This document shows, one piece after another, positions 1 through 64,000 of a DNA stretch of 64,000 nucleotides (positions are counted from its first letter, which is position 1; every line of letters starts with the position of its first letter). Location: assembly GCA_003153015.1 (NCBI GenBank), contig PMBS01000254.1:9568-73567 (forward strand), in the 5' to 3' direction. A program made the position numbers and the translations under genes. Source of the stretch: Myxococcales bacterium. GTDB lineage: Bacteria > Myxococcota_A > Polyangia > Fen-1088. The notes below the pieces were generated by a model. The model searched no databases and was not told the origin of the DNA. It worked only from the letters and a program-made list of their open reading frames with translations.

Positions 1-248
1 TGCGTAGCGTGAGCGACGAAAGGCTCACTGAAACCGAGCTCCATTCCGACAAGAAATTTCGACAGAAGACATCGGGCCAGGATTCGATCCAACGAACCAC
101 TTCGAGCCAGGCGATCCGGCTTGCGCTCTTGCACGGCCGTGGGTTGCTGCAGGGGCTTCGAACATAGCGCATTGGGCAATTATACGCCTTCGGCCAAAGT
201 CCAGCATATTCCACTCCATGGCATCTATTTCACCATGCAATCTCCCTT

Positions 249-842
249 CTACTCCATCACGCCCGCGTCCGCGCCCGCCAGAACCACTGCCCCCTGGCGC
301 AAGACCTGGACGCTCTCGCCGCGCACGCGGGCCAGGGTGCTGGGCTGGCCTCCGGGGGTAGTGCCGCCGTCGAGGATCAAGAAGCGCGGCGAACTAAAGT
401 AAACGGCGACCTCGCTGGCGGTGCGGGGTGGGGCTGCGCCTGCGGGGTTGGCGCTAGTGGCGGTGATGGGGCGGCCCGCGGATTCGACCAACGCTTGCGC
501 AAGTGGGTGCGGCGACACCCGAACTGCCACGCAGCCCTCAGTCACGATCGACGCGGGCACGCCCGGTCGCGCGGGCAGGGCCAGGGTCAGCGGGCCGGGC
601 CAGTAGCGCGCCATCAAACGCTCGGCCGTCGGCGAAATCTCGACACACAAAGATGCCAGCATCTCGCGCCCTGAAACCAGGAGCGAGAAGGCCTTCTCTG
701 CCGCGCGTCCTTTTAGGGCGCGCAACTTGGACAGTGCGCTCTCATTGAGGGCGTCGACCGCCAGGCCGTAGAAGGTCTCGGTTGGAAAGGCGACGACTTC
801 GCCGCGAGCAATGGCCGCGGCTGCTGCAGCGATGTCTACCAC
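249..842 (-). CDS. tsaC: L-threonylcarbamoyladenylate synthase (YrdC/Sua5 family)
   Basis: 197 aa ORF with YrdC/Sua5 motifs (FPTETFYGL, PGPLTL, SANPAG); its start overlaps the purE stop by 7 nt, consistent with an operon. Confidence 0.75.
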   Translation of the reverse strand: MVDIAAAAAAIARGEVVAFPTETFYGLAVDALNESALSKLRALKGRAAEKAFSLLVSGREMLASLCVEISPTAERLMARYWPGPLTLALPARPGVPASIVTEGCVAVRVSPHPLAQALVESAGRPITATSANPAGAAPPRTASEVAVYFSSPRFLILDGGTTPGGQPSTLARVRGESVQVLRQGAVVLAGADAGVME

Positions 843-1339
843 TTCTCGCGCACTTCTGCGTCGGCCTCCAAAACCTTCTGCAGCCGCGCCTCGCGCTCGC
901 CCGCCACGGCCTTGGCCAGCTTGGCATCGCCGAGCGCGATTATCTGTGCGGCCAGCAATCCCGCGTTCTCCGCGCCGCCAATGGCCACAGTGGCCACCGG
1001 AATTCCTGGGGGCATCATGGCGGTGGACAGAAGCGCGTCCATGCCTTGCAAGCTGCCGGCCACAATGGGCACGCCAATCACCGGGTGGGTGGTGTGTGCG
1101 GCCACTGCGCCGGCCAAGTGGGCTGCGCCGCCCGCGCCGCAGATGAAGACCTTGGTGCCTGCCTTAGCCGTGTCGCGCACATACGCCGCGGTCTGCTCGG
1201 GCGTGCGATGGGCGGACAGCACGCGCACGTCTACGCTCAGGCCGAGCTTGCGGCAGGTTTGCGCCGCTGGTTTCATGATCTCGAGGTCGGATTTCGACCC
1301 CATAAGAACGGCTACGTCGCTTCCTAGCTTTCCGCTCAT
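836..1339 (-). CDS. purE: N5-carboxyaminoimidazole ribonucleotide mutase
   Basis: PurE-like sequence (KLGSDVAVLMGSKSDLEIM, SAHRTP, class I PurE motifs). Start taken at the internal Met giving MSGKLGSD, with an ATGA overlap with the purD stop. Confidence 0.85.
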   Translation of the reverse strand: MSGKLGSDVAVLMGSKSDLEIMKPAAQTCRKLGLSVDVRVLSAHRTPEQTAAYVRDTAKAGTKVFICGAGGAAHLAGAVAAHTTHPVIGVPIVAGSLQGMDALLSTAMMPPGIPVATVAIGGAENAGLLAAQIIALGDAKLAKAVAGEREARLQKVLEADAEVREKW

Positions 1340-2655
1340 GTTCGTCCTCGCAGGCCAATGTCTTTTCGAAAATGCATGCCTCTCCACCCAATACGGTCGA
1401 TTCCGGCGTACGCCCGTGCGCGCGCCTCATCCAAGTCCACGCCCCGCGCGGTCACGCCCAGCACGCGGCCGCCACTGGTGAGCAGGCGCTGTCCGTCACG
1501 CTTGGTGCCGGCGTGAAACACGACCAAGTCTGTGCCCTCGCCGGCGAGCTGGCCGTCCTCAGCCAAGCCGTCGATCGCGTCGCCGCTGCGCACTTTGCCG
1601 GGATAGCCCGCGGCTGCCAGCACCACGCACACCGCGATGCCGGGCGACCAGGTCGGTGAGCCGCCCGGCAGCTTGCCCTGGGCTGCGTGGAGCAACCAAG
1701 GCAAAAGGTCATCTTGCATGCGCGGCAATACCACCTGAGTTTCGGGATCGCCGAAGCGGCAGTTCCACTCGATGACCATGGGTCCGCGCTCAGGGGTCAG
1801 CATCAGCCCGCCGTAGAGCAGCCCGCAAAACGGCCGGCCCATGGCAGCCATGGCGGCCACGGTGGGCGCAAAGATGGTTCGGGCAATGCGCTCGGTGAGA
1901 GTCGCGTCCACCAGAGGCGAGGGCGAATAGGCGCCCATGCCACCGGTATTGGGCCCGCGATCCCCGTCGAACACCGCCTTGTGATCCTCGGCCGTGGCCA
2001 GCAACACGAAGCGCTCGCCATCGCACAGGGCCATCATGGAACACTCGCGGCCAAAGAGCCGCTCCTCGATCACCACGGCGGCGCCCGCCTCGCCGAAGCT
2101 GCGGTCTAGCAGCATGGCGCGGGCCGCGGCCTTGGCCTCGTCGTGGCTCGACGCGACCACCACGCCCTTGCCCGCGCACAGCCCGTCAGCCTTGACCACC
2201 ACGTCGCCGGGCTGACCGTCGATGAACGCCTCGGCCGCGGCGAGGTCATTGAAGCTGCCGTAGGCCGCGGTAGGCACTTGGGCGCGCTTCATCAGGTCCT
2301 TGGCGAATCGTTTCGATCCCTCGATCTCGGCGGCTGCCTGCGACGGGCCGAAAAACGCAATCCCCCGCTTGGCAAAGGCATCGCCCAGTCCCTTGGCCAG
2401 GGCCGCTTCCGGGCCGCACACCACGAAATCAATGCGTTCGCGCTCGGCCAGCGCCAGCAGATCAGCCACCGCCTCGGAACCCACCGGCGCCAGGGTGACC
2501 TTGCCAGCGCCCGGCCCCTTGCCGCGGCCAAGGGCCTCGATGCCGGGGTTGCCTGGCGCAGCCACCAGGTGAGCGCAAAGCGGGCTCTGCAGCAGCTTCC
2601 AGGCCAGGGCGTGCTCGCGCCCGCCTGAGCCGACGAGGAGAATCCTATGTTGCAT
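1336..2655 (-). CDS. purD: phosphoribosylamine--glycine ligase
   Basis: N-terminus [24 protein letters not shown]-grasp body and PurD C-terminal domain; start placed at Met 32 of the track ORF. Confidence 0.9.
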
Positions 2656-2973
2656 CTGGAGATTCGTCAGAGGGGTCGACAACCGATAGCCCTGCGGACT
2701 TTGCCTTGTCGGCACGAGACGCCGGGGTGCTTCCGGCCGGCCGGGCATCCAGCATGAAGTGCGGCTCGCGAATCACGGCGAAGCGGCCACCCAACATGAA
2801 CGCCGGGGTTCTGACTGCGGGTGGTGAAACGGCTGGCGCCATCCAGGAACGCACGACCGGTATGCTCTTGCTGGACGACTGCTTGGGCTGCAGGCCCTTT
2901 GACTGTCGACTGTCGTTAGTCAACTGCCGACTCCTTCCTGACCTCGTCAATAACGAAGTCGCAACCGATCCCA

Positions 2974-4527
2974 CTAGTGCCGGAAGTGGCGCTCGCCGGT
3001 GAAGACGAGTGCAAGCTTGTGTTCATCAGCCGCGGCGATGACTTCGGCGTCGCGCACGGATCCGCCGGGCTCGATAATGGCAGTGACGCCGGCCTTGGCA
3101 GCTTCGTCCACGCCGTCGCGGAAGGGGAAGAAGGCGTCGGAGGCGAGCACCGAGCCGGCCAAGGAGGAGCGCGCCTTGGATACCGCCAGCTTGACCGAGT
3201 CCACGCGCGACATCTGGCCCGCGCCCACGCCCAGGGTGCGGCCGCCGCCCACGAACACGATGGCGTTGGACTTCACGTGCTTGGCCACGCGCCAGCCGAA
3301 GTCGAGGTCAGCCAGCTCCTGCGCAGTGGGCTTGCGCGCAGATACGATCTTGCCCGCCGAGGCCGCGCAGGTGGTGATGTCGCTCGATTGCACCAGCATG
3401 CCACCCGAGATGGCGCGCAGGTCGAGTTGCCCGGCTACGCCGGGCGCCAACTTGGCGCGCAGCAAGCGCAGGTTCTTCTTGCCGGAAAAGACCTGCAAAG
3501 CTTCGGGTGTGTAATCGGGCGCCACCACGCATTCGAGAAAACCTTCGCCCATCATGCGCGCCAGATCCGCGTCGGCGGTGCGGTTGAAGGCCACGATGCC
3601 GCCAAAGGCAGACGCGGGGTCGGTTTCCTTGGCCAAGCGAAAGGCTTCATTGACACCCTTGTCGGACACGGCGATGCCGCAAGGGTTGGTGTGTTTGATG
3701 ATGCACGCCGCGGGGGTTTCAAATTCCGCACACAGCTTCATGGCTGCGTCCAGGTCGAGCAGGTTGTTGTAGGAAAGCTCCTTGCCCTGCAGCACCTCGG
3801 CCTTGGCCAGCGACATTCCCGAAGGCGCGTCCCATGAATAGAAGGCGGCCTTCTGGTGGGGGTTCTCGCCGTAGCGGAGCACGCGCTCCAGGTGCAGCGA
3901 GGGGTGCATGGTGGCGGGGAAATCCGAGGCGACACTGCCGTTGTCCGCCAGACGGCCGAGGTGGCTGGCGATGGCACCGTCGTAGGCAGCGGTGTGGGCA
4001 AAGGCCTTGCGGCAAAGCTGGAAGCGTAGGGCGGCCGAAACCTCACCCTTGCTTTCGATCTCGCCCAGCACGCGGTCGTAGTCCTTGGGATCGACTACTA
4101 CGGCCACGCGTTCGTGGTTCTTCGCCGCCGAGCGCACCATGGCCGGGCCGCCGATGTCGATGTTTTCGATGACCTCGTCGAAGGCCGCCCCGCGCGCCAC
4201 GGTCTCGCGGAATGGGTACAGATTCACCACCACCAGATCGATGGGATCGATCTTGTGCTCCTTCATCTGCTTTTCATGCTCGGGCGTGGGCCGGCCCAGG
4301 ATGCCGCCGTGCACGCGCGGGTGTAGCGTCTTCACCCGGCCGTCGAGCATCTCGGGGAAGCCGGTGAAGTCGCTCACGTCGCGCACGGTGAGCCCGGCTT
4401 CGCGCAGCGAGCGCGACGTGCCACCGGTGGAGAGAATCTCGACACCCAGCTTGGCCAACCGGCGGCCGAGATCCACAACGCCGGTCTTGTCGGAAACCGA
4501 GATGAGGGCGCGCGTCACCTTGCTCAT
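2974..4527 (-). CDS. purH: bifunctional AICAR formyltransferase / IMP cyclohydrolase
   Basis: 517 aa with MGS-like N-terminal domain (ALISVSDKTGVV) and AICARFT domain motifs; full length. Confidence 0.9.
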   Translation of the reverse strand: MSKVTRALISVSDKTGVVDLGRRLAKLGVEILSTGGTSRSLREAGLTVRDVSDFTGFPEMLDGRVKTLHPRVHGGILGRPTPEHEKQMKEHKIDPIDLVVVNLYPFRETVARGAAFDEVIENIDIGGPAMVRSAAKNHERVAVVVDPKDYDRVLGEIESKGEVSAALRFQLCRKAFAHTAAYDGAIASHLGRLADNGSVASDFPATMHPSLHLERVLRYGENPHQKAAFYSWDAPSGMSLAKAEVLQGKELSYNNLLDLDAAMKLCAEFETPAACIIKHTNPCGIAVSDKGVNEAFRLAKETDPASAFGGIVAFNRTADADLARMMGEGFLECVVAPDYTPEALQVFSGKKNLRLLRAKLAPGVAGQLDLRAISGGMLVQSSDITTCAASAGKIVSARKPTAQELADLDFGWRVAKHVKSNAIVFVGGGRTLGVGAGQMSRVDSVKLAVSKARSSLAGSVLASDAFFPFRDGVDEAAKAGVTAIIEPGGSVRDAEVIAAADEHKLALVFTGERHFRH

Positions 4528-4639
4528 GGGCTGGTTTCTATCACAGCCGCGAGCGTCGATGGGAGGTCACATTAAAACGGAACGAGATCGCCAGGTTGGC
4601 GGATGAGCGCCTGCGCAGCCGGGCGGCTTGCGCCCGCGC

Positions 4640-5044
4640 TCAGGCCGGCGAGCGCCGATCCGCGTTCCGTGCCCCCACGCCATCGGCTCGCGGCGAACCC
4701 TCGTCCGACAGCAGAAGCTCAGCAATCCGCTGGTGCGTGAGCGCGCTGACCACCATGGGATCTGGTGTTTCAGTTATTCTCCAACCGCTTTCGACTGGCA
4801 CCAGGGAGAGCTGCGTGGCGTCGGTCGCGTCGGGGGAAGCATCACCTACGTTCCAGTCGCTGTTCCGGCGCTCCGTCCACGGATCGTCTGCGGGTTGCGT
4901 GGTGTCCGACTGGCTAGGGGGAGCGTCGCCCACGTTCCAGCCGTCGCTCCGGCGTTCCGTCCGCCATGGATCGTCTTCGGCGAGAGAAGTGATCACGCAG
5001 GCTTCTTGTAGAATTCTCATGCCTGATCCGTACTCCGATTGCAA
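4640..5044 (-). CDS. hypothetical acidic protein with internal 29-aa tandem repeat (DDPW-TERR-SDGWNVGDA)
   Basis: 134 aa ORF; the protein repeat matches a ~87-nt tandem duplication at ~4845-4975; no recognisable family. Confidence 0.4.
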   Translation of the reverse strand: MQSEYGSGMRILQEACVITSLAEDDPWRTERRSDGWNVGDAPPSQSDTTQPADDPWTERRNSDWNVGDASPDATDATQLSLVPVESGWRITETPDPMVVSALTHQRIAELLLSDEGSPRADGVGARNADRRSPA

Positions 5045-5481
5045 AAAGTCGTCGGCGCCGTCTTGGCAACATTTGCGTGGCGCGCCTGTGACACGGGCTG
5101 GGACTTGATGTCGCCTATTGGAACACGGCGCAGCGCGATGCGTCTAATTCAATGTGCCGGTTGTGCAAGAGTTTTCCATCACGTCACCTGTTCGTTTCCG
5201 GAGCTCGCCAAACTCTGCCCCATGAGATCGGAACGCCGTTTGGCCGCCAGCCGGGTTGACCGGGCACATGTCCCGACCGGCCCTCCAGCCGTGCGCCGGA
5301 TTCCAGTTGCCCGAGCCGACGACACGCCTGGTGTTTCCGTGCTCAGCAGGACGCTAGCCAGGACAATCATAACACCTTCGCGCCCCAAGATCGCCTCGCG
5401 TCGCACGAGTCTCGGTTGCCTGGCCGAGGACGCGCCTCGCTGCGACTGGACGGCCGCGGCTCGCACAGGAGTTCACCTATC

Positions 5482-6198
5482 ATGACTGAGCAGGTGTGCA
5501 TTGACCGAGAATACCAGGATGACGTTCGGCGCTTGCGTGTACAACTGATCATGATGGGCGGTCGGGTCGAAACCCTCCTCGGCGCCAGCGTAAGGGCACT
5601 CACCGAGCGCGACCCCGAACTGGCCCACCGAAGCGTCGAGTCCGATTGCGCGGTCGAACAACACGAGATCGCGGTCGATTGCCTCTGCCGCAGAATTCTC
5701 GCGCGTCGCCAGCCGTTGGCCTCGGATCTGCGCTTCGTCACGAGTTCGCTCAGACTCGCGACCGATCTTGAGCATATTGCCGATCTGGGCGTCAGCATAG
5801 GACGGTGCGCGCTCGATCTGTGCGCCGAGGCGCCACTCCAACCCGAAGTGGGCCTTCCTCGCATGGCCACCGAGGTCGAGTCTATGTTGCACGAAGCCCT
5901 CGATGCGTTCGTCACGTCCGATGCAAGCAAAGCCGAGAAGGTCATCGCTCGTGACCGGTTAGTTGGCAACCTTTCCGCCCAGATCTTTTGCGAATTGCTT
6001 ACCCACGTAGGCGAGAACACTCAATGCATCACGCGGGTTTTGCGGCTGCAGTCAGCCGTCAAGTACGTTGAGCGCGTCGCAGACCATGTCGCCAACCTAT
6101 GCAAGATCGTCGCATTGATCGTTGGCGGAGAAGGTGCTCGCGACGCCGACAACTCGGGAGATTCTATTCGTGCTGTTCCGAACCACGAAAGAAACTGA
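5482..6198 (+). CDS. phoU: phosphate signalling complex protein PhoU
   Basis: Two PhoU repeats (DxxxDxLEL-type helices: RDPELAHRSVESD; LATDLEHIADLG; VERVADHVANL). Start placed at MTEQ rather than the upstream Met. Confidence 0.85.
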   Translation: MTEQVCIDREYQDDVRRLRVQLIMMGGRVETLLGASVRALTERDPELAHRSVESDCAVEQHEIAVDCLCRRILARRQPLASDLRFVTSSLRLATDLEHIADLGVSIGRCALDLCAEAPLQPEVGLPRMATEVESMLHEALDAFVTSDASKAEKVIARDRLVGNLSAQIFCELLTHVGENTQCITRVLRLQSAVKYVERVADHVANLCKIVALIVGGEGARDADNSGDSIRAVPNHERN

Positions 6199-6214
6199 AG
6201 AGACTCGCAGCCTG

Positions 6215-7057
6215 ATGACCCGAACTCCGACGGGCCACGGCGCGCAGCCCACGCGTGCCCCGCAGCCGCTTAGCGCGGAGACGGCGCGCCGGTGCAAGGC
6301 TCGAGTCCTGCTGGTGGAGGACGAGGCGGATCTGGCCACCAGCCTCTCCTACAATCTGGAAGCGGCCGGCTACCAGGTGTCGAGCGCGATGGACGGCACA
6401 GCGGCACTGCGGCTGGCGACTGCCCAACCACCGGACATCGTTCTGCTGGATCTCATGCTGCCCGACATATCGGGACTGGAGGTGTGCCGACGGATTCGCG
6501 CCAGCGGCCAGACGCCTCAGCCGATCGTGATCATGGTTACCGCACGCGGTGAAGAGGTCGACCGCGTGGTGGGATTCGAGGTGGGTGCTGATGACTACTT
6601 GGTCAAGCCGTTCAGCGTACGCGAGTTGCTCCTCCGCATGGAGGCGCGGCAGCGCGCCCAAAGCGTTGCCGACGAGCACGAGCACGTCGGCACAGCCGGA
6701 GCTGCGCCGGGCAAGGCTCGCATCACCATCGGCAACCTCGAGGTTGACTCCGACTCCCACCAGGTCTTCGTCAATGGCAGCGAGGTTCACGTGAGTGCGC
6801 TCGAGATGCGTCTTCTGTTGCACCTTTTGGCAGTGCCAGGGAAAGTCCGCTACCGACGCGAGCTGCTGACCGAGGTGTGGGGCTACCACCCGGAGGTCTC
6901 CAGTCGGACTCTGGACACCCACGTGAAACGACTGCGCCAGAAGCTGGGCGAGGTCGGTGCCTACATCCATACGGTTCGCGGGGTGGGCTATCGCATCGTC
7001 GCACAGTCCGCCACGTCTGAGCCGCGCAAGCGAGATCCGGAAGGCAACAAAGGCTGA
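6215..7057 (+). CDS. OmpR/PhoB-family response regulator (paralog 1)
   Basis: Receiver domain (VLLVEDE, DIVLLDLMLPD, VKPF) plus winged-helix domain (LTEVWGYHPEVSSRTLDTHVKRLRQKLG, GVGYRI); start uncertain (Met at 6122 or 6215). Confidence 0.8.
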   Translation: MTRTPTGHGAQPTRAPQPLSAETARRCKARVLLVEDEADLATSLSYNLEAAGYQVSSAMDGTAALRLATAQPPDIVLLDLMLPDISGLEVCRRIRASGQTPQPIVIMVTARGEEVDRVVGFEVGADDYLVKPFSVRELLLRMEARQRAQSVADEHEHVGTAGAAPGKARITIGNLEVDSDSHQVFVNGSEVHVSALEMRLLLHLLAVPGKVRYRRELLTEVWGYHPEVSSRTLDTHVKRLRQKLGEVGAYIHTVRGVGYRIVAQSATSEPRKRDPEGNKG

Positions 7058-8787
7058 CAAAGATCGCGGCCAGTCGGGGCGATGGCATCGCGGGACAGGC
7101 CCAGCAGCGAAGCCAACGTGCGGGTGAAGGCATCGAAGCGTAGCGGTTCCGTGACCAACGTGCCTGCGGGCACACGGCCCGGCGCCCGCAGGTAGAGCGG
7201 CACGCTGCGGTCGAAGCGGCGGGGCGAACCGTGGTTGGTGCCCAGACCCGGATCGAGCTCGGCATCGAAGAAATCGTCCTGGTCCAGCTCGACGAAAAGG
7301 TCTGCGGCTACCTCGACCGGAAGCGACCGGCACAAGAGAGCGTCTGCGCGATCCGGGGAACAGGTGCGGGCGACCTGACGCACGTCCAGCACGGTGCGCA
7401 CGCGGAAGGACTGGCGCAAAGCCTTCTGGGCCACGCGGACGAGCCGCGCCTGATCTGCCGGCGCGACGGACGGCTTGGTCAGGTAGACAAAGGGGCCAGC
7501 CACGCCAGCAACCCAAGGTCCGGGACCGCCAAATTCGCGGGTCAAGGCACTGTCCAGAACCTCGCGCACGGTGTGTCCGGCTGCTGTGGAGCCGGCCTTG
7601 GCAGCTCCGCGCAGACGTCGAGTGGGGGCACAGGGTCGTTGCCAGGGGTCTGGGCTGGCGCACCAGGAGCGCTCGGCCGGCGCCAATTCAGGCAATGGGT
7701 TGATGCCGTGATCGCCGGTAAGGATGACGGCATAGGCGGTCGCGCCCACGGTCGCGTCGAGGAACGAGAAGAACCGCGCCAAGGCCTGGTCGAGCCGCAG
7801 CAGCTCGTCCCATGCCTCCCAAGACTGTGGCCCAAAGAGATGCCCGATGTAGTCGTTGGCGGAGAGCGACAGCGCAAGGAAGATAGGCTTGGAGGAATTC
7901 GCCGGATCGTTTACCGCCGCCTCCGCTAGCCCGAGTACGAGGTCGTCACCGAAGGGCGTGGAGCGCAGGGCCTCCGCCGATGAAACCGCGTGAGGGAAGT
8001 GATTCCCGAGAATGTGCGTCGATTCGCCCGGGTGAGCATCATTCGGGTAGGCATGTCGTGCGACCCACGCGCGCTCCTCCCCTTCCAGGGTCCAGGGTTT
8101 TTGCAGCAGTTTGGCCAAAGCCCCGCCGCCTCCGGCGTTTGCCGCCCATTCCGGCAGTTGCCCGTCCCCGGCAAACGGATTTGAACTGACCATGCGGGCC
8201 GACTTGGTGTCGAGCCACAGCACGAGGTCGGGATTGCGGCCGCCGCCAAACAACGCGCCACGATCTTTGAGAGAGAAACTGAATATGCGTCCCTTCGGAT
8301 GCGCTGCGCGCCACAGGTCAGCAACTGTGGCCACGTCCGAACGGAGGACTATGAGTGAGCTGCCCTCACCCTGCACAGACGTGCTGTCGGCAGCAACCAG
8401 GCGCGTGGCGCGATCACGAAGAATCGACACCTTGTCGACGTCACCCGGCCGGAGAATCTCGTTCGAGTAGATTCCGGTCTCGCGCGGCACACGCCCGGTG
8501 TACAGCGCCGCATGCCCGGGCGCGGTCTCGGTGACCGCATGCTGGAACTCCATTTCGCGCCCATAGAGTCCCTCGCGGCTCAGGCGGGTAAAGCCGCCGT
8601 TCGCAGGCAACTCTTGCGCCCGCTCTGCCATCACCCACGCCGCCAGTTGATCCACCACGATCGCCACCACCACGCGATAGCCTGTCCCGCCTGCCGGGCC
8701 AGTGGAAACCAGCTCACGTGTGGCATGGCACGTGGACAGGGCCGGCAGGGCGAGCGTGAGCGCGAGAAACCCAGATCTACTCATTGC
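6988..8787 (-). CDS. alkaline phosphatase / phosphodiesterase-family metalloenzyme (secreted)
   Basis: Signal peptide MSRSGFLALTLALPALS and alkaline-phosphatase-superfamily core (ILTGDHG, LSLSANDYIGH). Its 3' end overlaps the convergent response regulator by ~70 nt. Confidence 0.7.
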   Translation of the reverse strand, partial: AMSRSGFLALTLALPALSTCHATRELVSTGPAGGTGYRVVVAIVVDQLAAWVMAERAQELPANGGFTRLSREGLYGREMEFQHAVTETAPGHAALYTGRVPRETGIYSNEILRPGDVDKVSILRDRATRLVAADSTSVQGEGSSLIVLRSDVATVADLWRAAHPKGRIFSFSLKDRGALFGGGRNPDLVLWLDTKSARMVSSNPFAGDGQLPEWAANAGGGGALAKLLQKPWTLEGEERAWVARHAYPNDAHPGESTHILGNHFPHAVSSAEALRSTPFGDDLVLGLAEAAVNDPANSSKPIFLALSLSANDYIGHLFGPQSWEAWDELLRLDQALARFFSFLDATVGATAYAVILTGDHGINPLPELAPAERSWCASPDPWQRPCAPTRRLRGAAKAGSTAAGHTVREVLDSALTREFGGPGPWVAGVAGPFVYLTKPSVAPADQARLVRVAQKALRQSFRVRTVLDVRQVARTCSPDRADALLCRSLPVEVAADLFVELDQDDFFDAELDPGLGTNHGSPRRFDRSVPLYLRAPGRVPAGTLVTEPLRFDAFTRTLASLLGLSRDAIAPTGRDLCQPLLPSGSRLRGSDVADCATMR

Positions 8788-9287
8788 GTGCGACCGGAGG
8801 GAGCGCCTGGCGAACTCCCGGGGCAATCCATTGAAACGGCTCGACTTGAGTTGTCCTGGACAAGCTCGCTGCCAGCGCGACGAAATGCCCATGCCGGCGG
8901 CGGTCTCCCATCAGCGGCGAAAGGAACGAAGCCACAGCGGCCAAGCAACAAGAAAAAGCGCGTCCCAATCCCAGGCACACGGCATGCGTTTGCCTCGAAA
9001 TCGCTGTGGAAGCTGCCACAGATCACGAAGTCAAAACCTGGCAAGCGAGGTGACGCGTGATCCGCCACCATGCTCCACGCGGCGGATGGCTCATCAAGCG
9101 CGATCACTCGGAACCCTCTGGCGCGAAGCACTCGGCTCATCCAGCGTCGGGACTCTGCGTCCTGCAGTGCGACCAAGATCCGGGAAGACGGCTGGACACT
9201 GACCGGTTGGCCACCGTTGTCGTTGAATGCGCGGGTATTGAAATCTCTGCATGCGATGGAAGTGGGTGTGAGAGTCGAGGTCGCCAT
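8781..9287 (-). CDS. possible degenerate receiver-domain protein upstream of the phosphatase
   Basis: Frame continues upstream of the phosphatase start with a 4-7 nt overlap. Translation has a CheY-like pattern (ILVALQDAES...GFRVIAL...FDFVICG) but the acidic pocket is degenerate; only the C-terminal ~168 aa from an internal ATG is reported. Confidence 0.3.
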   Translation of the reverse strand: MATSTLTPTSIACRDFNTRAFNDNGGQPVSVQPSSRILVALQDAESRRWMSRVLRARGFRVIALDEPSAAWSMVADHASPRLPGFDFVICGSFHSDFEANACRVPGIGTRFFLLLGRCGFVPFAADGRPPPAWAFRRAGSELVQDNSSRAVSMDCPGSSPGAPSGRTQ

Positions 9288-9552
9288 GGGTCTGGTCCTT
9301 TCGCTTGACCAAGTATTGGCCAACTCCCCAGTCACGCTCGTGGCACCTCGGTGACAAGTCGGAAGAGAAACCGGGTTGGCGTCCTCCACCTTGCTCTGGT
9401 GGCGAGGGCGAAAGCGTCCGAACCGGGTCTCGCAAATGTCGCGCAACGGTAACGCTGTGTTCACGGAGACCCCGCTATGTTGGGTTTGGGTTCCACAGCT
9501 ACTACCCAACCTGCGAACCACAGTCAACCGAACCCGTGATTTGGAGGAGGAA

Positions 9553-9849
9553 ATGAACGACCCAAATGCAAATTCGCACGAAAAGCCGAGCAATTGCGTC
9601 CCTGGCGAGCGGGAAAGAAGGAACGTGCCGGCCGTCATTCCGAACAAGAATCCATGGGACGACAACGAACCCACTTGGCCGGGGACGGAGTACGACGACG
9701 ATGAGGCCGTGGCCGACGGGATGTGCGACGACGACAATGACCCGCCTTGGCCGTGGATGTCTGCGCTTCTCGCCTCTCCGCAACCGTCGCTGTGGGACGA
9801 AGCCATCGCCAGGATCCTCGCCTCCAAGTCCCGCAGCGACTCGGTCTAA
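9553..9849 (+). CDS. small acidic Trp/Asp-rich hypothetical protein
   Basis: ATG preceded by a perfect GGAGGAGG Shine-Dalgarno; 98 aa; local GC lower than surroundings; no family recognised. Confidence 0.45.
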   Translation: MNDPNANSHEKPSNCVPGERERRNVPAVIPNKNPWDDNEPTWPGTEYDDDEAVADGMCDDDNDPPWPWMSALLASPQPSLWDEAIARILASKSRSDSV

Positions 9850-9856
9850 TCGCCTA

Positions 9857-9873
9857 GGGAGCCAGGGTTCCCA
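9857..9873. repeat. REP-like palindromic repeat copy (GGGAGCCagAGGGTTCCCA variant)
   Basis: Imperfect inverted repeat of the same family as 9928, 10071 and 59331. Confidence 0.6.
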
Positions 9874-9927
9874 TGATCGCGTAGGCGAAGGCGGGCTTAG
9901 CCCGCCGGAGCCAGAGCGCGGGAGGGT

Positions 9928-9952
9928 GTGGGAACCCTTTCAGGGTTCCCAC
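9928..9952. repeat. REP-like perfect palindrome GTGGGAACCCT-ttc-AGGGTTCCCAC
   Basis: 11-bp perfect stem with 3-nt loop read directly; preceded by a second palindrome GGCGGGCttaGCCCGCC at ~9890-9907. Confidence 0.7.
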
Positions 9953-10070
9953 ATCAAAAGTGGGCCACCCAGGTCCAGGAGATTGCGACGAACCCAGGCG
10001 GCCCACAAATCCGACACGCGGGATAGCCTCCCGCGTGTAACGCCTCCGTCACGGATCGGACAACTATTGG

Positions 10071-10100
10071 CATGGGAACCCGCGCAGGGTTCCCGCGATG
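10071..10100. repeat. REP-like palindromic repeat copy (ATGGGAACCCgcgcAGGGTTCCCgc)
   Basis: Same GGGAACCC/GGGTTCCC inverted-repeat core. Confidence 0.65.
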
Positions 10101-10137
10101 GTGCGCGGCGAGCAAAGCTCGCCGGCTCCCCACGCGA

Positions 10138-12375
10138 CTATGACAGCAACGTGGGCTTGCCGAGCAGAGCGGGCAGCGCGCCAGTCGCTGCGGTCTTCGC
10201 CGGGCTTTCGCGCCCCGCCGCCACATATTCGTCCGTGCCCTCCCTCTGAGCCGGCGGCGTTGCCTCGGATTGCCTCGCCAGTTCAATGAAGCGATGCTGG
10301 CTGCGCCGCAATGGATCGCCATTCCCAGTGCGTAGACGTGTATAGGTCCCGTCGGGCAGCAACATGCGCGTCTTCACGTTGTCCTCCAGGCTGATGGTCA
10401 AGATTTCGTCGATCAAGCGGTCGCGGAGCGATTCGTCGTCGACCGGAAACATGACCTCAACACGACGAATGAAGTTGCGCGGCATCCAGTCGGCCGACGA
10501 CAGGTACACCTCACGCCGGCCGCCGGCGTGAAAGTGGAAGATGCGGGCGTGCTCGAGAAAGCGGTCGACCACGCTCAGCACGCGGATGTTCTCGCTCATG
10601 CCTGGAATTCCGGGCCGCAGGCAACAGATCCCGCGCACCAGCAGGTCGATCGACACCCCGTTCTGCGATGCCCGATACAGGGCGCGGATGACGTCCGGGT
10701 CGACCAGTGCATTCATCTTGGCCACGATGCGGCCTGAATGACCGTACATCCGCTCGCGCTCGATGAGTTCGACAATGCGCTCGGCAAGGCCCAGCGGTGC
10801 CACGGTAAAACGCTTCCACGAGGGCGGAGCGGAATATCCAGTCAGCAAATTGAACATGGCCCCGGTGTCGTCGGCAAAAGCCTCGCGCGCAGTGAAAAGC
10901 GAAATGTCCCCGTAGGTGCGAGCGGTAAGCGAATTGTAGTTCCCCGTCGAAAGATGCACGTAGCGACGGATGGCATCCCCCTCGCGGCGCACAACTAACG
11001 ATGCTTTGCAGTGGGTCTTCAGTCCCACCACCCCGTACACCACGTGCACACCCGCCTCTTCCAGCACGCGTGCCCAGGTGATGTTCCGTCTCTCGTCGAA
11101 GCGCGCCCGCAGCTCGATCATGGCGGTAACCTGCTTGCCATTCTCTGCGGCCCGGGTCAGCGCGGTGACGATAGGCGAATCGGCGCTGGTCCGGTACAAG
11201 GTCTGCTTGATGGCAAGAACGTCGGGGTCGTTGGCCGCCGCGGACACGAAATCCACCACGTGATCGAACGATTCGTACGGGAGGTGCAAGAGCACATCGT
11301 GCTCGGAAATGACCCGAAACATGTCCGCGTCGAGAAAGGCCGCGACTGGCTGAGGAGAAAACGCCTCGTCCCTGAAATCCCGCAACTCGTCGCGCGTGGC
11401 CAGCGGAGCCAGATCGGCCAGGTGGAGCGGTCCCTCCGCGGGGTAGACGTCATCCGGCTGCAAGTGCAGTGCCTTGCGCAGAAAGCTCTCTACCTCCGAC
11501 GGCGTGTCATGTGCGAGTTCCAGGCGCACTGCCTGGTTACGCTCGCGGCGACGCAGCTCACGCTGGATGGTCTTCAGCAGATCGTCCGCCTCGTCTTCAT
11601 CCACCGACAGGTCGAAATCGCGTGTCACGCGGAAGCAATGGCAGCCCATCACGCGAAAGCCGGGAAACAGCTCGCCCACGTGCATGGCAATCACGTCCTC
11701 GAGCAGGACGAAGGCGGCCCGATGGGGCGAGGACGGCGGGATCTCCACCAGGCGTTTCAGCACCGCCGGCACTTGCACAACCGCGAAAATGCGCGAGCGG
11801 CGAGCCACGCGCTGGCTCTCCTTGCGCAGGACAATGGCCAGGTTGAGGCTGCGGTTGCGCAGCACCGGAAAGGGGTGGCCCTGGTCCACCGCGAGCGGCG
11901 TCAGCACCGGCCACACGTTACGGCTGAAGTGCGCGTTCAGGAACCCCTTCTGCTCGGGGTTGAGTTGGTCAGGCGCCAGGATGGCCAGGCCCGCTTTGGC
12001 GGTCAGTTGGGGCGCGACAAAGTCGCGGAAGTTGCGGTACAGGGCCGCCACCATGTCGTGAGTGCGCGAGGAGATCGCCGCGAGCTGCTCTCCAGGCAAC
12101 ATCCCGTCTGCACCACTGTCGGCCACACCGCCGGCCAGCAACTGCTTGAGCCCGGCGACCCGCACCATGAAGAACTCGTCCAGGTTGGACGCCACGATGC
12201 CCTGGAACTTGCAACGTTCGGCCAGCGGCACATTCGGGTCACACGCCTCTTCCAATACGCGTCCGTTGAACTCCAACCAGGACAGTTCGCGATTGATGAA
12301 GTGGTGCGGGCACACATCGCTCCCTGCGCTGCCGAGCGCGTGGTCAGTCGAAGCAGAATGGCGCTTGGAAGACAA
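10138..12375 (-). CDS. ppk1: polyphosphate kinase 1
   Basis: 745 aa with PPK N-terminal (FINRELSWLEFNGRVLEEA), PLD-like C1/C2 domains (HxK motifs, VYLSSADWMPRN). Confidence 0.9.
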   Translation of the reverse strand: MSSKRHSASTDHALGSAGSDVCPHHFINRELSWLEFNGRVLEEACDPNVPLAERCKFQGIVASNLDEFFMVRVAGLKQLLAGGVADSGADGMLPGEQLAAISSRTHDMVAALYRNFRDFVAPQLTAKAGLAILAPDQLNPEQKGFLNAHFSRNVWPVLTPLAVDQGHPFPVLRNRSLNLAIVLRKESQRVARRSRIFAVVQVPAVLKRLVEIPPSSPHRAAFVLLEDVIAMHVGELFPGFRVMGCHCFRVTRDFDLSVDEDEADDLLKTIQRELRRRERNQAVRLELAHDTPSEVESFLRKALHLQPDDVYPAEGPLHLADLAPLATRDELRDFRDEAFSPQPVAAFLDADMFRVISEHDVLLHLPYESFDHVVDFVSAAANDPDVLAIKQTLYRTSADSPIVTALTRAAENGKQVTAMIELRARFDERRNITWARVLEEAGVHVVYGVVGLKTHCKASLVVRREGDAIRRYVHLSTGNYNSLTARTYGDISLFTAREAFADDTGAMFNLLTGYSAPPSWKRFTVAPLGLAERIVELIERERMYGHSGRIVAKMNALVDPDVIRALYRASQNGVSIDLLVRGICCLRPGIPGMSENIRVLSVVDRFLEHARIFHFHAGGRREVYLSSADWMPRNFIRRVEVMFPVDDESLRDRLIDEILTISLEDNVKTRMLLPDGTYTRLRTGNGDPLRRSQHRFIELARQSEATPPAQREGTDEYVAAGRESPAKTAATGALPALLGKPTLLS

Positions 12376-12408
12376 GGTTTAGGTCTTGCTCCGCGTTGAG
12401 ACCACCTT

Positions 12409-12436
12409 CTGTGACAATTCTGTGAACTCTTGTGAT
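12409..12436. promoter_or_regulatory. candidate Pho-box-like element: three ~11-bp phased direct repeats (CTGTGACaatt CTGTGAActct TGTGAT)
   Basis: Lies 35-60 bp upstream of the ppk1 start on the coding side; its reverse complement contains TTGTCAC/AGTTCAC half-sites resembling the E. coli CTGTCAT Pho box. Confidence 0.45.
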
Positions 12437-12469
12437 GCCCGCCAACCCTGCGTGTTACTGAGCATCTGT

Positions 12470-13969
12470 TCAAGCCACTTCGACCCGCAAACGGCGGCGA
12501 AATACCTGGCGAAACAGCGATGCCTCGCGCATCACGTCCCACATCTCCAGATCCATGGTTCCTCGCGCGGCCAGAGTCAAGACGATCTCGTGCGGCCGGA
12601 CTCGGGCCGTCAAACGTCGCACCGGCCGGGCGTGACTGCGATCGAGCGAGTCTGCCACACGCAGCAGGGTCGCCAGCTTGCGCACGATTACGGCCTCGCT
12701 GCGCGACAGCCCCGCCATGCCGCTGTGGTGGAGGTCAGGGTGGCTTCTGCGGTGATAGCGTGCGATGCGCGCAACCAGATCGCGCTCGCGGTCGGCCAAG
12801 CCCGGAATGTCCGTATTACGCACCAGATACTCCGTGTGACGATGGTGCTTCTGATAGTTCACGGAATTGCCGATGTCGTGCAACCACGCGGCTGCCTCCA
12901 AATACGGACGAACTGCGGCCGGCAAGCGGTGAATCTGCGGGATCTGATCGAACAGGGCCAACGCCAGCGTGGCGACCTGGCGTGCGTGCGCCTCATCGAA
13001 CTGAAACCGGCGCCCAAGCGCAAGCGCCTCATCAGCCAGAGAACGGTCGCGCTGACTGGTGTTGCGACGGTTGAGCAAATCGACCAGCAAACCGTCGCGT
13101 AGGCCTCGATCGACGGCCGTCACCGCATCCAGTGAAAGCCGGCGCGCCAGCGCCTCCAGAATCACAGCGCCAGCGAGCACAATATCGGCACGGGCTGGGT
13201 CAAAACGCTGCCGTCGCTCGCGCGGGCTCATGACCGCCAGTTCCTCGACCGCGCGGCCCAGTTGCTTGACCGTGGCCTGGTTGCTGCCTTCGGCCGCCGT
13301 GTAGTCAACCACCGCCCGGATCGAGCCCGAACTGCCCAACGCCACGCGGGGCGCGCCGGGGAGAACCTTGGGCAGCGACTCGGCCATGGCTTCCCGAGCA
13401 TAACCGCGCGCTAGTCGAAGCTGCTTGCTTGTGGTGGTGTGGGCCAACTTGAACAGCTCGGTCAGGCGAACTGCGCCCATCGCCAGACTCCAGAGGTGGG
13501 TGGGTCGGTCGCCCAACGCCACCGCCACCTCAGTCGATCCCCCGCCGATATCAACACACAGTGATCGGGTTTTGGGCGGCTTGCCGTGCAAGACGCCCAG
13601 GCAAATAAGTCGTGCCTCTTCTTTGCCTGAGATGATCTCCAGATCCAGCTTCGCCTCGCGTTGCACGCGCCGGACGATCTCGTCGCGGTTGCGCGCCTCA
13701 CGCAAGGCACTGGTCGCCACCGCGCGCACCCGAGCGCGATAGCGGCGGCACAGGGATCCATAGCGCCGCAGGGTGGCCACCAACCGCTCGACGGCCGGTC
13801 CCGGAATCGCGCCTCGCATGAACACGTCCTGTCCTGGCCGCACCGGATCCCGTTCCTGATGAGTGATCTCGATACTGCCGTCGGGCAAAGCGCGGCCCAT
13901 CTGCAAGCGCACGGCGTTGGCGCCTACGTCTACGGCTGCGATGATGGAATCAGTTCCTGGTGCTCTCAC
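12470..13969 (-). CDS. ppx: exopolyphosphatase / Ppx-GppA family with C-terminal HD domain
   Basis: Ppx/GppA N-terminus (IAAVDVGANAVRL, ASKH fold motifs) and HD domain. A GTG start at 13969 gives a normal N-terminus; the upstream ATG at 14083 would run through the shared promoter region. Confidence 0.8.
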   Translation of the reverse strand: MRAPGTDSIIAAVDVGANAVRLQMGRALPDGSIEITHQERDPVRPGQDVFMRGAIPGPAVERLVATLRRYGSLCRRYRARVRAVATSALREARNRDEIVRRVQREAKLDLEIISGKEEARLICLGVLHGKPPKTRSLCVDIGGGSTEVAVALGDRPTHLWSLAMGAVRLTELFKLAHTTTSKQLRLARGYAREAMAESLPKVLPGAPRVALGSSGSIRAVVDYTAAEGSNQATVKQLGRAVEELAVMSPRERRQRFDPARADIVLAGAVILEALARRLSLDAVTAVDRGLRDGLLVDLLNRRNTSQRDRSLADEALALGRRFQFDEAHARQVATLALALFDQIPQIHRLPAAVRPYLEAAAWLHDIGNSVNYQKHHRHTEYLVRNTDIPGLADRERDLVARIARYHRRSHPDLHHSGMAGLSRSEAVIVRKLATLLRVADSLDRSHARPVRRLTARVRPHEIVLTLAARGTMDLEMWDVMREASLFRQVFRRRLRVEVA

Positions 13970-14014
13970 GGTGCAAGGCTCCGGCTTGGCTAATCGCCCC
14001 TTGAGGCGTTGTAC

Positions 14015-14043
14015 GAAATTATGACAGGGCAACGTGACAAACC
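14015..14043. promoter_or_regulatory. candidate Pho box (minus-strand reading TTGTTGC-TTGTCAC-CTGTCATaatttc)
   Basis: CTGTCAT is identical to the E. coli half-site; half-sites at 11- and 13-bp spacing. Sits in the divergent region between ppx (minus) and response regulator 2 (plus). Confidence 0.45.
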
Positions 14044-14163
14044 AGCAACAATCGGACGGGCCGGCTCGTCTCCCTTTCCCCATGACCGTCCGCGAGATGG
14101 GAGAAGCACGAAAGTTTCAGCAACTTCACCGTCCCGTAACCTTGGGGCCGTAGCCTGTCGGCA

Positions 14164-14955
14164 ATGGTTGAATCCAGTCGTCGACCCTTGCCCCGCATCC
14201 TGGTCGTCGAGGACGAAGTCGACATCAGCGCCTCGTTGTCGTACAGCCTGAAGGCAATGGGCTATGAAGTGCAGGTCGCGGAACGTGGCGAGGCGGCGCT
14301 GGAGGCGTTGGCCAGCTTTCGTGCCGACTTGGTTCTGCTGGACATCATGCTGCCCGACATATCGGGATTCGATGTCTGCCGCCGCATACGAGCAGCGACT
14401 AGTGGTGTCCAGCCCGTGGTGATCATGCTGACCGCCAAGAGCCAGGAACTGAACCGCGTGGCCGGCTTCGAGGTGGGCGCCGACGATTATGTGACCAAGC
14501 CGTTCAGCATCCGCGAGCTCATGCTGCGCATTGAGGCGCGACTCAAGGCGCGACGGCCAGCGGCTGAGCCGGCCCCGGGATCGAAAGGCGCCAAGAACCC
14601 GGAAGACGAAGCGCGGGTGAAAGTGGGCCCGCTGGAAATCGACCGGGCTGAGCACCGCGTGTTCGTGTCCGGCGAGGAAGTCCGGGTTAGTCCACTGGAG
14701 ATGCGCCTTCTGCTTTTCCTGGTGCGAACCCCGGGCAAGATGCGTACGCGCAAGGAACTGCTGACCGAGGTTTGGGGCTACCATCCGGAGGTATCCAGCC
14801 GCACTCTGGACACGCATGTAAAACGCATCCGTGACAAGTTCGGCGCTTCCGGCGATCTCATTCAGACGGTGCGCGGGGTGGGCTATCGCTTGGCTGTGCA
14901 TGCAGAGCCGGCGGCACAGAAACCAGCAACGGCCACCCCAACGCGCAAAGGCTGA
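14164..14955 (+). CDS. OmpR/PhoB-family response regulator (paralog 2)
   Basis: 263 aa, receiver plus winged helix; highly similar to paralogs 1 and 3 (shared LLDIMLPDISGFDVCRRIRA, VAGFEVGADDYVTKPFS, LLTEVWGYHPEVSSRTLDTHVKRIRDKFG). Confidence 0.85.
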   Translation: MVESSRRPLPRILVVEDEVDISASLSYSLKAMGYEVQVAERGEAALEALASFRADLVLLDIMLPDISGFDVCRRIRAATSGVQPVVIMLTAKSQELNRVAGFEVGADDYVTKPFSIRELMLRIEARLKARRPAAEPAPGSKGAKNPEDEARVKVGPLEIDRAEHRVFVSGEEVRVSPLEMRLLLFLVRTPGKMRTRKELLTEVWGYHPEVSSRTLDTHVKRIRDKFGASGDLIQTVRGVGYRLAVHAEPAAQKPATATPTRKG

Positions 14956-14985
14956 AGAGGCAATGATGTGCGCAGCCGACGCATC

Positions 14986-15774
14986 TCACCTGCGCCGGGC
15001 GACGCTGCCCGGCGGATCGTGGCGACGGACCCGCTGCTGTGGCTTGGCCAGGCGATAGCCTACGCCATGCACTGTCTGGATCATCCACGCCATGGGCCCG
15101 AACTTGTCGCGGATGCGTTTGATATGGGTGTCGAGGGTACGACTGGAAACATCAGGGCGGTAGCCCCAGACCTCAGTCAGCAACTCGCGGCGCGTGTGCA
15201 TCTTGCCCGGCGAACTGGCCATGTATGCCAGCAGGCGCATTTCTTGGGCGCTGAAGCTGATCTCTTCACCCGCAAGAAAAACCCGGTGGCCTGCTTGATC
15301 GATCTCCAATGGTCCCAGGGTCAGGCGCTCGTCAGTCGTATGCTGGCCCCGGAGTTCGCCGACAGCAGCCAGCTCGGCGGTTTGGCGCGCCCGCAGCCGC
15401 ACCTCGATGCGCAACATCAGCTCGCGCAGGCTGAACGGCTTGGTCACAAAGTCGTCCGCTCCAACCTCGAAACCTGCTACCCGGTCACTTTCTCCGGTCT
15501 TGGCGGTCAGAATGACCACGGCTGGTTGCCGGGCCACCGCGCTGGCACGGATTCGACGACAAACCTCGAAGCCGGAGCAATCGGGCAGGCTGATGTCCAG
15601 CAAGACCAGGTCAGGGCACAAATCGGGAAACGCACGCATGGCCTCTTCACCAGTGCCGACGACCTGCACCTTGTAACCCGCAGCCTCGAGAATGTACGAC
15701 AGCGAACCGCTCAGATTAGGCTCGTCTTGCACGACGAGAATGCGCACGGGCGCCTGGGATGAGATCCCGAGCAT
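14986..15774 (-). CDS. OmpR/PhoB-family response regulator (paralog 3)
   Basis: Convergent with paralog 2; same domain architecture; start placed at MLGISSQ (internal Met). Confidence 0.8.
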   Translation of the reverse strand: MLGISSQAPVRILVVQDEPNLSGSLSYILEAAGYKVQVVGTGEEAMRAFPDLCPDLVLLDISLPDCSGFEVCRRIRASAVARQPAVVILTAKTGESDRVAGFEVGADDFVTKPFSLRELMLRIEVRLRARQTAELAAVGELRGQHTTDERLTLGPLEIDQAGHRVFLAGEEISFSAQEMRLLAYMASSPGKMHTRRELLTEVWGYRPDVSSRTLDTHIKRIRDKFGPMAWMIQTVHGVGYRLAKPQQRVRRHDPPGSVARRR

Positions 15775-15901
15775 GCGGCGACCATATTCGGGGTACCATG
15801 GAGATCGTGTTACAGCACTGCAACGTGATTGTGAATGCAATGTGGAGCCCATGGGCGTCATCGAGCGAATGCGTACCGCGCCATAGGAATGCGACGCGCG
15901 A

Positions 15902-16849
15902 CTACTGCGTCACCTTGATCTTGTATTGCTTGAAAGTCGTGCCACCGCGTGAATCGCGCAGCACGAGCCACAGGTAGACCGGCATTGCCGTATCCGGGGC
16001 CTTCCAGGTATTGCTGGTCGAGATTGCGACTTCGGTGCCTGCCACACCCGTGCGGTCGTGTTCAAACGACCCGGACGTGGCAAACCAGGACATGTACAAA
16101 CTCTCGGTTTGATCCACCAGCGCGTCGCCGCTCGGGTTGAGGACCGGGAACGTCTCGGCCGAGCTCGCCGTGAACCTTGCCTCGAAGACGACCGATTCGC
16201 CCGGCGACACGATCTGGGTGTCGAAATCGAGGTTCAGCCGGGAACCGTCGGCCCTGACAACATCGGTGGAGGCGATGCCGGGATCGTTGTTCGGTTGGTA
16301 CCGCGTGTTGTATTCGTCGACAATAGTCGTTGGAGCATTGGCCAGATTGCAGGCAATTCGCTCAAAGGCAAATCCGGTCAGGCTGCCGGTCGCTAGATCA
16401 GGGAATTTCACCCGAACCGGCAAGTAGTAGCCGCCGGTGCTATCCGGATCGCGCGGTCTGATCGCCGGCTGTCCCGCCGAAGGCGGGGGCGCAATGGGGC
16501 CGAACAGGGTGCAGGCGTTGGTGAGGACCGGGGTCTCGAAGGTCTGTCCCGTGGTCGGGCCAGGCGCGGGAGGATTGCAGGCACTGGCCACCGAATTGTT
16601 CTCGGCCGGGGGTTTGGGTGTCTCGCAAACATCCCAGCCTGCGGTGGCGTCGGTCACAGTTCCCGCGGGCGATGCAAGCAAGAAGGAGTACACCACGTCG
16701 GCCCCTGGCTTGGACTCGGGGGGCTCGCCCCTCACCGCGAGAAGAGCGTAGTCGGTGACGAGCGAGGGAGCCTGCCCCACCTCGGGCTTGCACCCGAGCA
16801 CGGTGCTGGCAAGAGCGACCACAAGAAGAGGTTGTTTTGCGTAGGCCAT
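15902..16849 (-). CDS. lipoprotein of unknown function (paralog of 53535..54557)
   Basis: Signal peptide with lipobox (ASTVLGC); start abuts the stop of the upstream TonB-dependent receptor; shared motifs GGYYLPVRV and WYATAGSFEHD with the cassette-B paralog. Confidence 0.7.
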   Translation of the reverse strand: MAYAKQPLLVVALASTVLGCKPEVGQAPSLVTDYALLAVRGEPPESKPGADVVYSFLLASPAGTVTDATAGWDVCETPKPPAENNSVASACNPPAPGPTTGQTFETPVLTNACTLFGPIAPPPSAGQPAIRPRDPDSTGGYYLPVRVKFPDLATGSLTGFAFERIACNLANAPTTIVDEYNTRYQPNNDPGIASTDVVRADGSRLNLDFDTQIVSPGESVVFEARFTASSAETFPVLNPSGDALVDQTESLYMSWFATSGSFEHDRTGVAGTEVAISTSNTWKAPDTAMPVYLWLVLRDSRGGTTFKQYKIKVTQ

Positions 16850-19501
16850 CTAGAACTCCAGGCGTGCACCCGCAACCGCAAGTATCGGCAGTCCGATGAT
16901 GTAGCTTCGCTGCTTGTAGTCCTGACTGTAAATAGTCTCCTCGGGATTCTTGCGATTAGTAACGTTTTGCACGTCGATGAACATGCTCAGCTTCGTCCGC
17001 CGCATGACGAATGCCTTTTCGCCACGGAGATCCAGTTGGTAGAAGGCCGGGATGCGAATGGAGTTGTGCGCTCCGAAGACGGGCTCATAGTAGCCGTTTC
17101 TGCCGAGATAGCTGTCCACCACCGGTGTGCGCGGCATCCCGCTGGAGTAGCGAAAACGTCCACCTACCACGAAGTCCCTGCCCAACTCGTAGCTGGCGAG
17201 GAGAGCCAGCACGTGGGTCTGGTCATAGTCGAACAAGCGAAATGCCTGATCAGGATGATCGCGGCGCTCGCTGCGTGACAGGGTGTAGGTCGCCCAGCCG
17301 AAGAAGCCCTTGAACAGTTCCTGTCGAAGCAGAACTTGGAGTCCAAACACGCGACCGGTTCCATCCTGGGCCAGCGCCTGTCCCACTGGCGGGGATGGAC
17401 TTTCGCTGCGTGAGACGAGGTCGTACAGTTTCTTGTAGAAACCCACGGATTCCAAGGTCAAGGTCGGACGCAGCTTGAACGAGAACCCACCGGTCAGGTG
17501 TACGGCATATGACCCCACAATTGACGGGTTGCCGAATACCGGGGACATGTCCGCGGGATCGGGCGGCTGGCCGTATACTCCCGCGCCGCTGGTGAGGGTG
17601 AGCTTGGGGGTAGGTCGCCACGCGATCTGCAAACGCGGATTGGGAAAGTTGCGCAGCACCGGGACGCTAATCGGATTGGGGGGAGCGTCGAGCCGAGAAT
17701 AGCCGACCGGGGGCGCGATATTGCTGAACGGAAGGCGATGATCCCCTTCGATCCAAGTGGGTTCGAAACGCAAGCCCGGCGTCACGGTCCAGTTGCCGAG
17801 CTTGATGTCCACCGTGGCATAGCTGGCCACGCTGAAGACAGTCACGTTCCAGTTGTCGGATGCGGTCTCGGATGGGGGGCGTTGGCCGAAGACGACGATG
17901 TCTCCTTCCCGGGGCGGCTGGTTCACTGAACCGTTCCGGCTGAGTTGGACTTGCTGTCCCTGTACATCCATGCCGACCAAGAGCACCGCCGTCGGATGAA
18001 TGCGCCGGCGCAGACTTCCGCGCAAAGCGTAGGACAAGGTCTGCGTGTCGAGCTGCGTGCTTTCATCGCCGAAAGTGTCTCGCTCGGCATTGTGGTCGAT
18101 GCCCATCGAGGGAGTCACGCGCACGCTGGAGCCATCGTCGAACAAGCGGCTGTAGCTGACGAAGATGCGGCGAAAAGAGGTGTCATTGTTCTGCGTGCGC
18201 AGATCTGCGGGGTCGCTGGCCGGAATGGTTCGTTGCAGGTGATCGTCCGACGCGAGAAAAGTCGCGGCGATCTCCTCGTCCTTGCGCAGGCTCAGGGAGG
18301 CCCGCGCCTGGTAGTCGTCGTAGCGCGGGATAGGAAATGAGTCGCCGATGTCGGCCGAGGTGACTCCCGATATCACGCGGTCGAGGTAGCTGATACGTCC
18401 AGCCACGGCCAAGCGCAGCCGTGGGGTCACTGCGGCTGACACCTCGGCCGAGGTGTCCATGATGTCGCCGGCAACATAGCCGTGCACGCCGGACGGGGGA
18501 AGCTGGCCGAGTTCGATGCGCACCAGACCGCCCAGCCCGCGTCCGTAGTCGGCGCCGTACGCCCCGGGCGAGAGATCGATGGACTTGACCAGATCGGAGT
18601 TCACCGTCGAGCGTAGACCGCCCATGTGGTACAGGCTGGGAATCTCCACCCCCTCAACCACCACCCTGGTCTCCTTGGGCGAGGAGCCCCAGACCACAAG
18701 CTGGCCTGAACCGAAGCTGGCGCGTCCCACCCCCGGCAGGTTCTGCACAACCTTGAGGGTGTCGCCCTGCGTGCCAGGAACCTTGCGCGCCTCTTCGGTG
18801 CGGATGCGGGTTTCCACCGCCTCCTTCTTGATGCGGGCCGCACGTACGATGACTTCCTCGTCGACGTCTTCCTCCCTCTGTTCGACGTAGTACTTCATGG
18901 TGCGCTTCTGGCTCGGCCGGATGGTTTCGTCGGTCAGCACAGTGACGAGCCGCGGATGTCGGATCTCAACCTTGTGCGCGCCAGGAGGCAGATCAGTGAA
19001 CGAGAAGGCCCCGGCCGCATCGGTCTTGGTGGCCAAGTCCAGGTCCTTGATACGCACGGTCACATCGGCCATGGGCTGCTTTTTGAATCGATCCAGAACC
19101 ACGCCCTCGAAGTTCACCTGTGGTCCGAGTGACACCATCTTGGTCACAATGGTGAAGTCGTAGCGGTAAGTGATCTTGACGGGAATGGCTTGTCCTCCGG
19201 CCTCCGCCGGGGTGAAGAGGAACTGCCGGGCAGCAGCAACCGCGGCGCTGTCGAAATCGGACCCGCCGCTTTCGACAACCTCGACCCCGCCCACCTTGCC
19301 GTCGTCCCCCACCTCGATCGAAAGCAGCACGCGTGCGGTGATGCCGGCGTCGTGCTTGTCCTTGGGGTATTCGGCCGGGACGAAATGAATCAGGCGCGGG
19401 GGCTTGGTGATGGCGACCGTTTCATCGGCACGCGAAGGCCCCGGGCAGACCGGGAACCCGGCGCCCACCAGAGCGGCCACAAAGACAAGGCGGTGGTGCA
19501 A
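16850..19501 (-). CDS. TonB-dependent receptor-like outer-membrane protein with N-terminal TonB-C-like domain and carboxypeptidase-regulatory-like domain
   Basis: 883 aa with signal peptide. The TonB_C signature (AEYPKDK...ARVLLSIEVGDDGKV...SGGSDFDSAAVAAARQFLFTPAE...PVKITYRYDF) is followed by a CarboxypepD_reg-like beta-sandwich, a plug-domain motif (GTQGDTLKVVQNLPGVGR) and a long barrel ending in C-terminal Phe. Confidence 0.8.
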   Translation of the reverse strand: MHHRLVFVAALVGAGFPVCPGPSRADETVAITKPPRLIHFVPAEYPKDKHDAGITARVLLSIEVGDDGKVGGVEVVESGGSDFDSAAVAAARQFLFTPAEAGGQAIPVKITYRYDFTIVTKMVSLGPQVNFEGVVLDRFKKQPMADVTVRIKDLDLATKTDAAGAFSFTDLPPGAHKVEIRHPRLVTVLTDETIRPSQKRTMKYYVEQREEDVDEEVIVRAARIKKEAVETRIRTEEARKVPGTQGDTLKVVQNLPGVGRASFGSGQLVVWGSSPKETRVVVEGVEIPSLYHMGGLRSTVNSDLVKSIDLSPGAYGADYGRGLGGLVRIELGQLPPSGVHGYVAGDIMDTSAEVSAAVTPRLRLAVAGRISYLDRVISGVTSADIGDSFPIPRYDDYQARASLSLRKDEEIAATFLASDDHLQRTIPASDPADLRTQNNDTSFRRIFVSYSRLFDDGSSVRVTPSMGIDHNAERDTFGDESTQLDTQTLSYALRGSLRRRIHPTAVLLVGMDVQGQQVQLSRNGSVNQPPREGDIVVFGQRPPSETASDNWNVTVFSVASYATVDIKLGNWTVTPGLRFEPTWIEGDHRLPFSNIAPPVGYSRLDAPPNPISVPVLRNFPNPRLQIAWRPTPKLTLTSGAGVYGQPPDPADMSPVFGNPSIVGSYAVHLTGGFSFKLRPTLTLESVGFYKKLYDLVSRSESPSPPVGQALAQDGTGRVFGLQVLLRQELFKGFFGWATYTLSRSERRDHPDQAFRLFDYDQTHVLALLASYELGRDFVVGGRFRYSSGMPRTPVVDSYLGRNGYYEPVFGAHNSIRIPAFYQLDLRGEKAFVMRRTKLSMFIDVQNVTNRKNPEETIYSQDYKQRSYIIGLPILAVAGARLEF

Positions 19502-20236
19502 TCAATCCCCCAGCTCAAAACGGCGGGCCAAGACATAGGTCCCTCCCGCGACCGGCTTGCCACAGGCCATGGCTGGCCGGAAGCGCCACTGTTTGACCGC
19601 GGCCACCGCGGCCGCGTCGAGTTCGGGGGAGACGCTGGCCAGCACCTCGACCGCCATCACCGAGCCGTCCGCGCCGACCACGATCTTCAGCTTGAGCTTG
19701 CCTTCGATCCCCTCGGAGCGTGCTGCAGCCGTGTACTCGATCTCGGTCTTGAATACGGGCTCAGGCTTGGAAGGCTCGTCCGTGCAGCGCTCCTCGATGT
19801 TCGGCCCTGCCCCCAGCTCCTGGCGCTGGCGGTGGTGATGCGCCTCGGGTTCGAAGGTGGCCACCTTGGTGGGCGCCACGGCCTGGGGGGCCCGCACGAT
19901 CGGGATTGCCACGGCATCGCCGATATCCTCGTTGCTCATGGCGATCTCGGTCGGCATGACCATGGTAGCCACCTTGGCTGCCGCAACTGGGGCCGCGACC
20001 GGCATGAGCTTGGGCGCGGCCGCGAGTTTCTGCTCCTTCGGCTTCGCATCCACCTTGGCCAGCTTGGGCGGAGCCTTGGGCTTGAGCGGCGCCTCCTTCT
20101 TCTTCTTCTTCTTGGCCTCCTCCTGCAACTGCACAACGTAGGTCTTGCCCGAGGCGCGGTGTTGCGATGCCGTGAGCAGGGCAAACGCAAACCCGGCGTG
20201 AATGACCATCGAAATAGCGACCGTGGACTTCTTCAC
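19502..20236 (-). CDS. tonB: TonB family energy transducer
   Basis: N-terminal TM, Lys/Pro/Ala-rich spacer, C-terminal TonB_C domain. Confidence 0.75.
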   Translation of the reverse strand: MKKSTVAISMVIHAGFAFALLTASQHRASGKTYVVQLQEEAKKKKKKEAPLKPKAPPKLAKVDAKPKEQKLAAAPKLMPVAAPVAAAKVATMVMPTEIAMSNEDIGDAVAIPIVRAPQAVAPTKVATFEPEAHHHRQRQELGAGPNIEERCTDEPSKPEPVFKTEIEYTAAARSEGIEGKLKLKIVVGADGSVMAVEVLASVSPELDAAAVAAVKQWRFRPAMACGKPVAGGTYVLARRFELGD

Positions 20237-20280
20237 GGCAAGACCTCACGACTGGGCAGCAAGTGGCAGAGCAATGTCCG

Positions 20281-20700
20281 CTACTCGCCTCCCACCTGCA
20301 TGACGTTGATTGCGAACTTTGTGACACCGGCGACTTTGGCGAGATCCATGACGTGAACCACCTGGCCGTGGGCCGCCTCTTTGTCAGCGCTGATGACCAC
20401 GCTGATTTCCGGATCGGCCGCCACCACCTCCTTCATGTGGCCTCCCAATTCTTGTTCGGTGACCGGCTGTTCGTTCCAGCGCAGCTCTCCATTCTTGAAC
20501 AACTGCACGGTGTTGGGCTTTTCCGCGGTGCCGTCGCTCATCTTTGCCCTGGGCAGGCTGACCTTCAGGGTCTGCGCCACGATGTATGTCGACGCCACCA
20601 TCAGGATGACCAACAACACCAGGCATACATCGACCAGCGGGGTCACATTGATGGCGGAAATCGTCTTGGCCCGCCCCACACCTGCCATCGTGCCAGCCAT
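20281..20700 (-). CDS. exbD: biopolymer transport protein ExbD/TolR
   Basis: 139 aa with single TM (INVTPLVDVCLVLLVILMV) and ExbD periplasmic domain. Confidence 0.8.
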   Translation of the reverse strand: MAGTMAGVGRAKTISAINVTPLVDVCLVLLVILMVASTYIVAQTLKVSLPRAKMSDGTAEKPNTVQLFKNGELRWNEQPVTEQELGGHMKEVVAADPEISVVISADKEAAHGQVVHVMDLAKVAGVTKFAINVMQVGGE

Positions 20701-21437
20701 CAGCCATTCACCTCGGCCGGGCGCAGCCTGGGAGACTCCCCGATCTCATCCAGCGCGGCAGCTGATGCCTTGTGCGTGTTCTTCGGGTTCCTGGTCGACT
20801 TCATGACCGCCAAGACCTGATTGGCGAGGGCGGCCGAGTTTTCTTCGATGTCATTGCACTTCTTCTGGAACAGGTTGAAGGCGACCACCGCGGGAATGGC
20901 GACCAAGATGCCGATGGCGGTGGCGATGAGGGCCTCGGAGATGCCGCTCATCACGTTGCCCATGCCGCCCGCGCCACCCGCGGCGGCCATGTTGGCCGAG
21001 GCAGCCCCCAATTCCTTGAAAGCCGCAACCACGCCGAGCACAGTGCCGAACAGGCCAATGAATGGGGCGTTGTTGCCCAGGGTGCCGAGGAATATGAGCC
21101 CGCTCTCGAAGACCTTGCGGCGTTGGCGGATGCCTTTCTGCACGATCTCCTGCAGGGAATCGGGACCGTCGGCGTAGTAGTCCAGGGCGTCGCGCAGGAT
21201 CTCGGCCTCGACGGCCCGCATTTCCTCCAGCTCCCGCTTGGCACCGGCCACATCCCCGGCGCGCAGTCGCTTAGCCAACGCATTGCCGGTCGCGATCATG
21301 TCCAGGCGCCGCTTGCGGAAGTACCACCAGCGCTCGATCACCACGCCGACCGAATAGACCGACAGCGCGAGCAGAATGTAGAGGACCGCGGCAGCCCCGG
21401 TTTGGGCAACAAATACCAGTTTGTGCATCAGCAGCAT
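20700..21437 (-). CDS. exbB: MotA/TolQ/ExbB proton-channel protein
   Basis: 245 aa, three TM segments, conserved C-terminal TM2/3 region (GLIFLGTLGNNAPFIGLFGTVLGV...SEALIATAIGILVAIPAV). Confidence 0.8.
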   Translation of the reverse strand: MLLMHKLVFVAQTGAAAVLYILLALSVYSVGVVIERWWYFRKRRLDMIATGNALAKRLRAGDVAGAKRELEEMRAVEAEILRDALDYYADGPDSLQEIVQKGIRQRRKVFESGLIFLGTLGNNAPFIGLFGTVLGVVAAFKELGAASANMAAAGGAGGMGNVMSGISEALIATAIGILVAIPAVVAFNLFQKKCNDIEENSAALANQVLAVMKSTRNPKNTHKASAAALDEIGESPRLRPAEVNG

Positions 21438-21453
21438 GGGTCACCTTTCCTTT

Positions 21454-22374
21454 TTAGTAGTCAAACACCTGCGCCTGTACTCCCGCCCCCTGTCCGTGGG
21501 GAAAACGTGTGTCGAGATCGGTCGATTGTCCGGAAGCTTGCAACAGGGGGTCGACCCCGTTGTTGGTGAAGACGCGAACCAGCCAGCGCGCGGTGGTCTC
21601 GGCGCACAGAGAGAAAGTGTCGACGCGCACGATGTAGCGTCCATTGGGAGCCGTGGTGGGGAAGATCACATTCTCCGCCCGGCGCCCGTCGATCACACAC
21701 GTGCTGTTGGAGTCGAAATCGAGGTAGCCCGCCTGCTTTCCGTCGTCGACACTCGCGCCGACTGTCCCGAGCGGCAGACCAGATGGCTTTCGCGACCAGA
21801 TCTCGTTTACCCCTGCATCCCCATCGCTGGGCAACTGCACGTGCAGGTCGAGATCGGCTTCAGTGTCCCAATCCAGGCTGATGACCAGGGCGCCCGCGGT
21901 CCGCGGCTGGTCCATGGTCATCGGTTGCAACCTCGCCGGCCCCACCTGTCCATCGCGCGTGGTGGCGCGAAAGGCCAGAAACAGATTGCCGGCGTCCCCT
22001 CCAGAGGGCGTTCGCGGGGAGAAGGACGCAGAGAATGAAAAGGTGTAGTTGCCGGTGACGTTATAGTCGATGTCCTGCACGGGCACGACCCAGTGACCCA
22101 CGTCGCCCTGCAACCCAACGAGCACCGCGGTCGAGTTGGGGCCGACGCTGCCCGATATCTTCTTGTTGGCAACGCCCGGGAATAGGTTGGGGTTTTGCAT
22201 CGTTATATTTGCGACTGCTGGCGCAGGATCGCGATCGATGGTGTCAATGGGACCAGGAATGTATTGCGCGCCCTGGATCCTGAACAGCGCCTGCTGGCCA
22301 GAACTCGGGTCAGTGCCGGAACAGCCCCCGCAGAGCAGTCCAGCCGCAAGAAGACTGAGCGCGAGAGGGCGCAT
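21454..22374 (-). CDS. lipoprotein of unknown function (paralog of 49919..50860)
   Basis: Lipobox LLCGGC; shares motifs (ALVISLDWD..DLDLHVQ, YIVRVD.FSLC) with the cassette-B paralog. Confidence 0.65.
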   Translation of the reverse strand: MRPLALSLLAAGLLCGGCSGTDPSSGQQALFRIQGAQYIPGPIDTIDRDPAPAVANITMQNPNLFPGVANKKISGSVGPNSTAVLVGLQGDVGHWVVPVQDIDYNVTGNYTFSFSASFSPRTPSGGDAGNLFLAFRATTRDGQVGPARLQPMTMDQPRTAGALVISLDWDTEADLDLHVQLPSDGDAGVNEIWSRKPSGLPLGTVGASVDDGKQAGYLDFDSNSTCVIDGRRAENVIFPTTAPNGRYIVRVDTFSLCAETTARWLVRVFTNNGVDPLLQASGQSTDLDTRFPHGQGAGVQAQVFDY

Positions 22375-24056
22375 CAGAAGGCGACCTCCGTGCGCAGGGT
22401 GAACGCGTTGTTCTTCAAATCCGCCGGCATGCCACTGGCATTCCGGCCCTGGTTATCGAACACCCAGTCGTACTGGGCCACCAGCCGGCCGGACAGCGCA
22501 CCCGCCTTTCCGATCAACGCAACTGCCGCCGACACCGTCGAAATCGCCTGGCTGGAGGGAACCAGCACCCCTGCCTGGCGGTCGGTGCTGTCCAAGTCGG
22601 GATTGTAGTAGTCGTAGCGCAATCCCAGCTTGAAATGCCGGCCCAGCTCCTGGACAGCAGCCACGTAGTAGCCCCACTCGCGCAGATCGCGACCGAGCGG
22701 ACCATAGGGATCGGCAATCAAGAATCCCCGATCCAGATTGTTGGCACGGGCAAGCTCGGCGTAAATCGTTGTGCTGGCGTTGTTCCAATAGCGCAGCGAA
22801 ACCAGAGCATCTACGCCAATCGCATTGCGGCTGAAGTTCTGCGATGGCTGACCCGAGGTTCCTGGCGACACGATCAACTCGTTGGAATCGTACCGGCCGT
22901 TCTCGTTGAGATCCTGCCAAGTCAAAGTCGGTTTTGTGGGAGGCGCTCCCTTGTGGAATCCCTTGCCGGTCAGGCCCGAGAATCCCGCCTGGACCGACAC
23001 CTCGTCCGAGATTTGGGACACAATCCCAAGTCGCCCTGTGATGTCTTTGGCCTGGTTGGGATCGCGCACGGGGAAGGTGTTCTCGCCTAGCGGCTCGCCG
23101 TTCTGCACCGCTAGGGCATAGCGAACGAAGCGCCAGCCGCCTGACAGTCGCAGCCCCAGGTCGTACTCGCCCGGGAAAAGCGCCCTCACAAAGGCGCTGC
23201 GTTCGGCGAAGAGCCTGTCACGATCGCTCTGCAGCACCTCGAAGCCGAACGGAATCTTGAAAAGTCCTGCGGTCAGGCCCACCAGCGGGATGGAACCACC
23301 CGGCCATTTGACCGTGGCCTCCACATTCATGGGCCGCACCTGGGCACCGTTGACTGTGTTGGCGTCGATCTCGACGACTCCGGCGAAATACCTCTGGTCC
23401 ACCGCCGTGCTCAGGCGCGCGCGACGGAGCAGGAATCGATTGTCATTCAGCGGGGCGCCGGTGGAGGTATTGAGCTGGTCTTCTGAAGTCTGCCTTACGT
23501 TGAGATCGGCCTGCACAAAGCCAGAAATCGTGAGCCATTCTAGTCTTGTCAGGCGAGGGTCGGCCTTCACCGCAACTTCGACTTCAGCGCGCGCGTTGGC
23601 CTGGGCACGCGCCTCGGCTGCCTTGCGCTCCGCCTGCTCCTCGGTCAGCTTGCGCTGGAATTCCTCGCGCAGGCTGGCCAGCTCGGCGCGTTGCTGCGCC
23701 AACTGGGCGGCAATGTCCTCCGTCTCTCTGCGAGGCTCGTCGCTGGTTGTCGGAGGGTTGTCGGCCGGAACCGGATCCGGCACCTGGGCAAAAGGGGGAG
23801 TCTGCCCAAGTGCCGGTCTCGCAAGCGCGAGCGGTGCCCCAGCGCAAAGCAGTCCCAGAACCAGGGCCCGCTTCTTTGGCCAGCCGAGTCGTAGCCAGAT
23901 GGGCGCGGCTGGCTTGCGGAAAACGCTAGGGTACACCGTTGCTTCTCTCGAATCTACATGGCCGAGCAGCTTGGATAGGCGATCGGCGGATTGGGACCGG
24001 GATCGAGCGCGGATACAGTGGACGGCACGGGCGCGTTGATGATGGCAACGTGGCAT
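22374..24056 (-). CDS. outer-membrane beta-barrel porin-like protein with N-terminal coiled-coil (possibly phosphate-selective porin O/P family); start uncertain
   Basis: Charged coiled-coil region followed by alternating beta-strand pattern, ending in terminal Phe (LRTEVAF). Paralog of 48336..49919. The annotated ATG overlaps the upstream small lipoprotein by ~100 nt, so the true start is probably a non-ATG codon near 23956. Confidence 0.55.
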   Translation of the reverse strand: MPRCHHQRARAVHCIRARSRSQSADRLSKLLGHVDSREATVYPSVFRKPAAPIWLRLGWPKKRALVLGLLCAGAPLALARPALGQTPPFAQVPDPVPADNPPTTSDEPRRETEDIAAQLAQQRAELASLREEFQRKLTEEQAERKAAEARAQANARAEVEVAVKADPRLTRLEWLTISGFVQADLNVRQTSEDQLNTSTGAPLNDNRFLLRRARLSTAVDQRYFAGVVEIDANTVNGAQVRPMNVEATVKWPGGSIPLVGLTAGLFKIPFGFEVLQSDRDRLFAERSAFVRALFPGEYDLGLRLSGGWRFVRYALAVQNGEPLGENTFPVRDPNQAKDITGRLGIVSQISDEVSVQAGFSGLTGKGFHKGAPPTKPTLTWQDLNENGRYDSNELIVSPGTSGQPSQNFSRNAIGVDALVSLRYWNNASTTIYAELARANNLDRGFLIADPYGPLGRDLREWGYYVAAVQELGRHFKLGLRYDYYNPDLDSTDRQAGVLVPSSQAISTVSAAVALIGKAGALSGRLVAQYDWVFDNQGRNASGMPADLKNNAFTLRTEVAF

Positions 24057-24385
24057 TGATCCACAGTCAGGCCGGTGCAGATGTCGACTGTAGGCCCGCC
24101 GTCGTTGGGAGTGACGGCGGGAACGTCCGTCCCGGTGACCATGTCAGAAGCGCCGTCTGGCGGGCTGATGGAGGGGCCGTCCACGCTCGCATCCGCCACA
24201 GCGCCACCCATTCCACCCGCGGCATCAATGCCAGCTCCACCGGAGCCAGAAACGCCGCCCGTGGCGATCGCACCGCCGCTGCCGATGCTCGCGACGTCTG
24301 TGTTATTGGTGCTGCTGCAAGCAACCCAGCCGGCCAGTACCAGTACCAGTGCCAGTGCCAGTGTAGAAGTCTTATAGAGATTCAT
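23954..24385 (-). CDS. small Gly/Ala-rich lipoprotein
   Basis: Signal peptide with lipobox (LAGWVAC); same position as the 88-aa lipoprotein 48073..48336 in cassette B. Confidence 0.5.
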   Translation of the reverse strand: MNLYKTSTLALALVLVLAGWVACSSTNNTDVASIGSGGAIATGGVSGSGGAGIDAAGGMGGAVADASVDGPSISPPDGASDMVTGTDVPAVTPNDGGPTVDICTGLTVDQCHVAIINAPVPSTVSALDPGPNPPIAYPSCSAM

Positions 24386-25665
24386 TGTGCATTTCCTCCA
24401 ATAGGCGACTCACAATAACCGGTCTGGCAGCGGGTGCCAGGCACCGTCGTACAGTCAGCATCGCTGGTACAATGGGTGGTGCAGGTGCCAGGCGCCGACT
24501 GCACCAACTTGGCCGCCTCGAAGGCGCAGGTGCAGGAAACCTGTGGGTGGTAGGGCGAGAACTTGCCGCCGTCCTTGTCGATCTTGACCTTCATGGCGCA
24601 CTGGGGAACGTCGCCCCCGAGCGCGACCGTATTGACATACTTGATGTTCTGGGTGTCGGTGGGGTCGATGGGCACAGCACCGGTCAGCCAGTCGATAACC
24701 AATTTCGCATTGGCCGCGGGCGCCGGGGCCCCGCCGTCGGTCGCGACCAACGGAACGAAGAAATGCAGGGGGCCCTGGATCATGTAGTGGCCGTCGCGAA
24801 CATTCTTCAGGTCAGTGGCAATGGCAGTCGAGTCGGGGTAGTAGGCCTTGGTCTGCCCGATGCCGCGAAAGGCAACCGCGTTGAGATTGGCCCTCTGGCC
24901 CGCGTAGATGTCCGCGGCCACGAAGCCGATCCCATTTTGCTGATAGTTCGGATTCAGGAGAGATTGCACCATGACGCCGCTTGATCCGTTTGGAGCGCCC
25001 TTGAATGCGCTTTCCGGGACGCCGATGTTCCTGGCAACGAGAATCTGGGTGCCTGAGGTCTGGCTACGCTGCTGAATGGCGTTCTCGTTGGCGAAAGGGG
25101 GAACCCCGCTTTGGGTGCCGCAGCCCCAGATGGCAGCGGCCTGTTGGGAGGAGAGTGCCGTGGTGGTGTAGTTGGCCTTGGGCACGACGATGAGCATCGC
25201 CTGCTCCGGACCGGCCCATTCCCCGATGTTGGCGGGCTTGTCAACGTTCTGGCATGAGGAAAAGGCGACGTCGGAAACCCCGATGGCGGCAAAGGTATTG
25301 TTAGATAGGGTACATGAGTTTTGCACCACCTTGGTGCTATCCGTGGGGTCGGCAGTGTAGTAGTGGGGCGTGGTCGACAGCGGACTCAGGACTGGATTGT
25401 CCGGAGAGGGAGAAACCGCGAGCACGCCGTTACACGAAGAGATGGGGGAATAGATGATGGAGATCCCCTGCTTCGCTTTGATCTGCACCGCGAGCTGGCC
25501 GAGGATGGGCTCGAAAGCGCTGCTGCCCGCCATGTAGACGGGGTTGCCCAGCACGGTGGTGTCGGCGCAAGCCACCGTGGTTGAGCCCTGGGCCAGGGCG
25601 GTGGACGCAGCAAGGAGAAATCCTGCCGCGCCCGTCAAAGCTACGATCTGTTTTCTGTAGGTCAT
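24382..25665 (-). CDS. divergent PstS-like (PBP_like_2) substrate-binding protein with Cys-rich C-terminal extension
   Basis: Signal peptide; periplasmic-binding-fold motifs (YMAGSSAFEPIL, ISIIY, GVSDVAFSS); Cys-rich tail (CTCAFEAAKL..CTTHCTSDADCTT..CQTGYC). Paralog of 46781..48046. Confidence 0.6.
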   Translation of the reverse strand: MTYRKQIVALTGAAGFLLAASTALAQGSTTVACADTTVLGNPVYMAGSSAFEPILGQLAVQIKAKQGISIIYSPISSCNGVLAVSPSPDNPVLSPLSTTPHYYTADPTDSTKVVQNSCTLSNNTFAAIGVSDVAFSSCQNVDKPANIGEWAGPEQAMLIVVPKANYTTTALSSQQAAAIWGCGTQSGVPPFANENAIQQRSQTSGTQILVARNIGVPESAFKGAPNGSSGVMVQSLLNPNYQQNGIGFVAADIYAGQRANLNAVAFRGIGQTKAYYPDSTAIATDLKNVRDGHYMIQGPLHFFVPLVATDGGAPAPAANAKLVIDWLTGAVPIDPTDTQNIKYVNTVALGGDVPQCAMKVKIDKDGGKFSPYHPQVSCTCAFEAAKLVQSAPGTCTTHCTSDADCTTVPGTRCQTGYCESPIGGNAQ

Positions 25666-25742
25666 GGCAATCCTGCCTCCATTTCAGACCCGGCAAACCC
25701 GGGCCGCGGTGGGACCATAGCGAGATACCCGGCGAGCGACTG

Positions 25743-25781
25743 CGACGGATTTGCGTCGGATTTGTGACGGAAGCGCAACAG
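25743..25781. promoter_or_regulatory. 11-bp phased direct repeats (minus-strand GTCACAAATCC GACGCAAATCC GTCGC)
   Basis: Lies ~80-115 bp upstream of the cassette-A PstS-like gene start, in the divergent region shared with the small MYXO-CTERM ORF. Confidence 0.4.
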
Positions 25782-25928
25782 AAGAGACTACGGAGCTTGG
25801 GACGCAGTGCGAGTGGTCAACCTAGCCGGGAGTGTCGCGCAACGGTCGCGAATGGTTTGCCGAGACTTGGCAACCCTGCACCCAATTGCAGCGCGGGCAA
25901 TCTGCCTCCCGCCATCACGCAGGCTACG

Positions 25929-26171
25929 ATGTATGTCTCGGTCGCCACGCCCAGCGGGGAGGCCGAGTTGCGCAGCTTGTCGCCTGACGACATGCAGGGC
26001 GCGTGCGAAGTCTATCCCATCGCCAACAACTTCGTCTGCCTCCCTCCGTCTGGATCCGGGTCGACCTCAGGAGGATGTTCATACGCGAGGCAGCCAAGGG
26101 GTGACTCCATCGCCGGTGCGCTCGCGCTCCTCGCGCTGGCCCTGGTGTTCCGCGCTCGGCGCTCAGACTAG
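25929..26171 (+). CDS. small ORF ending in a MYXO-CTERM-like sorting tail (GGCS...RGD..AGALALLALALVFRARRSD)
   Basis: C-terminus has Cys motif, hydrophobic helix and Arg cluster typical of the myxobacterial MYXO-CTERM signal. No N-terminal signal peptide from this ATG, so the true start may be elsewhere. Confidence 0.3.
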   Translation: MYVSVATPSGEAELRSLSPDDMQGACEVYPIANNFVCLPPSGSGSTSGGCSYARQPRGDSIAGALALLALALVFRARRSD

Positions 26172-26245
26172 GCGAAGGGTCGCTGGATCATGGCGGCGGG
26201 CAGTCCGCCAGCGCTTCTTTCGTCCGCGCGCTGACTGCCCCACCC

Positions 26246-26872
26246 CTACTTGCTGGCGCCTGCCCCACAGGTCAGGAATGGCTTGACCGGGTTTTTCCTA
26301 ATCGCCTTCTTGGTGCTCCCGTCGAGGATGTCGATGATCATCCTCTGCAACGCAGGAGTTGCATTCGGCGCGTTCTCGACTACCTTGAGTGTCGACTTCA
26401 CCTTGGCCGCGGTGTAGTTCGAGGCCAGCCGCATGCTCCAGTGGAGGAACCCGGGCGCCACGGCGTAGTACAGCGCCCATTCCCCTGCATCACTCTTCGC
26501 TACTCGGGAGAGCCTCTTGAGGCAGTCCAGGTAGGCATCGAAATCCAGACACTCCAGGGTCAGGGTCGCTAGCTCCACTTGGGAGGGAGAGGCTTTCGGG
26601 CTGCAGCGCAAGTAGCGTTCAATCTCGAAGAGCGTCGATTTCGGGCTTGCCGCCCACTTGCGAAAGGTAGCGTCCTTGCTCCACAGCTCCCGCGGATTCT
26701 GCCCGGACTCCTCGGATCGCGACAGGAGGCTCTTGATTCCCTCGGCAAAAGCGAGTGTCGTGGGCAAGCTGCACTCCGCGGGCAAATCCCCCTTTGCAGG
26801 TTCGTTCGCCGAGACGGCGTAGGCGAGGAGCGAGGCGATGACAAGGATTGGGAAACCGACTGTGGTGCGCAT
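26246..26872 (-). CDS. secreted hypothetical protein
   Basis: 208 aa with N-terminal signal peptide (MRTTVGFPILVIASLLAYAVSA); no family recognised. Confidence 0.45.
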   Translation of the reverse strand: MRTTVGFPILVIASLLAYAVSANEPAKGDLPAECSLPTTLAFAEGIKSLLSRSEESGQNPRELWSKDATFRKWAASPKSTLFEIERYLRCSPKASPSQVELATLTLECLDFDAYLDCLKRLSRVAKSDAGEWALYYAVAPGFLHWSMRLASNYTAAKVKSTLKVVENAPNATPALQRMIIDILDGSTKKAIRKNPVKPFLTCGAGASK

Positions 26873-27052
26873 GACAAGCGTGCTTTGGTTATGGGGCGTC
26901 CCACCATTTTGCCAGACCTCCTTGCGACCGGCAAAACACGAAGGCTCGCCTCAATCCCGCGATGGCTGCAGCAGGTCTTGGCCCGGCGTGGCGGGAGCCG
27001 GCGCGGCGAAGCGAACGGCCGCTGAACGCGATGGATTTGCTACGGGGGAGGC

Positions 27053-27080
27053 CGTGACTTGCCTGTCACATAGTTGTAAC
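27053..27080. promoter_or_regulatory. candidate Pho box (cGTGACttgc CTGTCACatag TTGTAACgaat)
   Basis: Half-sites CTGTCAC and TTGTAAC spaced exactly 11 bp, 70-90 bp upstream of the SBBP lipoprotein gene at 27152; closely resembles the element upstream of pstS (61848). Confidence 0.5.
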
Positions 27081-27151
27081 GAATTCTTCTCTATTGCCAT
27101 CGCCAAAGGCGCCTAAAAGAGGCTGCCATTTCCACTGCGTTTCCTGGCCAA

Positions 27152-29170
27152 GTGCAACCTCACAAAGCGATGCTTTCGCGACCTTCTCCACTTCACCACA
27201 TTGTTGCGACGGCTGGTCTATGTCTTCTCGGCGCGGCAAGTTGTAGCAAGAACAGCGGCTCGCCGGTCGTCGATGCTGCCTTCGGGCCAGACGCGGGTCT
27301 CGTTGACGCTCCGACCTGCCCCGCGTCCTGCGACGACAACAACCCGTGCACGGTGGATAGCTGCGATCCCACCACGTACCAGTGCGTTCACGCCAACGTT
27401 CCCGACGGTACGAGCTGCCAAGGCAAGCCCTGCACGACGAACAGCATCTGCCAGGGCGGGCTCTGCCTCGATGGACCGTTCAAGAAATGCACGGTGGCGA
27501 GCGATCAATGCCACGTGGCCGGCCCGTGTAGCCCCAAGACTGGCGACTGCACCAGCGAAAATGCACCCGAAGGGAAGACTTGCGACGATGGCAACTTGTG
27601 CACCTACGCCGACCAGTGTAAGGCCGGCGTGTGCGTCGGGACTCCGCTCGTGTGCCCCACCACCTGCGACCCGGCCACGGGTTCTTGCCCAGGCGGTTTC
27701 CCCACGGCGCTCCTAGATCGGTTGATTGACAACGCATCTTGGCCGGTCAACAGTGGCGCGATTCTCAGATCACCTGACGGACAGATCTTTGCTGCCGGGG
27801 CCTATGTGAAACAGATCGATCTTGGGTCGGGTCCCATTGTCCAGAACCAAGATCCAACTTTCGGGGCCGCCGACACAGACGTCTTTCTTGCTAGGTTGGA
27901 TCCGTCCGCGCTCAAGGCCACTTGGGCCGTGACGTTCGTCGGGCCCAGGGATCAGTCCGTGACCTCCTTCGCGGTGGACGGAGCCGGCCACTTGGGCGTG
28001 ATAGGTCCCCTGATGGGTTCCATCACGGTGGCCGGCAATGAACTGGAGGCGCTGAGGCCCGGGGACCAGTACATCCTGGGCGCCAGCACCGCGGATGGCA
28101 GTGGCTTGTGGGTGCGGCGGGTGAACCTGCAGAGCGGGACGGAAGACAGCCGAACCGTTGGCCTTCGCGCGATAGCGGGCGACCCCAATGGCAGCTCCTT
28201 CGTGGTTTGTGGGACGGTAGCGTGCGCAACCGGACCCATGCGGGGGGATGCTGGTCCTGATCCCAATCCGGCCAAAGACTTTTCGTCTTCGCTTGCCTGC
28301 AAGGGCGGTACTGATTTGGTTGTGGCGCGTATTGATAGCAGCACGCCCGACGCTGGCACCAACACCGGCAATGGGACGATCGTCTGGGCGGATGAGGTGG
28401 GCGGCATCAATGATGAGTATTGTGGAACGCTGACCATGGATGCCCAATCGAACACCTACGTCGTCGGCACGTATCGATTCGGAAGCGAAGTGGCGTTCGG
28501 AAGCACAACCCTGCCGATGGTGGACTCCGCAGGCTCGACGGCGTGGATGTACCTGGCCAAGCTGGGTCCCGACAACAAGTGGATTTGGGCGAAGCGCATT
28601 GGCTCGGGCGCGCAGTCCATCACACCTACCGCTATTCTCGCTGTTGACAATGTCGACGGCGCCAGCAGTGACGTCATCGTGGCTGGAACGATCGAAGTAG
28701 GGTCCCTGTTGTTTTCGACGGACAACGTGGGCGTTGTGCTGGACTCGCCCAATTTCATGGCCCGGTTCGATGGGTCGACGGGGGAGGAGCTTCGTTGGGT
28801 CAAAGGGATGGCCGTGGTCGTGAACAGTATGGCGGCGGACGGGGGGCACATCCTGGCTACCGGCAGCTATAGCGCCGCCGGCAACCTGGGGTCGGCTTCC
28901 TTGTCCCCGCCCTTGAAAACAGGTGCGTTCATCGCGGAGATTGATGGCAGCAACGGCGCGGTCGTGGCCGCCAAGGGGTACGGGTCGTCGCAGTACCTCA
29001 ACAGCGGCGCTGGCGTTGTTGCGATCACCGGTGCGGCTGGGTCGAGTGAGACCGGTAGCGTCTTGCTGCTCTCCTACGCGTCGCAAGTGGATCTGGGACC
29101 TCCCATCGGCGTCTTGCGAGCCACCGCGACCGCAAGCACGGCCAGTTGCCTGGCCAGGATCGCCCCATGA
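27152..29170 (+). CDS. lipoprotein with Cys-rich N-terminal module and SBBP beta-propeller repeats
   Basis: Lipobox LLGAASC. Cys-rich module (CPASCDDNNPCTVDSC...CDDGNLCT) also occurs in the 42949 gene. Repeated D.{2}GN.Y.{2}G motifs (DAQSNTYVVGTY etc.) typical of SBBP repeats. Confidence 0.7.
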   Translation: MQPHKAMLSRPSPLHHIVATAGLCLLGAASCSKNSGSPVVDAAFGPDAGLVDAPTCPASCDDNNPCTVDSCDPTTYQCVHANVPDGTSCQGKPCTTNSICQGGLCLDGPFKKCTVASDQCHVAGPCSPKTGDCTSENAPEGKTCDDGNLCTYADQCKAGVCVGTPLVCPTTCDPATGSCPGGFPTALLDRLIDNASWPVNSGAILRSPDGQIFAAGAYVKQIDLGSGPIVQNQDPTFGAADTDVFLARLDPSALKATWAVTFVGPRDQSVTSFAVDGAGHLGVIGPLMGSITVAGNELEALRPGDQYILGASTADGSGLWVRRVNLQSGTEDSRTVGLRAIAGDPNGSSFVVCGTVACATGPMRGDAGPDPNPAKDFSSSLACKGGTDLVVARIDSSTPDAGTNTGNGTIVWADEVGGINDEYCGTLTMDAQSNTYVVGTYRFGSEVAFGSTTLPMVDSAGSTAWMYLAKLGPDNKWIWAKRIGSGAQSITPTAILAVDNVDGASSDVIVAGTIEVGSLLFSTDNVGVVLDSPNFMARFDGSTGEELRWVKGMAVVVNSMAADGGHILATGSYSAAGNLGSASLSPPLKTGAFIAEIDGSNGAVVAAKGYGSSQYLNSGAGVVAITGAAGSSETGSVLLLSYASQVDLGPPIGVLRATATASTASCLARIAP

Positions 29171-29187
29171 GCGGGACGGCCAGCGAG

Positions 29188-29205
29188 GTGTAACAAATCC
29201 GACAC
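29188..29205. promoter_or_regulatory. imperfect palindrome GTGTAACAAATCCGACAC related to the perfect palindrome at 35782
   Basis: Shares the GTGT....TCCGACAC arms; lies ~80 bp upstream of the SBBP lipoprotein gene at 29284. Confidence 0.35.
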
Positions 29206-29283
29206 GAGAAATTCATAAATACCTCACCCGACACTGCCATGGGCGGGGGTATCTACGCATGACAACTATTCCCGGGCAGGGAC

Positions 29284-31212
29284 TTGACCAACAGCGAGGA
29301 AAACATGATTCGATATGCACAAGGAATACTTACCGTTCGCGGCCGGAAGCTAGGCACTCTCGTCTTGACTGGCGCGGTCGCCGCTTTCGCTTTGGCTGGA
29401 TGCAGCAGCGGTAGTAGTGAAAATCCGGGGAACCCGAAGGATGCAAGCCCGCCCAAGCAAGACACGGCGCAGCCTCCTGCAGATGTCGGCACGGGCGGCA
29501 CCGGGGGCGGGATGGGCGGTGCGGGAGGGGCCGGGGGCATGGATGCGTCACCGGATCGAGCCCCTCTAGGCGGAGCCGACAGTGGTGTTGATGCGGCCCC
29601 GGCCGATCGGCTCCCTGTCAACCCGGACGTTGCTGCTGGCGAGGCTGGCGCACCGGATGGGCTCTCGCCCAACCTAGACGTTCCTGCTGGCGATGCTGGC
29701 GCACCCGACGCGCTCCTGCCGAAGGACGTTCTCGCCAGCGATGCTGGCGCACCCGACGCGCCCTCGCCCAAGGACGGTCTCGCCCCCGATGGCGGCGGAA
29801 CCGCGTCGGATGGTGGCGGCGGGGAGGCAGGCTCCGGCACGTGCCCAAGTCCTGTGCATGCCTGGGCCTATCCGGTTGGGCAGTTCAACTCAATTGCTTG
29901 GGACCGGGACGGAAGCCTGGTTACCACAGCCTTGTTCAATTTCTCTACCACGAGCTTCGCCGGCCACCCGGTGACCAACGCGGGCGGCTCCGACCTGCTG
30001 GTCGCCAAGCTCGATCCTGCCACCGGCAACGCGACTTGGGTATTCACCGCTGGTGATTCCAACGATCAGACTGGCTACAAAGTGGAAGTGACCAGTAGTA
30101 ATTTGGCTGTGATTGGAAACTTCACCGGGACCCTGGACATCGATCCCGTGAATGGTGTGATTCCGCCGATTGTCAATGCAGGCACCACGCCAGTCGACTT
30201 CATCGTGGGCCTGAATGACAGCGACGGCACAGGGGCATGGTCCAAGAAGGTCGACCTGGGTGGGGGCCAGCTTTCTGCAGTGGCGGGCAACCGGGGCAAG
30301 GACTACTTCCTTGTTTGCGGCGCAGCGGCGAAGAAACCGACCACTCTCGCGGCGAGTGGAACGCTGGGCGGTGGGCAGGACGTGATCGTGGCTGCGATCA
30401 AGGCCAGCGATGGCACCGTCGTGTGGGCCAAGCTGTTCGGGGGCGCTATGGATCAAGCGTGCTACGCCGCAGCCCTTGATGACAGCGGAAATGCCTACTT
30501 CGCTGGCAGCTACGCCGGGACTCTCGACTTCGGGCTCGGCGCCCTCACGCCTGCCCCGACTGGTGCCAGTGATCAAATCGCCTGGGTGGCCAAGCTGAGC
30601 GGAGCGGACGGGACCGCCATCGCGACCAACACCTTCGGCACGTCGGGCCAGGTGAGACCCGAGAGCATGACGCTCGACCCTCAAGGTGCCTTGATCGTGA
30701 CTGGCGGGATCGGCGCGGCGGCGACCTTCGGGGATCGAACCTTGACCCCTTCCGGCAAAACGGATGCGTTTGTTGCCAAGCTCAGCCCATCCACCTTGGT
30801 TCCCTTGTGGGCGCGGAACATGGGCGGCAGCGGCACGGCCGTAGCCAGTGGCAAAGGCGCAGGGGTGGATTCGGCTGGCAACGTCACAGTGGTGGGCACT
30901 TTCAATGTTTCTCTCAAGGTGGGCCCGGGCGATGCGGCGTTGGTGCCCGCCGCGCAGGTCTCCGAGACCTGGGTGGCTACGCTGAACGGCACCGACGGGC
31001 AGACCCTGTGCGCCCATGGCTACGGGGATTCTTCGTCGACTGGCGGCGGGGCGTATGCCATCGCAATCAACCCTGGCGCTGCCGGGGCCAACAAGGATCG
31101 CGCGGCCATCGTCGGCTTCTTCGGCAAGGTCATCGACTTTGGTGCCCCGACCACGGCGCTGAGCGCGGTGGCGCAGAACACCCCGGTCACCGCGTATCTG
31201 CTAGAGATGTAG
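29284..31212 (+). CDS. lipoprotein with low-complexity Ala/Pro/Asp linker and SBBP beta-propeller repeats
   Basis: RBS GAGGAAAAC before ATG; lipobox LAGC; repeats DDSGNAYFAGSYAGTLDFG, DSAGNVTVVGTF. Confidence 0.7.
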   Translation: MTNSEENMIRYAQGILTVRGRKLGTLVLTGAVAAFALAGCSSGSSENPGNPKDASPPKQDTAQPPADVGTGGTGGGMGGAGGAGGMDASPDRAPLGGADSGVDAAPADRLPVNPDVAAGEAGAPDGLSPNLDVPAGDAGAPDALLPKDVLASDAGAPDAPSPKDGLAPDGGGTASDGGGGEAGSGTCPSPVHAWAYPVGQFNSIAWDRDGSLVTTALFNFSTTSFAGHPVTNAGGSDLLVAKLDPATGNATWVFTAGDSNDQTGYKVEVTSSNLAVIGNFTGTLDIDPVNGVIPPIVNAGTTPVDFIVGLNDSDGTGAWSKKVDLGGGQLSAVAGNRGKDYFLVCGAAAKKPTTLAASGTLGGGQDVIVAAIKASDGTVVWAKLFGGAMDQACYAAALDDSGNAYFAGSYAGTLDFGLGALTPAPTGASDQIAWVAKLSGADGTAIATNTFGTSGQVRPESMTLDPQGALIVTGGIGAAATFGDRTLTPSGKTDAFVAKLSPSTLVPLWARNMGGSGTAVASGKGAGVDSAGNVTVVGTFNVSLKVGPGDAALVPAAQVSETWVATLNGTDGQTLCAHGYGDSSSTGGGAYAIAINPGAAGANKDRAAIVGFFGKVIDFGAPTTALSAVAQNTPVTAYLLEM

Positions 31213-31298
31213 GGTGAAGCAGGGCGGGGCGCTCGATGGGACCGTAATCCAGCGGCTGTAGGCCATACCCCCCAACCATCTACGAGACGAATACCGCC

Positions 31299-33629
31299 GT
31301 GGCATCCAGCAAATCGCCACTTCACCATGGCCGCTTACCGGCGTCCATCATCGTCTTCTTGGGGCTGGCCGCTTCTTGCAAGAGCACGCCCCAAGAAAAG
31401 ATCGATGCCGGTCAGCGCAGGTATTGCAGCGCTTCGCTGGACGGGGGATCGGACGTCCGTGTCCGCGAGAGTGGAACAACCGACTTGTCCACCGATTCGC
31501 CTGACCTGGGCTCGGGCAACGAGGTCAGCACTCCGGATTTGTCGCCCCCGGCAGTCGACGGTCGCGCAGCGGACTCGGCTGAGGCGGGCGGTGGCGACAG
31601 CCGCGGTGGCGGGATAGATCTGGCCTTGTCGGATGCGCGGGACCGGGCGAATGAGGTGGGCGGCACGGGTGGCAGCACCGGCGAAGGCGGCAGTACTGGC
31701 ACGGGAGGCAGTGGTGGCGAGGGTGGCAGTACTGCCACTGGTGGCACCAGCGGCAGCGGTGGTACCGGCGATGCGCGTGGGCTCGACGCACCCTCGATCA
31801 GCGGCGGCGATGGCGGCGGCGACGTTTCCGTTGACCGCGGTTCGCCAGACCTGGCTCGGGATGCGCCGGCGGCCGATGTGGGCAGCGTCTATGACGTCTA
31901 TGACGTGCAAAGTGTCTACGACGCCTACCCGGATGCACCGGCAGATGCGCCCATGGCCGCTGATGTGGGCGCGGTCACGGACGCGCCCACAGTCGTGGAT
32001 CTCGGTCCCGACGCCGCCCCTGACGGCGCTGCCCTGACCTGCAGCACCGGCGGGGTGAGTTGGGCCAAGGCCTGGGACCCCCGCACGGTCAGCTTGATCA
32101 GGTCGGCGGTGTCTCCCGCCGGGATCCCGTGGGCTACCGGCTATTTTAGTGCAGCCACGGACTTTGGCACGGGAACACCGCTGCCGTCTTCCGCCAGCGG
32201 GGACACCGATGCATTCTTGGTCAAGCTGGACCCTTTGTCGGGGCTGGCCACTCAGGCCTTCAGCTTCAGCGATCCCAGCGGCAGAGACCAGATTGGGACC
32301 GGAGTAGCGGTCGCCCAGCCGGGAAACGTGGTGGTCACCGGCAATTACTACGGTGAAATCGACTTCACAGCGGTTGGCAGCGGCGATACCGGCACCAGCG
32401 GTGTTGACTATCTGGCGAAATCATCTGTCGTCCAGGCAGCCGCCATGAACTTCTACATTGTGGTGGATGGCGCGTCGTCTGGTCAGTACGTGACGCCTAT
32501 CAAGGCGCACAACATCGACGTGGGCACGGGCGCGATCGTGGCCGTCGCGTCCAACCCCAGCCAGAATAGCGTCGCTTTTTGCGGCAAGACCAGCAGGCTT
32601 GTCGATGCCTACACCACGGGCGCCAGCAACACTGGGTTGCGCACCGCTGGCAACTATGGCACGGGCGGCACCGGCCTTGCCGCTGCCACCTACGGCGGGA
32701 GCATGGACATCGTGGTAGCCGTGATCGACGCGAGCAACGACCCGAACAGCGTCGGCAAAGTCATCTGGGGCAGGCAGTTTGGTGGCGCAGGCGACCAGGC
32801 CTGTGAGTCCGTGGCCATGGACAGCGCCGGCAACGTGGCCATTGCCGGTAGCTACAATGGGACCTTGTTCTTCGACCCGACGAATGCGGCTCTCCAACTC
32901 GACGCTGGGAGCACCAGCGGCTCTCTCGCGCTTCCGTTCGTGGCCGTTCTGGACCCGAACGGGACGCCAGTACACGCCGCGAGCTGGGGCACCAGCGGCC
33001 TCTCGGATGTCAATGGCATAGCGTTTGATAGCAGCTCGCCAGCCAATATCGTCATCGGGGGATCCCTCGGTGCCACCATCACCATGACCATCAACTCCCA
33101 GCCGGTGCAGGTTGTCGACCTGGGCAAGACAGACGGCTTTGTGGCCAAGCTGAACTCCAGCCTGGTTCCGCAGTGGGCCATGTCGTTCGGCGACGCCGCC
33201 TACGATCAGAAGGTCCACGCTTTGGCCCTGTCGTCGAGCGGCAACGTGTTCATCGGTGGAAACTTTGAGGGCACGCTCAACGGGCTCAACGGTCTGACTT
33301 CAAACGGCAACGCCACGTACGACGCCTTCAGCGCGGAGCTCTCTGGGGCTGACGGCTCCGTGGTCTGCGCGCAACCGTACGGGGATGCCGAAGGGACACA
33401 GGATGTCTTTGCGCTTACTGTGGCCAGTGCCGCGACCGGGCCTTTGGCCGACTCTGTGATGATCGGCGGAAGTTTCAGCAACACCATCGCGCTGGGCTCC
33501 GCCACCCTGTGGAGTCCAGGCAACGTCTGCACTGTGCAAGCGGACTGCAAGAGCGGCGCGAGCTGTAGCAACGGGCACTGCGCAAGTGCCGGCACTAGCA
33601 GGAGCTTCATAGCCCGCCTTGGCCCCTAG
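31299..33629 (+). CDS. lipoprotein with Gly/Ser/Thr-rich linker and SBBP beta-propeller repeats
   Basis: Lipobox LAASC; C-terminal ~430 aa ~80% identical to the C-terminus of 42949..46467, with near-identical nucleotide stretches. Confidence 0.7.
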   Translation: MASSKSPLHHGRLPASIIVFLGLAASCKSTPQEKIDAGQRRYCSASLDGGSDVRVRESGTTDLSTDSPDLGSGNEVSTPDLSPPAVDGRAADSAEAGGGDSRGGGIDLALSDARDRANEVGGTGGSTGEGGSTGTGGSGGEGGSTATGGTSGSGGTGDARGLDAPSISGGDGGGDVSVDRGSPDLARDAPAADVGSVYDVYDVQSVYDAYPDAPADAPMAADVGAVTDAPTVVDLGPDAAPDGAALTCSTGGVSWAKAWDPRTVSLIRSAVSPAGIPWATGYFSAATDFGTGTPLPSSASGDTDAFLVKLDPLSGLATQAFSFSDPSGRDQIGTGVAVAQPGNVVVTGNYYGEIDFTAVGSGDTGTSGVDYLAKSSVVQAAAMNFYIVVDGASSGQYVTPIKAHNIDVGTGAIVAVASNPSQNSVAFCGKTSRLVDAYTTGASNTGLRTAGNYGTGGTGLAAATYGGSMDIVVAVIDASNDPNSVGKVIWGRQFGGAGDQACESVAMDSAGNVAIAGSYNGTLFFDPTNAALQLDAGSTSGSLALPFVAVLDPNGTPVHAASWGTSGLSDVNGIAFDSSSPANIVIGGSLGATITMTINSQPVQVVDLGKTDGFVAKLNSSLVPQWAMSFGDAAYDQKVHALALSSSGNVFIGGNFEGTLNGLNGLTSNGNATYDAFSAELSGADGSVVCAQPYGDAEGTQDVFALTVASAATGPLADSVMIGGSFSNTIALGSATLWSPGNVCTVQADCKSGASCSNGHCASAGTSRSFIARLGP

Positions 33630-33741
33630 CACGACTGATTGAGATTCTCCCGTCGCGGTCGCTGCTACGGCCCCCGCCCGCTGCCTCAGAGAATATGGCT
33701 TGGCAAAGGCGAGCCGGGGGTGATTATCATCGCGGCGTCCG

Positions 33742-35595
33742 ATGCCGAACCGATGGCTCATAGCCGCCCTGGCAGGATTGCTGCTGCTAACCGTGGTGGT
33801 CTATGCGCCAGGGCTTCACGGCGAGTTCCAATTCGATGACGTGCGTGCGGTGCAGTTCAACCAGAGTATTCGCCGCTTCGACAACTTCACTCACGCCCAG
33901 TCGCTCATGGACATGGTTCGGGGTAGGCGCGTCCTCACCGATCTTACCTTTGCCATCGATTACCATATTGCGGGCAACGATCCATTTGCATTTCACGCGA
34001 CCAATTTGGGCATTCACCTCGCTGTCATTCTGCTGGTGTTCTTCTTCACGCGCAGGATGCTCAAGCTCAGCGGTGCCTTGGGCGGCGATTTCTTGGCTTT
34101 GGCGGTGACTGCGGTATTCGCGTTGCATCCGCTGCAGACCCAGGCGGTGGCCTACGTCTCGCAACGGGCAGAGTCGCTGGCTTCTGCCTTCTACCTAGCC
34201 TCACTTCTGTCGTTGTTGGCGGCCGAGCGGCGCGGACGTTGCGCGGCTGGCGCCAGGCTCTACGCCGCTTCGTTTGCCTTGTTCGCGCTCGGGCTCGGCG
34301 CCAAAGTCATCGTGGCCACTCTTCCCGTCGCCTATCTATTGATGGGACTTCTGCCCGGTCCCCATGGCCTGCTGGCGCGCCGGTTGCGACGACTGGCGCT
34401 GGCCGCACCCTTTCTTGCCTACGCGCTGTTGACGACGGTTTTGACGGTGCCGAACTTGAAAGGAGAGGATGCGGGTTTCTTCATCCCGTTCATGCCACCG
34501 GGCCGCTATTTTCTGACCCAGTTGCACGTTCTCGTGACCTATCTGCGCCTGCTCTTTTGGCCGGCTGGCCAAAATGTGGATTGGGACTTCCCAGTGGCGC
34601 GCGGCCTGGCCGATCCAGCCGTACTCGGCTCTGGCTTTCTTCTCATCGTCCTGCTTGCGGGCGCGGGAATTCTCTTCTTCCGATGCCACTCGCGCACGGA
34701 CAGGGCAGGCGCGGCGGGACGAGCGGCCGGGTTTGGCGTGGCCTGGTTCTTTCTCGTCCTGGCCCCCACTTCCAGCGTGGTGCCCCTCGCCGACGTCGTG
34801 ATGGAGCATCGGCTCTATCTCGCATCTTGGGGCGTGCTTTTTGCAGTGGCAGTGCCGGCCACCGGCTTCGCCGCGCGCCTGCACCTGCAGGGCCTTTCGC
34901 GTTTCGGGGTGGCCGCGGTGGTGGGGCTATGCGCAGTTCTCGCCATGACCACTTACCTTCGCGTCGGGTTGTGGAGGTCGAAACTGCAGCTCTGGTCGGA
35001 CGCGGTGGCGAAGTCACCGCACAAGGCGCGCACACACCTTGGATTAGGGAATGCCTATCGTCTGGCAGGCCAGTTCCAACCGGCCATCGACGAGTATATG
35101 AACGCGCTGAATCTGGCGGGCAATGACCCGACTTGGGTGCGAAACAGCATCCGCGAAAAGCTTGCCGCGGCTCTGCTGTGGCAGGCACGTAGTGAAGAGG
35201 CCATCGCCGCGCTCCAGGCGGGCTTGGCAGAGGATCCGAACCACAGCGCCTTGCTCGGTACCCTGGCCATGGCCTATCTGCAGCGACACGAGCTGGCGCA
35301 GGCCGAGGCGGCGGCAGAGCAATCTGTGCGCACGTCTCCCAGACCTGCATCCTCCCTGCTCGTGTTGGGCATGGTTCGCACGCAGAGGGGCGACCAGGCG
35401 GGTGCGACAGACGCATTCGCACGAGCGGTGAAATTGGAACCCGACGAGTTGCAGGGGAGCCGCCTGCTCGCCCAGGCGTATCGCGCGCAGGGGCGCACCC
35501 GGGAGGCTTGCGATGTCTTGCGCTCCTTCCGAGAGCCGAACCTGGAGCAGCATGAGCAATTGCAGCAGGCAATGGCAGGCTGCCCGCCCCGCTGA
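33742..35595 (+). CDS. TMTC/PMT-like (GT-C fold) membrane glycosyltransferase with C-terminal TPR repeats
   Basis: N-terminal YAPGLHGEFQFDDVRAVQFN motif, characteristic of the DUF1736/TMTC family, at the first TM; ~10 predicted TM helices; TPR-like C-terminus (NAYRLAGQFQPAIDEYMNAL, LAQAYRAQGR). Confidence 0.6.
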   Translation: MPNRWLIAALAGLLLLTVVVYAPGLHGEFQFDDVRAVQFNQSIRRFDNFTHAQSLMDMVRGRRVLTDLTFAIDYHIAGNDPFAFHATNLGIHLAVILLVFFFTRRMLKLSGALGGDFLALAVTAVFALHPLQTQAVAYVSQRAESLASAFYLASLLSLLAAERRGRCAAGARLYAASFALFALGLGAKVIVATLPVAYLLMGLLPGPHGLLARRLRRLALAAPFLAYALLTTVLTVPNLKGEDAGFFIPFMPPGRYFLTQLHVLVTYLRLLFWPAGQNVDWDFPVARGLADPAVLGSGFLLIVLLAGAGILFFRCHSRTDRAGAAGRAAGFGVAWFFLVLAPTSSVVPLADVVMEHRLYLASWGVLFAVAVPATGFAARLHLQGLSRFGVAAVVGLCAVLAMTTYLRVGLWRSKLQLWSDAVAKSPHKARTHLGLGNAYRLAGQFQPAIDEYMNALNLAGNDPTWVRNSIREKLAAALLWQARSEEAIAALQAGLAEDPNHSALLGTLAMAYLQRHELAQAEAAAEQSVRTSPRPASSLLVLGMVRTQRGDQAGATDAFARAVKLEPDELQGSRLLAQAYRAQGRTREACDVLRSFREPNLEQHEQLQQAMAGCPPR

Positions 35596-35781
35596 GCCAG
35601 GCTTCTGCCCGCTTCACCGACTCGCCGCGCCCGCGCCAGTTCCAGCTCGCCTGACTCTGACTGCGGCAGGCGCCGATTTTCTGTCGCTGATGGGGAGGTC
35701 GTCACCAAGGATCTCGGCTGGTGACGAGCAAGGCGGCGAGCGCAACCCGTGTTTGGCCGCTGGCTTGCGAGGCGGCCTTCA

Positions 35782-35799
35782 GTGTCGGAATTCCGACAC
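35782..35799. promoter_or_regulatory. perfect 18-bp palindrome GTGTCGGAATTCCGACAC
   Basis: Read directly; lies in the intergenic region ~180 bp upstream of the PKD-like lipoprotein gene (35979) and next to an AT-rich stretch at ~35850-35890. Confidence 0.5.
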
Positions 35800-35978
35800 C
35801 CGAAGACGTCAGCTTTCCGTCGGGGAGAGATACATCCTGCGAGATTACTCATGCAGAAAATAGTAAGCAATATTTCTAAACATCCATGGCCGATGATCCG
35901 AACCTCCTTCTGTGACCGCTGGTTCGCAGTTCAGCAAACAGCACGAGCGCTGTGCCCCGCGACAGGAGGAGTTCCACC

Positions 35979-36731
35979 ATGCCCCATGCTCTTCGCGGAA
36001 GTGTTCTTCTGGCCCTGGTCATCGCTGTGACTCTGGGATGTGAAGGCCAGCCGCCGACAGACAGCCCGACACAACCTGCACTCAATAGCGCGCCCCTCTC
36101 GGCAACCGAGCCTGACCAAGGCACCGGCAAGGTTGAAATCGTGGTCAACTCCCCGCCGCGGGTGGATAGCATGACGAGTTCACCTGGACATGTGGCGAGC
36201 CACGCTCCCGTCACCCTGCAGGTCACGGCCAGCGACCCTGACCACGACCCGCTGGTCTTCGCGTGGACCAGCACCTGTCCCGGCACGTTCGATCGAACGG
36301 ATCGGGATCAGGTGACCTTCATCACCGGCACCCTGGCCACCGGCGCGGATTGCGCCTTCCAGGTTTCGCTGAGTGATGGCCATGGCGGAACCGCCACCGG
36401 CACGCTCGTCCTGTCGGCCGCCGTGCCGGTGATCAACATTGCCCCGACCATGGGCATCGTCTACCAGTCGACCGACGCTGCCGACGTGGGGGAGGTCGTC
36501 CTGTTGCACGCAAGTGCGACCGACCCGGAAGGCCAACCGCTGACCTGGATGTGGAAGGCCAGCGACGGCGCATTTTCGGATCAAGTCGACCAGGTCGGAT
36601 CTAGCGACGTGCGCTGGACCGCGCCCGCAACCCCAGGCGTCCGCTGCACCATAACCGCGACCGCCACGGACCCAGGAGGAGCCAGCGCATCCTGGGCCTT
36701 CAAGGTCCAGGTTCAGGGCGGGGGCGGATAG
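35979..36731 (+). CDS. lipoprotein with PKD/Ig-like repeats
   Basis: Lipobox TLGC; repeated modules with TASDPDHDPLVFAWTS / SATDPEGQPLTWMWKAS motifs. Confidence 0.6.
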   Translation: MPHALRGSVLLALVIAVTLGCEGQPPTDSPTQPALNSAPLSATEPDQGTGKVEIVVNSPPRVDSMTSSPGHVASHAPVTLQVTASDPDHDPLVFAWTSTCPGTFDRTDRDQVTFITGTLATGADCAFQVSLSDGHGGTATGTLVLSAAVPVINIAPTMGIVYQSTDAADVGEVVLLHASATDPEGQPLTWMWKASDGAFSDQVDQVGSSDVRWTAPATPGVRCTITATATDPGGASASWAFKVQVQGGGG

Positions 36732-36811
36732 CGGCTAGCCGGCGTCAAATCGCGGACCGTGCTCGATGATGCCGGTTTCCCTGGACGTACCGTTGGTGAG
36801 ACCTGCGCGGT

Positions 36812-38239
36812 CTACGGATGGTTGGCCGGGGTCAGCGAGAAGTTGAAGGACGACTGCAGATTCGACGCTGCGCTGGTCGCGCTGACCGTGACCACCACAT
36901 CGCTCGCCGCATTCTCGGCACCATCAGGAGCGGTCCAGGTGGCTGCGGTGGCAAAAGCCGGGTCGAGACCCATCGCCACCGGATCCCCCGCAACCGGGGC
37001 CGAGGCCGACGAGGCGGACCAGACAAAGCTCAATTGCCCGCCGGCAGGATCGGACGCCATGGCAGCGAAGGTCACTAGGCTCCCGCCGGTGGCAATGTCC
37101 CGTGATTGATAGGCAATGCCAAAGACCGGCGGCGTTTGCGCCACTACGGGATGGGTGGCGGCCAGGGTCAGACTGGCGGTGGAAACGTTCTTGACGAAGC
37201 TCGTACCCGGCCAGTACCCATCGCTTACCGCCACCAGGAAAGTACAAGAGGTGGTTCCCGCTGCTGTGCCGCTGACGGTGAACAGGGTCGAAGGCTCGGT
37301 CGGGGTTGCGAATTGGACTGTGCAGGGAGAAGCGGACGGTACGGTCCAAGAGTAGCTCAGAGTGTCGTTCTCCGGATCGGTGGCCTGAACTGCCATTACG
37401 CCGCTGGTCGGGCCGTCAACGGAGATCTGGGCGGGGTCGGCAGTGAGGACGTTGATGACGGGGGCGCCATTGAAGACCACCGAGACCCTGGCGCCCCCGA
37501 CTCCATCCGCGGTCGTCACGCTGACCACGAAAATCGCACTGTTGGCAAGGCCAAAGGCGTCCTTGACCACGAGAGTGATCGAGCATTTTTCATTTGCCTG
37601 CGGAGCTGTCCAGGTCGCCTGGGATTCGGAAGGATGGGCGAAATCCGTCCCTGAGACTGTGTGGACATCGGATATCGCGCCACATGCGGTCGCGGGAACC
37701 CAACTGAAAGCCAGCGTGGCGGTTTGGCCCGGATCCGGATCGTGCGCCGTGGCCCCGACCGTGATGTGGCCGCCCGGCTTGACTGAACTGGCAGACAGCG
37801 TGATCGCATCAATAAGGGGGCTGGAATTGTGGAAGGGCGACGGCTGTTCGATCTCGTTGAGGTAGATGATAACCGTGGTTGTGTGGCCCTTGCTGATGAC
37901 CACACCGGCCGCCACCCCGTGCGCGATGATCTTGCTGCCAGCCCCAAACGCTTCAGCGGTAAACACGTAGTCAGCCGCCACCGCCAGATTGCTAAGCACG
38001 GCCGAGAATTGATCGCCCTTGGCCGCCAGCGCCACTTTCATGGGACTTGAAAGTACACTGGGGGATTGTACCGTCAGCCTCACTTCGACCACGGGCAACG
38101 CGGTCAATGCGTGCGCCGTGACCTCGGCCGCCCCGCCGGCCGGGGAGGACGACTGGCAAGCGAGGAATGGTGATGCGCCGAGCGCAATCAGTAGCGCCAC
38201 CGCAGCCAGAATGCGCGATATTGATTCCGGCTGTGGCAT
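36812..38239 (-). CDS. lipoprotein with PKD/Ig-like repeats
   Basis: Lipobox FLAC; repeats TAHDPDPGQTATLAFSWV, QATDPENDTLSYSWTV; last gene of the minus-strand operon 40506 to 36812. Confidence 0.6.
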   Translation of the reverse strand: MPQPESISRILAAVALLIALGASPFLACQSSSPAGGAAEVTAHALTALPVVEVRLTVQSPSVLSSPMKVALAAKGDQFSAVLSNLAVAADYVFTAEAFGAGSKIIAHGVAAGVVISKGHTTTVIIYLNEIEQPSPFHNSSPLIDAITLSASSVKPGGHITVGATAHDPDPGQTATLAFSWVPATACGAISDVHTVSGTDFAHPSESQATWTAPQANEKCSITLVVKDAFGLANSAIFVVSVTTADGVGGARVSVVFNGAPVINVLTADPAQISVDGPTSGVMAVQATDPENDTLSYSWTVPSASPCTVQFATPTEPSTLFTVSGTAAGTTSCTFLVAVSDGYWPGTSFVKNVSTASLTLAATHPVVAQTPPVFGIAYQSRDIATGGSLVTFAAMASDPAGGQLSFVWSASSASAPVAGDPVAMGLDPAFATAATWTAPDGAENAASDVVVTVSATSAASNLQSSFNFSLTPANHP

Positions 38240-38242
38240 TTC

Positions 38243-39760
38243 CTACTGGGCTACACGGGTGGGAATCTCGCGCAGGTCGTTTGAACCAATGCCCAACTGA
38301 CCCGCCGAATTGTCGCCCCAGCACCACAGCGAGCCACCCGTGGCCAACGCGCAGGCGTGGGTGACGCCTGCGGCCACCATGGCCCAGGTCTGCCCGGATG
38401 TGACGACGGCAACCGGCGTGCTCCTCAAATTGACGGTGTTGTCCCCCAGTTGCCCCGAACTGTTGCTGCCCCAGCACCAGAGGGTACCGTCCAGCATGAT
38501 GGCACACGTGTGGGACTGACCGGCCGACACGCTCTGCCAGGTGGTGCCCGCGACCTGCACCGGATCGCTGGTTTGCGAGGTGGGGAGCACAGGAATGCTG
38601 TCGTTGCCCAGTTGGCCGGAGAGGTTCCCGCCCCAACACCAAAGGGTTCCATCGGGCTTGGTCGCGCAAGAGTGGTACAGGCCCGTCGTCACCTGCGCCC
38701 AGGTTCCGCTCAGCTGAACCGGTGACCAGGGGAACTGCGACTTGGTGCCAACCTCCAGATTGGCATTGAGGCCCCAGCACCAAAGGGTTCCGTCGGTCTT
38801 GACGGCGCACGCGTGCAAGTAGTTCGCACTTACCTGGCTCCAGCCTTGCCCGGTGACGTGAATGGGGACGGCACTCGAATTCGTGTCGCCGGTTCCGAGC
38901 GTGCCATTGGTATTGTCACCCCAGCACCAGAGGGTGCCGTCCTGCTTGATTGCGCAGGTTGAATACAGGCCGGCGGCCACGCTTTGCCAGGGCCCCCCGG
39001 GCACATCCGCCTGTCCAGCCGCTGCAGATCCAGGGACCGCCCCCAGTTGACCTGAACCGTTGTTGCCCCAACAGGACAGCGTGGCCTGGTTGCTCACCGC
39101 ACAGGAGTGGCTCTGTCCGCAAGCCACCTGATTCCACGCAGCACCCCCCACTGCGACCGGGGTCAAGCGGTTGAAGGTGCTGGGCAAGAGAAGTTGACCG
39201 TAGGTGTTGCTGCCCCAGCACCAGAGACTGCCATTCGAGCGGATTGCGCAGGTGCTCTCCTTGCCCACGGCCACCTGGGCAAAGGGAACGCCGCCGCCTG
39301 CGGTCGATTCCGGCGGGCCGGTAGTCCCGGCGTCGGGATACCCGGACTGACCGCTATCCACAGAACCTGAGGATGCCGGCGCAGTGGCAAGCGCAGCTAA
39401 TTGCACATTCAGGTCAATTCGTCCGCCCGCGACGACTTGACCGCTGACTGTGCCAGAACCCACGAGGGTGAACTTGTTGTCGATCGCCTCGACCTGCACC
39501 TGGATGGCACCACTGCGCGAACTTGGCAAGATCAACACCAGCGTGCTGGGAAACCCTAGCTCGCCAGCAGCGGTTTCGGGAATGATCTTCTGGAACTGGG
39601 CGGTGCCCGGGTTGCTGACGGTCACGCGAAGCTGGTAGACGCGAGGAACGTCGCAGTTCACGTCTGTGTGAAGCACCAAATACGAGTCCTTTTCGGACTG
39701 GCACGAAAGGCTGCACAGAACGACCGCTGCCGTGGAAAAGGTGGCCAGACGCGAAATCAT
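38243..39760 (-). CDS. RCC1-repeat (beta-propeller) protein
   Basis: At least 7 repeats of the form ..H[ST]CA.....LWCWG.N..GQLG; ATGA overlap with the upstream TPR gene. Confidence 0.7.
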   Translation of the reverse strand: MISRLATFSTAAVVLCSLSCQSEKDSYLVLHTDVNCDVPRVYQLRVTVSNPGTAQFQKIIPETAAGELGFPSTLVLILPSSRSGAIQVQVEAIDNKFTLVGSGTVSGQVVAGGRIDLNVQLAALATAPASSGSVDSGQSGYPDAGTTGPPESTAGGGVPFAQVAVGKESTCAIRSNGSLWCWGSNTYGQLLLPSTFNRLTPVAVGGAAWNQVACGQSHSCAVSNQATLSCWGNNGSGQLGAVPGSAAAGQADVPGGPWQSVAAGLYSTCAIKQDGTLWCWGDNTNGTLGTGDTNSSAVPIHVTGQGWSQVSANYLHACAVKTDGTLWCWGLNANLEVGTKSQFPWSPVQLSGTWAQVTTGLYHSCATKPDGTLWCWGGNLSGQLGNDSIPVLPTSQTSDPVQVAGTTWQSVSAGQSHTCAIMLDGTLWCWGSNSSGQLGDNTVNLRSTPVAVVTSGQTWAMVAAGVTHACALATGGSLWCWGDNSAGQLGIGSNDLREIPTRVAQ

Positions 39761-40506
39761 GGCGAGACCCGAATCGCACCGTAGGTTGAAAGGGGAACCT
39801 GGTTTTCGGGACGGGTAAACCACCAGGCCGCCGCGCCGCCAGCAGCCAGCGCAACACCCACCGACGTCCAGAACCACCACCGGCGATATACCGGGCGCCG
39901 GGTTGGCTCGACCGGCGCGGCCGGCTCGGACGAGAGTGACAGGCCAACCGCCGGCGGGGGCGGCGGGGGCCGGGGAGTCAGCACGACCGGCGGTGGCTCA
40001 GCAGCTTCGGCCTGCAGATCCTCCAGCGGGGGCGGTGCCAGATCCCGCCCGGCTGGAGCCGGCGCGGTCATCAAGTTGTCCAGTTGCTTGTCTTGTTGTT
40101 TCTCTTGGCCGCCCCGATCCGCCGGTCGATTGAGCACGAACGAGGTGATGGTCTCGATCTCTGCCGCGGCTCGCTCGAGCTGCGTCCGGTATTTCGGCAT
40201 CGAACCGGCGGCACGAAGGAAGGAGCTGTATGACGCCAGAGCCTTCTCGGGCTTGCCGGCCAGACGATACGCCTGCCCCAGACTATAGAGGAGCATTGGA
40301 TCCTGGGTCAGGGTGTAGGCCTGCGAGAGATGCTCGATGGCTTCGTCGTACCGGCCCAGATTGAGCGCGACCATTCCCTTGGCGCGCTCGGCGCCAGCGA
40401 TCGAGCTTTCGCCCGATCCTTTGGCCAGTACCGACGGGCAGGGAAGCGCGAGCAGCAACGCCACGGCGAGCAGATGAAGCCGCAGCCACAGAGGACAGGA
40501 ACGCAT
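39757..40506 (-). CDS. membrane-anchored TPR-repeat protein
   Basis: Strong RBS GGAGGTG 7 nt before ATG at 40506; signal/TM; TPR-like helices; Pro-rich linker and C-terminal TM (WWFWTSVGVALAAGGAAAWWF). Confidence 0.6.
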   Translation of the reverse strand: MRSCPLWLRLHLLAVALLLALPCPSVLAKGSGESSIAGAERAKGMVALNLGRYDEAIEHLSQAYTLTQDPMLLYSLGQAYRLAGKPEKALASYSSFLRAAGSMPKYRTQLERAAAEIETITSFVLNRPADRGGQEKQQDKQLDNLMTAPAPAGRDLAPPPLEDLQAEAAEPPPVVLTPRPPPPPPAVGLSLSSEPAAPVEPTRRPVYRRWWFWTSVGVALAAGGAAAWWFTRPENQVPLSTYGAIRVSP

Positions 40507-40576
40507 GACGGGACACCTCCACAATGCAAGACGCAATATCGAATGGAGGAAGCGCCGGATCAAGCAAGGATCGCGT

Positions 40577-40594
40577 ATGTGACAGGAGTGTCAC
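40577..40594. promoter_or_regulatory. ATGTGACagga GTGTCAC - 11-bp phased half-sites (also an inverted repeat)
   Basis: Lies ~280 bp upstream of the PstS-like gene at 40871. A second element, CGTCAGTTATCCGTTGCG at 40720-40742, resembles (as reverse complement) the element at 46662-46698 upstream of the cassette-B PstS-like gene. Confidence 0.35.
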
Positions 40595-40870
40595 CCTTCC
40601 TTTGCAAAGAGTTAACAAATCGAGGTCATCGACGTCGATGACGCTAGCAACTGAAAGCTGCGACTTCCGTCGGTGCGTTCGCTCTGGGTTGTGCGGGGCA
40701 GCGAGGGATTTCGCAAGAGCGTCAGTTATCCGTTGCGAATGGTTGGCAAAGCCCTCACACACATCCCGCTTGCAAGCTGCTATTCAGTGTGCCGCCGGAA
40801 TAGGGGAAGCGGCCAAGGGGGTGCGCGACCAAGCCGGCGCGGAAAACGAACGATTCAAGGAGGCAGCAAA

Positions 40871-42694
40871 ATGTCAACAGCATGGAATCGCATCATGAGG
40901 ATGCTCGGGGTGGCCATCCCGACATCGATCGCCGTCTTGGCGATGGCAAGCGGCGCCGCCTGGGCGCAGGAAACCTGCCCTAGCACCGCACTCGACCCGA
41001 ATACTGTGCCAATGGCGCCCGACCCGGGGTACATGGATCCAAACGTCGCTGCGGCCTGCAACGCCACATACGGTGCTGGTCACGGGTGCTTCCGCTTGGA
41101 CGGGTCGGACACTCTGACTGATGTCGTCCACAACGCGATCAACGCCTCGGGGGCGTGCATCAGCTATCACAACATCGGCTCGGGACAGGCCGAAACCAAC
41201 ATGCTAGCCGGGGCCGGTACTGGAAGCGGCACCGTCAACCAGGGAATCGGCCCGATGTCGCGGAATTTCAAGGTCAGCGTGGCCAACGACAATACTGCTT
41301 TGGGCGCCGTAGTTAACCCGACCTGGGTCGCATACGACCCGCAGGTGGTCGCGCTGGACGCTGGTGTCTTCACTTTCTACAAGCGGGTCGGTGGCGCTGT
41401 CAATCTTGACAATGTCAAAGGCTGGCCGGCCGCCTGCGCTAGCGCTTCCTATTGTCAGTCCGCCATAACCTCCGGCGTCGTCCCTCTGGCGGTCCTTATG
41501 AGTGGCAAGCCCACCTCCGGGGCCAAGAGCCTGGCGACCACGGCCGAGTGCGCGGATCCTTGCCGGGTTTGCCTGGTTGAGTGGCTCGGCAGTCAGAGCG
41601 TTGAGGGTGTACCCATCGAACACATCCTCCGCCGCGATGACAAGTCCGGTACGCAGGACACCTTCCGCGAGATGACCAATGTCGACCGCTGGTGCAACGG
41701 CAAGTCCGAGGGCAATATCAACCATGCCGGCAGCAACTTGCTCAACGAGGACCTGGATCCCATCCGGCGCGACTGCATGGCCGGGCCCACCGGCGCGTTG
41801 GCGGCGACCCGTTGCACCTACTACCCGACCGGCCAGAGCTGTCTGAGCGGAGATGCTAACATCCCGGCAAACGGATCGATCGTCATCAGAGGTGTCACTC
41901 TCGCGAACACGTACAGTGAAGCCCTCAAGTGTACCCAGGGGCTTGTCGTGGCGATTTCGGAGAACGATCCTCCTCCCGCGACTGACATCACCACGTCGAT
42001 TGGACTCCGGGTTGAGTTCGGGGCCGGCCTGGCGCAAGGCTCAATCATTGGGATGACAGGGCTAGCTGGCGATCTTAGTGGGTTGGGGGCCCATGCGGCG
42101 GGCGCCGCGATAAACGTTCCGGTCGCCATCGACGGCATCACCCCGACCAATCACGACAACATCTACTTCGGAACCTACAAGTTCTCGCGGCGTTTGTTCC
42201 TGCAGCGGAACCCCGGCTTCACCGATGCCAACCGAAGCGCGGGCGAGGCGGCGGGCCGAACGGCGGAAGAGACCAAGCTCTACAACTGGGCGCAAGGCCA
42301 TACCTGTCCCCTGGCGACGCTGGCCACCAACGCGGGATTCCTCGGGAAACTGCGTAGTGGCGGCTGCGGCGATGACTGCAGCACCGGTCAGAATCCAAGC
42401 ACGCTCAGCTGCTTGAAGGGTGATCCAGGAATCGGCACGCCCAAGCAGAACATCGGCGCGGAGACCGGGTCGAATCATGCCTGCAACGCGTCCTATCCGT
42501 GCGTCGCGAACGGTACAGTGGGCACCGGTACCCCGATCAGCTGCGGTGTCACGGGTAGCACCAGCTGCCCGAATATCCCGGTTCTGGCCAGCGGCGCCCC
42601 GGGCTCCGCTTGCAGCATGAACGAAAAATGCTCAGGCAGCAATTGCGCGATCGCTGCCGGCGAGGTGGGTGGCTGCTGCGGTTCGTGCCCATAA
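40871..42694 (+). CDS. PstS-like (PBP_like_2) substrate-binding protein with long Cys-rich C-terminal region (third paralog)
   Basis: Signal peptide; motifs IGSGQAETN...GTGSGTVNQGIGPMSRNFK and RRDDKSGTQDTFREMTN match the phosphate-binding-protein fold; C-terminal ~120 aa Cys/Gly/Ser-rich. Confidence 0.55.
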   Translation: MSTAWNRIMRMLGVAIPTSIAVLAMASGAAWAQETCPSTALDPNTVPMAPDPGYMDPNVAAACNATYGAGHGCFRLDGSDTLTDVVHNAINASGACISYHNIGSGQAETNMLAGAGTGSGTVNQGIGPMSRNFKVSVANDNTALGAVVNPTWVAYDPQVVALDAGVFTFYKRVGGAVNLDNVKGWPAACASASYCQSAITSGVVPLAVLMSGKPTSGAKSLATTAECADPCRVCLVEWLGSQSVEGVPIEHILRRDDKSGTQDTFREMTNVDRWCNGKSEGNINHAGSNLLNEDLDPIRRDCMAGPTGALAATRCTYYPTGQSCLSGDANIPANGSIVIRGVTLANTYSEALKCTQGLVVAISENDPPPATDITTSIGLRVEFGAGLAQGSIIGMTGLAGDLSGLGAHAAGAAINVPVAIDGITPTNHDNIYFGTYKFSRRLFLQRNPGFTDANRSAGEAAGRTAEETKLYNWAQGHTCPLATLATNAGFLGKLRSGGCGDDCSTGQNPSTLSCLKGDPGIGTPKQNIGAETGSNHACNASYPCVANGTVGTGTPISCGVTGSTSCPNIPVLASGAPGSACSMNEKCSGSNCAIAAGEVGGCCGSCP

Positions 42695-42754
42695 CAGTAG
42701 ACGAACACCGCCTGATGTTGGGCACTTTGGAGGCGTGGCGAGTCGGGGTCGGGG

Positions 42755-42783
42755 CCTTGCCTCCCGCACAGCGGGAGGCAAGG
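42755..42783. other. 13-bp perfect-stem hairpin CCTTGCCTCCCGC-aca-GCGGGAGGCAAGG
   Basis: Read directly; no flanking T-tract. Followed by a partial copy of the GGGAACCC REP-like core (gtggggtggggaacccgg). Confidence 0.6.
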
Positions 42784-42860
42784 CGGTGTGGGGTGGGGAA
42801 CCCGGCACTGGCGCAGGATGCTGCGGGCGCAGTGCGAATAGCCAAGACTTAGCGTATTCA

Positions 42861-42920
42861 CCAATCAACGAATCAACCAACCAGTCAGTCAATCAACCAA
42901 CCAGTCAGTCAGTCAGTCAA
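42861..42920. repeat. low-GC simple-sequence region: tandem 20-bp repeat (aatcaaccaaccagtcagtc x2) extended by (CAGT)4
   Basis: Read directly; lies between the putative promoter and the AAGGAGGA RBS of the 1172-aa lipoprotein gene. Confidence 0.7.
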
Positions 42921-42948
42921 CGAGAACAGAGAATCAAGGAGGATCCAA

Positions 42949-45900
42949 ATGGCTACTAAGCGAATGACATGGATGGCAGCCGCGCTCGGCGCGGTCGCCC
43001 TGAGTGGCATGGTGAGCTGTAACGGTAAGGGTGGTAAGGAAGCGGGCGCGGCGGCGGTCGGCGTGAGCGGCCAGGCATTGACCCTCGGCGACGTCAAGTC
43101 GGTCAGCGTTACCGTCACGGGCGGGATCGCCAACCCGCTGACTGTTCCCCTCGTCGGGAATTCGAACGTTCCCCCCACGCAATACTCCGCATTGATCAGC
43201 GACCTGCCCATCGGCTGCAACTACGTCTTCACCGCCACGGCCACGAACACCGCCGGCGCCACAATCTATCAGGGCGTCGCGAGCGGCCAGTGCATCACGA
43301 AGAACCAGACCGCGAACATCATCATCGACATGAACGACACGACGACGCACGTAACCGTGGATGACGAGGCCCCGTTCATCGACTCGATCACGGACACAGC
43401 CGCCTGTGTCGCGGTCGGCGACACCGTCACCATCAAGGCCACCGCCCACGATAGCGATCCCGGCGACACGGCTGGCATGACGTTCGTGTGGAGCGTTCCG
43501 AGCTGCGGTACCCTCAGCACGCCGGTCAACACGGTCGGCACCGACACCACCCCAGGCACTTCGACGGTTGTCTTCACGGCGGTCACCAACAACGTCAACT
43601 GCCAGGTCAACCTGGTGGTGAAGGACGCGCGGATGCCCACGACTTTGCAGACCACCGCGGTGGTCGCAATCTCGATCGGCGACGCTTGCGCGTACGGCAA
43701 TGCCAAGATCACGGCCATCCCGGACACCTGCCCGGCCATCACCGGCCTGACCTCCAGCGCATCGCCCTTGGTCACCGGTGTTCCCACGACCCTGACGGTG
43801 ACCGCCTCGGACTCGGATGGCGACGCCCTCAGCTATCACTGGACCTCTGACTGCAATCCCACCAACGGCCTCGGTCACTTCCTTGGCGCCAACCCTGCTT
43901 CTGCCACTGGAAATCCAGTGCAATTCGTCTACGACAGCGCCCTCAGCGGACCGGACTGCATCTTCACCGTGACCGTGGACGACGGCACGTGGACGAGCGG
44001 ACAGTTGCAAGGCCAAACCAAGTGCTCGGTCATCACCCACATGAGCCTGCCGGCACAGTCGACCGGGTACCATCAGGCGGACGCCTGCACGTTCGGCTAC
44101 GACTACATGTCGACGAATACCGTAGGCGATGGCGACCAGGTGACGATCGAGATCGCCGCCCCATGCTCGAACCCGGTTTGGTCGGCTGGAACGCCGATTC
44201 CGGCTGGGAACCTCACCGCGCCCTTCACCACTGGCGTCACCTTCATCGCCCCAACCGGCGCGGGTGCTAACGGCGCTACCGTGACCGTGACCTGCCCGGA
44301 CTGCGGGGGAGGCACGCTGCACACCTTCACCATGATCGGGGTGAACTCCTTCTGCACTCAACCTGGCGTCAGCGAAGGCGCGGACTGCACCTTGACGGCT
44401 CAGCTCAGCGACAAGTGCATCCTGACGGCTGCGTGCCACGCTGGGCAGTGCCAGCAGACGAGCTACCATGCTCCATGCGGGCCAAGCGGCGTCGCGTGCC
44501 AGGATTACGTGTGCCAGAAGACCACCGGTCAGTGCGCCAACCAGCCCTCGGCCGACGGCACTGATTGCACCGACGGCCTCGCCTGCGACGGAACCGCCGA
44601 CAAGTGCGCTGGCGGCGCCTGCCACCCGACGGGAACCCCGGTGTCCTGCCCCGCGACCGGCAATCCCTGCATGGTTAACGCCTGCACCGAGCCGAACGGC
44701 TCGTGCGTGGCCGCCGCCGCGCCTAGCGGCACGGCCTGCGACGACGGCAACGCCTGCACCGGCACGGTCGTAACCGCGCCGAGCGGGACCACCCCCGGGA
44801 CCTCTGCTGACTTCTGCAACGCCAACGGCGTGTGCGTCGGCTCGGGTGCGACTGTTGCCTGCCCGTCGGGCGACGTCTGCACGGCGGTTAGCGGCAGCGA
44901 CACCCAGTACACCTGCCCGGTCAAGGTCTGCATGGGCCCGGCCAACGCGGTCTCCGTCAGCACCCCTCTGATGTTCGGCATGGGCGTCGCTCCCGATGCT
45001 ACGCTTTGGACCACGGGCTCGTTCGCCAACTTCTCCACCAACCCGATCAACTTCGGCGCTGGCCCCGTCTATTCCTCTGGTGGCTCGGACGTCTACCTCA
45101 ACAAGGTGTCTGCGACCGGGCTGACTGCAAGCCAGACCTTCACCTTTGGCTACCAGGGCGGCGGCGACCAGGTCGGGACCGGTGTGGCGGTTGCCTCCAC
45201 CAACAACGTTGGCCTCATCGGGAACTACTACACCGAGGTCGACTTCGACCCGATCAGGTCTGGCGACCCAGCCTACAACGGCGGCGGCGGCCCGATTGAC
45301 AACTTCGACTTCCTTGCGAAGTCCTCGTTGGTCCAAGCCGCGGCCATGAACTTCGTCCTGGTCGCCAGTGGTGCGTCAACCATGCCGGAAATCACGCCCC
45401 TCAAGGCCCACAACATCGATGTGGGCACGGGCGCGATCGTGGCCGTCGCATCCAACCCCAGCCAGAACAAGATCGCGATCTGTGGCAAGAGCATGAGGCT
45501 TGTCGGCGCCTACAACGCGGCCACTACCAACACTGGATTGCTCACCGCTGGCAACTATGGCACGGGCGGCAGCGGCACCACCGCCGCCGTCGCCGGCGGC
45601 AGCATGGACATCGTGGTAGCCGTGATCGACGCGAGCAACGACCCGAACAACGTCGGCAAGGTCCTCTGGGGCAGGCAGTTTGGTGGCGCAGGCGACCAGG
45701 CCTGTGAGTCCGTGGCCATGGACAGCGCCGGCAACGTGGCCATTGCCGGTAACTACAATGGAGTCTTGAACTTCCACCCGACGAATACTGCTCTCCAACT
45801 CACCAAGTCTGGTGGGAGCACCAGCGGCGCTCTCGCGCTTCCGTTCGTGGCCGTTCTGGACCCCAACGGGACGCCAGTGCAGGCCATGGACTGGGGCACC

Positions 45901-46467
45901 AGTGGCGCGTCGGATGTCAATGGCATAGCGTTTGATAGCAGCGGCAATGTCGTCATCGGGGGAGCCCTCGGTGCCACCATCGCCATGCCCAAAGCCGACG
46001 CCACCTTGATCACGGTTACCGACCTGGGCAAGACCGACGGCTTCGTGGCCAAGCTGAACCCCAACCTGTCTGCGCAGTGGGCGATGTCGTTCGGCGACGC
46101 CAGCTACGCCCAGGCGGTCAAGTCGTTGGCCCTATCGTCGAGCGGCGACGTATTCATCGGTGGGAATTTCGAGGGCACGCTCAACGGGCTGAACGGCCTG
46201 GTTTCAAACGGCAATGCCACGCTCGACGCGTTCAGCGCCGAGCTCTCTGGAACTGACGGCTCGGTGCTGTGCGCGCAAGAGTATGGCGATACTCAAGGGA
46301 CGCAATCGGTCAACTTCGTCACCGTGGCGAATGCCGCGACCGGGTCCTTGGCCAACAACGTGGTGTACGGTGGCAGCTACTCGAACACGATCACCTTCGG
46401 GACGTTCACCCTCAACACGGGAAGCGCCGGTACGGGCTGGAACTTCCTCGCTCGCCTGATTCCGTAG
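42949..46467 (+). CDS. giant lipoprotein: PKD/Ig-like repeats + Cys-rich module + SBBP beta-propeller repeats
   Basis: RBS AAGGAGGA; lipobox GMVSC; N-terminal repeats like those in 35979/36812/55295; Cys-rich module like 27152; C-terminal ~430 aa near-duplicate of the 31299 gene. Confidence 0.7.
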   Translation: MATKRMTWMAAALGAVALSGMVSCNGKGGKEAGAAAVGVSGQALTLGDVKSVSVTVTGGIANPLTVPLVGNSNVPPTQYSALISDLPIGCNYVFTATATNTAGATIYQGVASGQCITKNQTANIIIDMNDTTTHVTVDDEAPFIDSITDTAACVAVGDTVTIKATAHDSDPGDTAGMTFVWSVPSCGTLSTPVNTVGTDTTPGTSTVVFTAVTNNVNCQVNLVVKDARMPTTLQTTAVVAISIGDACAYGNAKITAIPDTCPAITGLTSSASPLVTGVPTTLTVTASDSDGDALSYHWTSDCNPTNGLGHFLGANPASATGNPVQFVYDSALSGPDCIFTVTVDDGTWTSGQLQGQTKCSVITHMSLPAQSTGYHQADACTFGYDYMSTNTVGDGDQVTIEIAAPCSNPVWSAGTPIPAGNLTAPFTTGVTFIAPTGAGANGATVTVTCPDCGGGTLHTFTMIGVNSFCTQPGVSEGADCTLTAQLSDKCILTAACHAGQCQQTSYHAPCGPSGVACQDYVCQKTTGQCANQPSADGTDCTDGLACDGTADKCAGGACHPTGTPVSCPATGNPCMVNACTEPNGSCVAAAAPSGTACDDGNACTGTVVTAPSGTTPGTSADFCNANGVCVGSGATVACPSGDVCTAVSGSDTQYTCPVKVCMGPANAVSVSTPLMFGMGVAPDATLWTTGSFANFSTNPINFGAGPVYSSGGSDVYLNKVSATGLTASQTFTFGYQGGGDQVGTGVAVASTNNVGLIGNYYTEVDFDPIRSGDPAYNGGGGPIDNFDFLAKSSLVQAAAMNFVLVASGASTMPEITPLKAHNIDVGTGAIVAVASNPSQNKIAICGKSMRLVGAYNAATTNTGLLTAGNYGTGGSGTTAAVAGGSMDIVVAVIDASNDPNNVGKVLWGRQFGGAGDQACESVAMDSAGNVAIAGNYNGVLNFHPTNTALQLTKSGGSTSGALALPFVAVLDPNGTPVQAMDWGTSGASDVNGIAFDSSGNVVIGGALGATIAMPKADATLITVTDLGKTDGFVAKLNPNLSAQWAMSFGDASYAQAVKSLALSSSGDVFIGGNFEGTLNGLNGLVSNGNATLDAFSAELSGTDGSVLCAQEYGDTQGTQSVNFVTVANAATGSLANNVVYGGSYSNTITFGTFTLNTGSAGTGWNFLARLIP

Positions 46468-46507
46468 TGGGTAGATTGGAAGGTTAGCCGGGAAAGGCCG
46501 GCTGGTT

Positions 46508-46540
46508 GAAGGGGCGTCCAGAAATGGGCGCCCCTTTTTC
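46508..46540 (+). terminator. rho-independent terminator (GAAGGGGCG..loop..CGCCCCTTTTTC)
   Basis: GC stem followed by T5 immediately after the 42949..46467 gene. Confidence 0.7.
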
Positions 46541-46780
46541 TATATGCGGGCACAAGCGCAAGGACTCGGTGTCCAAAGAGGGGGGCGGCGAAACGCCGGG
46601 GCGCGTGGTCAGCAGGGACAGACCGGGACGACTCCTCGACGGAAAAGCGACTCGACAGGAATTGTCACGCAACGGAATAGTGACGGAAAAGCGACAAGAG
46701 CGCGCACATAACCATTTCTGTTGACCCCACGATTTGCCGATTGCTATAGGCACTCCATCCTCGAACCACGCGGAGGCCCG

Positions 46781-48046
46781 ATGAATCGCCCGAAAAGCTC
46801 TCGTATTGTCGGATTCTGCGTACTTGCCGCCCTGGCCGGCTCGTCTCGCTTGGCCCGGGCTCAGGGTGTTGACTGTCCGACTACGGCGGATACAGTCTAC
46901 ATGGCCGGCACGACCGCGGTCATCCCGGTCATCCGCCTCATGGGTGCAAGGCTGAAAAAGGTCGGCGTAACCCTGCTCTGGAACGAGAACAGCGAGGGTT
47001 GCGGCTCGGTCTACACGCTTACGAGGGCGACGAGTGCAGGTCAAAGGAGCGTGTTCACGCAGTACACCGAGGACCCCAATCAACCGGGCAAGGTCTATCC
47101 CACCAACTGCAACGGAGCTCTTGGCAAGATGCCGGATCTCGTGATCAACGACGTCGCGTGGACGAGTTGTGCGGCAGCGTACTCCGCCAATCCGTCGGCA
47201 CCTCCCCCTCCGCTACCAACGGGTTTCGCCGAGTTCCCGGGGCCGGTGCAGGGATTGGTGCCCATCGTCGCCATGGGCTTCATCCAATACAACGACATCA
47301 CGGTTGAGGAGCTGGCGGACCTGTACATCTGCCTTTCCAAGGGAAACATCCTGACTTTCACGTCCGACCAATTCATCTATGACTACAATTCCGTGACTAG
47401 TGGGATGCGCGAGTTGTTCGCCCGGGGGCTCGGGTTGCCCAATGCTTCTCCGTTGGTGACGGGCGCCGGCAGCACAATTAGCGCTGAGTCCATGGTGACG
47501 GGCTGCGTTTCGCCCGCGACCTCACCGGACCAAACCATCGGCTACACATCGACGGAGTACTACGACCAGTACCGCGATCGGGTGCGCGCGCTCAAGGTGC
47601 GCGGGGTGAATCAGAAACTCGCCTACTGGCCCGACTCGGACATGGCTGCGACCGACAAGCTCAACATCCGCGAGGGCCGCTATACCCTGCAAGGCCCGCT
47701 CCGATTGGTGGCTGCGGTGGACAGCAAAGGTGTGCCGACCCCCGAGGTGGCAAAACATGTCATCGATTGGTTCCAGGGAAATCCCGTGGATCCAGCCCTG
47801 CAGCTTCCCTTCGACATCAACGAGATCTACGCGCAACGAGGCGTGGTTCCCCAGTGCGCGATGAAGGTGAAAACAGAGGCGGACAAGCCGGTGTTCAGCC
47901 ACTATAGCCCGCTCCAGCCCTGTCATTGCAGCTTCCAGTTCTTGGCCACCGGCAAGACGAGTTGCGCGGCCTGCACGGGCACGGATGCATCGGCTTGCCC
48001 GGACAAGCAAGTGTGCAGCCACGGATACTGCGAGCCAGTCCAGTAG
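46781..48046 (+). CDS. divergent PstS-like substrate-binding protein with Cys-rich C-terminal extension (paralog of 24382..25665)
   Basis: Signal peptide (IVGFCVLAALAGSSRLARAQG); shared motifs VYMAGT, QCAMKVK, C-terminal CHCSF..CAACTGTDASAC..CSHGYC. Confidence 0.6.
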   Translation: MNRPKSSRIVGFCVLAALAGSSRLARAQGVDCPTTADTVYMAGTTAVIPVIRLMGARLKKVGVTLLWNENSEGCGSVYTLTRATSAGQRSVFTQYTEDPNQPGKVYPTNCNGALGKMPDLVINDVAWTSCAAAYSANPSAPPPPLPTGFAEFPGPVQGLVPIVAMGFIQYNDITVEELADLYICLSKGNILTFTSDQFIYDYNSVTSGMRELFARGLGLPNASPLVTGAGSTISAESMVTGCVSPATSPDQTIGYTSTEYYDQYRDRVRALKVRGVNQKLAYWPDSDMAATDKLNIREGRYTLQGPLRLVAAVDSKGVPTPEVAKHVIDWFQGNPVDPALQLPFDINEIYAQRGVVPQCAMKVKTEADKPVFSHYSPLQPCHCSFQFLATGKTSCAACTGTDASACPDKQVCSHGYCEPVQ

Positions 48047-48072
48047 GCATGCACGATCAAGAGGAGAAACAG

Positions 48073-48336
48073 ATGCGCGGACAACTGCTACGGGGCCTGT
48101 TCATGGGCCTCTTTCTGGCCGGGTGTGGTTCGGGAAACCCCGGACCCCAGGTGGATGGGCCACCACCACCACCACCACCGGACGCGCCGTCCGTGATTCT
48201 CGACAACCCTGACGCCGGTTGCGACGAGGACGCAGTGGGCGAGGACTACTTCATCAAGAATTGTACTCCGGGCGGAGGCGGGACACAGGTGTTGCGCCAG
48301 AATCCGGTTCCCTACCAGACCTGCAAGACGCTTTGA
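48073..48336 (+). CDS. small lipoprotein (Pro-rich)
   Basis: RBS GAGGAG; lipobox FLAGC; its stop overlaps the porin start (TGATG). Confidence 0.55.
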   Translation: MRGQLLRGLFMGLFLAGCGSGNPGPQVDGPPPPPPPDAPSVILDNPDAGCDEDAVGEDYFIKNCTPGGGGTQVLRQNPVPYQTCKTL

Positions 48337-49919
48337 TGGGCATGTTGTTCATGAAGTTGGGGCAGGACTCTTGCCCGCGGAAATGCCTAGGTACCGCGGT
48401 CTTCCTGGTGGGCCTGGCCGTCACAAGCTGGGCAAGCCCGGTTTCCGCGCAGGTTGGTGCAAGGAAGCCGAAAGAGCCCGCGCCTGATCCGATGGCCGAG
48501 ATAGAGAAGGTCAAGGCGGAATTCGAGCAACGCCTTGCCGACGGGGAGGCTGCGGCCAAGGCGCGCGAGGAAGCCATCCGCAAGGAACAGGCGGCTGCGG
48601 TCGAGGCCGCACGGGATGAGGCGGACAAGCGCGTGACCGCGGATCGCAACGAGCGCCAGGCCGAAGTCCTGCGCCTGCAAAAGGCACTGGATGAGGCGGC
48701 CGCGCGCGAGGATGCGCGCGAGCGCAACGCGCCGCCTGCGGTGAAGGCGGGCATGGCCGGTGTATCGCTCTACAGCTATGTGCAGGCCGACTATCAAGTG
48801 CGCCAATCGTCTGAGGATCAGCTTGACCCCGGAAGTGGCCAGCCGCTCAACCAGGACCGGTTTTTCATCCGGCGTGCCCGCCTGGGTGTGACCCTGGATC
48901 GGCGATTCGGCGAGGGTCGGCTGGAGATCGACGGCAACACGGTCAACGGACCTCAGTTGCGGCTGTTCGACGTGGAAGCCTCGGCGAAATGGCCAGGCCG
49001 GGGCGATGGCGCCCCGCCCGTGGCCATGGGAACCATTGGATTGTTCAGGATTCCGTTCGGGCGCGAGGTGCCGCAAGATGACCGCCGGCGCTTCTTCATG
49101 GAACGCAGCACGGCGGCCCGAGCACTGTTCCCGGGCGAGGCCGACCTGGGCGCCAGGGTGGGTGGTGGGTGGCGCTTTGTCCGGTATGTCCTGGCGGTGA
49201 TGAACGGTCAGCCACTGGGCAGCAGCGCGTTTGCCGGGCTGGATCCCAATCATCAGAAAGATCTGGTTGGGCGTCTGGGGGTCGAGGACTCGCGGGGTCG
49301 GATCGATTTTGCGGGCGGGGTATCCGGGCTGCGCGGCACGGGATTCCACCCGGGAACGACCGCGACCAAACCGACGCTGCAATGGAATGATTCGAACGAC
49401 GACGGTATCGTCAACGTTGGCGCAGGGGAGGTGAACGGAGTTCCCGGCGTGGCAGCGGGGACGTCGTCCAACTACACCCGTTTCGCATTCGGGGCGGATC
49501 TGGCCCTGTCGCTGCGTTTGCCGCACCAACTGAAGACGAGTCTGGAGGCGGAGTTCTTTCTGGCCAACGATCTGGATCGCGGAGTGTCTCCCGCCGATCC
49601 ACAGGGAACCTTGGGCCGAAGCATGCGCGAGCTCGGCTACTACCTGGCCTTGATCCAGGAATTCGGGCGCTGGCGGCTGGGTGTCCGATACGACTACTAC
49701 AACCCTGATCAAGACTCGAACAAGATAGCCAAGGGCAACCCTGTCCCCACCGACGTGACCTACTCCACTTTGGCCGTGGCCGCGGCCTGCGTGGCGCCCT
49801 GGGGCAGGTTGATTGTCGAGTACGACCGCAACCAGAACCATCTGGGCATCAACACATCAGGCATGCCTGCCAATCTGGGCGACAACGCCCTGCTCATTCG
49901 TGGCGAGGTGAGTTTCTGA
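48336..49919 (+). CDS. outer-membrane beta-barrel porin-like protein with N-terminal coiled-coil (possibly phosphate-selective porin O/P family)
   Basis: Signal peptide; coiled-coil region; beta-strand-rich body ending IRGEVSF; paralog of 22374..24056 (shared FVQADLNVRQTSEDQL / YVQADYQVRQSSEDQL). Confidence 0.6.
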   Translation: MGMLFMKLGQDSCPRKCLGTAVFLVGLAVTSWASPVSAQVGARKPKEPAPDPMAEIEKVKAEFEQRLADGEAAAKAREEAIRKEQAAAVEAARDEADKRVTADRNERQAEVLRLQKALDEAAAREDARERNAPPAVKAGMAGVSLYSYVQADYQVRQSSEDQLDPGSGQPLNQDRFFIRRARLGVTLDRRFGEGRLEIDGNTVNGPQLRLFDVEASAKWPGRGDGAPPVAMGTIGLFRIPFGREVPQDDRRRFFMERSTAARALFPGEADLGARVGGGWRFVRYVLAVMNGQPLGSSAFAGLDPNHQKDLVGRLGVEDSRGRIDFAGGVSGLRGTGFHPGTTATKPTLQWNDSNDDGIVNVGAGEVNGVPGVAAGTSSNYTRFAFGADLALSLRLPHQLKTSLEAEFFLANDLDRGVSPADPQGTLGRSMRELGYYLALIQEFGRWRLGVRYDYYNPDQDSNKIAKGNPVPTDVTYSTLAVAAACVAPWGRLIVEYDRNQNHLGINTSGMPANLGDNALLIRGEVSF

Positions 49920-50860
49920 TGAGGAGCGTAATCAGCGGTCTGCTGGCGGTCTGGTCTCTGTGCGCTTTGTCGGCACCCGCTTGTCAGTGGTCTTCGGACT
50001 CGTTTTCGGGTTTGACCTCGGTGATACGGGTGCAAGGCGGCCAGGCGATGCGTGGTTCCATTGCAGGGCCAACCGATACCATCTCGGCCCAAGCGACTCT
50101 GTCACCCCGGGACTACACGATCTTTCCCGGTGAGAGCAACAAGTCGATCAAGGGGACGGTTGAGGCTGACGCCCACGCGGTTGCGCTGGGCGTGGCCGGG
50201 GACGATGCCTATTGGCTGGTGCCAGCCCTGAGCCCGGACAATCCATTGGATCCGCAGTACTTCAACTTCACCGCCAGCCTCTCGTTGTCGCCCGCGCTGG
50301 CAAGTAGCCCGCTGCTGCAGGACAACCAAGATGGCACGTGGACGCTTCCCCTGTCCTATCGTGCGGTTGACGATGCGGGGAACTTCGGGTCGGCGAGGGT
50401 TCAGCCGCTGATTATGGACGCGCTGGGGCCCAAGGGCGCATTGGTCGTGTCTCTCGACTGGGACGCGCCAGTCGATCTGGATCTGCACGTGCAGACCCCG
50501 ATCCCCGCCAATAATAGGGCGGGTTTCGTCATTGTCTGGGCCAAGCAGCGCAGCGCGGAACCCAACCTCCCGGATGGCGGCGTGGATGGCAACCTGGATT
50601 TCGATTCCAACGAGGATTGCCAGATCGATGGGCGCGATCGCGAGAACGTGGTGTGGACAGGGCAGCCGCCCTCCGGCCACTACATCGTGCGGGTGGATGC
50701 CTTTTCATTGTGCGGGCAGGTGTCGGCCGCCTGGCACGCCCTTGCCTACTCCCCGCAGGGAACCGTGGGCGAGGCCTCGGGCGTGCTCACCGATGCCTCC
50801 ACCCGCGAGGCTCCGACCGCGGGCGCCGGCCTGACCGCCTTCGAGTTCGACTACCCGTAG
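49919..50860 (+). CDS. lipoprotein of unknown function (paralog of 21454..22374)
   Basis: ATG overlaps the porin TGA; signal peptide. Confidence 0.6.
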   Translation: MRSVISGLLAVWSLCALSAPACQWSSDSFSGLTSVIRVQGGQAMRGSIAGPTDTISAQATLSPRDYTIFPGESNKSIKGTVEADAHAVALGVAGDDAYWLVPALSPDNPLDPQYFNFTASLSLSPALASSPLLQDNQDGTWTLPLSYRAVDDAGNFGSARVQPLIMDALGPKGALVVSLDWDAPVDLDLHVQTPIPANNRAGFVIVWAKQRSAEPNLPDGGVDGNLDFDSNEDCQIDGRDRENVVWTGQPPSGHYIVRVDAFSLCGQVSAAWHALAYSPQGTVGEASGVLTDASTREAPTAGAGLTAFEFDYP

Positions 50861-50871
50861 GTTCCGCAAGC

Positions 50872-53535
50872 ATGCGTCTTCTCGCAGTTGCCGCCACCTG
50901 GTTTCTTGCGGCAGGGATTTCCCTGGCAGCGCGGGGCGAGTCTCCGCCGGGCGAGGCGGGGGAGCCCGGCAAGGGCTTGCATCCGCCCAAGCTGCTGAAG
51001 TTCGTCGAAGCGGTCTACCCTGAAGACAAGCGCGCCGTCGGCGCAGGCGCCAAGGTGGTGCTGTCCATCGAGGTGGAGGACAGCGGACGGGTGGGAAACG
51101 TGGAGGTGGTGGTACCCGCCGGTCCCGATTTCGACGCGGCGGCAGTGGCCGCGGCCCGGCAGTTCGAGTTCGAGCCCGCCACGCTGGACGGAACGCCGGT
51201 GCCGGTGAAAATCCAGTACGCGTACAAGTTCGTGGTCAAGGAAGTGCTGGTGCCGGTAGGCCTGCAGGTCAACCTGGAAGGCGTGGTCCTGGATCGGTTC
51301 AGCAAGGCTCCCTCACGCGGGGTGAAGGTCAGAATCGTGGATTTGGGGGTCGACGCGTCCACCGACCAGGATGGTGCTTTTGCCTTCACCGACGTGCCAC
51401 CGGGCCCGCACGTGATCGAGCTGTCATCGCGCGAGCTGGTGACCATCAAGACAGAAGAGGTCATCACCAAAGGCAAGAAGAAGTCGGTCAAGTACATGGT
51501 CGAGGCCAAAGAAGCCGACGTGGACGAAGAAGCAGTGGTACGCGCGCCGCGTATCAAGAAGGAAGTGGTTGAGACACGGGTGCGCACCGAAGAGGCCAAG
51601 CGCGTCCCCGGCACCCAGGGCGACACGCTCAAGGTGGTGCAGAATTTGCCCGGCGTGGGCCGCTCGGCCTTCGGCTCGGGTGCACTCATCGTGTGGGGAT
51701 CGGCACCGCAGGACACGCGAGTCAACGTCGACGGGGTGGAGATTCCGGTGCTGTACCACGTGGGCGGCATGCGTTCGACCATCAACGCGGATCTAGTGCG
51801 TTCCATCGACCTGTCGCCCGGCTCGTTCGGGGCCGACTACGGCCGTGGCCTGGGCGGGTTGGTGCGCATCGACCTGCTGGACCCCGGGCACGAGGGCGTG
51901 CACGGCTACCTGGCCGCGGATGTGATGGACGTCTCCGGCATGGTCAGGGCCGCCATCACGCCCAATCTTCGGGTGGCCGTGTCTGGCCGCCAGGGCTATC
52001 TCGACCAAACCCTCAAGGCGGCGGTGTCCAAGGACGTGGGCGATTTCTTCCCCATTCCTCGCTACGACGACTATCAAGCGCGGGTCTCGGCCACCCTGGG
52101 CAAGGACGAGGAACTCTCCGCGACCTTCCTGGCTTCCGACGATCACCTGACCCGTACCGTTCCTTCATCGGATCCATTGGAATACAAGAAACAGGACCAG
52201 AATCTGCTCTACCGGCGCTTCATGGTGCGCTACACGCGCCTGTTTGCGGACGGTTCCAGCATTGCCGTCACGCCATCCTTGGGCTACGACCAGAACCAGC
52301 AGCAGTGGAGTTTCGGCGGCACCCCCCTCCTGCTCGACACCACCACCTGGCAGTACGCGCTGCGCGCCTCGTACCGACGGCGGGTCACGGGCAAGATCAT
52401 TCTTTCCACGGGCCTGGATTTCCAGGGGCGCAGCAGCACCTCTGACCGGGTTGGGTCCCTGGAGTTGCCGGCCCGCGAGGGTGACGTCACCGTCTTCGGC
52501 CAGTCGCCGGGGACCGATCTTGCGTCCGATCGCTGGAAGGTCAATCTGCTGTCAGCCGCGGCCTACGTCTTCGCGGAGATCAATATCGGCCGCCTGACTC
52601 TGACCCCGGGATTCCGGTTCGAGCCCACGGTGATCGATGGTAGCCTGCGGCTGCCCCACAGCTATCAGGCGCCGGACATCGGGTACCGGCGAATGGATCT
52701 AGCCCGGAATCCTTCATTCGGACCACTGAGCTGGATGCCCAATCCAAGACTGTCGGCTGCCTACCGGGCCACCCACAAGCTGACCTTCACGGCAGGCGCC
52801 GGCATCTACGGCCAGCCACCTACGGTCGAGGATCTGAGTCCGGTCTTCGGCAATCCGAATCTGTCAAGCTCGTCCGCGATTCACGCCAGTGGAGGCGGTT
52901 CTTACAAGCTGACGGGAACCCTGGTCTTCGAGGTCGTGGGATTCTACAAGCGTCTTTACGACCTGGTGGCGCGCAGCGGATTGCCGTCGCCGCCAGTGGG
53001 CCAGTCCCTGCAGCAGACTGGCATCGGCCACAGCTATGGCGGGCAGGCGCTATTGCGGCAGGAGCTGGCCAAGGGGTTCTTCGGCTGGTTCACCTATTCG
53101 CTCATCCGCAGCGAGCGCAAGGATCGACCGACGAGCAACTGGCGCCTGTTTGACTACGACCAGACCCATGTACTCGCGCTGCTGGCCAGCTACGAGATCA
53201 CCCGCGGTTTTCTGGCCGGCGCGCGCTTTCGCTACACCACGGGCGCGCCGCGAACGCTGGTCGTAGGAGCCTACTTCAATGCTACGTCTCAGCAGTACGA
53301 GCCCATCTTCGGGGCGCAGAACTCGATTCGCCTTCCCGGATTCTACTCGCTCGACGTTCGGCTGGAGAAGGCCTTCGTGCTTCGGCGTCTCAAGTTCAAC
53401 GTCTTCGCCGACGTGCAGAATGTGACCAATCGGAAGAACCCCGAGGAAATCATCTACAGTGCCGACTACAGCCAGCGCAGCTACATCACGGGGTTGCCGG
53501 TTCTGGCGGTGGTTGGCATGCGAATGGAGTTCTGA
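50872..53535 (+). CDS. TonB-dependent receptor-like outer-membrane protein with N-terminal TonB-C-like domain (paralog of 16850..19501)
   Basis: Signal peptide; TonB_C-like region; plug motif GTQGDTLKVVQNLPGVGR identical to paralog; C-terminal F. Confidence 0.8.
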   Translation: MRLLAVAATWFLAAGISLAARGESPPGEAGEPGKGLHPPKLLKFVEAVYPEDKRAVGAGAKVVLSIEVEDSGRVGNVEVVVPAGPDFDAAAVAAARQFEFEPATLDGTPVPVKIQYAYKFVVKEVLVPVGLQVNLEGVVLDRFSKAPSRGVKVRIVDLGVDASTDQDGAFAFTDVPPGPHVIELSSRELVTIKTEEVITKGKKKSVKYMVEAKEADVDEEAVVRAPRIKKEVVETRVRTEEAKRVPGTQGDTLKVVQNLPGVGRSAFGSGALIVWGSAPQDTRVNVDGVEIPVLYHVGGMRSTINADLVRSIDLSPGSFGADYGRGLGGLVRIDLLDPGHEGVHGYLAADVMDVSGMVRAAITPNLRVAVSGRQGYLDQTLKAAVSKDVGDFFPIPRYDDYQARVSATLGKDEELSATFLASDDHLTRTVPSSDPLEYKKQDQNLLYRRFMVRYTRLFADGSSIAVTPSLGYDQNQQQWSFGGTPLLLDTTTWQYALRASYRRRVTGKIILSTGLDFQGRSSTSDRVGSLELPAREGDVTVFGQSPGTDLASDRWKVNLLSAAAYVFAEINIGRLTLTPGFRFEPTVIDGSLRLPHSYQAPDIGYRRMDLARNPSFGPLSWMPNPRLSAAYRATHKLTFTAGAGIYGQPPTVEDLSPVFGNPNLSSSSAIHASGGGSYKLTGTLVFEVVGFYKRLYDLVARSGLPSPPVGQSLQQTGIGHSYGGQALLRQELAKGFFGWFTYSLIRSERKDRPTSNWRLFDYDQTHVLALLASYEITRGFLAGARFRYTTGAPRTLVVGAYFNATSQQYEPIFGAQNSIRLPGFYSLDVRLEKAFVLRRLKFNVFADVQNVTNRKNPEEIIYSADYSQRSYITGLPVLAVVGMRMEF

Positions 53536-54557
53536 TGAAACGGGCAAACATCGGAGCCATGGTTCTGTTGGTTCTGCTTGCTGCCTGCAAGCCGCAGGTG
53601 GGGCCGCCCATTTCTCTGATCAGCGGGCCCGCGATCCTGGCTGTGAAAGGCGAGCCTGCTGAGGTCGATCCCAAGGCCGCGGATCCGACCGTCCACTACG
53701 AGGCGTTGGCCGTGGACATGGGCGGTCGCGTCCCCGCGCCCAACGCTGACATAACCTCACCTCTGCTCTGGTCCATCTGCAACAGGCCCAAGCCACCGAC
53801 CGAGAGCAACTCGGTGAGTGCCGCCTGCCTGGACGAAAATGCCTTGCCCGGCACAGCCGGGGACTCGCCCGATACCTACTCTGCACCCGCCCCGTTAGAC
53901 TCGTGCACCCTGTTTGGTCCGCAGATACCGCAATCCCCAGAGGGCCAGCCACCCATCCGGCCGCGGGATCCCGACGTCACCGGTGGGTACTACTTGCCGG
54001 TGCGGGTGAGTCTGTCAGTTCCGGAGGAATTGCGTCGCGCGGGGATGGCCACCGAAGATTCCGTGATCGGCTTCCAGCTACAGCGCATCTACTGCGGCCT
54101 AGCCAATGCGCCGGGCCAGTATGTATACCAGTACGGCAAGGACTACACGCCCAACCAAAACCCGGTGATTGCCTCGCTAACCCTGCAGCAGCCCGGTGCT
54201 GATCCGGTCGAGGTTCCTCCGATTTCGGCCGGAGGCGCGGCGTTCCCGGTTGCGGCTGGGCAGACGGTCTCGTTGACGGTTAGCTGGCCTGCCGAGTCGG
54301 TGGAAAACTACCCCGCCTGGGATGTACTCACTCGCACACTTCCCAATCACTACGAAGCCATGCGGGTTTCTTGGTACGCGACGGCGGGGTCATTTGAACA
54401 CGACATCACCGGGCGCAGCGAATCAGAATTTGAAACCCTCTTCGCCGAGAATACTTGGACGCCCGGCGCTCCGGGGCCGGTTCACCTGTGGGTGGTGCTA
54501 CACGACAGCCGTGGCGGAACGGATTTCGCCGGCTACGATCTCGACGTCACGCCCTGA
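53535..54557 (+). CDS. lipoprotein of unknown function (paralog of 15902..16849)
   Basis: ATG overlaps the receptor TGA; lipobox LLAAC. Confidence 0.65.
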   Translation: MKRANIGAMVLLVLLAACKPQVGPPISLISGPAILAVKGEPAEVDPKAADPTVHYEALAVDMGGRVPAPNADITSPLLWSICNRPKPPTESNSVSAACLDENALPGTAGDSPDTYSAPAPLDSCTLFGPQIPQSPEGQPPIRPRDPDVTGGYYLPVRVSLSVPEELRRAGMATEDSVIGFQLQRIYCGLANAPGQYVYQYGKDYTPNQNPVIASLTLQQPGADPVEVPPISAGGAAFPVAAGQTVSLTVSWPAESVENYPAWDVLTRTLPNHYEAMRVSWYATAGSFEHDITGRSESEFETLFAENTWTPGAPGPVHLWVVLHDSRGGTDFAGYDLDVTP

Positions 54558-54712
54558 GGTCGTCGATCGCCGCGGACGGGATTTGCTAGACCCTGCCAAG
54601 TGAACGAATTGTGACAACTCAGGGCCTGAAGGCGTAACACAAGCGTAACAGACGCGAACCGCTAAACAGGGATTATCCACGCGCGGCACAGGAGAATGCC
54701 GGCCTGAGACTC

Positions 54713-55075
54713 GTGCATCCCATTGACCATTTCTGGCTGAGAGCGTTGGCGCTAGGTGCGGCTGCGGTGGCAACATCTGTGAGCTGCGCCAGGCCGACAC
54801 CGAATGACACGGGAGCGGCGAACGTCACGGTACAGGCCGTGCGGACCAGCGATGTAACTTCGGTGATTGTCACGGTGGCGGGTTCGGTGCTGCCGGTGCC
54901 GCTGGCGATTCCCCTAGTCCATTCCGGCAACCAGTTCTACGGGCTGGCAGGCGACCTCCCGGTGGGCGCCGGCTACACCTTCACAGCCTCGGCCATCGAC
55001 GGCTCCACGCCGCCGGTCGTTTCCCTGTTGTTGCCCGGCGAGGATTCGAACCCGCATACCATGCGGGGGCGGTGA
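54713..55075 (+). pseudogene. truncated N-terminal fragment paralogous to the start of the 55295 lipoprotein gene
   Basis: 120-aa ORF with signal/lipobox-like N-terminus and a PKD/Ig-like module similar (~35% identity) to the N-termini of 55295 and 42949. Reading frame terminates inside a tRNA-like sequence. Confidence 0.45.
55033..55067 (-). other. tRNA-like fragment (minus strand ...CCCGC-atGGTat-GCGGGTTCGAATCC...)
   Basis: Contains canonical T-loop sequence GGTTCGAATCC and a perfect 5-bp stem / 7-nt loop with GGT at the anticodon position. No D-arm or acceptor pairing is found, so not a complete tRNA. Confidence 0.35.
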
Positions 55076-55294
55076 CTCTCCCTAGTCTGACGTCGCTGGC
55101 CACGTCGAGCGCCGCAGATTAACGCCCACGACCTGAGACAGTCCTCGCTGCGCGGCAACCCCACGACACCCAGTTGTCGCAATTGTCACAACTTGGCCGC
55201 TAGCGTTTTCTCTTTCTTTGCGTAGTCGTCGCGTGCGGGGCGCGGATGGAGGCATAGGCTGCGCCCGGTTCGCTATTTCCACCGGAGGATTACC

Positions 55295-58192
55295 ATGTTG
55301 CAACTTCGCTCTCATCGTTCCGCCTTGTTGCCCCTCGGGGCGCTCGCCATCGCCGCGGCGCTCTCGGCGTGTGGCCAGGACAACCAACCCTCGGTCAGCA
55401 CGGGGTCAGCCGAGGTGAGCGTCCAACCGCTCAGCTCCGTGCCGCTCGGCCAGGTCACCGTCACGATCACCGGTCCTGCTCTGCCCAACCCGAAACCCGT
55501 GATTCTCTCCGCCCAGGGTTCGGGTGGCAGCTACGGCGCCCTGATTTCTTCGCTGCCGGTTGGCAGCAACTACACGTTCACGGTCAGTGCCACCGATACC
55601 AGCGACGTCGTCGCATACGTCGGACAAGCTACCAACGTAGCCATTCTGCACAATCACGTGACCACGGTTGTGATCACCGCCCAACCCGTCCAACCGCCTG
55701 CTCCCTTCGTGAACACGGTCCCGGTCATCGATTCTCTTGTCGTGTCATCTACCAACATCGCTCCGGGCGAAACCATCACCGCCAAGGTCACGGCCCATGA
55801 TGACCAGCCCAGCGACACCATCACCTTTGCCTGGTCGGCCAACCCCGCCAGCGGCAGCTTCTCCGCCCCCACCGCAACCACCACCGCCTGGACCGCGCCT
55901 TCCACCGAGGGTGACGTGACGCTTGCCATTCAGGTGCAGGATGATCACGGCGCCACCACATCCGCCTCCATCGTGATTCACGTATCCAACTCCAATGGCA
56001 AGGGTCAGGCCGACGTCAATGTCACGTTCAACAACTGGCCCGTAGTGACGGATGTCCTTGCCACGCCCGGCTGGATTGCCCTCGGCGCACCCGTATCCCT
56101 GTCGGTGACGGCCAGCGATTCGGATGGCGACACGCTCAGCTACCTGTGGAGCACCGGCACTACCTGCACCTCGGGCAGCTTCACCAACGCCACCTCCGCC
56201 ACCACCATGTTCATTCTGCCGGCCTCCGCCCCGGACGGGTACTGCGAATTCGACGTCGCGGTAAGCGATGGGCACGGCGGATCCGCCCACGGCACGATGT
56301 ATCTCCCGGTGGGAGCGCCTGCTTCCATCATCGCTCCGGCCATCGTCGACGCTGCGCAATCAGCCTCGGTCGTTGATCCGTCCAGCACGGTTCTGTTCTC
56401 GGTAGAGGCGATGGACCCGCAGGCCAGCACCATGACCTTCGTGTGGTCGACAACGGGGGGCACGCTCTCCGGACAGTCCGACACCGGCACCACCTCGCAG
56501 GTGACCCTGACCGCGCCTGCCACCGCGTCCAGCGATGTGGTGGTTTCCGTGGTGGTGACCGACGCGGTGGGCGCCAGCAAGCAGTACGACTTCTCCGCGC
56601 ACACCGCGGCCGTAACCACGGCCTGCACGCCGCCTGCTTCGACGGCATGGAAATTCGGAATGATGTCGGATACGCAGTGGACGACTGCGGATCCAGCGGG
56701 TCAGAACCCGACCACCGTGTCGGTGTCGATCATCAATCAGCTCAACCCGATCTTCATCCAGGCGGGCGTCAAGTTCGTCATCCAGGTGGGTGACCTCGCC
56801 GACACCGGCAACGACGCCGACGAGATCGTGCGCGCCCAGGCCGCTCAGCCGCTCTACGACGCTGGCATCGGCTTCTACCCGATGCGCGGTAACCACGAAA
56901 CCTACGGCACGGCCAATAGCTTCGCCATCCCGGTGTTCCAGACGAGCTACCCGCAGACGCGTGGCCTGAGCAACACCTTCGGCGCCACGAACTTCAGCAG
57001 CCCGACTTCGCTCAGCACCGAGCTCGACGGCATGACCTACTCGTTCGACTACAACAACGCCCGCTTCGTGATCCTCGATACCTGGGCCACGCCGAGCATC
57101 GATATCTCCGCGGCGGGATACTCCTACGGCTACTCGGTCGCGCAGCAGCAACCGTGGATCAACAGCCGGCTCGACAAGACCACGCGCGGCACCGACCATG
57201 CCTTCGTGTTGTCCCACCAGCCGCTCATGGCGGAGAGCCACCAGGACACCATGTTCCAGGGCTACACCAACGCCAACCCGGACATGCAGAACGCCTTCTA
57301 CGCCAGCCTGCAGAGCAACAACGTCAAGTACTTCCTGGCCGGCCACGACCACATGAACCAGCATTCGATCATGGCGAGCCCCGATGGACTGTCGAGCGTG
57401 CACGAGATCATCGGCGCCTCGGACAGCAGCAAGTTCTACACGCCATCGGCCGTCTCGGGCGCGAACTGGTTCGGGCAGAAGGTGCGCGAGACCCCTGTGG
57501 CGCAAGAGCTGTACACGGTCGGCTACTACATCTTCACGGTGGATGGGCCGAACGTGACGGTGGACTTCTACTCCGACAGCCACGGCAACTGGAAGTCGGA
57601 CGCCAGCTATCCGATGGGTGCCGGAAATGCCAGCTATCCTATCAACATCACTCCGGTCCTCACCTTCGCCAAGAAGCAAACCTTCGGCTACAGCCAGAAC
57701 GGAGCCGAGTTCCTGGTTGCTGAGGGAGCTTCCTATCCCACCACGCCGTTCACCTTCTCCGGCACCACGGCGCAGTTTCTCGCCGGCACCAATACCAGCA
57801 CGGCGATGGATTACATAAGCCGCAAGCTTACCCATGCCGTGGACATCGGTTGGGACGCCGCCACCTGCGCCACCTCGAGCGCCATCCTGTCCTTGTGGGG
57901 CACGACGGATATTGGCAGCAGCAGTGGCGACACGATCGCCCTGTCGATGTCCTTTGACCGCAACAGCGTCAGTGATGCCACGCTGGTCAGTGGCAACTTC
58001 GGCTTGGCCGCCGTGGACAGCGCGGGCAACCTGACCGGCGCGGTCGCGCAGAACGTGGGTGGAGCACCGAACTTCGTGTTCGGCCCCTGGAACGCGCGCT
58101 ACACCCTCGGCACCTACGGCGTCGACCCCGACACCAATACCGTGTGGGCCGTGGTTAATCACGCCGGGCGCTTCGCCGCAGGTCGGTTCTAA
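55295..58192 (+). CDS. lipoprotein with N-terminal PKD/Ig-like repeats and C-terminal calcineurin-like metallophosphoesterase domain
   Basis: Lipobox LSAC; metallophosphoesterase motifs (GDLADTG, GNHE, GHDH) in the C-terminal half. Confidence 0.7.
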   Translation: MLQLRSHRSALLPLGALAIAAALSACGQDNQPSVSTGSAEVSVQPLSSVPLGQVTVTITGPALPNPKPVILSAQGSGGSYGALISSLPVGSNYTFTVSATDTSDVVAYVGQATNVAILHNHVTTVVITAQPVQPPAPFVNTVPVIDSLVVSSTNIAPGETITAKVTAHDDQPSDTITFAWSANPASGSFSAPTATTTAWTAPSTEGDVTLAIQVQDDHGATTSASIVIHVSNSNGKGQADVNVTFNNWPVVTDVLATPGWIALGAPVSLSVTASDSDGDTLSYLWSTGTTCTSGSFTNATSATTMFILPASAPDGYCEFDVAVSDGHGGSAHGTMYLPVGAPASIIAPAIVDAAQSASVVDPSSTVLFSVEAMDPQASTMTFVWSTTGGTLSGQSDTGTTSQVTLTAPATASSDVVVSVVVTDAVGASKQYDFSAHTAAVTTACTPPASTAWKFGMMSDTQWTTADPAGQNPTTVSVSIINQLNPIFIQAGVKFVIQVGDLADTGNDADEIVRAQAAQPLYDAGIGFYPMRGNHETYGTANSFAIPVFQTSYPQTRGLSNTFGATNFSSPTSLSTELDGMTYSFDYNNARFVILDTWATPSIDISAAGYSYGYSVAQQQPWINSRLDKTTRGTDHAFVLSHQPLMAESHQDTMFQGYTNANPDMQNAFYASLQSNNVKYFLAGHDHMNQHSIMASPDGLSSVHEIIGASDSSKFYTPSAVSGANWFGQKVRETPVAQELYTVGYYIFTVDGPNVTVDFYSDSHGNWKSDASYPMGAGNASYPINITPVLTFAKKQTFGYSQNGAEFLVAEGASYPTTPFTFSGTTAQFLAGTNTSTAMDYISRKLTHAVDIGWDAATCATSSAILSLWGTTDIGSSSGDTIALSMSFDRNSVSDATLVSGNFGLAAVDSAGNLTGAVAQNVGGAPNFVFGPWNARYTLGTYGVDPDTNTVWAVVNHAGRFAAGRF
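58106..58192. repeat. direct repeat copy 1 (3' end of phosphoesterase gene)
   Basis: ~85% identical to 59127..59213 including the stop codon. Confidence 0.7.
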
Positions 58193-58223
58193 CCAGCAGC
58201 AGCAGCGAGCCTAGAAATCCAAC

Positions 58224-58268
58224 GCGGCCCTGGCGCCTTCACCGCTGCCAGGGCCGCATTCATTTTTG
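58224..58268 (+). terminator. bidirectional-looking terminator hairpin GCGGCCCTGGC-loop-GCCAGGGCCGC followed by T-rich run
   Basis: 11-bp perfect stem between convergent genes 55295..58192 and 58276..58989. Confidence 0.65.
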
Positions 58269-58275
58269 CGGCGCT

Positions 58276-58989
58276 CTACCAGTCGGCCAGAAATCCATCC
58301 AGTCGCGTCCCGTCATATCCGACCAGCAAGCGACCGCGCACGTCGAGGATGGGCACCCGGTCAGCCGGAATTCCGAAACGCGAGGCTTTCTGTTGCAACT
58401 CGCGAGCAGCGGAAGGGTCATTCTCGATGTCTTTGGCGATGAAGGGTATGAGATTGGTGACCAGGTACCGGCGCGCCGCCTCGCAGGCCTCGCACCACGA
58501 CGTGCCGTACAGGATCACGATGGGCGGCTCGCCCGAAGGCCCAGCCCGTTCGGGCTGGGCGGGCAAAGGCGGGCGGTGCGGACCCGCAAGCCGGCAGGAA
58601 TCGCCGGATGGCAACTGGGCCAGCGCGCCGGTCTCGAATGCCTCGCGCAACATCACCCGCGGCTGTGTCTTTCCCTTGGCGAGCAATTCGCGCAGGTCGA
58701 TGACCTCGACATTGGAATTGTTCCGTCGCTGGGCCTCGCCTTTGGCCCGGCCCATGATCCGCACCAGTCGCCGGACCGCTTCGGGCACCTTCTCGGCGCT
58801 GTCGGTCGTGGCGAACATTCCGCTCGGTTCGACGTAGGTAAAGAACAGCGGCGAATCCCTGCTTACCTCGCGCGGTGGCAGCTCGGCCCGGGCCGCGGGC
58901 GGCGGCGGCGCGCCTTTCTTGCAAGCGCTTACGAGAACGAAGAACGCAAAGACCGTGTGGGCTCGAGAGCCCGGCCGATGGAACCACAT
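58276..58989 (-). CDS. glutaredoxin-like lipoprotein (thioredoxin fold, CxxC)
   Basis: Lipobox LVSAC; C-terminal domain ILYGTSWCEACEAARRYL...VPILDVRGRLLVGY typical of glutaredoxin/NrdH-like proteins. Confidence 0.55.
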   Translation of the reverse strand: MWFHRPGSRAHTVFAFFVLVSACKKGAPPPPAARAELPPREVSRDSPLFFTYVEPSGMFATTDSAEKVPEAVRRLVRIMGRAKGEAQRRNNSNVEVIDLRELLAKGKTQPRVMLREAFETGALAQLPSGDSCRLAGPHRPPLPAQPERAGPSGEPPIVILYGTSWCEACEAARRYLVTNLIPFIAKDIENDPSAARELQQKASRFGIPADRVPILDVRGRLLVGYDGTRLDGFLADW

Positions 58990-59093
58990 ACGCAGGAGTC
59001 TACCCGCGGTCGCGATAGTGCGCCGTCCGCTCGATGCAGGTAGGAGGTTCAAGTCGCTTTTCGTTCCGGCGAGGGTTCGCCCATTTGTCCGAC

Positions 59094-59213
59094 ATGGAAT
59101 ATGTCGACTACGTCCTCATTGTCCCGCTCGGCACCTACGGCGTGGATCCCGACACCAACACCGTGTGGGCCGTTTTGAATCACGCGGGTAGCCTCGCGGC
59201 CACCCGATTCTAG
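59094..59213 (+). pseudogene. 39-aa remnant duplicating the C-terminus of the phosphoesterase gene (…LGTYGVDPDTNTVWAVLNHAG…RF*)
   Basis: Direct repeat of 58106..58192 at nucleotide and protein level. Confidence 0.6.
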
Positions 59214-59330
59214 TCAGCACTGTAGTCGCGTGGGGAGCCCGCCGGCTTTGCCGGCGGCGCACCATCGCGCGAAGCCGAGCGAAGCGAGCGGGGAGGAGGT
59301 GGCAGGTGGGGCGCCGGGGGGCCGGAGGGT

Positions 59331-59355
59331 ATGGGAGCCCTCTCAGGGTTCCCAT
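59331..59355. repeat. REP-like palindromic repeat copy (ATGGGAGCCCtctcAGGGTTCCCAT)
   Basis: Same family as 9857/9928/10071; followed at 59374-59400 by a terminator-like hairpin (CGGACCaccgGGTCCGgggcTTTGTTTT). Confidence 0.6.
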
Positions 59356-59404
59356 ATCAGTAGACAAAGCCTCGGACCACCGGGTCCGGGGCTTTGTTTT
59401 GGGT

Positions 59405-59430
59405 GCAGGATGTCGTCGGTTCAGATCCGG
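59405..59430. repeat. direct repeat copy 1 (GCAGGATGTCGTCGGTTCAGATCCGG)
   Basis: ~85% identical to 61137..61164; contains a T-arm-like CGG-TTCAGAT-CCG. Confidence 0.5.
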
Positions 59431-59725
59431 CCGCCCCGACAGCGTCGCAGCCTGCACCCTCGCAGCCCGTAGCAGGCTCGGCGAAGCCAGCGACACCACC
59501 AGCAAGCGCGTCCGGACAGCGACCCGTCGGTGATGGTTCTGGTCTCGGTCAGGTGGCTGGCCGCACATGCTGGGTGATCAAGACCCGTTGAGGCCCGTTG
59601 AGGGGCGCGGTTGCCTGTCGCCTGAACGTCTGTATCATCCCGTCATGGTTTCACAGCAACCGCCAGTAGTGGCGCGCTCTGCGATACGGAGCGGGCGCAG
59701 AATGGTCGACGGGACCCTCTAAGAG

Positions 59726-60544
59726 GTGATCGGTGTGAAGATTTCGCTCAAGCTGACCCTGTTCCTGGCTGGCGTCGTCGCGCTTTTCGTAGGACTGGCT
59801 GACGCTTTGATCGGGCAGACCCGGGCCTTGGTTGCCAGCTACGATGAACTGTTGAAGACCTCCGTCAAGCAGGCTGACTTGGCTCGCGTCACGCAGGTCG
59901 ACTTCAAGAAGCAGGTGCAAGAGTGGAAGGACATCCTGTTGCGCGGCCACAATCCGCAAGACCTGGCGAAGTACAGCAGGCAATTCCACGAAGCCGAGGC
60001 GAGGGTTCATGAGAATTCCGTCGCACTCAGCAAACAGCTCAAAGACCCGGCGGCAAGTCAGCTTCTTGCCGAATTCGTCGTCCAGCACGACGCTCTCGGC
60101 AAGAAGTACCAGGAGGCGTACGACACGTATGTCGGAAGCGGCTTCGATTTCAAAGCGGCAGACAAGATGGTACGTGGCATGGATCGACAGCCGACCAACC
60201 TGTTCGACCAGGTCGTGGCGCGGCTGGCAGCGCAAACCGAGCGGTCGGTGAAGGCACAGCAGGCGGTCGCGGCGCACAAGCAGATCCTCGCCCTTGCGAT
60301 TGCAGGAGGCTCCTTGCTGCTCCTCACCGTCGCCGGCCTGCTCGTGGTCCACAACGTGACGTCGCGGCTTGGTTGTCTCAAGGTGATATCGGACAAGTTG
60401 GCGAAAGGTAAAATTGCTGGCTTGGCCATCGAGATCGCCGGCAACGACGAGGTTGGTGAATTCGGCCAAAGCCTCAAGGGCGTCCAGGCCGAAATCGAGG
60501 AGCTAGCGACGGCGAAGACAGGCCAATCGACGATACTGTCCTAG
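59726..60544 (+). CDS. standalone membrane sensor: four-helix-bundle (4HB_MCP-like) periplasmic domain + HAMP domain, no output domain
   Basis: TM1 (LKLTLFLAGVVALFVGL), ~180-aa helical periplasmic region, TM2 (ILALAIAGGSLLLLTVAGLLVV) and HAMP (LAKGKIAGLAIEIAGNDEVGEFGQSLKGVQAEIEEL), then a stop. Confidence 0.55.
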   Translation: MIGVKISLKLTLFLAGVVALFVGLADALIGQTRALVASYDELLKTSVKQADLARVTQVDFKKQVQEWKDILLRGHNPQDLAKYSRQFHEAEARVHENSVALSKQLKDPAASQLLAEFVVQHDALGKKYQEAYDTYVGSGFDFKAADKMVRGMDRQPTNLFDQVVARLAAQTERSVKAQQAVAAHKQILALAIAGGSLLLLTVAGLLVVHNVTSRLGCLKVISDKLAKGKIAGLAIEIAGNDEVGEFGQSLKGVQAEIEELATAKTGQSTILS

Positions 60545-60553
60545 CGCATAGGT

Positions 60554-61108
60554 GTGGAAGATCACGCCATGAACGGATCAAGGGCATACTTCGCAATGGG
60601 CTTGGTGGTGCAAGCCGCGGCCTGCGCTGCCGTCCAGGCGCCGGTCGCGAGACCACCACGCTGCACCGAAAAGCCCACTGCTGAAACGCCTTCCCGTATC
60701 GACTCCACCTCAGGAGAGAACGGAGAGGCGGTTCTCAATGCAAAGCGATGGAAGTTCGCCATTTTCTTCAATCGGGTGAAAACGAAGGTGAAAGCGCACT
60801 GGAAGCCAGTCGAGGAGTACCGGCGCCGCGATCCCGATGGCACACTCTACGGTTACCAGGACCGGACCACTCTCTTGCACGTGTGCCTGCGGGCCGACGG
60901 TTCGCTGGATCAGATCACAATCGAACGCTCGTCGGGCCTCGAATTTCTCGACGAACTCGCCGAGGAAACCTTCCAAAAGGCGCAGCCCTTTGGCGAGCCG
61001 CCGTGCCAACTGATTGGGAGCACGGGCCTGGTTCAATTCCAGTTCGGGTTCCACTTGGAGGTGGCGCAGCCCGCGGTGAAAGTCCCCGAGTCCGCCCCTG
61101 CACCTTAG
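60554..61108 (+). CDS. TonB-C-terminal-domain-like protein
   Basis: Hydrophobic N-terminus; C-terminal region (WKPVEEY...DGTLYGYQDRTTLLHVCLRADGSLDQITIERSSGLEFLDELAEETFQKAQPFGEPP) fits the TonB_C pattern; 10 nt downstream of the HAMP gene. Confidence 0.45.
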   Translation: MEDHAMNGSRAYFAMGLVVQAAACAAVQAPVARPPRCTEKPTAETPSRIDSTSGENGEAVLNAKRWKFAIFFNRVKTKVKAHWKPVEEYRRRDPDGTLYGYQDRTTLLHVCLRADGSLDQITIERSSGLEFLDELAEETFQKAQPFGEPPCQLIGSTGLVQFQFGFHLEVAQPAVKVPESAPAP

Positions 61109-61136
61109 TCTGCGTGTCGACGGCATCCAGCGCGTC

Positions 61137-61164
61137 AGCAAGGATGTCGTCGGTTCAAGTTCGG
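61137..61164. repeat. direct repeat copy 2 (GCAAGGATGTCGTCGGTTCAAGTTCGG)
   Basis: Pairs with 59405..59430, bracketing the HAMP + TonB_C-like gene pair. Confidence 0.5.
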
Positions 61165-61643
61165 TCCCTCGGGCTAAGGATCGAGCGCAGGGTACTGACC
61201 GTTTTGAGATTGAGATTGGACCAGCGGTCGACGGGCAAGATGCATTCCGCGAGCGCGGTTGTCGCGAGCTCGACGCGCTCACCCGTCAAGGTCGAGACCA
61301 AGTTCTCGAGGCCGGGATTGTGCCCCACTACCATCACCCGCTCGGACGACCTTGCGTGCGAGCGAATCTCGCGAAGGATCGCGGCCGGCTCGGCGAGATA
61401 GAGCGCATCCAGAAAATCGACGGGCGCGTCGAGCTTTGCGCCTTGGGCGAAGAGCTTGATCGTTTCTCGCGCGCGCGTCGCGGTCGAGCAGAGCACGCGC
61501 TCGGGGAGCAGATTCTTTTCGCGGGCGAGTTCGCCCATGCGGCGAGCGTCCTTTCGGCCGCGCGAGGTGAGCCTGCGCTGCTCGTCCGGGACGGGCTCGT
61601 CGTGGCCAGACTTCGAGTGCCGGAGAACAAAGAGCGTTCGCAC
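61155..61643 (-). CDS. sixA: phosphohistidine phosphatase SixA (histidine phosphatase superfamily)
   Basis: 162 aa with N-terminal RHSKS (RHG motif variant) and VVGHNPGL. Confidence 0.7.
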   Translation of the reverse strand: MRTLFVLRHSKSGHDEPVPDEQRRLTSRGRKDARRMGELAREKNLLPERVLCSTATRARETIKLFAQGAKLDAPVDFLDALYLAEPAAILREIRSHARSSERVMVVGHNPGLENLVSTLTGERVELATTALAECILPVDRWSNLNLKTVSTLRSILSPRDRT

Positions 61644-61847
61644 GCATCCATGGTCCGCCGGGTCGCCTCCAGATGCAATCCCGAAGGCCGGGAGTCCAGA
61701 TCCGCTCTTGGCGGGCCACCGCGGACGAAGGCGTCGCGGACGCTCATCTGGCCGAGCACAGTCCGCGCATGCGGCGGCACGGGACAGGATCCGTAGCGAG
61801 ATTCAAGTCTTGCGCCAACTCCACGACGCAGGCCGGGATCCTTTGAT

Positions 61848-61865
61848 TTGTAACGTAACTGGCAC
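61848..61865. promoter_or_regulatory. candidate Pho box TTGTAACgtaa CTGGCAC (11-bp phased)
   Basis: Lies 90-107 bp upstream of pstS in an AT-richer stretch; same half-site family as 27063-27080. Confidence 0.5.
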
Positions 61866-61954
61866 ATCCGCTTGAACCTCGAAGACCCAGACTGCTGAGC
61901 GGAAGGTGGGACGTCTCCCGCCTCGTATTTCAAGACGCACGAAAGGGTAGCCGC

Positions 61955-63022
61955 ATGATCAAGCTAGAATCCATAGGACTGCTCGCCGCCGCCTTCGGCT
62001 TGACACTGCTGAGTGGAGGAGCGCTTGCGGGCGAAGCGAGCACCATCTCTGGTGCCGGAGCGACGTTCCCCTACCCGGTCTACTCGAAGTGGGCCGACAC
62101 ATACGCGAAAGAGACGCACATCAAGTTGAACTACCAGGCCATCGGATCGGGCGGCGGTATCAAACAGATCACCGAAGGGACGGTTGATTTCGGTGCTTCC
62201 GATGCGCCGCTGACACCCGAGGATTTGGACAAGGCCGGCCTGATCCAGTTTCCGGTGGTCATGGGTGGGGTGGTTCCGGTGATCAATGTCGCCGGCATCA
62301 AAGCGGGCGAATTGAAGCTGGCGCCGGATGTGCTGGCGGACATTTTCCTGGGCAAGATCAAGAAGTGGAATGACCCACGGCTGGTGCAGAGCAACCCTGG
62401 TCTCAAGCTGCCCGACACGGCGGTGACCGTGGTGCACCGGTCGGACGGCTCCGGTACGACCTGGATCTTCACGAACTATCTGGCCAAGGTCAGCCCCGAA
62501 TGGTCCAAGGCGGTCGGCAGCGACAAATCGGTTGCCTGGCCGACTGGTGTAGGGGGCAAGGGAAACCAGGGCGTAGCCTCATATGTTCAGCGCATCAACG
62601 GCGCCATTGGCTATGTCGAATCGGCCTATGCCATCCAGAATCACATGGCCCACGCCAAGCTCAGGAACCACGACGGCAGGTTCGTCGATCCCACGGATGA
62701 CAGTGTGCAGGCCGCTGCCAAGGGCGCTGACTGGACACACGCTCGCAGCTTCTACATGGTTCTCACCGATCAGGCGGGCGCTGCCTCGTGGCCCATCACG
62801 GGCGCCTCCTTTGTTCTGGTTCACCGCCAACAGAAGGACGCTGATACCGGTCGGGCGGTGCTGCGCTTCTTCGATTGGGGCTACCGCAACGGCGGCGCGG
62901 CGGCAAAGGAGCTCGGCTACATCCCGATGCCGGCGAGCGTGGTGGACCTGGTCGAGAAGACCTGGGAAAAGGATCTGAAGGACGCCGGCGGCCAGAAGCT
63001 CTGGCCGGCCAGCAAGAAGTAG
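61955..63022 (+). CDS. pstS: phosphate ABC transporter substrate-binding protein
   Basis: Signal peptide plus canonical PstS motifs ([42 protein letters not shown]). Confidence 0.9.
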
Positions 63023-63057
63023 GGCAGACGTCCCCAAGCGAATCGGCTAGTGGCATC

Positions 63058-64000
63058 GTGAGCTCGGTCGGCGCAGCGACGCAGGAAAGCCAGAGCGAGC
63101 CTCCCGAATCGGTCGGCCCATTGGCCGCGGGAGTTCGCTTGCGCTCGCCTGCCGATCGGTTCTTTCGCGGACTGACCGGATTCTTCGCGCTGCTGGTCTT
63201 GCTTTCCGTCTTTGGGATGCTGGTCACCCTTCTCGTAGGATCGTGGCCAGCCCTGAGGACCTTCGGACCGAAGTTCCTTGCCAGCAAGGAATGGAACCCG
63301 GTCACCGGCCAGTTTGGGGCACTGGCCCCGCTGTACGGCACCGTGATCACCTCGCTGATCGCGCTGCTGGTGGGCGTTCCGGTCAGCTTCGGGATTGCCC
63401 TGGTGATCACTGAACTCGCACCGCGCTGGCTGAAGCGGCCCATCGGTGTAGCCATCGAGCTTCTGGCAGCCATTCCCAGCATCATCTACGGCATGTGGGG
63501 CCTGTTCGTGTTCGCGCCGGCGTTTGCGGCACACCTGCAACCTTGGCTGACAGAACACATCGGGTCGTGGCCGATCCTGGGTCTGCTTTTCGAAGGCCCG
63601 CCCATGGGGATTGGCATGCTCACCGCCGGGCTCATTTTGGCCATCATGATTATTCCCTTCATGGCGGCGGTGATGCGTGACGTGTTCGAGACCGTGCCCG
63701 CGTCTTTGCGCGAATCCGCCTATGCACTTGGCTGCACGACCTGGGAGGTCGTGTGGCGCGTGATCTTGCCCTACACCCGCGTGGGGGTCATTGGCGGCAT
63801 CATGTTGGGCCTAGGCCGGGCCCTGGGCGAGACCATGGCCGTCACGTTCGTCATCGGTAACGCCCACGACATTCACCTGTCGCTCTTCATGCCAGGCAAC
63901 ACCATATCGTCGACCTTGGCCAATGAGTTCACTGAGGCAGTCACGCCACTTTACACATCGTCGCTGCTCGCGTTGGGGCTTGTGCTCTTTGTGCTGACCC
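63058..64000 (+). CDS. pstC: phosphate ABC transporter permease PstC (partial; 3' end beyond window)
   Basis: Open frame from a GTG at 63058 with TM segments and the ABC permease EAA-like region ([14 protein letters not shown]). Not in the ORF track because there is no ATG/stop in the window; start is approximate. Confidence 0.7.

Follow-up and report, generated by a model that had tools for sequence, protein, structure and literature searches.

The 64,000-nucleotide window analyzed here, from a Myxococcales bacterium, encodes two TonB-dependent receptors that are 59% identical end to end in a full-length alignment. Receptor A (positions 16850..19501, minus strand) has 883 aa, a TTG start, and a C terminus reading ...GARLEF; receptor B (50872..53535, plus strand) has 887 aa, an ATG start, and the C terminus ...MEF. 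In both, a signal peptide is followed by a TonB C-terminal domain (TonB_C), a CarboxypepD_reg domain, a putative TonB box, a plug, and a barrel of 22 strands. The order signal peptide, TonB_C, CarboxypepD_reg, plug, and barrel had been proposed in the sequence-only reading, and it held for both paralogs in sequence and in predicted fold.

The TTG start of receptor A abuts the stop codon of tonB, and a GGGGGA run resembling a ribosome-binding site (RBS) lies just 5′ of it. The signal peptide of this receptor, read by eye, covers residues 1 to 25 (19427..19501, minus strand; MHHRLVFVAALVGAGFPVCPGPSRA, followed by DE). Behind the TonB_C module comes the CarboxypepD_reg domain (18884..19117, minus strand; residues 129 to 206), an N-terminal extension of the Oar/SusC type that scored above the cutoff with PF13620/PF13715 and is a beta-sandwich with a pLDDT of ∼83 in the full-length AF2 model. 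A putative TonB box, EEVIVRA (18839..18859, minus strand; residues 215 to 221), is placed by its motif and by its position between CarboxypepD_reg and the plug. The plug (18497..18805, minus strand; residues ∼233 to 335) matched PF07715 above the cutoff (E = 6.3e-7), as did the 22-strand beta-barrel (16853..18496, minus strand; residues 336 to 883) with PF00593 (E = 4.8e-18); the barrel is also seen in the AF2 model, and the Foldseek matches of the receptor include Fiu, PqqU, FrpB, and FecA (E ∼1e-20). In receptor B, CarboxypepD_reg (51268..51501, plus strand; residues ∼133 to 210) was assigned by Pfam, the putative TonB box EEAVVRA (51526..51546, plus strand; residues 219 to 225) by alignment to receptor A, the plug by a Pfam match above the cutoff, and the barrel by the 59% identity to receptor A. 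Both proteins have N-terminal n, h, and c regions (by eye) and a C-terminal aromatic residue (...LEF or ...MEF). Both genes encode genuine TonB-dependent transporters (TBDTs) of the Oar/SusC class with a CarboxypepD_reg extension.

Each receptor gene is part of a larger cassette. Directly upstream of receptor A, where the sequence-only reading had placed a canonical TonB, we indeed found one (19502..20236, minus strand; 244 aa): its N-terminal helix bears S-x3-H, a spacer rich in Lys and Pro comes next, and TonB_C stands at the C terminus. It is preceded on the same strand by ExbD (20281..20700; PF02472, E = 2.6e-28), ExbB (20700..21437; PF01618, E = 1.4e-28), a lipoprotein that we call lipo1 (21454..22374; 306 aa, no family), and a Porin_O_P-like outer-membrane protein (22374..24056; PF07396, E = 2.9e-5) that has a coiled-coil stretch at its N terminus. 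This porin-like protein probably begins downstream of the longest-ORF start. A weakly PstS-like secreted protein (24382..25665, minus strand; TIGR02136, E = 3.2e-5, below the cutoff) heads cassette A, and a second lipoprotein, lipo2 (15902..16849, minus strand; 315 aa, assigned to no family in Pfam or NCBIfam), follows the receptor. Cassette B, on the plus strand, has counterparts of the weakly PstS-like protein (46721..48046; 30% identical), the porin-like protein (48219..49919; 44%), lipo1 (49919..50860; 313 aa, 39%), and lipo2 (53535..54557; 340 aa, 40%), and its receptor comes without exbB-exbD-tonB.

The N-terminal domain (NTD) of receptor A spans residues 33 to 118 (19148..19405, minus strand) and was identified by Pfam, AF2, and Foldseek; that of receptor B spans residues 37 to 121 (50980..51234, plus strand). 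The Pfam profile PF03544 (TonB_C; cutoff, 24.6 bits) matched residues 43 to 117 of receptor A (E = 2.8e-13; 50.5 bits) and residues 47 to 120 of receptor B (E = 7.2e-13; 49.2 bits), in both cases over profile positions 3 to 78 of 79, and TIGR01352 (tonB_Cterm; cutoff, 27.1 bits) scored 50.9 and 48.8 bits, respectively. A direct sequence search found the solved TonB C-terminal domains 6fip/6i97 (E = 1.3e-4). When an AF2 model of receptor A residues 29 to 126 (pLDDT, 83.5) was compared with the PDB by Foldseek, the best 16 matches were all C-terminal domains of TonB or its homologues, among them the FusB structures 7zc8 and 9hi3, and TolA scored far lower than the TonB domains. The best match was 6i97_D, Pseudomonas aeruginosa TonB bound to FoxA (E = 4.7e-6; TM scores, 0.81/0.88; root mean square deviation [RMSD], 1.4 Å). 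The earlier assignment of this segment to TonB_C, made from its residue pattern, is thus confirmed by the domain scan of both receptors, by the predicted fold, and by structural alignment to TonB C-terminal domains. A different fold, such as a generic ferredoxin-like one, was looked for as the outcome that would speak against the assignment and was ruled out, as every significant Foldseek match was a TonB-type C-terminal domain.

In alignment with TonB domains, the NTD retains the YP motif (residues 45 and 46 of receptor A) and the conserved aromatic positions of the core. It also retains the exposed edge strand, PVKITYRYDF (contained in PVKITYRYDFTI, residues 107 to 118 of receptor A), through which TonB itself pairs with a TonB box. 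The position aligned to Q160 of Escherichia coli TonB, a residue implicated in TonB-box recognition, is an invariant Val in the receptor domains. Since the mature N terminus of the receptor has a complete TonB_C fold, the domain hangs in the periplasm beneath the barrel, N-terminal to both CarboxypepD_reg and the putative TonB box. The linker that follows it is short and flexible, and it is longer and Pro-rich in a sister subfamily described below.

The fold, YP motif, aromatic core, and edge strand are shared with the C-terminal domains of TonB, HasB, and FusB. Unlike those proteins, the receptor domain has no inner-membrane helix, SHLS motor-contact motif (S-x3-H), or periplasm-spanning spacer; it directly follows a cleavable signal peptide, by which it is exported, and it is a covalent part of the outer-membrane partner. 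Having neither membrane helix nor spacer, it cannot itself deliver the force of the motor. The energy-transducer features being absent, the receptor is not a TonB, and the automatic name “TonB family protein” is misleading. In databases, the fused receptors are named “TonB family protein” (JGI) or “TonB-dependent receptor” (NCBI); the present assignment corrects what is a systematic misnaming in metagenomes.

The same fusion, anticipated as something to be sought in other genomes, was found in >2,000 protein clusters at 90% identity, which fall into two subfamilies that are ∼30% identical. Among the matches listed, PF03544 was present in 120 of 120 (of >1,030) and in 117 of 120 (of >1,289). 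The NTD and CarboxypepD_reg stood at the N terminus in ∼92 of the best 150 representatives at 50% identity, three representatives had two tandem TonB_C copies ahead of CarboxypepD_reg, and a TonB_C match was present in all 38 diverse full-length representatives. Carriers include cultured Anaeromyxobacter and Vulgatibacter, and the layout also occurs in complete genomes. The conserved unit is exbB-exbD-tonB-receptor-lipoprotein, with tonB and the receptor as separate genes in all relatives; a locus in A. oryzae lacks an adjacent tonB. Beyond this core, the gene neighborhood differs between the subfamilies, and a Sigma70_r2 gene lies beside some loci of the sister subfamily.

The NTDs of both subfamilies form one clade, apart from the TonB domains encoded next to them, which argues that the fusion is old. 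In domain alignments, NTDs are 37 to 46% identical between subfamilies, compared to 28 to 36% identical to their cognate TonB domains. We therefore rejected a recent duplication of the neighboring TonB domain, as the NTDs are monophyletic across subfamilies and resemble one another more than they do the TonBs encoded beside them. In a set of relatives selected on full length, the entropy of the NTD was 0.71 bits, versus 1.05 bits for the barrel and 1.03 bits for CarboxypepD_reg; the plug is the most conserved segment of the receptor. The layout is common and ancient in myxobacteria, and as judged from these sequence comparisons, the fusion is ancient, of single origin, and under purifying selection.

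Our literature searches returned no description of this fusion, but coverage of subscription journals was thin, so that this absence is not proof. In a 2019 survey covering 34,893 TBDTs, a myxobacteria group listed five architectures of the N terminus, none of which has TonB_C (PMC6434023). The sequence-only reading had called the fusion an uncharacterized architecture; this stands as far as the published record goes, but the layout is common and present in databases. We regard it as a sixth N-terminal architecture beyond the published five (PMC6434023). The same reading had described TonB_C as a domain that normally belongs to the energizer, which is too narrow in this phylum: M56-peptidase and tetratricopeptide repeat (TPR) proteins of Myxococcota with 4 to 5 TonB_C repeats appeared in the same search, and the gliding proteins GltG and GltJ also carry a TonB C-terminal domain (PMC5349195, PMC11761067). 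GltG/GltJ and other such carriers show that the phylum redeploys this domain for periplasmic contacts with outer-membrane proteins; those proteins are anchored in the inner membrane and linked to a motor, whereas the receptor domain is on the outer-membrane side.

Among known receptors, Oar of Myxococcus xanthus and the SusC type resemble the present pair in having CarboxypepD_reg before the TonB box, plug, and 22-strand barrel, and Oar also shares the myxobacterial lineage and a dedicated Ton system nearby (PMC6434023). Oar has been reported with the CarboxypepD_reg extension only; in both receptors studied here, CarboxypepD_reg is not the sole extension, as TonB_C precedes it. The fusion also bears on why SusC/Oar-type transporters require N-terminal extensions. 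A second relationship is to MxcH, the myxochelin receptor. Positions ∼1 to 90 of the MxcH family model NF038079 aligned to the NTDs of receptor A (E = 4e-19) and receptor B (E = 4.2e-22; model positions 1 to 88), and the start of the model also aligned to the neighboring TonB C-terminal domain (E = 2.7e-12). The present receptors are not MxcH, since they score 68.1 and 78.0 bits against a cutoff of 925 bits with only model positions 1 to 90 aligned, and a model of 792 positions is too short to accommodate a matching body that contains CarboxypepD_reg. Judging by the family model, MxcH-type receptors evidently begin with the same module, so that the type of the myxochelin siderophore receptor apparently belongs to the fused set. 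As the module heads a siderophore-receptor model and the neighborhoods differ between subfamilies, it appears to be generic rather than substrate specific.

The conserved partner encoded downstream of the receptor is lipo2. In both subfamilies, a lipo2-type lipoprotein of 315 to 387 aa directly follows the receptor at the loci compared, while lipo1 is conserved only in the subfamily of the window. A strand-like motif (LRVLAVRAEPPE or ALLAVRGEPPE) is strongly conserved in lipo2 ∼12 residues past the lipid anchor. The residue at position +2 is an invariant Lys in the subfamily of the window and Ser, Thr, or Gly in the sister subfamily; a Lys at this position retains lipoproteins of M. xanthus in the inner membrane (PMC3222651). 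Two roles were considered for lipo2. That of an inner-membrane lipoprotein in a pair of reversed polarity was rejected, as it would fit only the subfamily of the window, which is where the +2 Lys is found, and not the relatives in general. As a free TonB-box mimic, its N-terminal LLAVRGEP is unconvincing and kept as no more than a lead, since this segment has rather the look of the opening hairpin strand of a folded domain.

Transport by TonB is understood as a handshake between two partners, in which a motor-linked TonB domain of the inner membrane grips the TonB box on the transporter. In a large and conserved set of Myxococcota transporters, both halves of this handshake are present in one polypeptide, with a dedicated TonB still encoded next door. 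Whatever the role of the domain, the fusion offers a natural experiment in the control of TonB-box access. As candidate roles, the sequence-only reading had put forward an autoinhibitory decoy, a dimerization module, or a periplasmic binding module. The box itself is nearly invariant within each subfamily: V218, V219, R220, and A221 (receptor A numbering) among relatives of the window's receptors and EAVVVG as the motif of the sister subfamily. The retained YP motif, aromatic core, and exposed edge strand lead us to take the NTD as a strand-capturing module that acts by beta-augmentation. Our preferred reading, put forward tentatively and from sequence features, is that the NTD may be a tethered module of this kind, with its own TonB box as default ligand, serving as a latch or for hand-off. 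EEVIVRA, ∼100 residues downstream in the same chain, would be the most probable ligand, since tethering would keep the local concentration of the strand very high and the linkers would be long enough for the loop to close. The NTD would capture the box after it leaves the plug and thereby act as a latch or holder. A captured box might be either shielded from the neighboring dedicated TonB or presented to it, and if presented, the scarce motor-coupled TonB could engage by strand exchange.

Several observations stand against this tethered latch. A cis complex that never opened would be in competition with the genuine TonB and might be counterproductive, and the Val at the counterpart of E. coli TonB Q160 is also unfavorable. 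In the full-length AF2 model, the TonB box (residues 212 to 221) has a pLDDT of <50 and forms no strand, so that no cis complex is confidently predicted; this is weak evidence from a model that was built from 41 sequences and in which the N-terminal half of the plug is also poorly modeled. Alternative ligands are at hand in the conserved downstream lipoprotein and in the ECF sigma modules adjacent in some relatives. In an alternative to which we give a smaller but real chance, the NTD would hold a strand from a second envelope protein, which could be the conserved lipoprotein encoded downstream, an anti-sigma-like protein, a different outer-membrane protein, or a polypeptide undergoing import. 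Being N-terminal to the TonB box, the NTD would move when TonB pulls and could pass on the pull or a conformational signal. In the transducers FecA, FpvA, and FoxA, too, an additional globular domain in the periplasm precedes the TonB box, touches a second protein, and is displaced when TonB acts, and the NTD occupies the position of the STN domain through which FecA acts on FecR; a model of FecA in which the N-terminal domain relays TonB force has been described (bioRxiv 10.1101/2025.01.06.631622). The domain of those transducers is STN, whereas the present one has the TonB C-terminal-domain fold, and the Pfam scan gave no STN (PF07660) match in either receptor. A relay is further favored by the constant presence of lipo2 with its strand-like motif after the receptor in both subfamilies, by an ECF sigma gene and a ∼250-aa protein adjoining the module at three loci (L025-L027; Anaeromyxobacter and a deltaproteobacterial MAG), and by the structural match to FusB, a homologue of TonB that uses its C-terminal domain to bind a protein substrate. 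It is weakened by the lipo2 motif, which resembles the leading beta-hairpin strand of a globular domain more than a free TonB box, by the absence of the +2 Lys from the sister subfamily, and by the siderophore context in which MxcH-type receptors appear to carry the domain. No sigma factor or sigma/anti-sigma pair was found beside either cassette among the window genes scanned. One specific form of the relay, which we consider doubtful, would place the two grips in series: TonB pulls the box, and the NTD moves along while gripping a strand of lipo2 or of another outer-membrane protein. If true, this would be a previously undescribed extension of the Ton force chain, with one Ton motor actuating two outer-membrane parts, or a form of cell-surface signaling independent of STN.

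The NTD could also keep the cognate TonB parked at its own receptor, raising the efficiency or specificity of coupling, which we think unlikely. TonB homodimerization is established in vivo and counts in favor of such docking. So do the strand-paired dimers of TonB C-terminal domains in crystals (e.g., 1u07, among our Foldseek matches), the exbB-exbD-tonB set that almost always precedes the receptor, and the identity between NTD and cognate TonB (28 to 36% by domain alignment; 43% over a 63-residue BLAST segment). The domain is nevertheless kept in receptor B and in the cassettes orthologous to it, which have no TonB of their own, and at the A. oryzae locus, where no tonB is adjacent, and since NTDs are more conserved between subfamilies than TonB domains are, there is no sign of pairwise codivergence. 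We find it improbable that the domain is a structural anchor or spacer with no gating role, binding peptidoglycan or stabilizing the periplasmic face or, through receptor-receptor contacts by strand swapping, an oligomer. There is little documentation that TonB domains bind peptidoglycan, and the conservation of the edge strand and of the TonB-type aromatic residues exceeds what a spacer needs. An anchor does fit the general use of TonB-type domains as periplasmic modules in the phylum (M56-peptidase and TPR proteins, GltG/GltJ; PMC11761067) and the tandem TonB_C pair ahead of CarboxypepD_reg in three representatives. The remaining explanation, that the end of the upstream tonB was read into the receptor or that the profile match arose by chance, has a negligible probability. 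The tonB stop does directly abut the receptor start in the same frame. A read-through or fusion artefact is nonetheless ruled out by the TGA stop codon, the run resembling an RBS, and the signal peptide that the receptor itself carries, by paralog B, which has the domain with no tonB upstream, and by the recurrence of the layout in complete genomes and across thousands of separate assemblies; a chance match is at odds with E values of 1e-13 and TM scores of 0.81/0.88 to solved TonB domains.

As for the substrate, the window has a series of genes linked to phosphate: ppk, ppx, two PhoB-like regulators, an NPP phosphodiesterase, a metallophosphoesterase, PstS, and Porin_O_P. Because of these phosphate-acquisition neighbors, cassettes A and B are probably phosphate-starvation uptake systems, which suggests that this receptor type was recruited for phosphate scavenging in peat-fen myxobacteria.

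The two receptor genes named in the sequence-only reading, receptor A (16850..19501, minus strand; 883 aa, TTG start) and receptor B (50872..53535, plus strand; 887 aa, ATG start), exist as described there, and their products are 59% identical end to end. Both begin with a plausible Sec signal peptide, end in an aromatic residue (...LEF in A and ...MEF in B), and are members of the TonB-dependent transporter (TBDT) superfamily. Their N-terminal segment belongs to the TonB_C domain family, as that reading had proposed: PF03544 matches residues 43 to 117 of receptor A (E = 2.8e-13) and 47 to 120 of receptor B (E = 7.2e-13), each at ∼50 bits against a cutoff of 24.6 and over essentially the entire profile, and TIGR01352 (tonB_Cterm) concurs. 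Searched alone, the segment of this N-terminal domain (NTD) retrieves the solved TonB C-terminal domains 6fip/6i97 (E = 1.3e-4). In both proteins, Pfam places CarboxypepD_reg/CarbopepD_reg_2 and then Plug after TonB_C, with a TonB_dep_Rec barrel match following in receptor A, in keeping with the module order first suggested. A TonB-box-type motif, nearly invariant in alignments of relatives, lies between CarboxypepD_reg and the plug (EEVIVRA, 215-221, in A; EEAVVRA, 219-225, in B).

An AlphaFold2 model of the NTD (residues 29 to 126, 19 homologous segments; mean pLDDT, 83.5) has the TonB C-terminal domain's order of strands and helices, and its best 16 Foldseek matches in the PDB are all TonB or TonB homologues. 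Structural comparison bears out the assignment, the top match being the FoxA-bound TonB of Pseudomonas aeruginosa (6i97_D; E = 4.7e-6; TM, 0.81/0.88; rmsd, 1.4 Å). The best 16 also include Neisseria meningitidis TonB, FusB, Vibrio TonB2, and Escherichia coli TonB (1u07, plus 2gsk and 2grx, its complexes with BtuB and FhuA); TolA domains score far below TonB. Together, the Pfam and Foldseek results rule out a different fold or an absent TonB_C match. In the full-length receptor model (pLDDT, 77.9), the NTD, β-sandwich, and barrel are each confident, pLDDT is <50 for the TonB box and the initial part of the plug, and the receptor body resembles the classical 22-strand transporters Fiu, PqqU, FrpB, and FecA (Foldseek E, ∼1e-20). 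These results show a complete TonB C-terminal-domain fold, on a periplasmic tether, in a transporter that retains a TonB-box-type motif and, usually, a dedicated Ton motor.

The gene immediately upstream of receptor A does encode a canonical TonB (19502..20236, minus strand), with S-x3-H in an N-terminal helix, then a spacer rich in Lys and Pro, and TonB_C at the C terminus; ExbD and ExbB genes lie upstream of it. No base separates the TGA stop of this tonB from the receptor's TTG, shortly upstream of which is a GGGGGA run. An artefact of this junction is ruled out by the receptor's own signal peptide, by paralog B, in which the domain occurs without a preceding tonB, and by related loci in which tonB and receptor are separate genes; we consider it extremely improbable that the NTD is an artefact. 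The NTD has no membrane helix and no spacer to cross the periplasm and so cannot work as an energy transducer coupled to a motor. In this the receptors differ from TonB, and to call them "TonB family protein," as automatic naming does, is misleading. Nor are they STN-type transducers, and compared with the Oar-type architecture they have one domain more.

The search of other genomes suggested at the outset found the same fusion in abundance. Receptor A retrieved >1,030 clusters at 90% identity, and all 120 clusters listed carry PF03544 and transporter domains; its close relatives come from uncultured Myxococcales/Polyangia genomes, mostly fen and soil metagenome assemblies. When 1.84 billion 50%-identity representatives were searched exhaustively with the segment spanning NTD and CarboxypepD_reg, 1,374 proteins reached E ≤ 1e-10; among the best 150 representatives, this two-domain module is N-terminal in 36 full-length proteins and 56 N-terminal fragments. 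Diverse full-length representatives (29 to 60% identity) matched TonB_C in 38 of 38 cases and CarboxypepD_reg in 37 of 38. P0212, only ∼30% identical to receptor A, heads a sister subfamily of >1,289 clusters (PF03544 in 117 of the 120 clusters listed), which includes the cultured Anaeromyxobacter oryzae, other Anaeromyxobacter, and Vulgatibacter incomptus. The sister-subfamily proteins P0337 (775 aa), P0384 (741 aa), and P0390 (709 aa) have no TonB_C match and are shorter by 90 to 150 residues, either because their starts were mis-called or they are fragments, or because they are natural variants lacking the NTD, which would be useful for comparison.

A neighbor-joining tree groups the NTDs of the two subfamilies in a single clade apart from the cognate TonB domains, and identities are 37 to 46% between NTDs, 28 to 36% between an NTD and its own TonB, and 28 to 32% between TonBs of the two subfamilies. 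This pattern places the fusion before the subfamily split and rules out a recent copy of the neighboring TonB domain. Among relatives chosen by full-length similarity, the NTD (mean column entropy, 0.71 bits) is better conserved than the barrel (1.05) and CarboxypepD_reg (1.03); only the plug and TonB-box region are more conserved. The NTD is ancient and under selection. Two tandem TonB_C-like domains precede CarboxypepD_reg and the plug in the relatives P0176 (1028 aa), P0223 (1039 aa), and P0216 (600-aa fragment), either as a true module duplication or as tonB-receptor gene fusions or read-throughs. Judging from their domain matches, P0137, P0139, P0170, P0214, and P0225 from the representative search, with four to five tandem TonB_C domains fused to a BlaR1-type M56 peptidase or TPR repeats, show reuse of TonB's C-terminal domain as a general periplasmic module outside TonB.

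The first ∼90 positions of the NCBIfam equivalog model for MxcH, the myxochelin receptor, align to the receptor NTDs (E = 4e-19 and 4e-22) and also to the C-terminal domain of the neighboring TonB (E = 2.7e-12). By this family model, the MxcH siderophore receptors evidently start with the same module; receptors A and B fall short of the model's cutoff. A 2019 survey of 34,893 TBDTs distinguished five N-terminal architectures, TonB_C not among them (PMC6434023), and reviews and targeted literature searches, with subscription journals mostly outside their coverage and a prior mention possible, gave no description of the fusion. The claim that it is not a characterized architecture agrees with this, and Pfam-based annotation shows the architecture plainly. 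It is an uncharacterized variant of a known system, widespread rather than unique. The original observation is confirmed; its interpretation is supported in part, namely, for domain assignment and architecture.

Cassettes of the window's subfamily encode, in order, a weakly PstS-like protein, a Porin_O_P-like outer membrane protein with a coiled-coil N terminus, lipoprotein 1, (ExbB-ExbD-TonB), the receptor, and lipoprotein 2, a synteny kept across a dozen related genomes; cassette B is a paralog of cassette A that lacks the Ton genes. The sister subfamily retains only the core exbB-exbD-tonB-receptor-lipoprotein, and at the A. oryzae locus the core is reduced to receptor-lipoprotein. In every locus examined from both subfamilies (∼30% identical), a lipoprotein of 315 to 387 aa lies 3′ of the receptor, that of the sister subfamily being homologous to lipoprotein 2 (15902..16849, minus strand, and 53535..54557, plus strand, in the window; L022:10600-11724, L023:10643-11764, L025:9598-10710, L027:9573-10640, and L028:9594-10721 in loci of relatives). 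Both groups share a motif ∼12 residues past the lipid anchor (LRVLAVRAEPPE / ALLAVRGEPPE) and a C-terminal one (SWF.T.G ... VVRD.RGG); profile searches assigned lipoprotein 2 to no Pfam or NCBIfam family. Its Cys-Lys-Pro is invariant in the window's subfamily and not in the sister subfamily; +2 Lys marks lipoproteins for inner-membrane retention in Myxococcus xanthus (PMC3222651). At three sister-subfamily loci, from two Anaeromyxobacter assemblies and one deltaproteobacterial MAG, the module adjoins genes for a caspase-like protein (Peptidase_C14), an ECF sigma factor, and an unannotated protein of ∼250 aa that is a candidate anti-sigma (L025:297-4856, L026:297-4856, and L027:1636-5011), a neighborhood that hints at cell-surface signaling without an STN domain.

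The question of mechanism posed by these receptors is clear and testable. The exposed edge strand of TonB serves β-augmentation, and alignments show that the NTD retains this strand, the YP motif, and the aromatic core positions, so most likely it still captures a short strand. Its default ligand would be the TonB box on the same chain, ∼100 residues away beyond one rigid ∼35-Å sandwich and two flexible linkers; by rough estimate, this geometry would allow loop closure and give a very high local concentration. On these grounds we tentatively favor a latch or hand-off that would control access of the dedicated TonB, although the full-length AlphaFold2 model gives no confident cis docking of the box, a cis complex, if permanent, would be in competition with TonB, and conserved alternative partners are present. 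By analogy with the FecA signaling domain acting on FecR (bioRxiv 10.1101/2025.01.06.631622), the NTD might instead pass force or a signal on to the lipoprotein or to some other partner, which we regard as possible but doubtful. Docking of the dedicated TonB through heterodimerization seems unlikely, and a structural or cell wall-anchoring role distinctly improbable.

Phosphate genes are dense in the window: an NPP-type phosphodiesterase, polyphosphate kinase, exopolyphosphatase (Ppx/GppA), two PhoB-like response regulators, a metallophosphoesterase with PKD/Big_9, a histidine phosphatase, and a genuine binding protein of the PstS type (6988..8892, 10138..12375, and 12470..14083, minus strand; 14164..14955, plus; 14986..15861, minus; 55295..58192, plus; 61155..61643, minus; 61955..63022, plus). 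This density suggests that both cassettes belong to a Pho-type regulon, and from their neighbors they are probably Pho-type scavenging systems. The two response regulators are convergent and have no adjacent kinase. The secreted proteins heading the cassettes (24382..25665, minus, and 46721..48046, plus; 427/441 aa, 30% identical) have a Cys-rich C-terminal tail, resemble PstS only faintly (TIGR02136, E = 3e-5 and 1.5e-3, well under the cutoff), and may be divergent phosphate or organophosphate binders. The Porin_O_P-like paralogs (22374..24056, minus, and 48219..49919, plus; 44% identical) carry before the barrel a ∼60-residue charged, coiled-coil-like stretch weakly matching the Sas-6 oligomerization domain and TolA; phosphate porins do not usually have a periplasmic extension of this kind. 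Between the cassettes lie large, mostly family-less, apparently secreted proteins (27152..29170, 31299..33629, 35952..36731, 40673..42694, and 42949..46467, plus; 36812..38239 and 38243..39880, minus), with PKD/Big_9 domains, an RCC1-repeat β-propeller, a Dictyostelium-type Cys repeat, and a 1172-aa Cys-rich protein among them.

Follow-up and report, generated by a model that had tools for sequence, protein, structure and literature searches.

Three secreted relatives of the phosphate-binding protein PstS, encoded within a 64,000-nucleotide stretch of DNA from a Myxococcales bacterium (the window), point to an undescribed way of phosphorus scavenging. In the textbook view, phosphate crosses the outer membrane of Gram-negative bacteria passively, diffusing through porins of the OprP/PhoE type, and is then captured by PstS in the periplasm. 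In the uncultured Polyangia of fen and soil described here, a conserved operon, duplicated within one genome, couples PstS-fold binders to a porin, an energised TonB-dependent transporter (TBDT), a dedicated Ton motor and a regulator resembling PhoB. Our preferred reading, to which we give about even odds (a probability of roughly 0.5), is that the binders act as receptors that capture phosphate for an envelope scavenging system under Pho control and energised by TonB.

All three open reading frames were present as predicted: P1 at 24382-25665 (reverse strand), P2 at 46781-48046 and P3 at 40871-42694 (both forward strand), with start codons that match the N-termini of orthologues. Each encodes a Sec-type signal peptide, read from the sequence (...ALAQG, ...LARAQG and ...AAWAQE, respectively), giving mature N-termini of QGSTTVAC..., QGVDCP... 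and QETCPS.... The Cys-rich C-termini were likewise where the original prediction had placed them, with CxC and CxxxC patterns in the final ~65 amino acids of P1 and P2 and the final ~113 of P3; the P1 tail is a Cys-knot spanning C356-C418. The three proteins contain 13, 15 and 28 cysteines, whereas the window's canonical PstS has no cysteine at all. Five of the 13 conserved cysteines of P1 are located in the binding-protein core, so that these residues are not a feature of the tail alone. The canonical PstS, encoded at 61955-63022, was identified by NF008171 (441 bits, cutoff 339) and PF12849 (E = 5e-42), and P1 and P3 are additional to it, as had been proposed.

The three binders had been regarded as one set; they instead belong to two unrelated families. 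P1 and P2 are paralogues (30% identity by BLASTP, E = 9e-46), whereas P3 has no relationship to either that BLASTP can detect and ends in a module of another kind. More than 100 homologues were found for each family. Our work thereby defines two sizeable families without a Pfam model: P1/P2, with 1,074 cluster representatives and a sub-branch wired to Ser/Thr kinases, and the PstS-type-2-like P3 family, with at least 119. In the comparison to curated models, P1, P2 and P3 reached no Pfam or NCBIfam threshold, those of TIGR02136 and TIGR00975 included. Pfam, PF12849 included, matched none of them, and TIGR02136 scored them at 23.3 (E = 3e-5), 18 and 15 bits, respectively, against a cutoff of 206.6; some sister-branch members of the P1 family do have precomputed PF12849 matches. 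When compared with canonical PstS by BLASTP, neither P1 nor P3 gave a match, and hhalign of the family profiles against one PstS sequence was confined to the N-terminal third in the case of P1 and yielded nothing useful for P3. Since the P1 family profile had zero matches among all PDB sequences, even at E ≤ 10, the PstS assignment of P1 rests on fold and motifs.

That fold was clear in the predicted structure of P1 (AF2; pLDDT 87.6, pTM 0.85), whose best 45 Foldseek matches in the PDB were all PstS or DING proteins (best E = 3.6e-10; TM 0.81 to 4lat). DING structures occupied ranks 40-45, below ordinary PstS, and ModA and sulfate-type proteins ranked under every PstS match. Phosphate is liganded in E. 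coli PstS by T10, F11, S38, D56, R135, S139, G140 and T141 (PMC6549937). With the register taken from the spacing of motifs, from secondary structure and from a transitive alignment that is weak (hhalign probability of 16%) rather than from superposition, P1 has equivalents of T10, S38, D56 (in a GxSD motif), R135, S139, G140 and T141 in S48/S49, S77, D132, R200, S204, G205 and T206, with identical spacing (S, G and T at +4, +5 and +6 from the Arg). These residues are located at strand-to-helix junctions of the model, and the pocket was conserved in 109 of 111 close relatives and in all 117 members of the sister branch; among 144 diverse representatives of the family, 50 are without the full canonical pocket. 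Judged from the model, P1 is a PstS-fold protein with a complete PstS-type phosphate site, and its ligand is presumably orthophosphate.

P3 is more similar to the type 2 PstS proteins (TIGR02136/PF12849; 4omb, 1twy). Its AF2 model (pLDDT 81.1, pTM 0.85) gave phosphate-binding proteins as all of its best 24 Foldseek matches in the PDB (best E = 3.3e-7), with V. cholerae 1twy as the best match, and its family profile matches 4omb, the PstS of P. aeruginosa, labelled 'Phosphate binding protein' (E = 4.6e-4), with which P3 has GSDTL, GS and GPMSR in common. Among the motifs cited originally for this protein, three (GSG, GIGPMSRNFK, SGTQDTF) hardly vary across 114 relatives, whereas GTGSGT falls in a variable stretch. 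P3 shares with type 2 proteins the elements GSDTL, GS, GPMSR and R-x3-SGT-x2-TF, and a site comprising S79/T81, S104, S130-R131, R255 and S259-G260-T261, in a register derived from motifs, spacing and secondary structure rather than superposition, is kept in 106-114 of the 114 relatives. Unlike them, P3 is twice as large (607 aa), with large Cys-rich insertions in addition to its 28 cysteines and ~113-aa tail, and the gene after it always encodes a Cys-rich lipoprotein of ~1150 aa with a beta-propeller, ahead of the P2 module. On the evidence of its model, P3 is a PstS-fold protein that keeps type 2 phosphate-site motifs and would be expected to bind orthophosphate. The type 2 PstS of P. aeruginosa occurs beyond the periplasm as well, where it is part of surface appendages (PMC2242829).

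P2 carries the same Cys tail as P1 and, from its 30% identity to P1, probably adopts the same fold. Its pocket has been remodelled: the equivalent of S38 is replaced by Asp/Glu, that of R135 by Tyr/Phe and that of T141 by Met/Leu, and a conserved Arg/Lys has been gained at position 207. The expectation that phosphate-coordinating residues would be retained thus failed for P2, the three replacements being present throughout its subfamily.

The genomic surroundings of the binders link them to the outer membrane, a connection that the original prediction had suggested and that gene neighbourhood shows to be genuine. P1 is the first gene of module A, which lies on the reverse strand. It is followed by small lipoprotein A (143 aa, 23954-24385), a porin-like outer-membrane barrel with an N-terminal coiled coil (22374-23936; PF07396 Porin_O_P at 23.9 bits, gathering cutoff 20.9), a 306-aa lipoprotein with a lipobox N-terminus (21454-22374), ExbB, ExbD and TonB (20700-21437, 20281-20700 and 19502-20236; PF01618, E = 1e-28; PF02472, E = 3e-28; PF03544, E = 8e-17), an Oar-subclass TBDT (16850-19501) and a 315-aa lipoprotein (15902-16849; mature N-terminus C-K-P). 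The TBDT combines TonB_C, CarboxypepD_reg and Plug domains with a 22-strand barrel, as assigned by Pfam, and has an N-terminus like that of MxcH. Porin_O_P is the sole Pfam family that matches the barrel region of the 560-aa porin-like protein, and it was matched in 8 of 16 orthologues. The 306-aa lipoprotein is syntenic in all clusters; neither it nor the 315-aa lipoprotein has relatives in Pfam, NCBIfam or the PDB.

A second, forward-strand supercluster (B) is headed by P3 and continues with a 1172-aa Cys-rich lipoprotein containing SBBP beta-propeller repeats (42949-46467), always found between P3 and P2. P2 is the first gene of module B, followed by small lipoprotein B (87 aa, 48073-48336) and four further genes (48336-54557) encoding a porin-like barrel (48336-49919), a 313-aa lipoprotein (49919-50860; paralogue of the 306-aa protein), a TonB_C-fused TBDT (50872-53535) and a 340-aa lipoprotein (53535-54557; paralogue of the 315-aa protein). 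Module B is without its own ExbBD/TonB. The two modules therefore share a common order of binder, small linker lipoprotein, OprO/P-like porin, lipoprotein, Oar-type TBDT and second lipoprotein. This order was kept, down to 31% protein identity, in all loci with at least ~2 kb of flanks except two (L012 and L021), and the succession from P3 through the 1172-aa protein to P2 and the porin is conserved as well. Only two of the related loci that are informative depart from the co-encoding of binding protein and TBDT, an association also present in the window. Neither cluster contains genes for an ABC permease or ATPase (pstCAB). Other phosphorus genes in the window encode a PafA-like phosphodiesterase, Ppk1, Ppx, a PKD-metallophosphoesterase, a PhoB-like regulator and PstS; no tRNA genes were found within it.

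The Cys-rich tails had been proposed to tether the binders to outer-membrane partners, and this part of the proposal was weakened. The tail occurs in 132 of 144 diverse representatives of the P1 family and in all 117 members of its kinase-linked sister branch, in which each of the three loci sampled has a Ser/Thr kinase gene, in the order kinase, TPR/PEGA protein, binding protein, and none for a porin or TBDT. Being a family hallmark that persists where outer-membrane partners are missing, the tail is probably not the tether; and since the family also occurs beside Ser/Thr kinases, membership in it does not by itself entail an outer-membrane role. Better candidates are the small linker lipoprotein whose gene directly follows P1 or P2, or the lipobox and linker fused to the binding protein in long forms, which make up 28 of 124 family members (23%). 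Small lipoprotein A consists of a lipobox, a long Gly/Ser linker and a ~45-aa domain ending in ...YPSC, and might tether P1; small lipoprotein B has a lipobox, a Pro-rich linker and a small domain ending in ...YQTC. The position and design of this lipoprotein, which follows short forms of the binder, are conserved in nearly all loci. The parity of cysteines is compatible with an intermolecular disulfide between binder and small lipoprotein in 12-13 of 16 pairs, a set of phylogenetically non-independent sequences in which module B of the window, L016B and L028 are the exceptions; one Cys of P1 is predicted to be unpaired. The sampled long forms fall in the kinase-linked branch, where a short form also occurs without the small lipoprotein. 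In M. xanthus, Lys at position +2 marks inner-membrane lipoproteins (PMC3222651); the 315-aa lipoprotein of module A, with its C-K-P start, has a Lys there, and small lipoproteins A and B do not carry this signal.

Candidate regulatory sequences connect the modules to other phosphorus genes. An OmpR-family response regulator encoded at 14986-15861 (reverse strand) has PhoB as its best match (TIGR02154, 198 bits, E = 1e-58; cutoff 296 bits). A regulator of this kind adjoins the cluster in nine other distinct loci, and in L001, L013 and L022 its gene comes directly after the pair of binding protein and small lipoprotein. The window cluster encodes neither a sensor kinase nor a membrane transducer. 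The pattern TGTCAC-N5-TGTCAC occurs at 15 sites in the window compared to 5.3 expected, a number reached in 0 of 100 shuffles; 14 of the 15 sites are intergenic (P ~7e-11), and enrichment was confined to the 11-bp register (gap of 5). Such Pho-box-like repeats precede P3 (TGTGAC-N5-TGTCAC at 40578-40595, forward strand, between a TPR gene and P3), P2 (46680-46696, reverse strand, 85-100 bp upstream), the canonical pstS (TGTAAC-N5-TGGCAC at 61849-61865, forward strand, 90 bp upstream) and ppk (12411). Upstream of P1 is a four-unit array of 11-bp direct repeats (TGTTGC-N5-CGTCAC-N5-CGACGC-N5-CGTCGC; 25741-25780, reverse strand), 75 bp before the ATG, with TATGGT at 25714-25719. This array was the best-conserved block in a footprint of eight orthologous upstream regions and, on sequence grounds, is a candidate PhoB/OmpR-type operator; it has at least three mismatches to TGTCAC-N5-TGTCAC, and the strict pattern lies upstream of just 3 of 19 P1 orthologues. 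A search for k-mers shared among the upstream regions was unproductive, whereas the spaced-repeat pattern succeeded; a scan of module A for sigma-70 promoters and terminators gave nothing informative.

The resulting arrangement departs from each known system that it resembles. P1 has the type II fold and Sec export of E. coli-type PstS (TIGR00975/NF008171; 1ixh, 2abh), but falls under all curated thresholds, has 13 invariant cysteines where PstS has none, ends in a ~65-aa Cys-knot, and is encoded not beside pstCAB but at the head of a porin/TBDT/Ton operon, with a linker lipoprotein next to it. Hemophore and SusD systems (HasA-HasR, SusD-SusC), like ours, co-encode a dedicated capture protein with a TBDT, to which a candidate lipoprotein tether is added here. 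To our knowledge, none of HasA, SusD and the Caulobacter protein ElpS has a PstS fold. The modules also differ from HasA-HasR, SusD-SusC and ElpS-CC0171 in including a phosphate-type porin and in the TonB_C and CarboxypepD_reg extensions of the TBDT. The portion of the ElpS report that was searched describes a secreted, phosphate-starvation-induced protein adjoining a TBDT and contains no description of a likeness to PstS (PMC2996285). The porin-like proteins resemble OprP/OprO (PF07396) in the Porin_O_P match of their barrel region, which scored above the gathering threshold in the window protein; unlike those porins, they have a long coiled-coil N-terminal region, the match covers ~100 residues only, and there was no sequence-level link to a solved OprP structure. 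DING proteins (PfluDING 4f1u, 2q9t) are likewise PstS-fold phosphate binders encoded outside a classical Pst operon, and the available part of their description reports neither a Cys-knot tail nor linkage to a TBDT (PMC2225411). DING membership was ruled out for P1, P2 and P3 by the absence from their N-termini of the conserved DINGGG motif that marks these PstS-like proteins of ~40 kDa. A CarboxypepD_reg N-terminal extension defines the Oar subclass of TBDTs, and Oar of M. xanthus is required to secrete the periplasmic protein PopC (PMC6434023). The transporters of the window share with Oar this extension, a myxobacterial origin and an own Ton system, and differ in having TonB_C in front, as in MxcH, and in belonging to a phosphorus-themed operon.

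In the scheme that we favour, P1 and P3 would be secreted, disulfide-stabilised phosphate binders that, with P2, head two paralogous envelope modules under Pho-type regulation. Phosphate limitation would lead the regulator to induce pstS, ppk, the secreted phosphoesterases and the two modules alike. The binding protein could then capture orthophosphate, or a terminal phosphoryl group, by PstS-like chemistry while the linker lipoprotein keeps it at the envelope, perhaps via an intermolecular disulfide. Binding protein, porin and TonB-energised transporter would together move scarce phosphorus across the outer membrane, and canonical PstSCAB would finish uptake. The scheme builds on the observed fold, conserved pocket residues, gene linkage and repeats; from these, the ligand, the tether, the compartment and both the substrate and the direction of transport are inferred. 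If the binders do act at the outer membrane, they would represent a new scavenging logic for very phosphorus-poor, metal-rich, acidic soils, as well as a natural set of highly disulfide-stabilised phosphate binders of practical interest in sensing and recovering phosphate.

Several observations weigh against this scheme: free phosphate should need no TBDT where a porin exists, the PhoB-like regulator scores under the equivalog cutoff and has no adjacent sensor kinase, P2 is missing three pocket residues, the curated PstS models are not passed, the strict Pho-box pattern precedes few P1 orthologues, the pocket register of P1 was set without superposition, and kinase-linked relatives have neither porin nor TBDT. 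Multiple PstS copies occur in cyanobacteria and mycobacteria. P1 and P3 could correspondingly be ordinary extra paralogues, free in the periplasm and feeding canonical PstCAB, with porin and TBDT merely co-regulated; the complete PstS-type pocket, the type I Sec signal peptides without an anchor on P1, P2 or P3, the presence of canonical pstS with a Pho-box-like site in the same window, and the occurrence of the family outside a porin/TBDT context all agree with this. We nevertheless consider it unlikely, given the strict, translationally coupled order with outer-membrane and Ton genes in relatives that are 31-50% identical, the invariant cysteines and Cys-knot of a protein whose canonical counterpart has 0 Cys, the linker lipoprotein that always comes next, the lipid-anchored fusions in 23% of the family, and the lack of pstCAB in either cluster. 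It is rather unlikely that the ligand, for subsequent import by the TBDT, is something other than orthophosphate: another tetrahedral oxyanion, or a phosphorylated macromolecule such as a polyphosphate end, phytate, nucleic acid or a phospholipid head group. The phosphate-site positions (Asp or Ser-Arg, and Arg-x3-Ser-Gly-Thr) are kept in P1 and P3, and ModA/sulfate-type proteins fell below all PstS matches. This possibility is likeliest for P2, with its three conserved replacements and Arg/Lys 207, and gains from the 50 representatives without a full pocket, from the neighbouring Ppk/Ppx and secreted phosphoesterases, and from the TBDT itself, which implies a substrate whose size or scarcity puts it out of a porin's reach.

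Smaller chances attach to the remaining readings. By analogy with hemophores, a secreted 'phosphophore' might be exported by the Oar-type TBDT, bind phosphate outside and re-dock on transporter or porin. The CarboxypepD_reg extension that places the TBDT in the subclass of Oar, itself required for export of a protein in M. xanthus, the many disulfides, which suit a protein working outside the cell in an acidic fen, and the tight co-encoding of binder and TBDT with an own Ton system all fit such a cycle; it is a decidedly improbable one, however, because the conserved candidate lipoprotein tether and the lipid-anchored long forms favour a cell-bound over a diffusible protein, and because the sole precedent is PopC/Oar, PopC being no binding protein. 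We attach equally little probability to a TonB-powered shuttle in which a disulfide-armoured 'phosphophore', bound to the cell surface or shed from it, and either disulfide-tethered to the long-linker lipoprotein or exported by the Oar-type transporter, would capture phosphate beyond the outer membrane and pass it to the dedicated porin/TBDT pair; if true, phosphate would thereby have its own equivalent of the hemophore and SusCD systems, and the Oar subclass a role linked to import. Most doubtful is a sensory function, with binders reporting phosphate status, external or periplasmic, to the PhoB-like regulator, or to the Ser/Thr kinases of the sister branch, rather than taking part in uptake. 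The regulator gene's adjacency in the window and nine other loci, its place directly after the binder pair in three of the loci, and the kinase, TPR/PEGA, binder order of the sister branch would accord with sensing; yet the window cluster is without a sensor kinase or membrane transducer, the binding-protein gene heads an operon of transport components, and the presence in one genome of two or three copies with different specialisations suits transport better.

A MYXO-CTERM-type sorting signal was not seen at the Cys-rich ends of the binders; the proteins stop just after the last Cys without a hydrophobic segment. TIGR04201, the 22-residue Myxococcus Cys-rich repeat, scored 10 bits (E = 0.77) at P1 residues 395-418 against a cutoff of 25 bits. 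Two homologues carry the JGI label 'Cys-rich repeat protein', and a terminal knot similar to that of P1 is present in a 776-aa protein encoded at 31299-33629 (E = 0.003).

Three divergent binding-protein genes lie where the original prediction placed them: P1 (24382-25665, minus strand, 427 aa), P2 (46781-48046, plus strand, 421 aa), and P3 (40871-42694, plus strand, 607 aa). Their N-termini agree with those of orthologues, and each starts with a typical Sec-type signal peptide, as had been proposed. The additional canonical PstS was also confirmed: the 61955-63022 product passes NF008171 with 441 bits (cutoff 339) and matches PF12849 at 5e-42. Treating the three as one set proved correct only in part. 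P1 and P2 are, by their alignment, paralogues (30% identity, E 9e-46, taking in the C-terminal Cys-rich segment), but BLASTP found no similarity between P3 and P1, P2, or the canonical PstS. Cysteines number 13 in P1, 15 in P2, and 28 in P3; the canonical PstS has none. No PstS or PBP_like_2 model reached its curated threshold with any of the three: a Pfam search of these proteins returned no match, and scores against TIGR02136 (PstS family) were 23.3, 18, and 15 bits for P1, P2, and P3, respectively, all under the cutoff of 206.6.

Predicted structures, compared with the PDB using Foldseek, revealed a PstS-type fold in P1 and P3. AlphaFold2 modelled P1 with confidence (pLDDT 87.6, pTM 0.85), and phosphate-binding proteins of the PstS or DING kind fill all of the best 45 places (best E 3.6e-10; TM 0.81 to 4lat); ModA and LysR-type domains rank only below these. 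For the P3 model (pLDDT 81.1, pTM 0.85), the best 24 matches are only phosphate-binding proteins, led by 1twy (E 3.3e-7). The P3 family profile also matches 4omb, a 'Phosphate binding protein' (E 4.6e-4), with GSDTL, GS, and GPMSR aligned; the P1 family profile matched no solved chain in a sequence search up to E≤10.

A passage of PMC6549937, citing Luecke and Quiocho, gives the phosphate ligands of E. coli PstS as T10, F11, S38, D56, R135, S139, G140, and T141. The window's canonical PstS has these positions in the motifs GAGATF, IGSGGG, GASDAP, and HRSDGSGTT. P1 carries AGSSAF (S48/S49), ISSC (S77), GVSDV (D132), and RSQTSGT (R200, S204, G205, T206), spaced as in PstS and each lying where a strand passes into a helix in the model, in a register inferred from motifs and not from superposition. 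We scored the full canonical pocket and six key tail cysteines in three sequence sets: close relatives of P1 (109/111 and 110/111, respectively), diverse 50%-identity representatives (94/144 and 132/144), and a sister, kinase-linked branch (117/117 for both). The tail is therefore conserved as well as, or better than, the pocket. The type-2 set of P3 (GSDT, GSG, GPMSR, RRDDKSGT) is kept in 106-114 of 114 relatives. Conservation of the ligand residues thus held for P1 and P3 and failed for P2, in which, as in nine orthologues, three positions are consistently replaced: the S38 equivalent by Asp/Glu with an inserted Gly, the R135 equivalent by Tyr/Phe, and the T141 equivalent by Met/Leu, the next position gaining a conserved Arg/Lys. 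Judged from these sequences, the P2 site is remodelled, not decayed.

We retrieved 264 P1 homologues; among the matches listed, all 120 lack a Pfam domain and the taxon names are Polyangia only. An exhaustive profile search enlarged the family to 1,074 cluster representatives at 50% identity, of which 498 reach E≤1e-30. When one genome per species was scanned, all P1 relatives fell in uncultured Myxococcales, in Polyangia, in a "delta proteobacterium", or in a single unclassified Proteobacteria MAG, with fens and soils as the sources. The 119 P3 homologues form a separate set, likewise from Polyangia. Comparison of the P1- and P3-family profiles was weak (probability 16%, E 0.0016); corresponding motifs are nonetheless in register.

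P1 heads module A (minus strand), followed by a 143-aa lipoprotein, a porin-like barrel with an N-terminal coiled coil (Porin_O_P, 23.9 bits; cutoff 20.9), a 306-aa lipoprotein, ExbB, ExbD, TonB, a TonB-dependent transporter (TBDT; 16850-19501), a 315-aa lipoprotein, and a regulator of the OmpR family that matches PhoB best (198 bits, under the 296-bit cutoff). Module B (plus strand) opens with P3 and a Cys-rich SBBP lipoprotein of 1172 aa; P2 comes next, then an 87-aa lipoprotein, a second porin-like barrel, and a TBDT (50872-53535) flanked by lipoproteins of 313 aa (before it) and 340 aa (after it). When each window protein was compared by tblastn with 29 related loci, the module A order recurred beside the P1-type gene in all sufficiently flanked loci except L012 and L021, persisting down to 31% identity; the regulator adjoins the cluster in nine distinct loci. 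The order P3, ~1150 aa, P2, porin is kept in L004-L007; in L016, module B directly adjoins module A. Porin_O_P is the sole Pfam family on the barrel region (8/16 orthologues). The lipoprotein families 15902-16849/53535-54557 and 21454-22374/49919-50860 are fixed members of every module, with no relatives in Pfam, NCBIfam, or PDB. The P1 stop overlaps the start of its small lipoprotein (24382-24385), and the stop of the 87-aa lipoprotein overlaps the following porin start (48336); such overlapping or close codons among binding-protein, small-lipoprotein, and porin genes (48073-49919, 23936-24385) suggest translational coupling.

Both TBDTs contain TonB_C, CarboxypepD_reg, Plug, and barrel domains, and their CarboxypepD_reg extension, which defines the Oar subclass (PMC6434023), assigns them to it by domain content. 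The TonB C-terminal domain is fused ahead of this extension, an arrangement shared with MxcH, the myxochelin receptor.

Phosphorus genes surround the modules: a PafA-like type I phosphodiesterase (6988-8892), Ppk1 (10138-12375), Ppx/GppA (12470-14083), and a PKD-metallophosphoesterase (55295-58192). A Pho-box architecture, TGTCAC-N5-TGTCAC (≤2 mismatches, 11-bp register), occurs 15 times in the window, compared to 5.3 ± 2.4 in shuffles, none of 100 reaching 15. Fourteen sites are intergenic, against 15.7% of the window (binomial 7e-11, inflated by overlapping sites); other gap lengths gave 0-7 sites, at most three of them intergenic. Sites lie at 5077, 9330-9356, 10036, 12411-12427, 14034, 27053-27080, 40578-40595, 46680-46696, 54600-54650, and 61849-61865, among them positions upstream of pstS (61849), ppk (12411), P2 (46680), and P3 (40578), and a triple repeat (27053-27080) upstream of a 672-aa lipoprotein gene. 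This operator could define the Pho regulon of the lineage. The P1 promoter has no match at ≤2 mismatches, and the strict pattern was found in only 3 of 19 orthologous regions; upstream of P1, conservation across eight orthologues is highest in a block made up of four 11-bp units in tandem (25741-25780), followed by TATGGT (25714-25719). Module A and its regulator are followed immediately downstream by ppk1 and ppx/gppA (10138-14083), and one site lies 36 bp ahead of ppk; polyphosphate metabolism thus appears linked to the same regulon.

The suggestion that the Cys-rich tail tethers these proteins to outer-membrane components is weakened. The P1/P2-family tail (GDVPQCAMKV...CxC...C..C.....C.......CQTGYCE) is present in every sister-branch member alongside a fully canonical pocket, yet three sampled loci of that branch (L030, 4047-8636; L031, 4399-9005; L032, 7148-11200) encode, in this order, a Ser/Thr kinase, a TPR/PEGA protein, and the binding protein, with no porin, TBDT, or small lipoprotein. 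The tail is therefore a structural hallmark of the family, and nothing peculiar to members with partners in the outer membrane. A profile of the P1 tail recovers both P1 and P2 and, at a weak score, the C-terminal end of a 776-aa protein (31299-33629); P3 is not among its matches. The sister loci may represent a phosphate-sensing kinase pathway; L032 also encodes PhoX-like and CHAD proteins nearby.

Tethering nevertheless seems to be a theme of the P1/P2 family. Long forms (28/124 full-length representatives) start with a lipoprotein-type signal (nearly all of 25 inspected) and a small Cys domain, which a Gly/Ser linker joins to the binding protein. For the short forms, P1 and P2, the next gene in each case encodes a conserved small lipoprotein (23954-24385 and 48073-48336), which combines a long linker of Gly/Ser or Pro type with a ~45-aa domain that ends Y-x-x-C, its Cys always 1-4 residues from the C-terminus. 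P1 has an odd count of 13 invariant cysteines. In L002 and L024 the end Cys is the only one past the lipobox, and the partner binding protein has 13; for 12-13 of 16 pairs the two counts add up to an even number, three pairs being exceptions. An odd Cys in one partner and an end Cys in the other hint at a covalent heterodimer; these observations are compatible with an intermolecular disulfide but do not establish it. Lys at +2 is an inner-membrane lipoprotein signal in M. xanthus (PMC3222651). By these rules, taken from another myxobacterial lineage, the small lipoproteins (mature C-S-S, C-G-S) would reach the outer membrane, and the 315/340-aa family (conserved C-K-P) would stay at the inner membrane.

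P1 and P3 are best read as receptors of phosphate type that serve two paralogous scavenging modules of the envelope, Pho-controlled and TonB-energised, with P2 a re-specialised paralogue. The fold, the conservation of pocket and operon, the regulatory repeats, and the lipoprotein partner are observed; the ligand, the chemistry of the tether, the compartment, and the TBDT substrate with its direction of passage we infer. There are four rivals. The proteins might be ordinary periplasmic PstS paralogues, merely co-regulated with outer-membrane genes, against which stand the conserved gene order and lipoprotein partner. They might act as a 'phosphophore' exported through the Oar-type transporter; in M. 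xanthus, export of the periplasmic protease PopC requires Oar (PMC6434023). A sensory role would recall the kinase-linked loci, and ligands other than orthophosphate the P2 site; the pockets of P1 and P3 are of phosphate type.

The fold and chemistry are already known; the architecture and system context are new and so far confined to uncultured Polyangia. A full-text literature search found no paper joining PstS, TonB-dependent transport, and myxobacteria, and none on Cys-rich PstS in such a setting. The closest ideas come from Caulobacter, with its Pho-induced ElpS/TBDT pair (PMC2996285), and from Pseudomonas, with its extracellular PstS/DING proteins (PMC2242829, PMC2225411).

Three large Cys-rich lipoproteins are encoded in the window (27152-29170, 31299-33629, 42949-46467), two with SBBP beta-propeller repeats and one with a Dictyostelium-type Cys repeat, and in many loci the P1 orthologue has a relative of the 1172-aa protein encoded upstream. 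All three end in a similar motif (LARIAP, FIARLGP, FLARLIP) that may be a C-terminal sorting signal.

Follow-up and report, generated by a model that had tools for sequence, protein, structure and literature searches.

The window analysed here is a 64,000-nt stretch from the genome of an uncultured soil member of the Myxococcales, and its central part carries a module of about ten genes: four code for lipoproteins with an SBBP-type propeller (genes A, B, C and D), two for lipoproteins with PKD/Big_9 domains (PKD1 and PKD2), and one each for an RCC1-repeat protein, a TPR protein, a Cys-rich protein (gene X) and a glycosyltransferase (GT). All ten open reading frames are present at the positions given in Table 1, with GC3 values of 0.72-0.84, which are of the coding type.

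Table 1. Features of the module and its surroundings, in order along the window; lipoboxes come from a pattern match.
Feature	Position	Strand	Remarks
PhoB-like OmpR-family response regulator	14164..14955	+	TIGR02154 best match, 213 bits, below the 296-bit cutoff
Left flanking module	15902..25665	-	g15902, TonB_C-fused TonB-dependent receptor, TonB, ExbD, ExbB, g21454, porin O/P-like, g24382
Pho-box-like candidate operator upstream of gene A	27054..27080	+	GTGAC ttgc CTGTCAC atag TTGTAAC; 11-bp register
Gene A, lipoprotein	27152..29170	+	N-terminal Cys-rich (Dicty_CTDC-like) domain, C-terminal divergent SBBP propeller; likely start ATG 27170; lipobox AASC
Gene B, lipoprotein	29284..31212	+	Gly/Ala/Pro/Asp-rich linker of ~155 aa, SBBP propeller; lipobox LAGC
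Gene C, lipoprotein	31299..33629	+	Gly/Asp/Ala/Ser-rich linker of ~245 aa, SBBP propeller; lipobox AASC
GT, TMTC-homologous GT-C glycosyltransferase	33742..35595	+	11 predicted TM helices, D32 D33, predicted periplasmic TPR domain
PKD1, small lipoprotein	35952..36731	+	Two Big_9/PKD Ig-like domains; likely start ATG 35979; lipobox TLGC
PKD2, lipoprotein	36812..38239	-	Ig-like array; lipobox FLAC
RCC1-repeat propeller lipoprotein	38243..39880	-	Pfam E 4e-84; likely ATG 39760; lipobox SLSC
Small TPR protein	39757..40563	-	Signal peptide, C-terminal TM helix; likely start ATG 40506
Candidate operator upstream of TPR-RCC1-PKD2 operon	40575..40594	-	Same motif as at gene A (GTGACactcCTGTCACata)
Gene X, secreted Cys-rich protein	40673..42694	+	True start ATG 40871 behind AAGGAGG ribosome-binding site
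Gene D, mosaic lipoprotein	42949..46467	+	PKD2-like Ig array, Cys-rich region, SBBP propeller; lipobox MVSC
Right flanking module	46721..54557	+	g46721, porin O/P-like protein, g49919, TonB_C-fused receptor, g53535
Lipoprotein with metallophosphoesterase	55295..58192	+	PKD2-like Ig array fused to calcineurin-like metallophosphoesterase
Comparator site upstream of pstS	61848..61865	+	TTGTAAC gtaa CTGGCAC

A previous reading of this DNA (the sequence-only reading) had taken genes A to D for lipoprotein genes with PKD-like lipoproteins and an RCC1 propeller protein among them. Both points are borne out by the lipobox pattern, which is present in all four and in most orthologues of the module lipoproteins, and by the PKD/Big_9 and RCC1 Pfam matches. 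The four SBBP genes had also been described as consecutive, and this is not the case since 9.3 kb separates D from C. The TPR gene is the first of an operon in which its stop codon overlaps the RCC1 ATG as ATGA, and the RCC1 stop lies 3 nt ahead of the PKD2 ATG. The N-terminal module of PKD2 is common to gene D (32% identity) and to the metallophosphoesterase at 55295 (33% identity). Orthologues of gene A are found in the related loci L001, L003, L004, L008, L009, L010, L085 and L086, and those of gene X, in which the domain search recognised no domain, in L001, L009, L010, L085 and L086; full-length orthologues of gene D occur in L009 and L010.

The products of genes A to D carry a common domain of some 450 aa at the C-terminus, with pairwise identities of 25-32% (63% between C and D), and this domain is a divergent seven-bladed propeller of the SBBP type. 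Searches with the family reach proteins bearing PF06739 at E ~1e-36, and the AF2 model of the gene B propeller is all-beta with a pLDDT of 95. The best structural match of the model is the propeller of CylK (Foldseek E 3e-18, TM 0.73), which is also the top match by sequence profile (E 1.3e-51). Thus, the SBBP-type propeller that had been proposed stands as regards the fold, the CylK match and the PF06739 relatives, but the Pfam cutoff (20.5 bits) is passed by the isolated C and D domains only (21.3 and 28.7 bits); B stays below the threshold at 13.4 bits and no PF06739 match was found in A. The repeated D..GN.Y..G modules mentioned in the same proposal are not apparent, as the strict motif D..GN.x..G occurs 0-2 times per protein. 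Regarding the linkers, described then as Gly/Ser/Thr/Ala-rich, long low-complexity segments do exist in B and C only, where they are rich in Gly, Ala, Pro and Asp with Ser plus Thr at 12% (B) and 19% (C); in place of a long linker, gene A has its Cys-rich domain and gene D its Ig-like array. With a Ser plus Thr fraction of 0.10-0.24, the premise that these are Ser/Thr-rich lipoproteins has to be abandoned.

The window also carries ppk, ppx, a gene for a PafA-like phosphodiesterase, two genes for PhoB-like regulators, porin O/P-like genes and pstS. Both regulators remain under the PhoB cutoff (213-216 bits vs 296), and an equivalent regulator lies beside the cluster in L004, L085 and L086. The two flanking modules are mirror-image paralogues, with identities of 29-50%. 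In L004, the fusion of Ig array and metallophosphoesterase has the same architecture and a motif triplet upstream. Neither sugar-activation genes nor genes for a polyprenyl-phosphate-sugar synthase or a flippase were detected among the open reading frames scanned with Pfam and NCBIfam.

Upstream of gene A, the first heptamer of CTGTCAC atag TTGTAAC begins 107 nt before the ATG, and the site at pstS begins at the same distance from the pstS ATG (61955). At the place orthologous to the gene A operator L001 has three units, and the motif of the TPR operon is kept in L001 and L003; no operator was detectable upstream of gene A in L004, L009 and L010. The pattern TGTMAY-N5-TGTMAY (at most one mismatch) has five occurrences in the window where 1.1 are expected, a number reached in none of 100 shuffles, and all five sites are intergenic, including those upstream of A, the TPR operon and pstS. 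Among the relatives there are seven matches, and the six that were checked against gene calls all lie in promoter regions of cluster genes. At pstS and the cluster operons, the heptamers stand in twos or threes in 11-bp register and resemble those of PhoB/PhoP regulons, the comparison being made with the E. coli unit, CTGTCAT in 11-nt direct repeats (PMC4415409); no myxobacterial PHO-box consensus was found in the literature search. The Pho-box-like element that had been noticed at the first gene consists of two 11-nt direct-repeat units, and with the same heptamers at the same distance from pstS and phosphate genes around, the idea of a phosphate-starvation programme has gained support at the level of sequence.

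As for GT, the sequence-only reading had proposed a TMTC-like GT-C enzyme with TPR repeats, and profile homology, the DD pair, 11 TM helices and TPRs were all found. Profile-profile comparison, the only method by which the homology was demonstrated, shows GT to be truly homologous to animal TMTC1-4 (hhalign 99.94%, E 8.6e-37, 356 columns, ~21% identity). The motif GEFQFDDVRAVQFN, named in that reading, is present at residues 27-40. It contains D32 and D33, which lie in the predicted first periplasmic loop, are aligned with the DD of TMTC and do not vary in any of 26 close or 29 distant relatives, the latter from several phyla; around 30 further positions are invariant across phyla. The absence of a conserved DD/acidic motif had been named beforehand as evidence against the enzyme and, given the TMTC homology and the invariant DD, the opposite was observed. 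In the hhalign alignment, FALHPLQTQAV..QRAE of GT is placed against FAVHPIHTEAV..GRAE of TMTC, K188..T193 against KEQGIT, DW against DW and EHRLYLAS against AERVLYVPS. Of the TMTC motifs M2-M7 (SHKSYRP, RxD, KE(T/Q)xxT, DW, PxxP and ERxxY; PMC7801869, Table 4), the aligned GT positions are R63, R142-A-E144, K188, T193, D280-W281, E355 and Y359. GT departs from them in that the SHKSY part is missing, the Arg of ERxxY is displaced by one position (EHRLY) and Val189 replaces the Glu after K188. This Glu, modelled as a metal ligand in TMTC, is lost throughout the Myxococcota clade and is likewise lacking from ArnT in the alignment.

Pfam detects only TPRs in GT (matches at 416-598, within a domain of residues ~414-617), and its membrane domain is recognised neither by Pfam nor by PDB sequence searches. 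DUF1736 (PF08409) gives no match in GT at E <= 10, and neither DUF1736 nor PMT_2 matches at E <= 1 any of 29 N-terminal domains (GT and 28 diverse relatives), so that the domain check suggested with the first reading does not recover the family. No Pfam match to PMT/PMT_2 or MIR was obtained in GT, whose C-terminal domain is TPR. The helix pattern and the loop charge, with positively charged cytoplasmic loops, predict 11 TM helices, the N-terminus inside and the TPR domain outside.

Co-localisation of the enzyme with the lipoproteins extends beyond one genome. Wherever a GT orthologue reaches 52% identity or more, homologues of A/B/C lie within 10 kb of it, the gene order taking at least five forms, and nine related loci keep A/B/C with GT; the 74 homologues with GT identity of 45% or less have none of these neighbours. 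The cluster is found again when gene B is the starting point of the search. This recurrence, together with the absence from distant homologues, supports a functional link. At least 598 GT relatives from many phyla were confirmed in species-representative genomes; for distant members, 25 of 125 neighbours are TPR paralogues and no other neighbour is recurrent.

The explanation which we consider best, and to which we would give about an even chance, is that the module is a lineage-specific set of Polyangia for exported cell-envelope proteins, with its own TMTC-homologous GT that O-glycosylates module proteins and with PhoB-type control. The domain identities, the TMTC homology, the topology, the conserved gene linkage and the shared operator on which it is built come from direct analysis, and we infer from sequence the glycosyl transfer, the sugar, the identity of the acceptors, the surface exposure and the control by phosphate. 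GT would reside in the inner membrane with the DD catalytic loop and the TPR domain facing the periplasm, would most likely draw the sugar from a polyprenyl-phosphate-sugar donor and would most likely O-glycosylate one or more module proteins once these have been exported by Sec; acceptor selection would fall to the TPR domain. Transcription would most likely depend on a PhoB-type response regulator, and the module would belong to a larger phosphate-scavenging island including TonB-dependent receptors, porin O/P-like proteins, phosphoesterases, ppk/ppx and pstS.

A different, rather unlikely proposal is that GT modifies folded domains of the Ig-like (PKD/Big_9) type, namely those in PKD1, in PKD2, at the N-terminus of D and in the metallophosphoesterase, in parallel with TMTC acting on cadherin EC domains. 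Two papers (PMC7759382, PMC11292533) describe cadherin and plexin-type domains as the substrates of TMTC and TMEM260 and Ser/Thr-rich or unfolded segments as those preferred by PMTs. The homology of GT to TMTC fits this proposal, as does the reuse of one Ig-array module in three island proteins. Besides, PKD1 or PKD2 directly adjoins GT in the window, L001, L003, L009, L085 and L086, and PKD1, PKD2 and GT are the slowest-evolving members, with 77-82% identity to L001 (48-60% for A, B, C and X). Nevertheless, the argument is one of pure analogy in which a conserved acceptor Ser/Thr was not identified, and no PKD1 homologue was found within 10 kb of GT in L010. In its strongest form, distinctly unlikely in our view, GT would be a domain-specific O-glycosyltransferase for such domains in phosphate-starvation-induced surface lipoproteins, that is, a prokaryotic counterpart and possibly forerunner of cadherin O-mannosylation, with the first substrates for its family.

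That GT works in a PMT-like manner and adds O-mannose to linkers containing Ser/Thr in the four SBBP lipoproteins is quite improbable. B and C do have long disordered linkers, most lipoproteins show a short S/T/P patch after the lipidated Cys (e.g. CSSGSSENP, CEGQPPTDSPTQP), the genes A-B-C-GT run in one direction, 86-114 nt apart, in the window as well as in L001 and L010, and an actinobacterial Pmt acts in cell-envelope physiology according to PMC8698208. Against it stand the composition of the linkers, the lack of such linkers in A and D and the features of GT, a TMTC homologue with neither MIR domain nor PMT Pfam match. The sequence-only reading was wrong in letting TMTCs act on Ser/Thr-rich regions, which is the specificity of PMTs; given linkers rich in Gly, Ala, Asp and Pro and the action of TMTCs on folded Ig-like domains, the logic of a Ser/Thr-rich substrate is weak. 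Moreover, GT lies in an operon with RCC1/PKD2/TPR in L003 and L009, where A and B are at least 7 kb away on the other strand. Since RCC1/PKD2 or TPR/RCC1 are as frequent operon partners of GT in the relatives as the SBBP genes, the SBBP proteins are not favoured as substrates.

It also seems doubtful, to a similar degree, that GT is a general periplasmic O-glycosyltransferase or an ArnT-like lipid or polysaccharide enzyme placed in the cluster only through phosphate-stress co-regulation. Lipid A and glycan transferases belong to the GT-C superfamily, TMTC modelling used ArnT as its structural template, distant members have no recurrent protein neighbour apart from the TPR paralogues and donor-synthesis genes are absent from the cluster. 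However, the characterised GT-C relatives with extracytoplasmic TPRs, TMTC1-4 and TfpW, both modify proteins, and the linkage to the same protein set outlasts at least five rearrangements. Least probable is that a functional link is absent and the neighbourhood is inherited synteny among related Polyangia: the cluster was seen, among the matches listed, solely at GT identities of at least 52% in uncultured Myxococcales/Polyangia genomes, relatives so close (52-91%) that part of the synteny could be inherited, not selected, but order and strand are repeatedly reshuffled with proximity kept, the operons share an operator and the mosaic identity (70-94%) along L006 and L008 points to part exchange inside a maintained module.

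Bacterial enzymes that combine GT-C and TPR domains are very numerous, as the relatives confirmed above indicate, and no functional study of this family was found in the literature search. The cluster places a small, conserved set of proteins that are candidate substrates beside one bacterial TMTC-like enzyme and suggests a plausible inducing condition, which makes the question of its acceptors testable; if the Ig-like domains were the acceptors, they would be the first substrates for this very large family. The finding also outlines an undescribed type of phosphate-scavenging locus in Polyangia, which brings together propeller and Ig-like lipoproteins, TonB-dependent receptors, porin O/P-like proteins and phosphoesterases.

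Compared with known systems, CylK, a cyanobacterial Friedel-Crafts alkylating enzyme, is the sole solved homologue of the A-D propeller; it is a soluble biosynthetic enzyme with another N-terminal domain, whereas A-D are predicted lipoproteins. SBBP-repeat lipoproteins (PF06739), such as the LipL53 family of Leptospira (Lepto_SBBP_lipo, NF047494), are alike in being lipoproteins with an SBBP propeller, but A, B, C and D match this family weakly (E 7e-9 to 6e-4), with scores of 19-35 bits that are far under its cutoff of 400. GT differs from the PMT family (fungal Pmt1/2 and actinobacterial Pmt) in having TPRs instead of a PMT/PMT_2 match or MIR. With animal TMTC1-4, the ER protein O-mannosyltransferases for cadherins, it shares the homologous 11-TM GT-C domain, the DD of the first extracytoplasmic loop, motifs of the type HP..T.AV..RAE, K....T, DW and E.R.Y, and a C-terminal TPR domain on the non-cytoplasmic side. 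On the other hand, GT is bacterial, with a predicted place in the inner membrane and periplasm, is only ~21% identical, has no DUF1736 match, carries Val for the KE Glu and would use a bacterial polyprenyl-phosphate sugar as donor. TfpW of Pseudomonas aeruginosa, the pilin D-arabinofuranosyl transferase, is likened to GT by its description as a GT-C enzyme of ~640 aa with 11 TM helices, a DDx motif and a periplasmic TPR domain. The GT locus differs in that a pilin gene is absent and the several candidate substrates differ in fold. The gene of TfpW adjoins pilA, the gene of its protein substrate, and this enzyme is counted as a precedent for the explanation which we prefer, a module whose own glycosyltransferase would modify the proteins encoded beside it.

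The ten ORFs of the cluster 27152-46467 (listed in the table) all show coding-type third-position G+C, in a window whose overall G+C is around 63%, and the nearest relatives of the window proteins belong to uncultured Polyangia/Myxococcales genomes of soil and fen origin. A signal peptide ended by a lipobox Cys is present in the four SBBP-propeller proteins A, B, C and D, and also in the Ig-like proteins PKD1 and PKD2 and in the RCC1-propeller protein (RCC1 from here on); in most of the lipoproteins a short S/T/P tether directly follows this Cys. The genes of A, B, C and the TMTC-like glycosyltransferase (GT) are spaced by 86-114 nt. The stop codon of the small TPR protein gene (TPR) overlaps the RCC1 start as ATGA, and PKD2 starts 3 nt past the RCC1 stop, so that TPR, RCC1 and PKD2 form a tight operon. 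Scans for consensus promoters (5 found vs 2.8 expected) and terminators (16 vs 12.8) were uninformative.

Features of the window, in window positions
Feature	Position	Strand	Description
Phosphate-metabolism block	6122-14955		PhoB-like regulator, PafA-like phosphodiesterase, ppk1, ppx, second PhoB-like regulator
Motif-like sites in this block	9340-9356; 10036-10052
First flanking module	15902-25665	-	five genes
TonB-dependent receptor	16850-19501	-	TonB_C fusion
A	27152-29170	+	SBBP-propeller lipoprotein
B	29284-31212	+	SBBP-propeller lipoprotein
C	31299-33629	+	SBBP-propeller lipoprotein
GT	33742-35595	+	TMTC-like glycosyltransferase
Val189 codon of GT	34306-34308	+	position of the KE-motif Glu
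PKD1	35952-36731	+	Ig-like (PKD/Big_9) lipoprotein
PKD2	36812-38239	-	Ig-like (PKD/Big_9) lipoprotein
RCC1	38243-39880	-	RCC1-propeller lipoprotein
TPR	39757-40563	-	small TPR protein
Element upstream of X	~40735-40780		promoter-like
X	40673-42694 (true ATG 40871)	+	secreted Cys-rich protein
D	42949-46467	+	SBBP-propeller lipoprotein
Second flanking module	46721-54557	+	five genes
TonB-dependent receptor	50617-53535	+	TonB_C fusion
Ig-array lipoprotein modules	36812-38239; 42949-44350; 55295-56500		~380 aa, N-terminal

The C-terminal ~450 aa of A, B, C and D form a shared domain, with 25-32% identity (63% between C and D). Its match to Pfam SBBP is marginal, the isolated C and D domains being above the cutoff, B sub-threshold and A without match, and the NCBIfam SBBP-lipoprotein model matches all four weakly. 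A database search started from B retrieved PF06739-bearing proteins at E ~1e-36, among them one that bears the name "SBBP repeat-containing protein". AlphaFold models the B domain as a propeller made of beta strands alone (pLDDT 95, pTM 0.94); among solved structures the only close relative is that of CylK, a cyanobacterial enzyme with a propeller domain (fold E 2.8e-18, TM 0.73; sequence profile E 1.3e-51). The sequence-only reading of this cluster was right at the level of domains; the repeated propeller motif that it described did not hold, as the strict form D..GN.x..G was found 0-2 times per protein. The Gly/Ser/Thr/Ala-rich linkers that it attributed to these lipoproteins exist in B (residues 40-195: G 21%, A 18%, P 14%, D 12%, S 8%) and in C (residues 27-270: G 19%, D 13%, A 13%, S 12%, T 7%), but Ser and Thr together make up only 12% and 19% of them, and the other two proteins are built differently: A has a Cys-rich Dicty_CTDC-like domain in place of the linker, and in D a PKD2-like Ig array precedes a Cys-rich region. 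The N-terminal Ig-array module is used three times in the window, with nothing behind it in PKD2, the Cys-rich region and SBBP propeller in D, and a metallophosphoesterase in the third protein. In comparison with L001, the locus of a 77%-identity relative, A, B, C and X are 48-60% identical and GT, PKD1, PKD2 and RCC1 77-82%; this faster divergence of the former would be consistent with exposed, diversifying surface proteins.

Pfam and NCBIfam recognise in GT the TPR repeats alone (residues 416-598), the TPR domain being taken as residues ~414-617. For the first 405-420 residues Pfam gives nothing, even at E = 10, nor does it at E <= 1 for the membrane domains of 28 homologues from several phyla; a full-length scan lists TPR families alone. 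PDB sequence searches, with the single sequence or a profile, retrieved TPR proteins or nothing, leaving the membrane domain unmatched. More than 1000 homologues were found, several close ones being labelled "protein O-mannosyl-transferase" by JGI, and the AlphaFold model (pLDDT 87, pTM 0.85) shows a helical bundle leading into a TPR superhelix. The relationship to the animal TMTCs was examined by rebuilding the published N-terminal alignment of human and fly TMTC1-4 (PMC7801869 supplement) and comparing it by hhalign with a profile built from the N-terminal domains of 29 bacterial proteins, which gave a probability of 99.94% and an E value of 8.6e-37 over 356 columns. In this alignment D32 and D33 of GT fall on the TMTC DD, R63 on the Arg of SHKSYRP, FALHPLQTQAV..QRAE on FAVHPIHTEAV..GRAE, K188..T193 on KEQGIT, D280 W281 on DW, and EHRLYLAS on AERVLYVPS. 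Both Asp residues, D32 and D33, are kept without exception in 26 relatives at 40-77% identity and in 29 at 27-48%. The assignment of GT to the TMTCs, proposed at first from a single motif, was therefore right and now rests on a significant profile comparison. The Glu of the KE motif, modelled in the TMTCs as a metal ligand, is Val189 in GT; across the Myxococcota branch this position is Val, Ala, Ser, Pro or Gly, whereas TKE is kept in other phyla. From the helix pattern and the positively charged loops (~160-167, 207-213, 313-320 and 379-387) a topology of 11 transmembrane helices is predicted, and the model fits a cytoplasmic N-terminus with the DD loop and the TPR domain in the periplasm.

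The neighbourhoods of GT homologues were scored for counterparts of each of the ten cluster proteins. Wherever GT identity is 52% or more (L001/L007, L003, L004, L006, L008, L009 and L010), A, B or C homologues lie at most 10 kb from the GT gene, and most of these loci also carry PKD1, PKD2, RCC1, TPR, X or D. Among 74 loci with GT at most 45% identical there are no homologues of the module except two weak RCC1 matches. The arrangement varies: A>B>C>GT in the window, L001 and L010; <C<B<A GT> in L004 and L008; RCC1>PKD2>GT> in L003, with A and B 7 kb off on the opposite strand; TPR>RCC1>GT> in L009; and A>B>C> <X GT> PKD1> in L085 and L086, two loci found from B homologues independently of the GT search. 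Proximity retained across repeated rearrangement argues for a functional link between the members of the module, so that comparative genomics supports the enzyme-lipoprotein set suggested by the initial reading. Nevertheless, this linkage gives the SBBP proteins no special place; RCC1, PKD2 or TPR are operon partners of GT as frequently as A-C. A general partner for the whole GT family was rejected: among 125 genes directly adjoining the 74 distant homologues (TPR 25, radical SAM 5, GT2 4) no partner recurs but putative tandem TPR paralogues, these 25 being called GT paralogues from size and strand.

Several other observations were made at these loci. GT-C/TPR genes often stand apparently in tandem arrays in Omnitrophota, Nitrospirota and Desulfobacterota (L068, L073, L081, L084 and others). 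In the Anaeromyxobacter-type genomes of L005/L011, a 45%-identical GT overlaps the end of the gene of a Glucodextran_C (SLH-like, Ig-type) protein, and the two may be a further enzyme-substrate pair. L003 (5748-6563) and L004 (1107-3461) have, next to the cluster, one more membrane protein of GT-C type (Pfam YfhO); none was found among the window ORFs scanned. In L001 a DDE transposase and a DUF4143 gene (13286-15617) are inserted between PKD1 and PKD2. Two loci are mosaic, inside single contigs, with respect to the window: in L008 (1-2323, 11767-12119) identity is 92% for the PKD1/PKD2 DNA and 94% for one short stretch, with GT and A-C at ~70%, and in L006 (1915-3790) GT is 92% identical and the neighbouring C gene 75-79%, which could be due to recombination of co-occurring lineages or to assembly chimeras. 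A promoter-like element, CGTTGCGAA-N4-TTGGCAAAG-N3-TCACACA, is kept upstream of X in six genomes (window, L001, L009, L010, L085 and L086), and this upstream region is ~90% identical between the window and L001 across ~140 nt, the X protein just 48%. A canonical sigma-54 site was rejected for TTGGCAAAG..TCACAC since the -12 GC does not fit, and an RNA element was rejected as no Rfam family is above threshold anywhere in the window.

The idea that the array, whose first gene A carries a Pho-box-like element, may be a phosphate-starvation programme is plausible and better founded than its one-line basis, given the phosphate genes of the window and a shared heptamer motif. Two OmpR-family regulators (6122-7057 and 14164-14955) have PhoB as best NCBIfam match, at 216 and 213 bits where the cutoff is 296 bits, and the window also encodes a PafA-like phosphodiesterase, polyphosphate kinase, exopolyphosphatase, two porin O/P-like proteins, the PKD-metallophosphoesterase lipoprotein and a canonical PstS. 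No histidine kinase was found among the ORFs scanned in the phosphate-metabolism block. The cluster is flanked by mirror-image paralogous modules, each with a porin O/P-like protein, a TonB_C-fused TonB-dependent receptor and three unknown proteins (a secreted one of 430 aa, one of 310 aa and a lipoprotein of 315-340 aa), the paralogue pairs being 29-50% identical; a PhoB-like regulator and receptor module lies next to the cluster in L003, L004, L085 and L086. The two receptors show an N-terminal TonB_C followed by CarboxypepD_reg, Plug and barrel domains, an unusual fusion that is kept in L003, L085 and L086. X and g24382/g46721 were also considered as PstS-like binding proteins and dropped, with one weak NCBIfam match (E 3e-5) and negative hhalign results (probabilities 0.6% and 18%).

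Upstream of A lies the sequence GTGAC ttgc CTGTCAC atag TTGTAAC, with heptamers at the 11-bp register by which PHO boxes are defined (PMC4415409). GTGACnnnCCTGTCACATA is also found upstream of the TPR operon, in unchanged orientation relative to it, and is kept there in L001 and L003. GTGAC-N6-GTCAC could be taken for a palindrome; this was rejected, and a direct-repeat (OmpR/PhoB-type) site is preferred, because the halves are direct repeats in L001 and L003 (GTCAC..GTCAC, GTGAC..GTGAC) and a third unit holds the 11-bp register. Upstream of A, L001 has three units, one 11-nt unit beyond the window. TGTMAY-N5-TGTMAY with at most one mismatch occurs at five sites in the window vs 1.1 expected, a number reached in 0 of 100 shuffles, and all five lie between ORFs. 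One such sequence, TTGTAAC gtaa CTGGCAC, begins 107 nt before the pstS ATG, and the site of A is equally far from the ATG at 27170. Eight related loci hold seven matches, where mononucleotide shuffles give 3.1 on average and at most 7. The six that were compared with gene calls are in promoter regions of A, TPR, RCC1, PKD1 or the metallophosphoesterase; the seventh is L003 12806-12822. On balance, the shared motif is slightly more likely than not to be a PhoB-type operator, as predicted from its sequence and positions.

As for the reaction catalysed, a dedicated periplasmic protein O-glycosyltransferase acting on one or more module proteins is given an even chance, by analogy; it is the favoured reading because both characterised relatives of this architecture modify proteins. 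The weakest part of the original proposal is its mechanism, the mannosylation of Ser/Thr-rich linkers on the SBBP proteins, since the linkers are not rich in Ser/Thr and the TMTC analogy favours Ig-like domains. According to PMC7759382 and PMC11292533, TMTC1-4 serve cadherins, and Ser/Thr-rich or unfolded substrates are served by PMTs, not TMTCs. By this analogy the candidate acceptors would be the Ig-like PKD/Big_9 domains found in PKD1, PKD2, the D N-terminus and the metallophosphoesterase, which share one reused module. Among the window ORFs scanned there was no gene for synthesis of the donor.

For an enzyme family that is still uncharacterised, the cluster provides candidate substrates of practical use. 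The topology described for the TMTCs and for TfpW of P. aeruginosa is the same as that predicted for GT, and TfpW glycosylates pilin, its gene adjoining pilA. The locus is nothing categorically new, but a lineage-specific variant of a protein-glycosylation system joined to a nutrient-scavenging locus.
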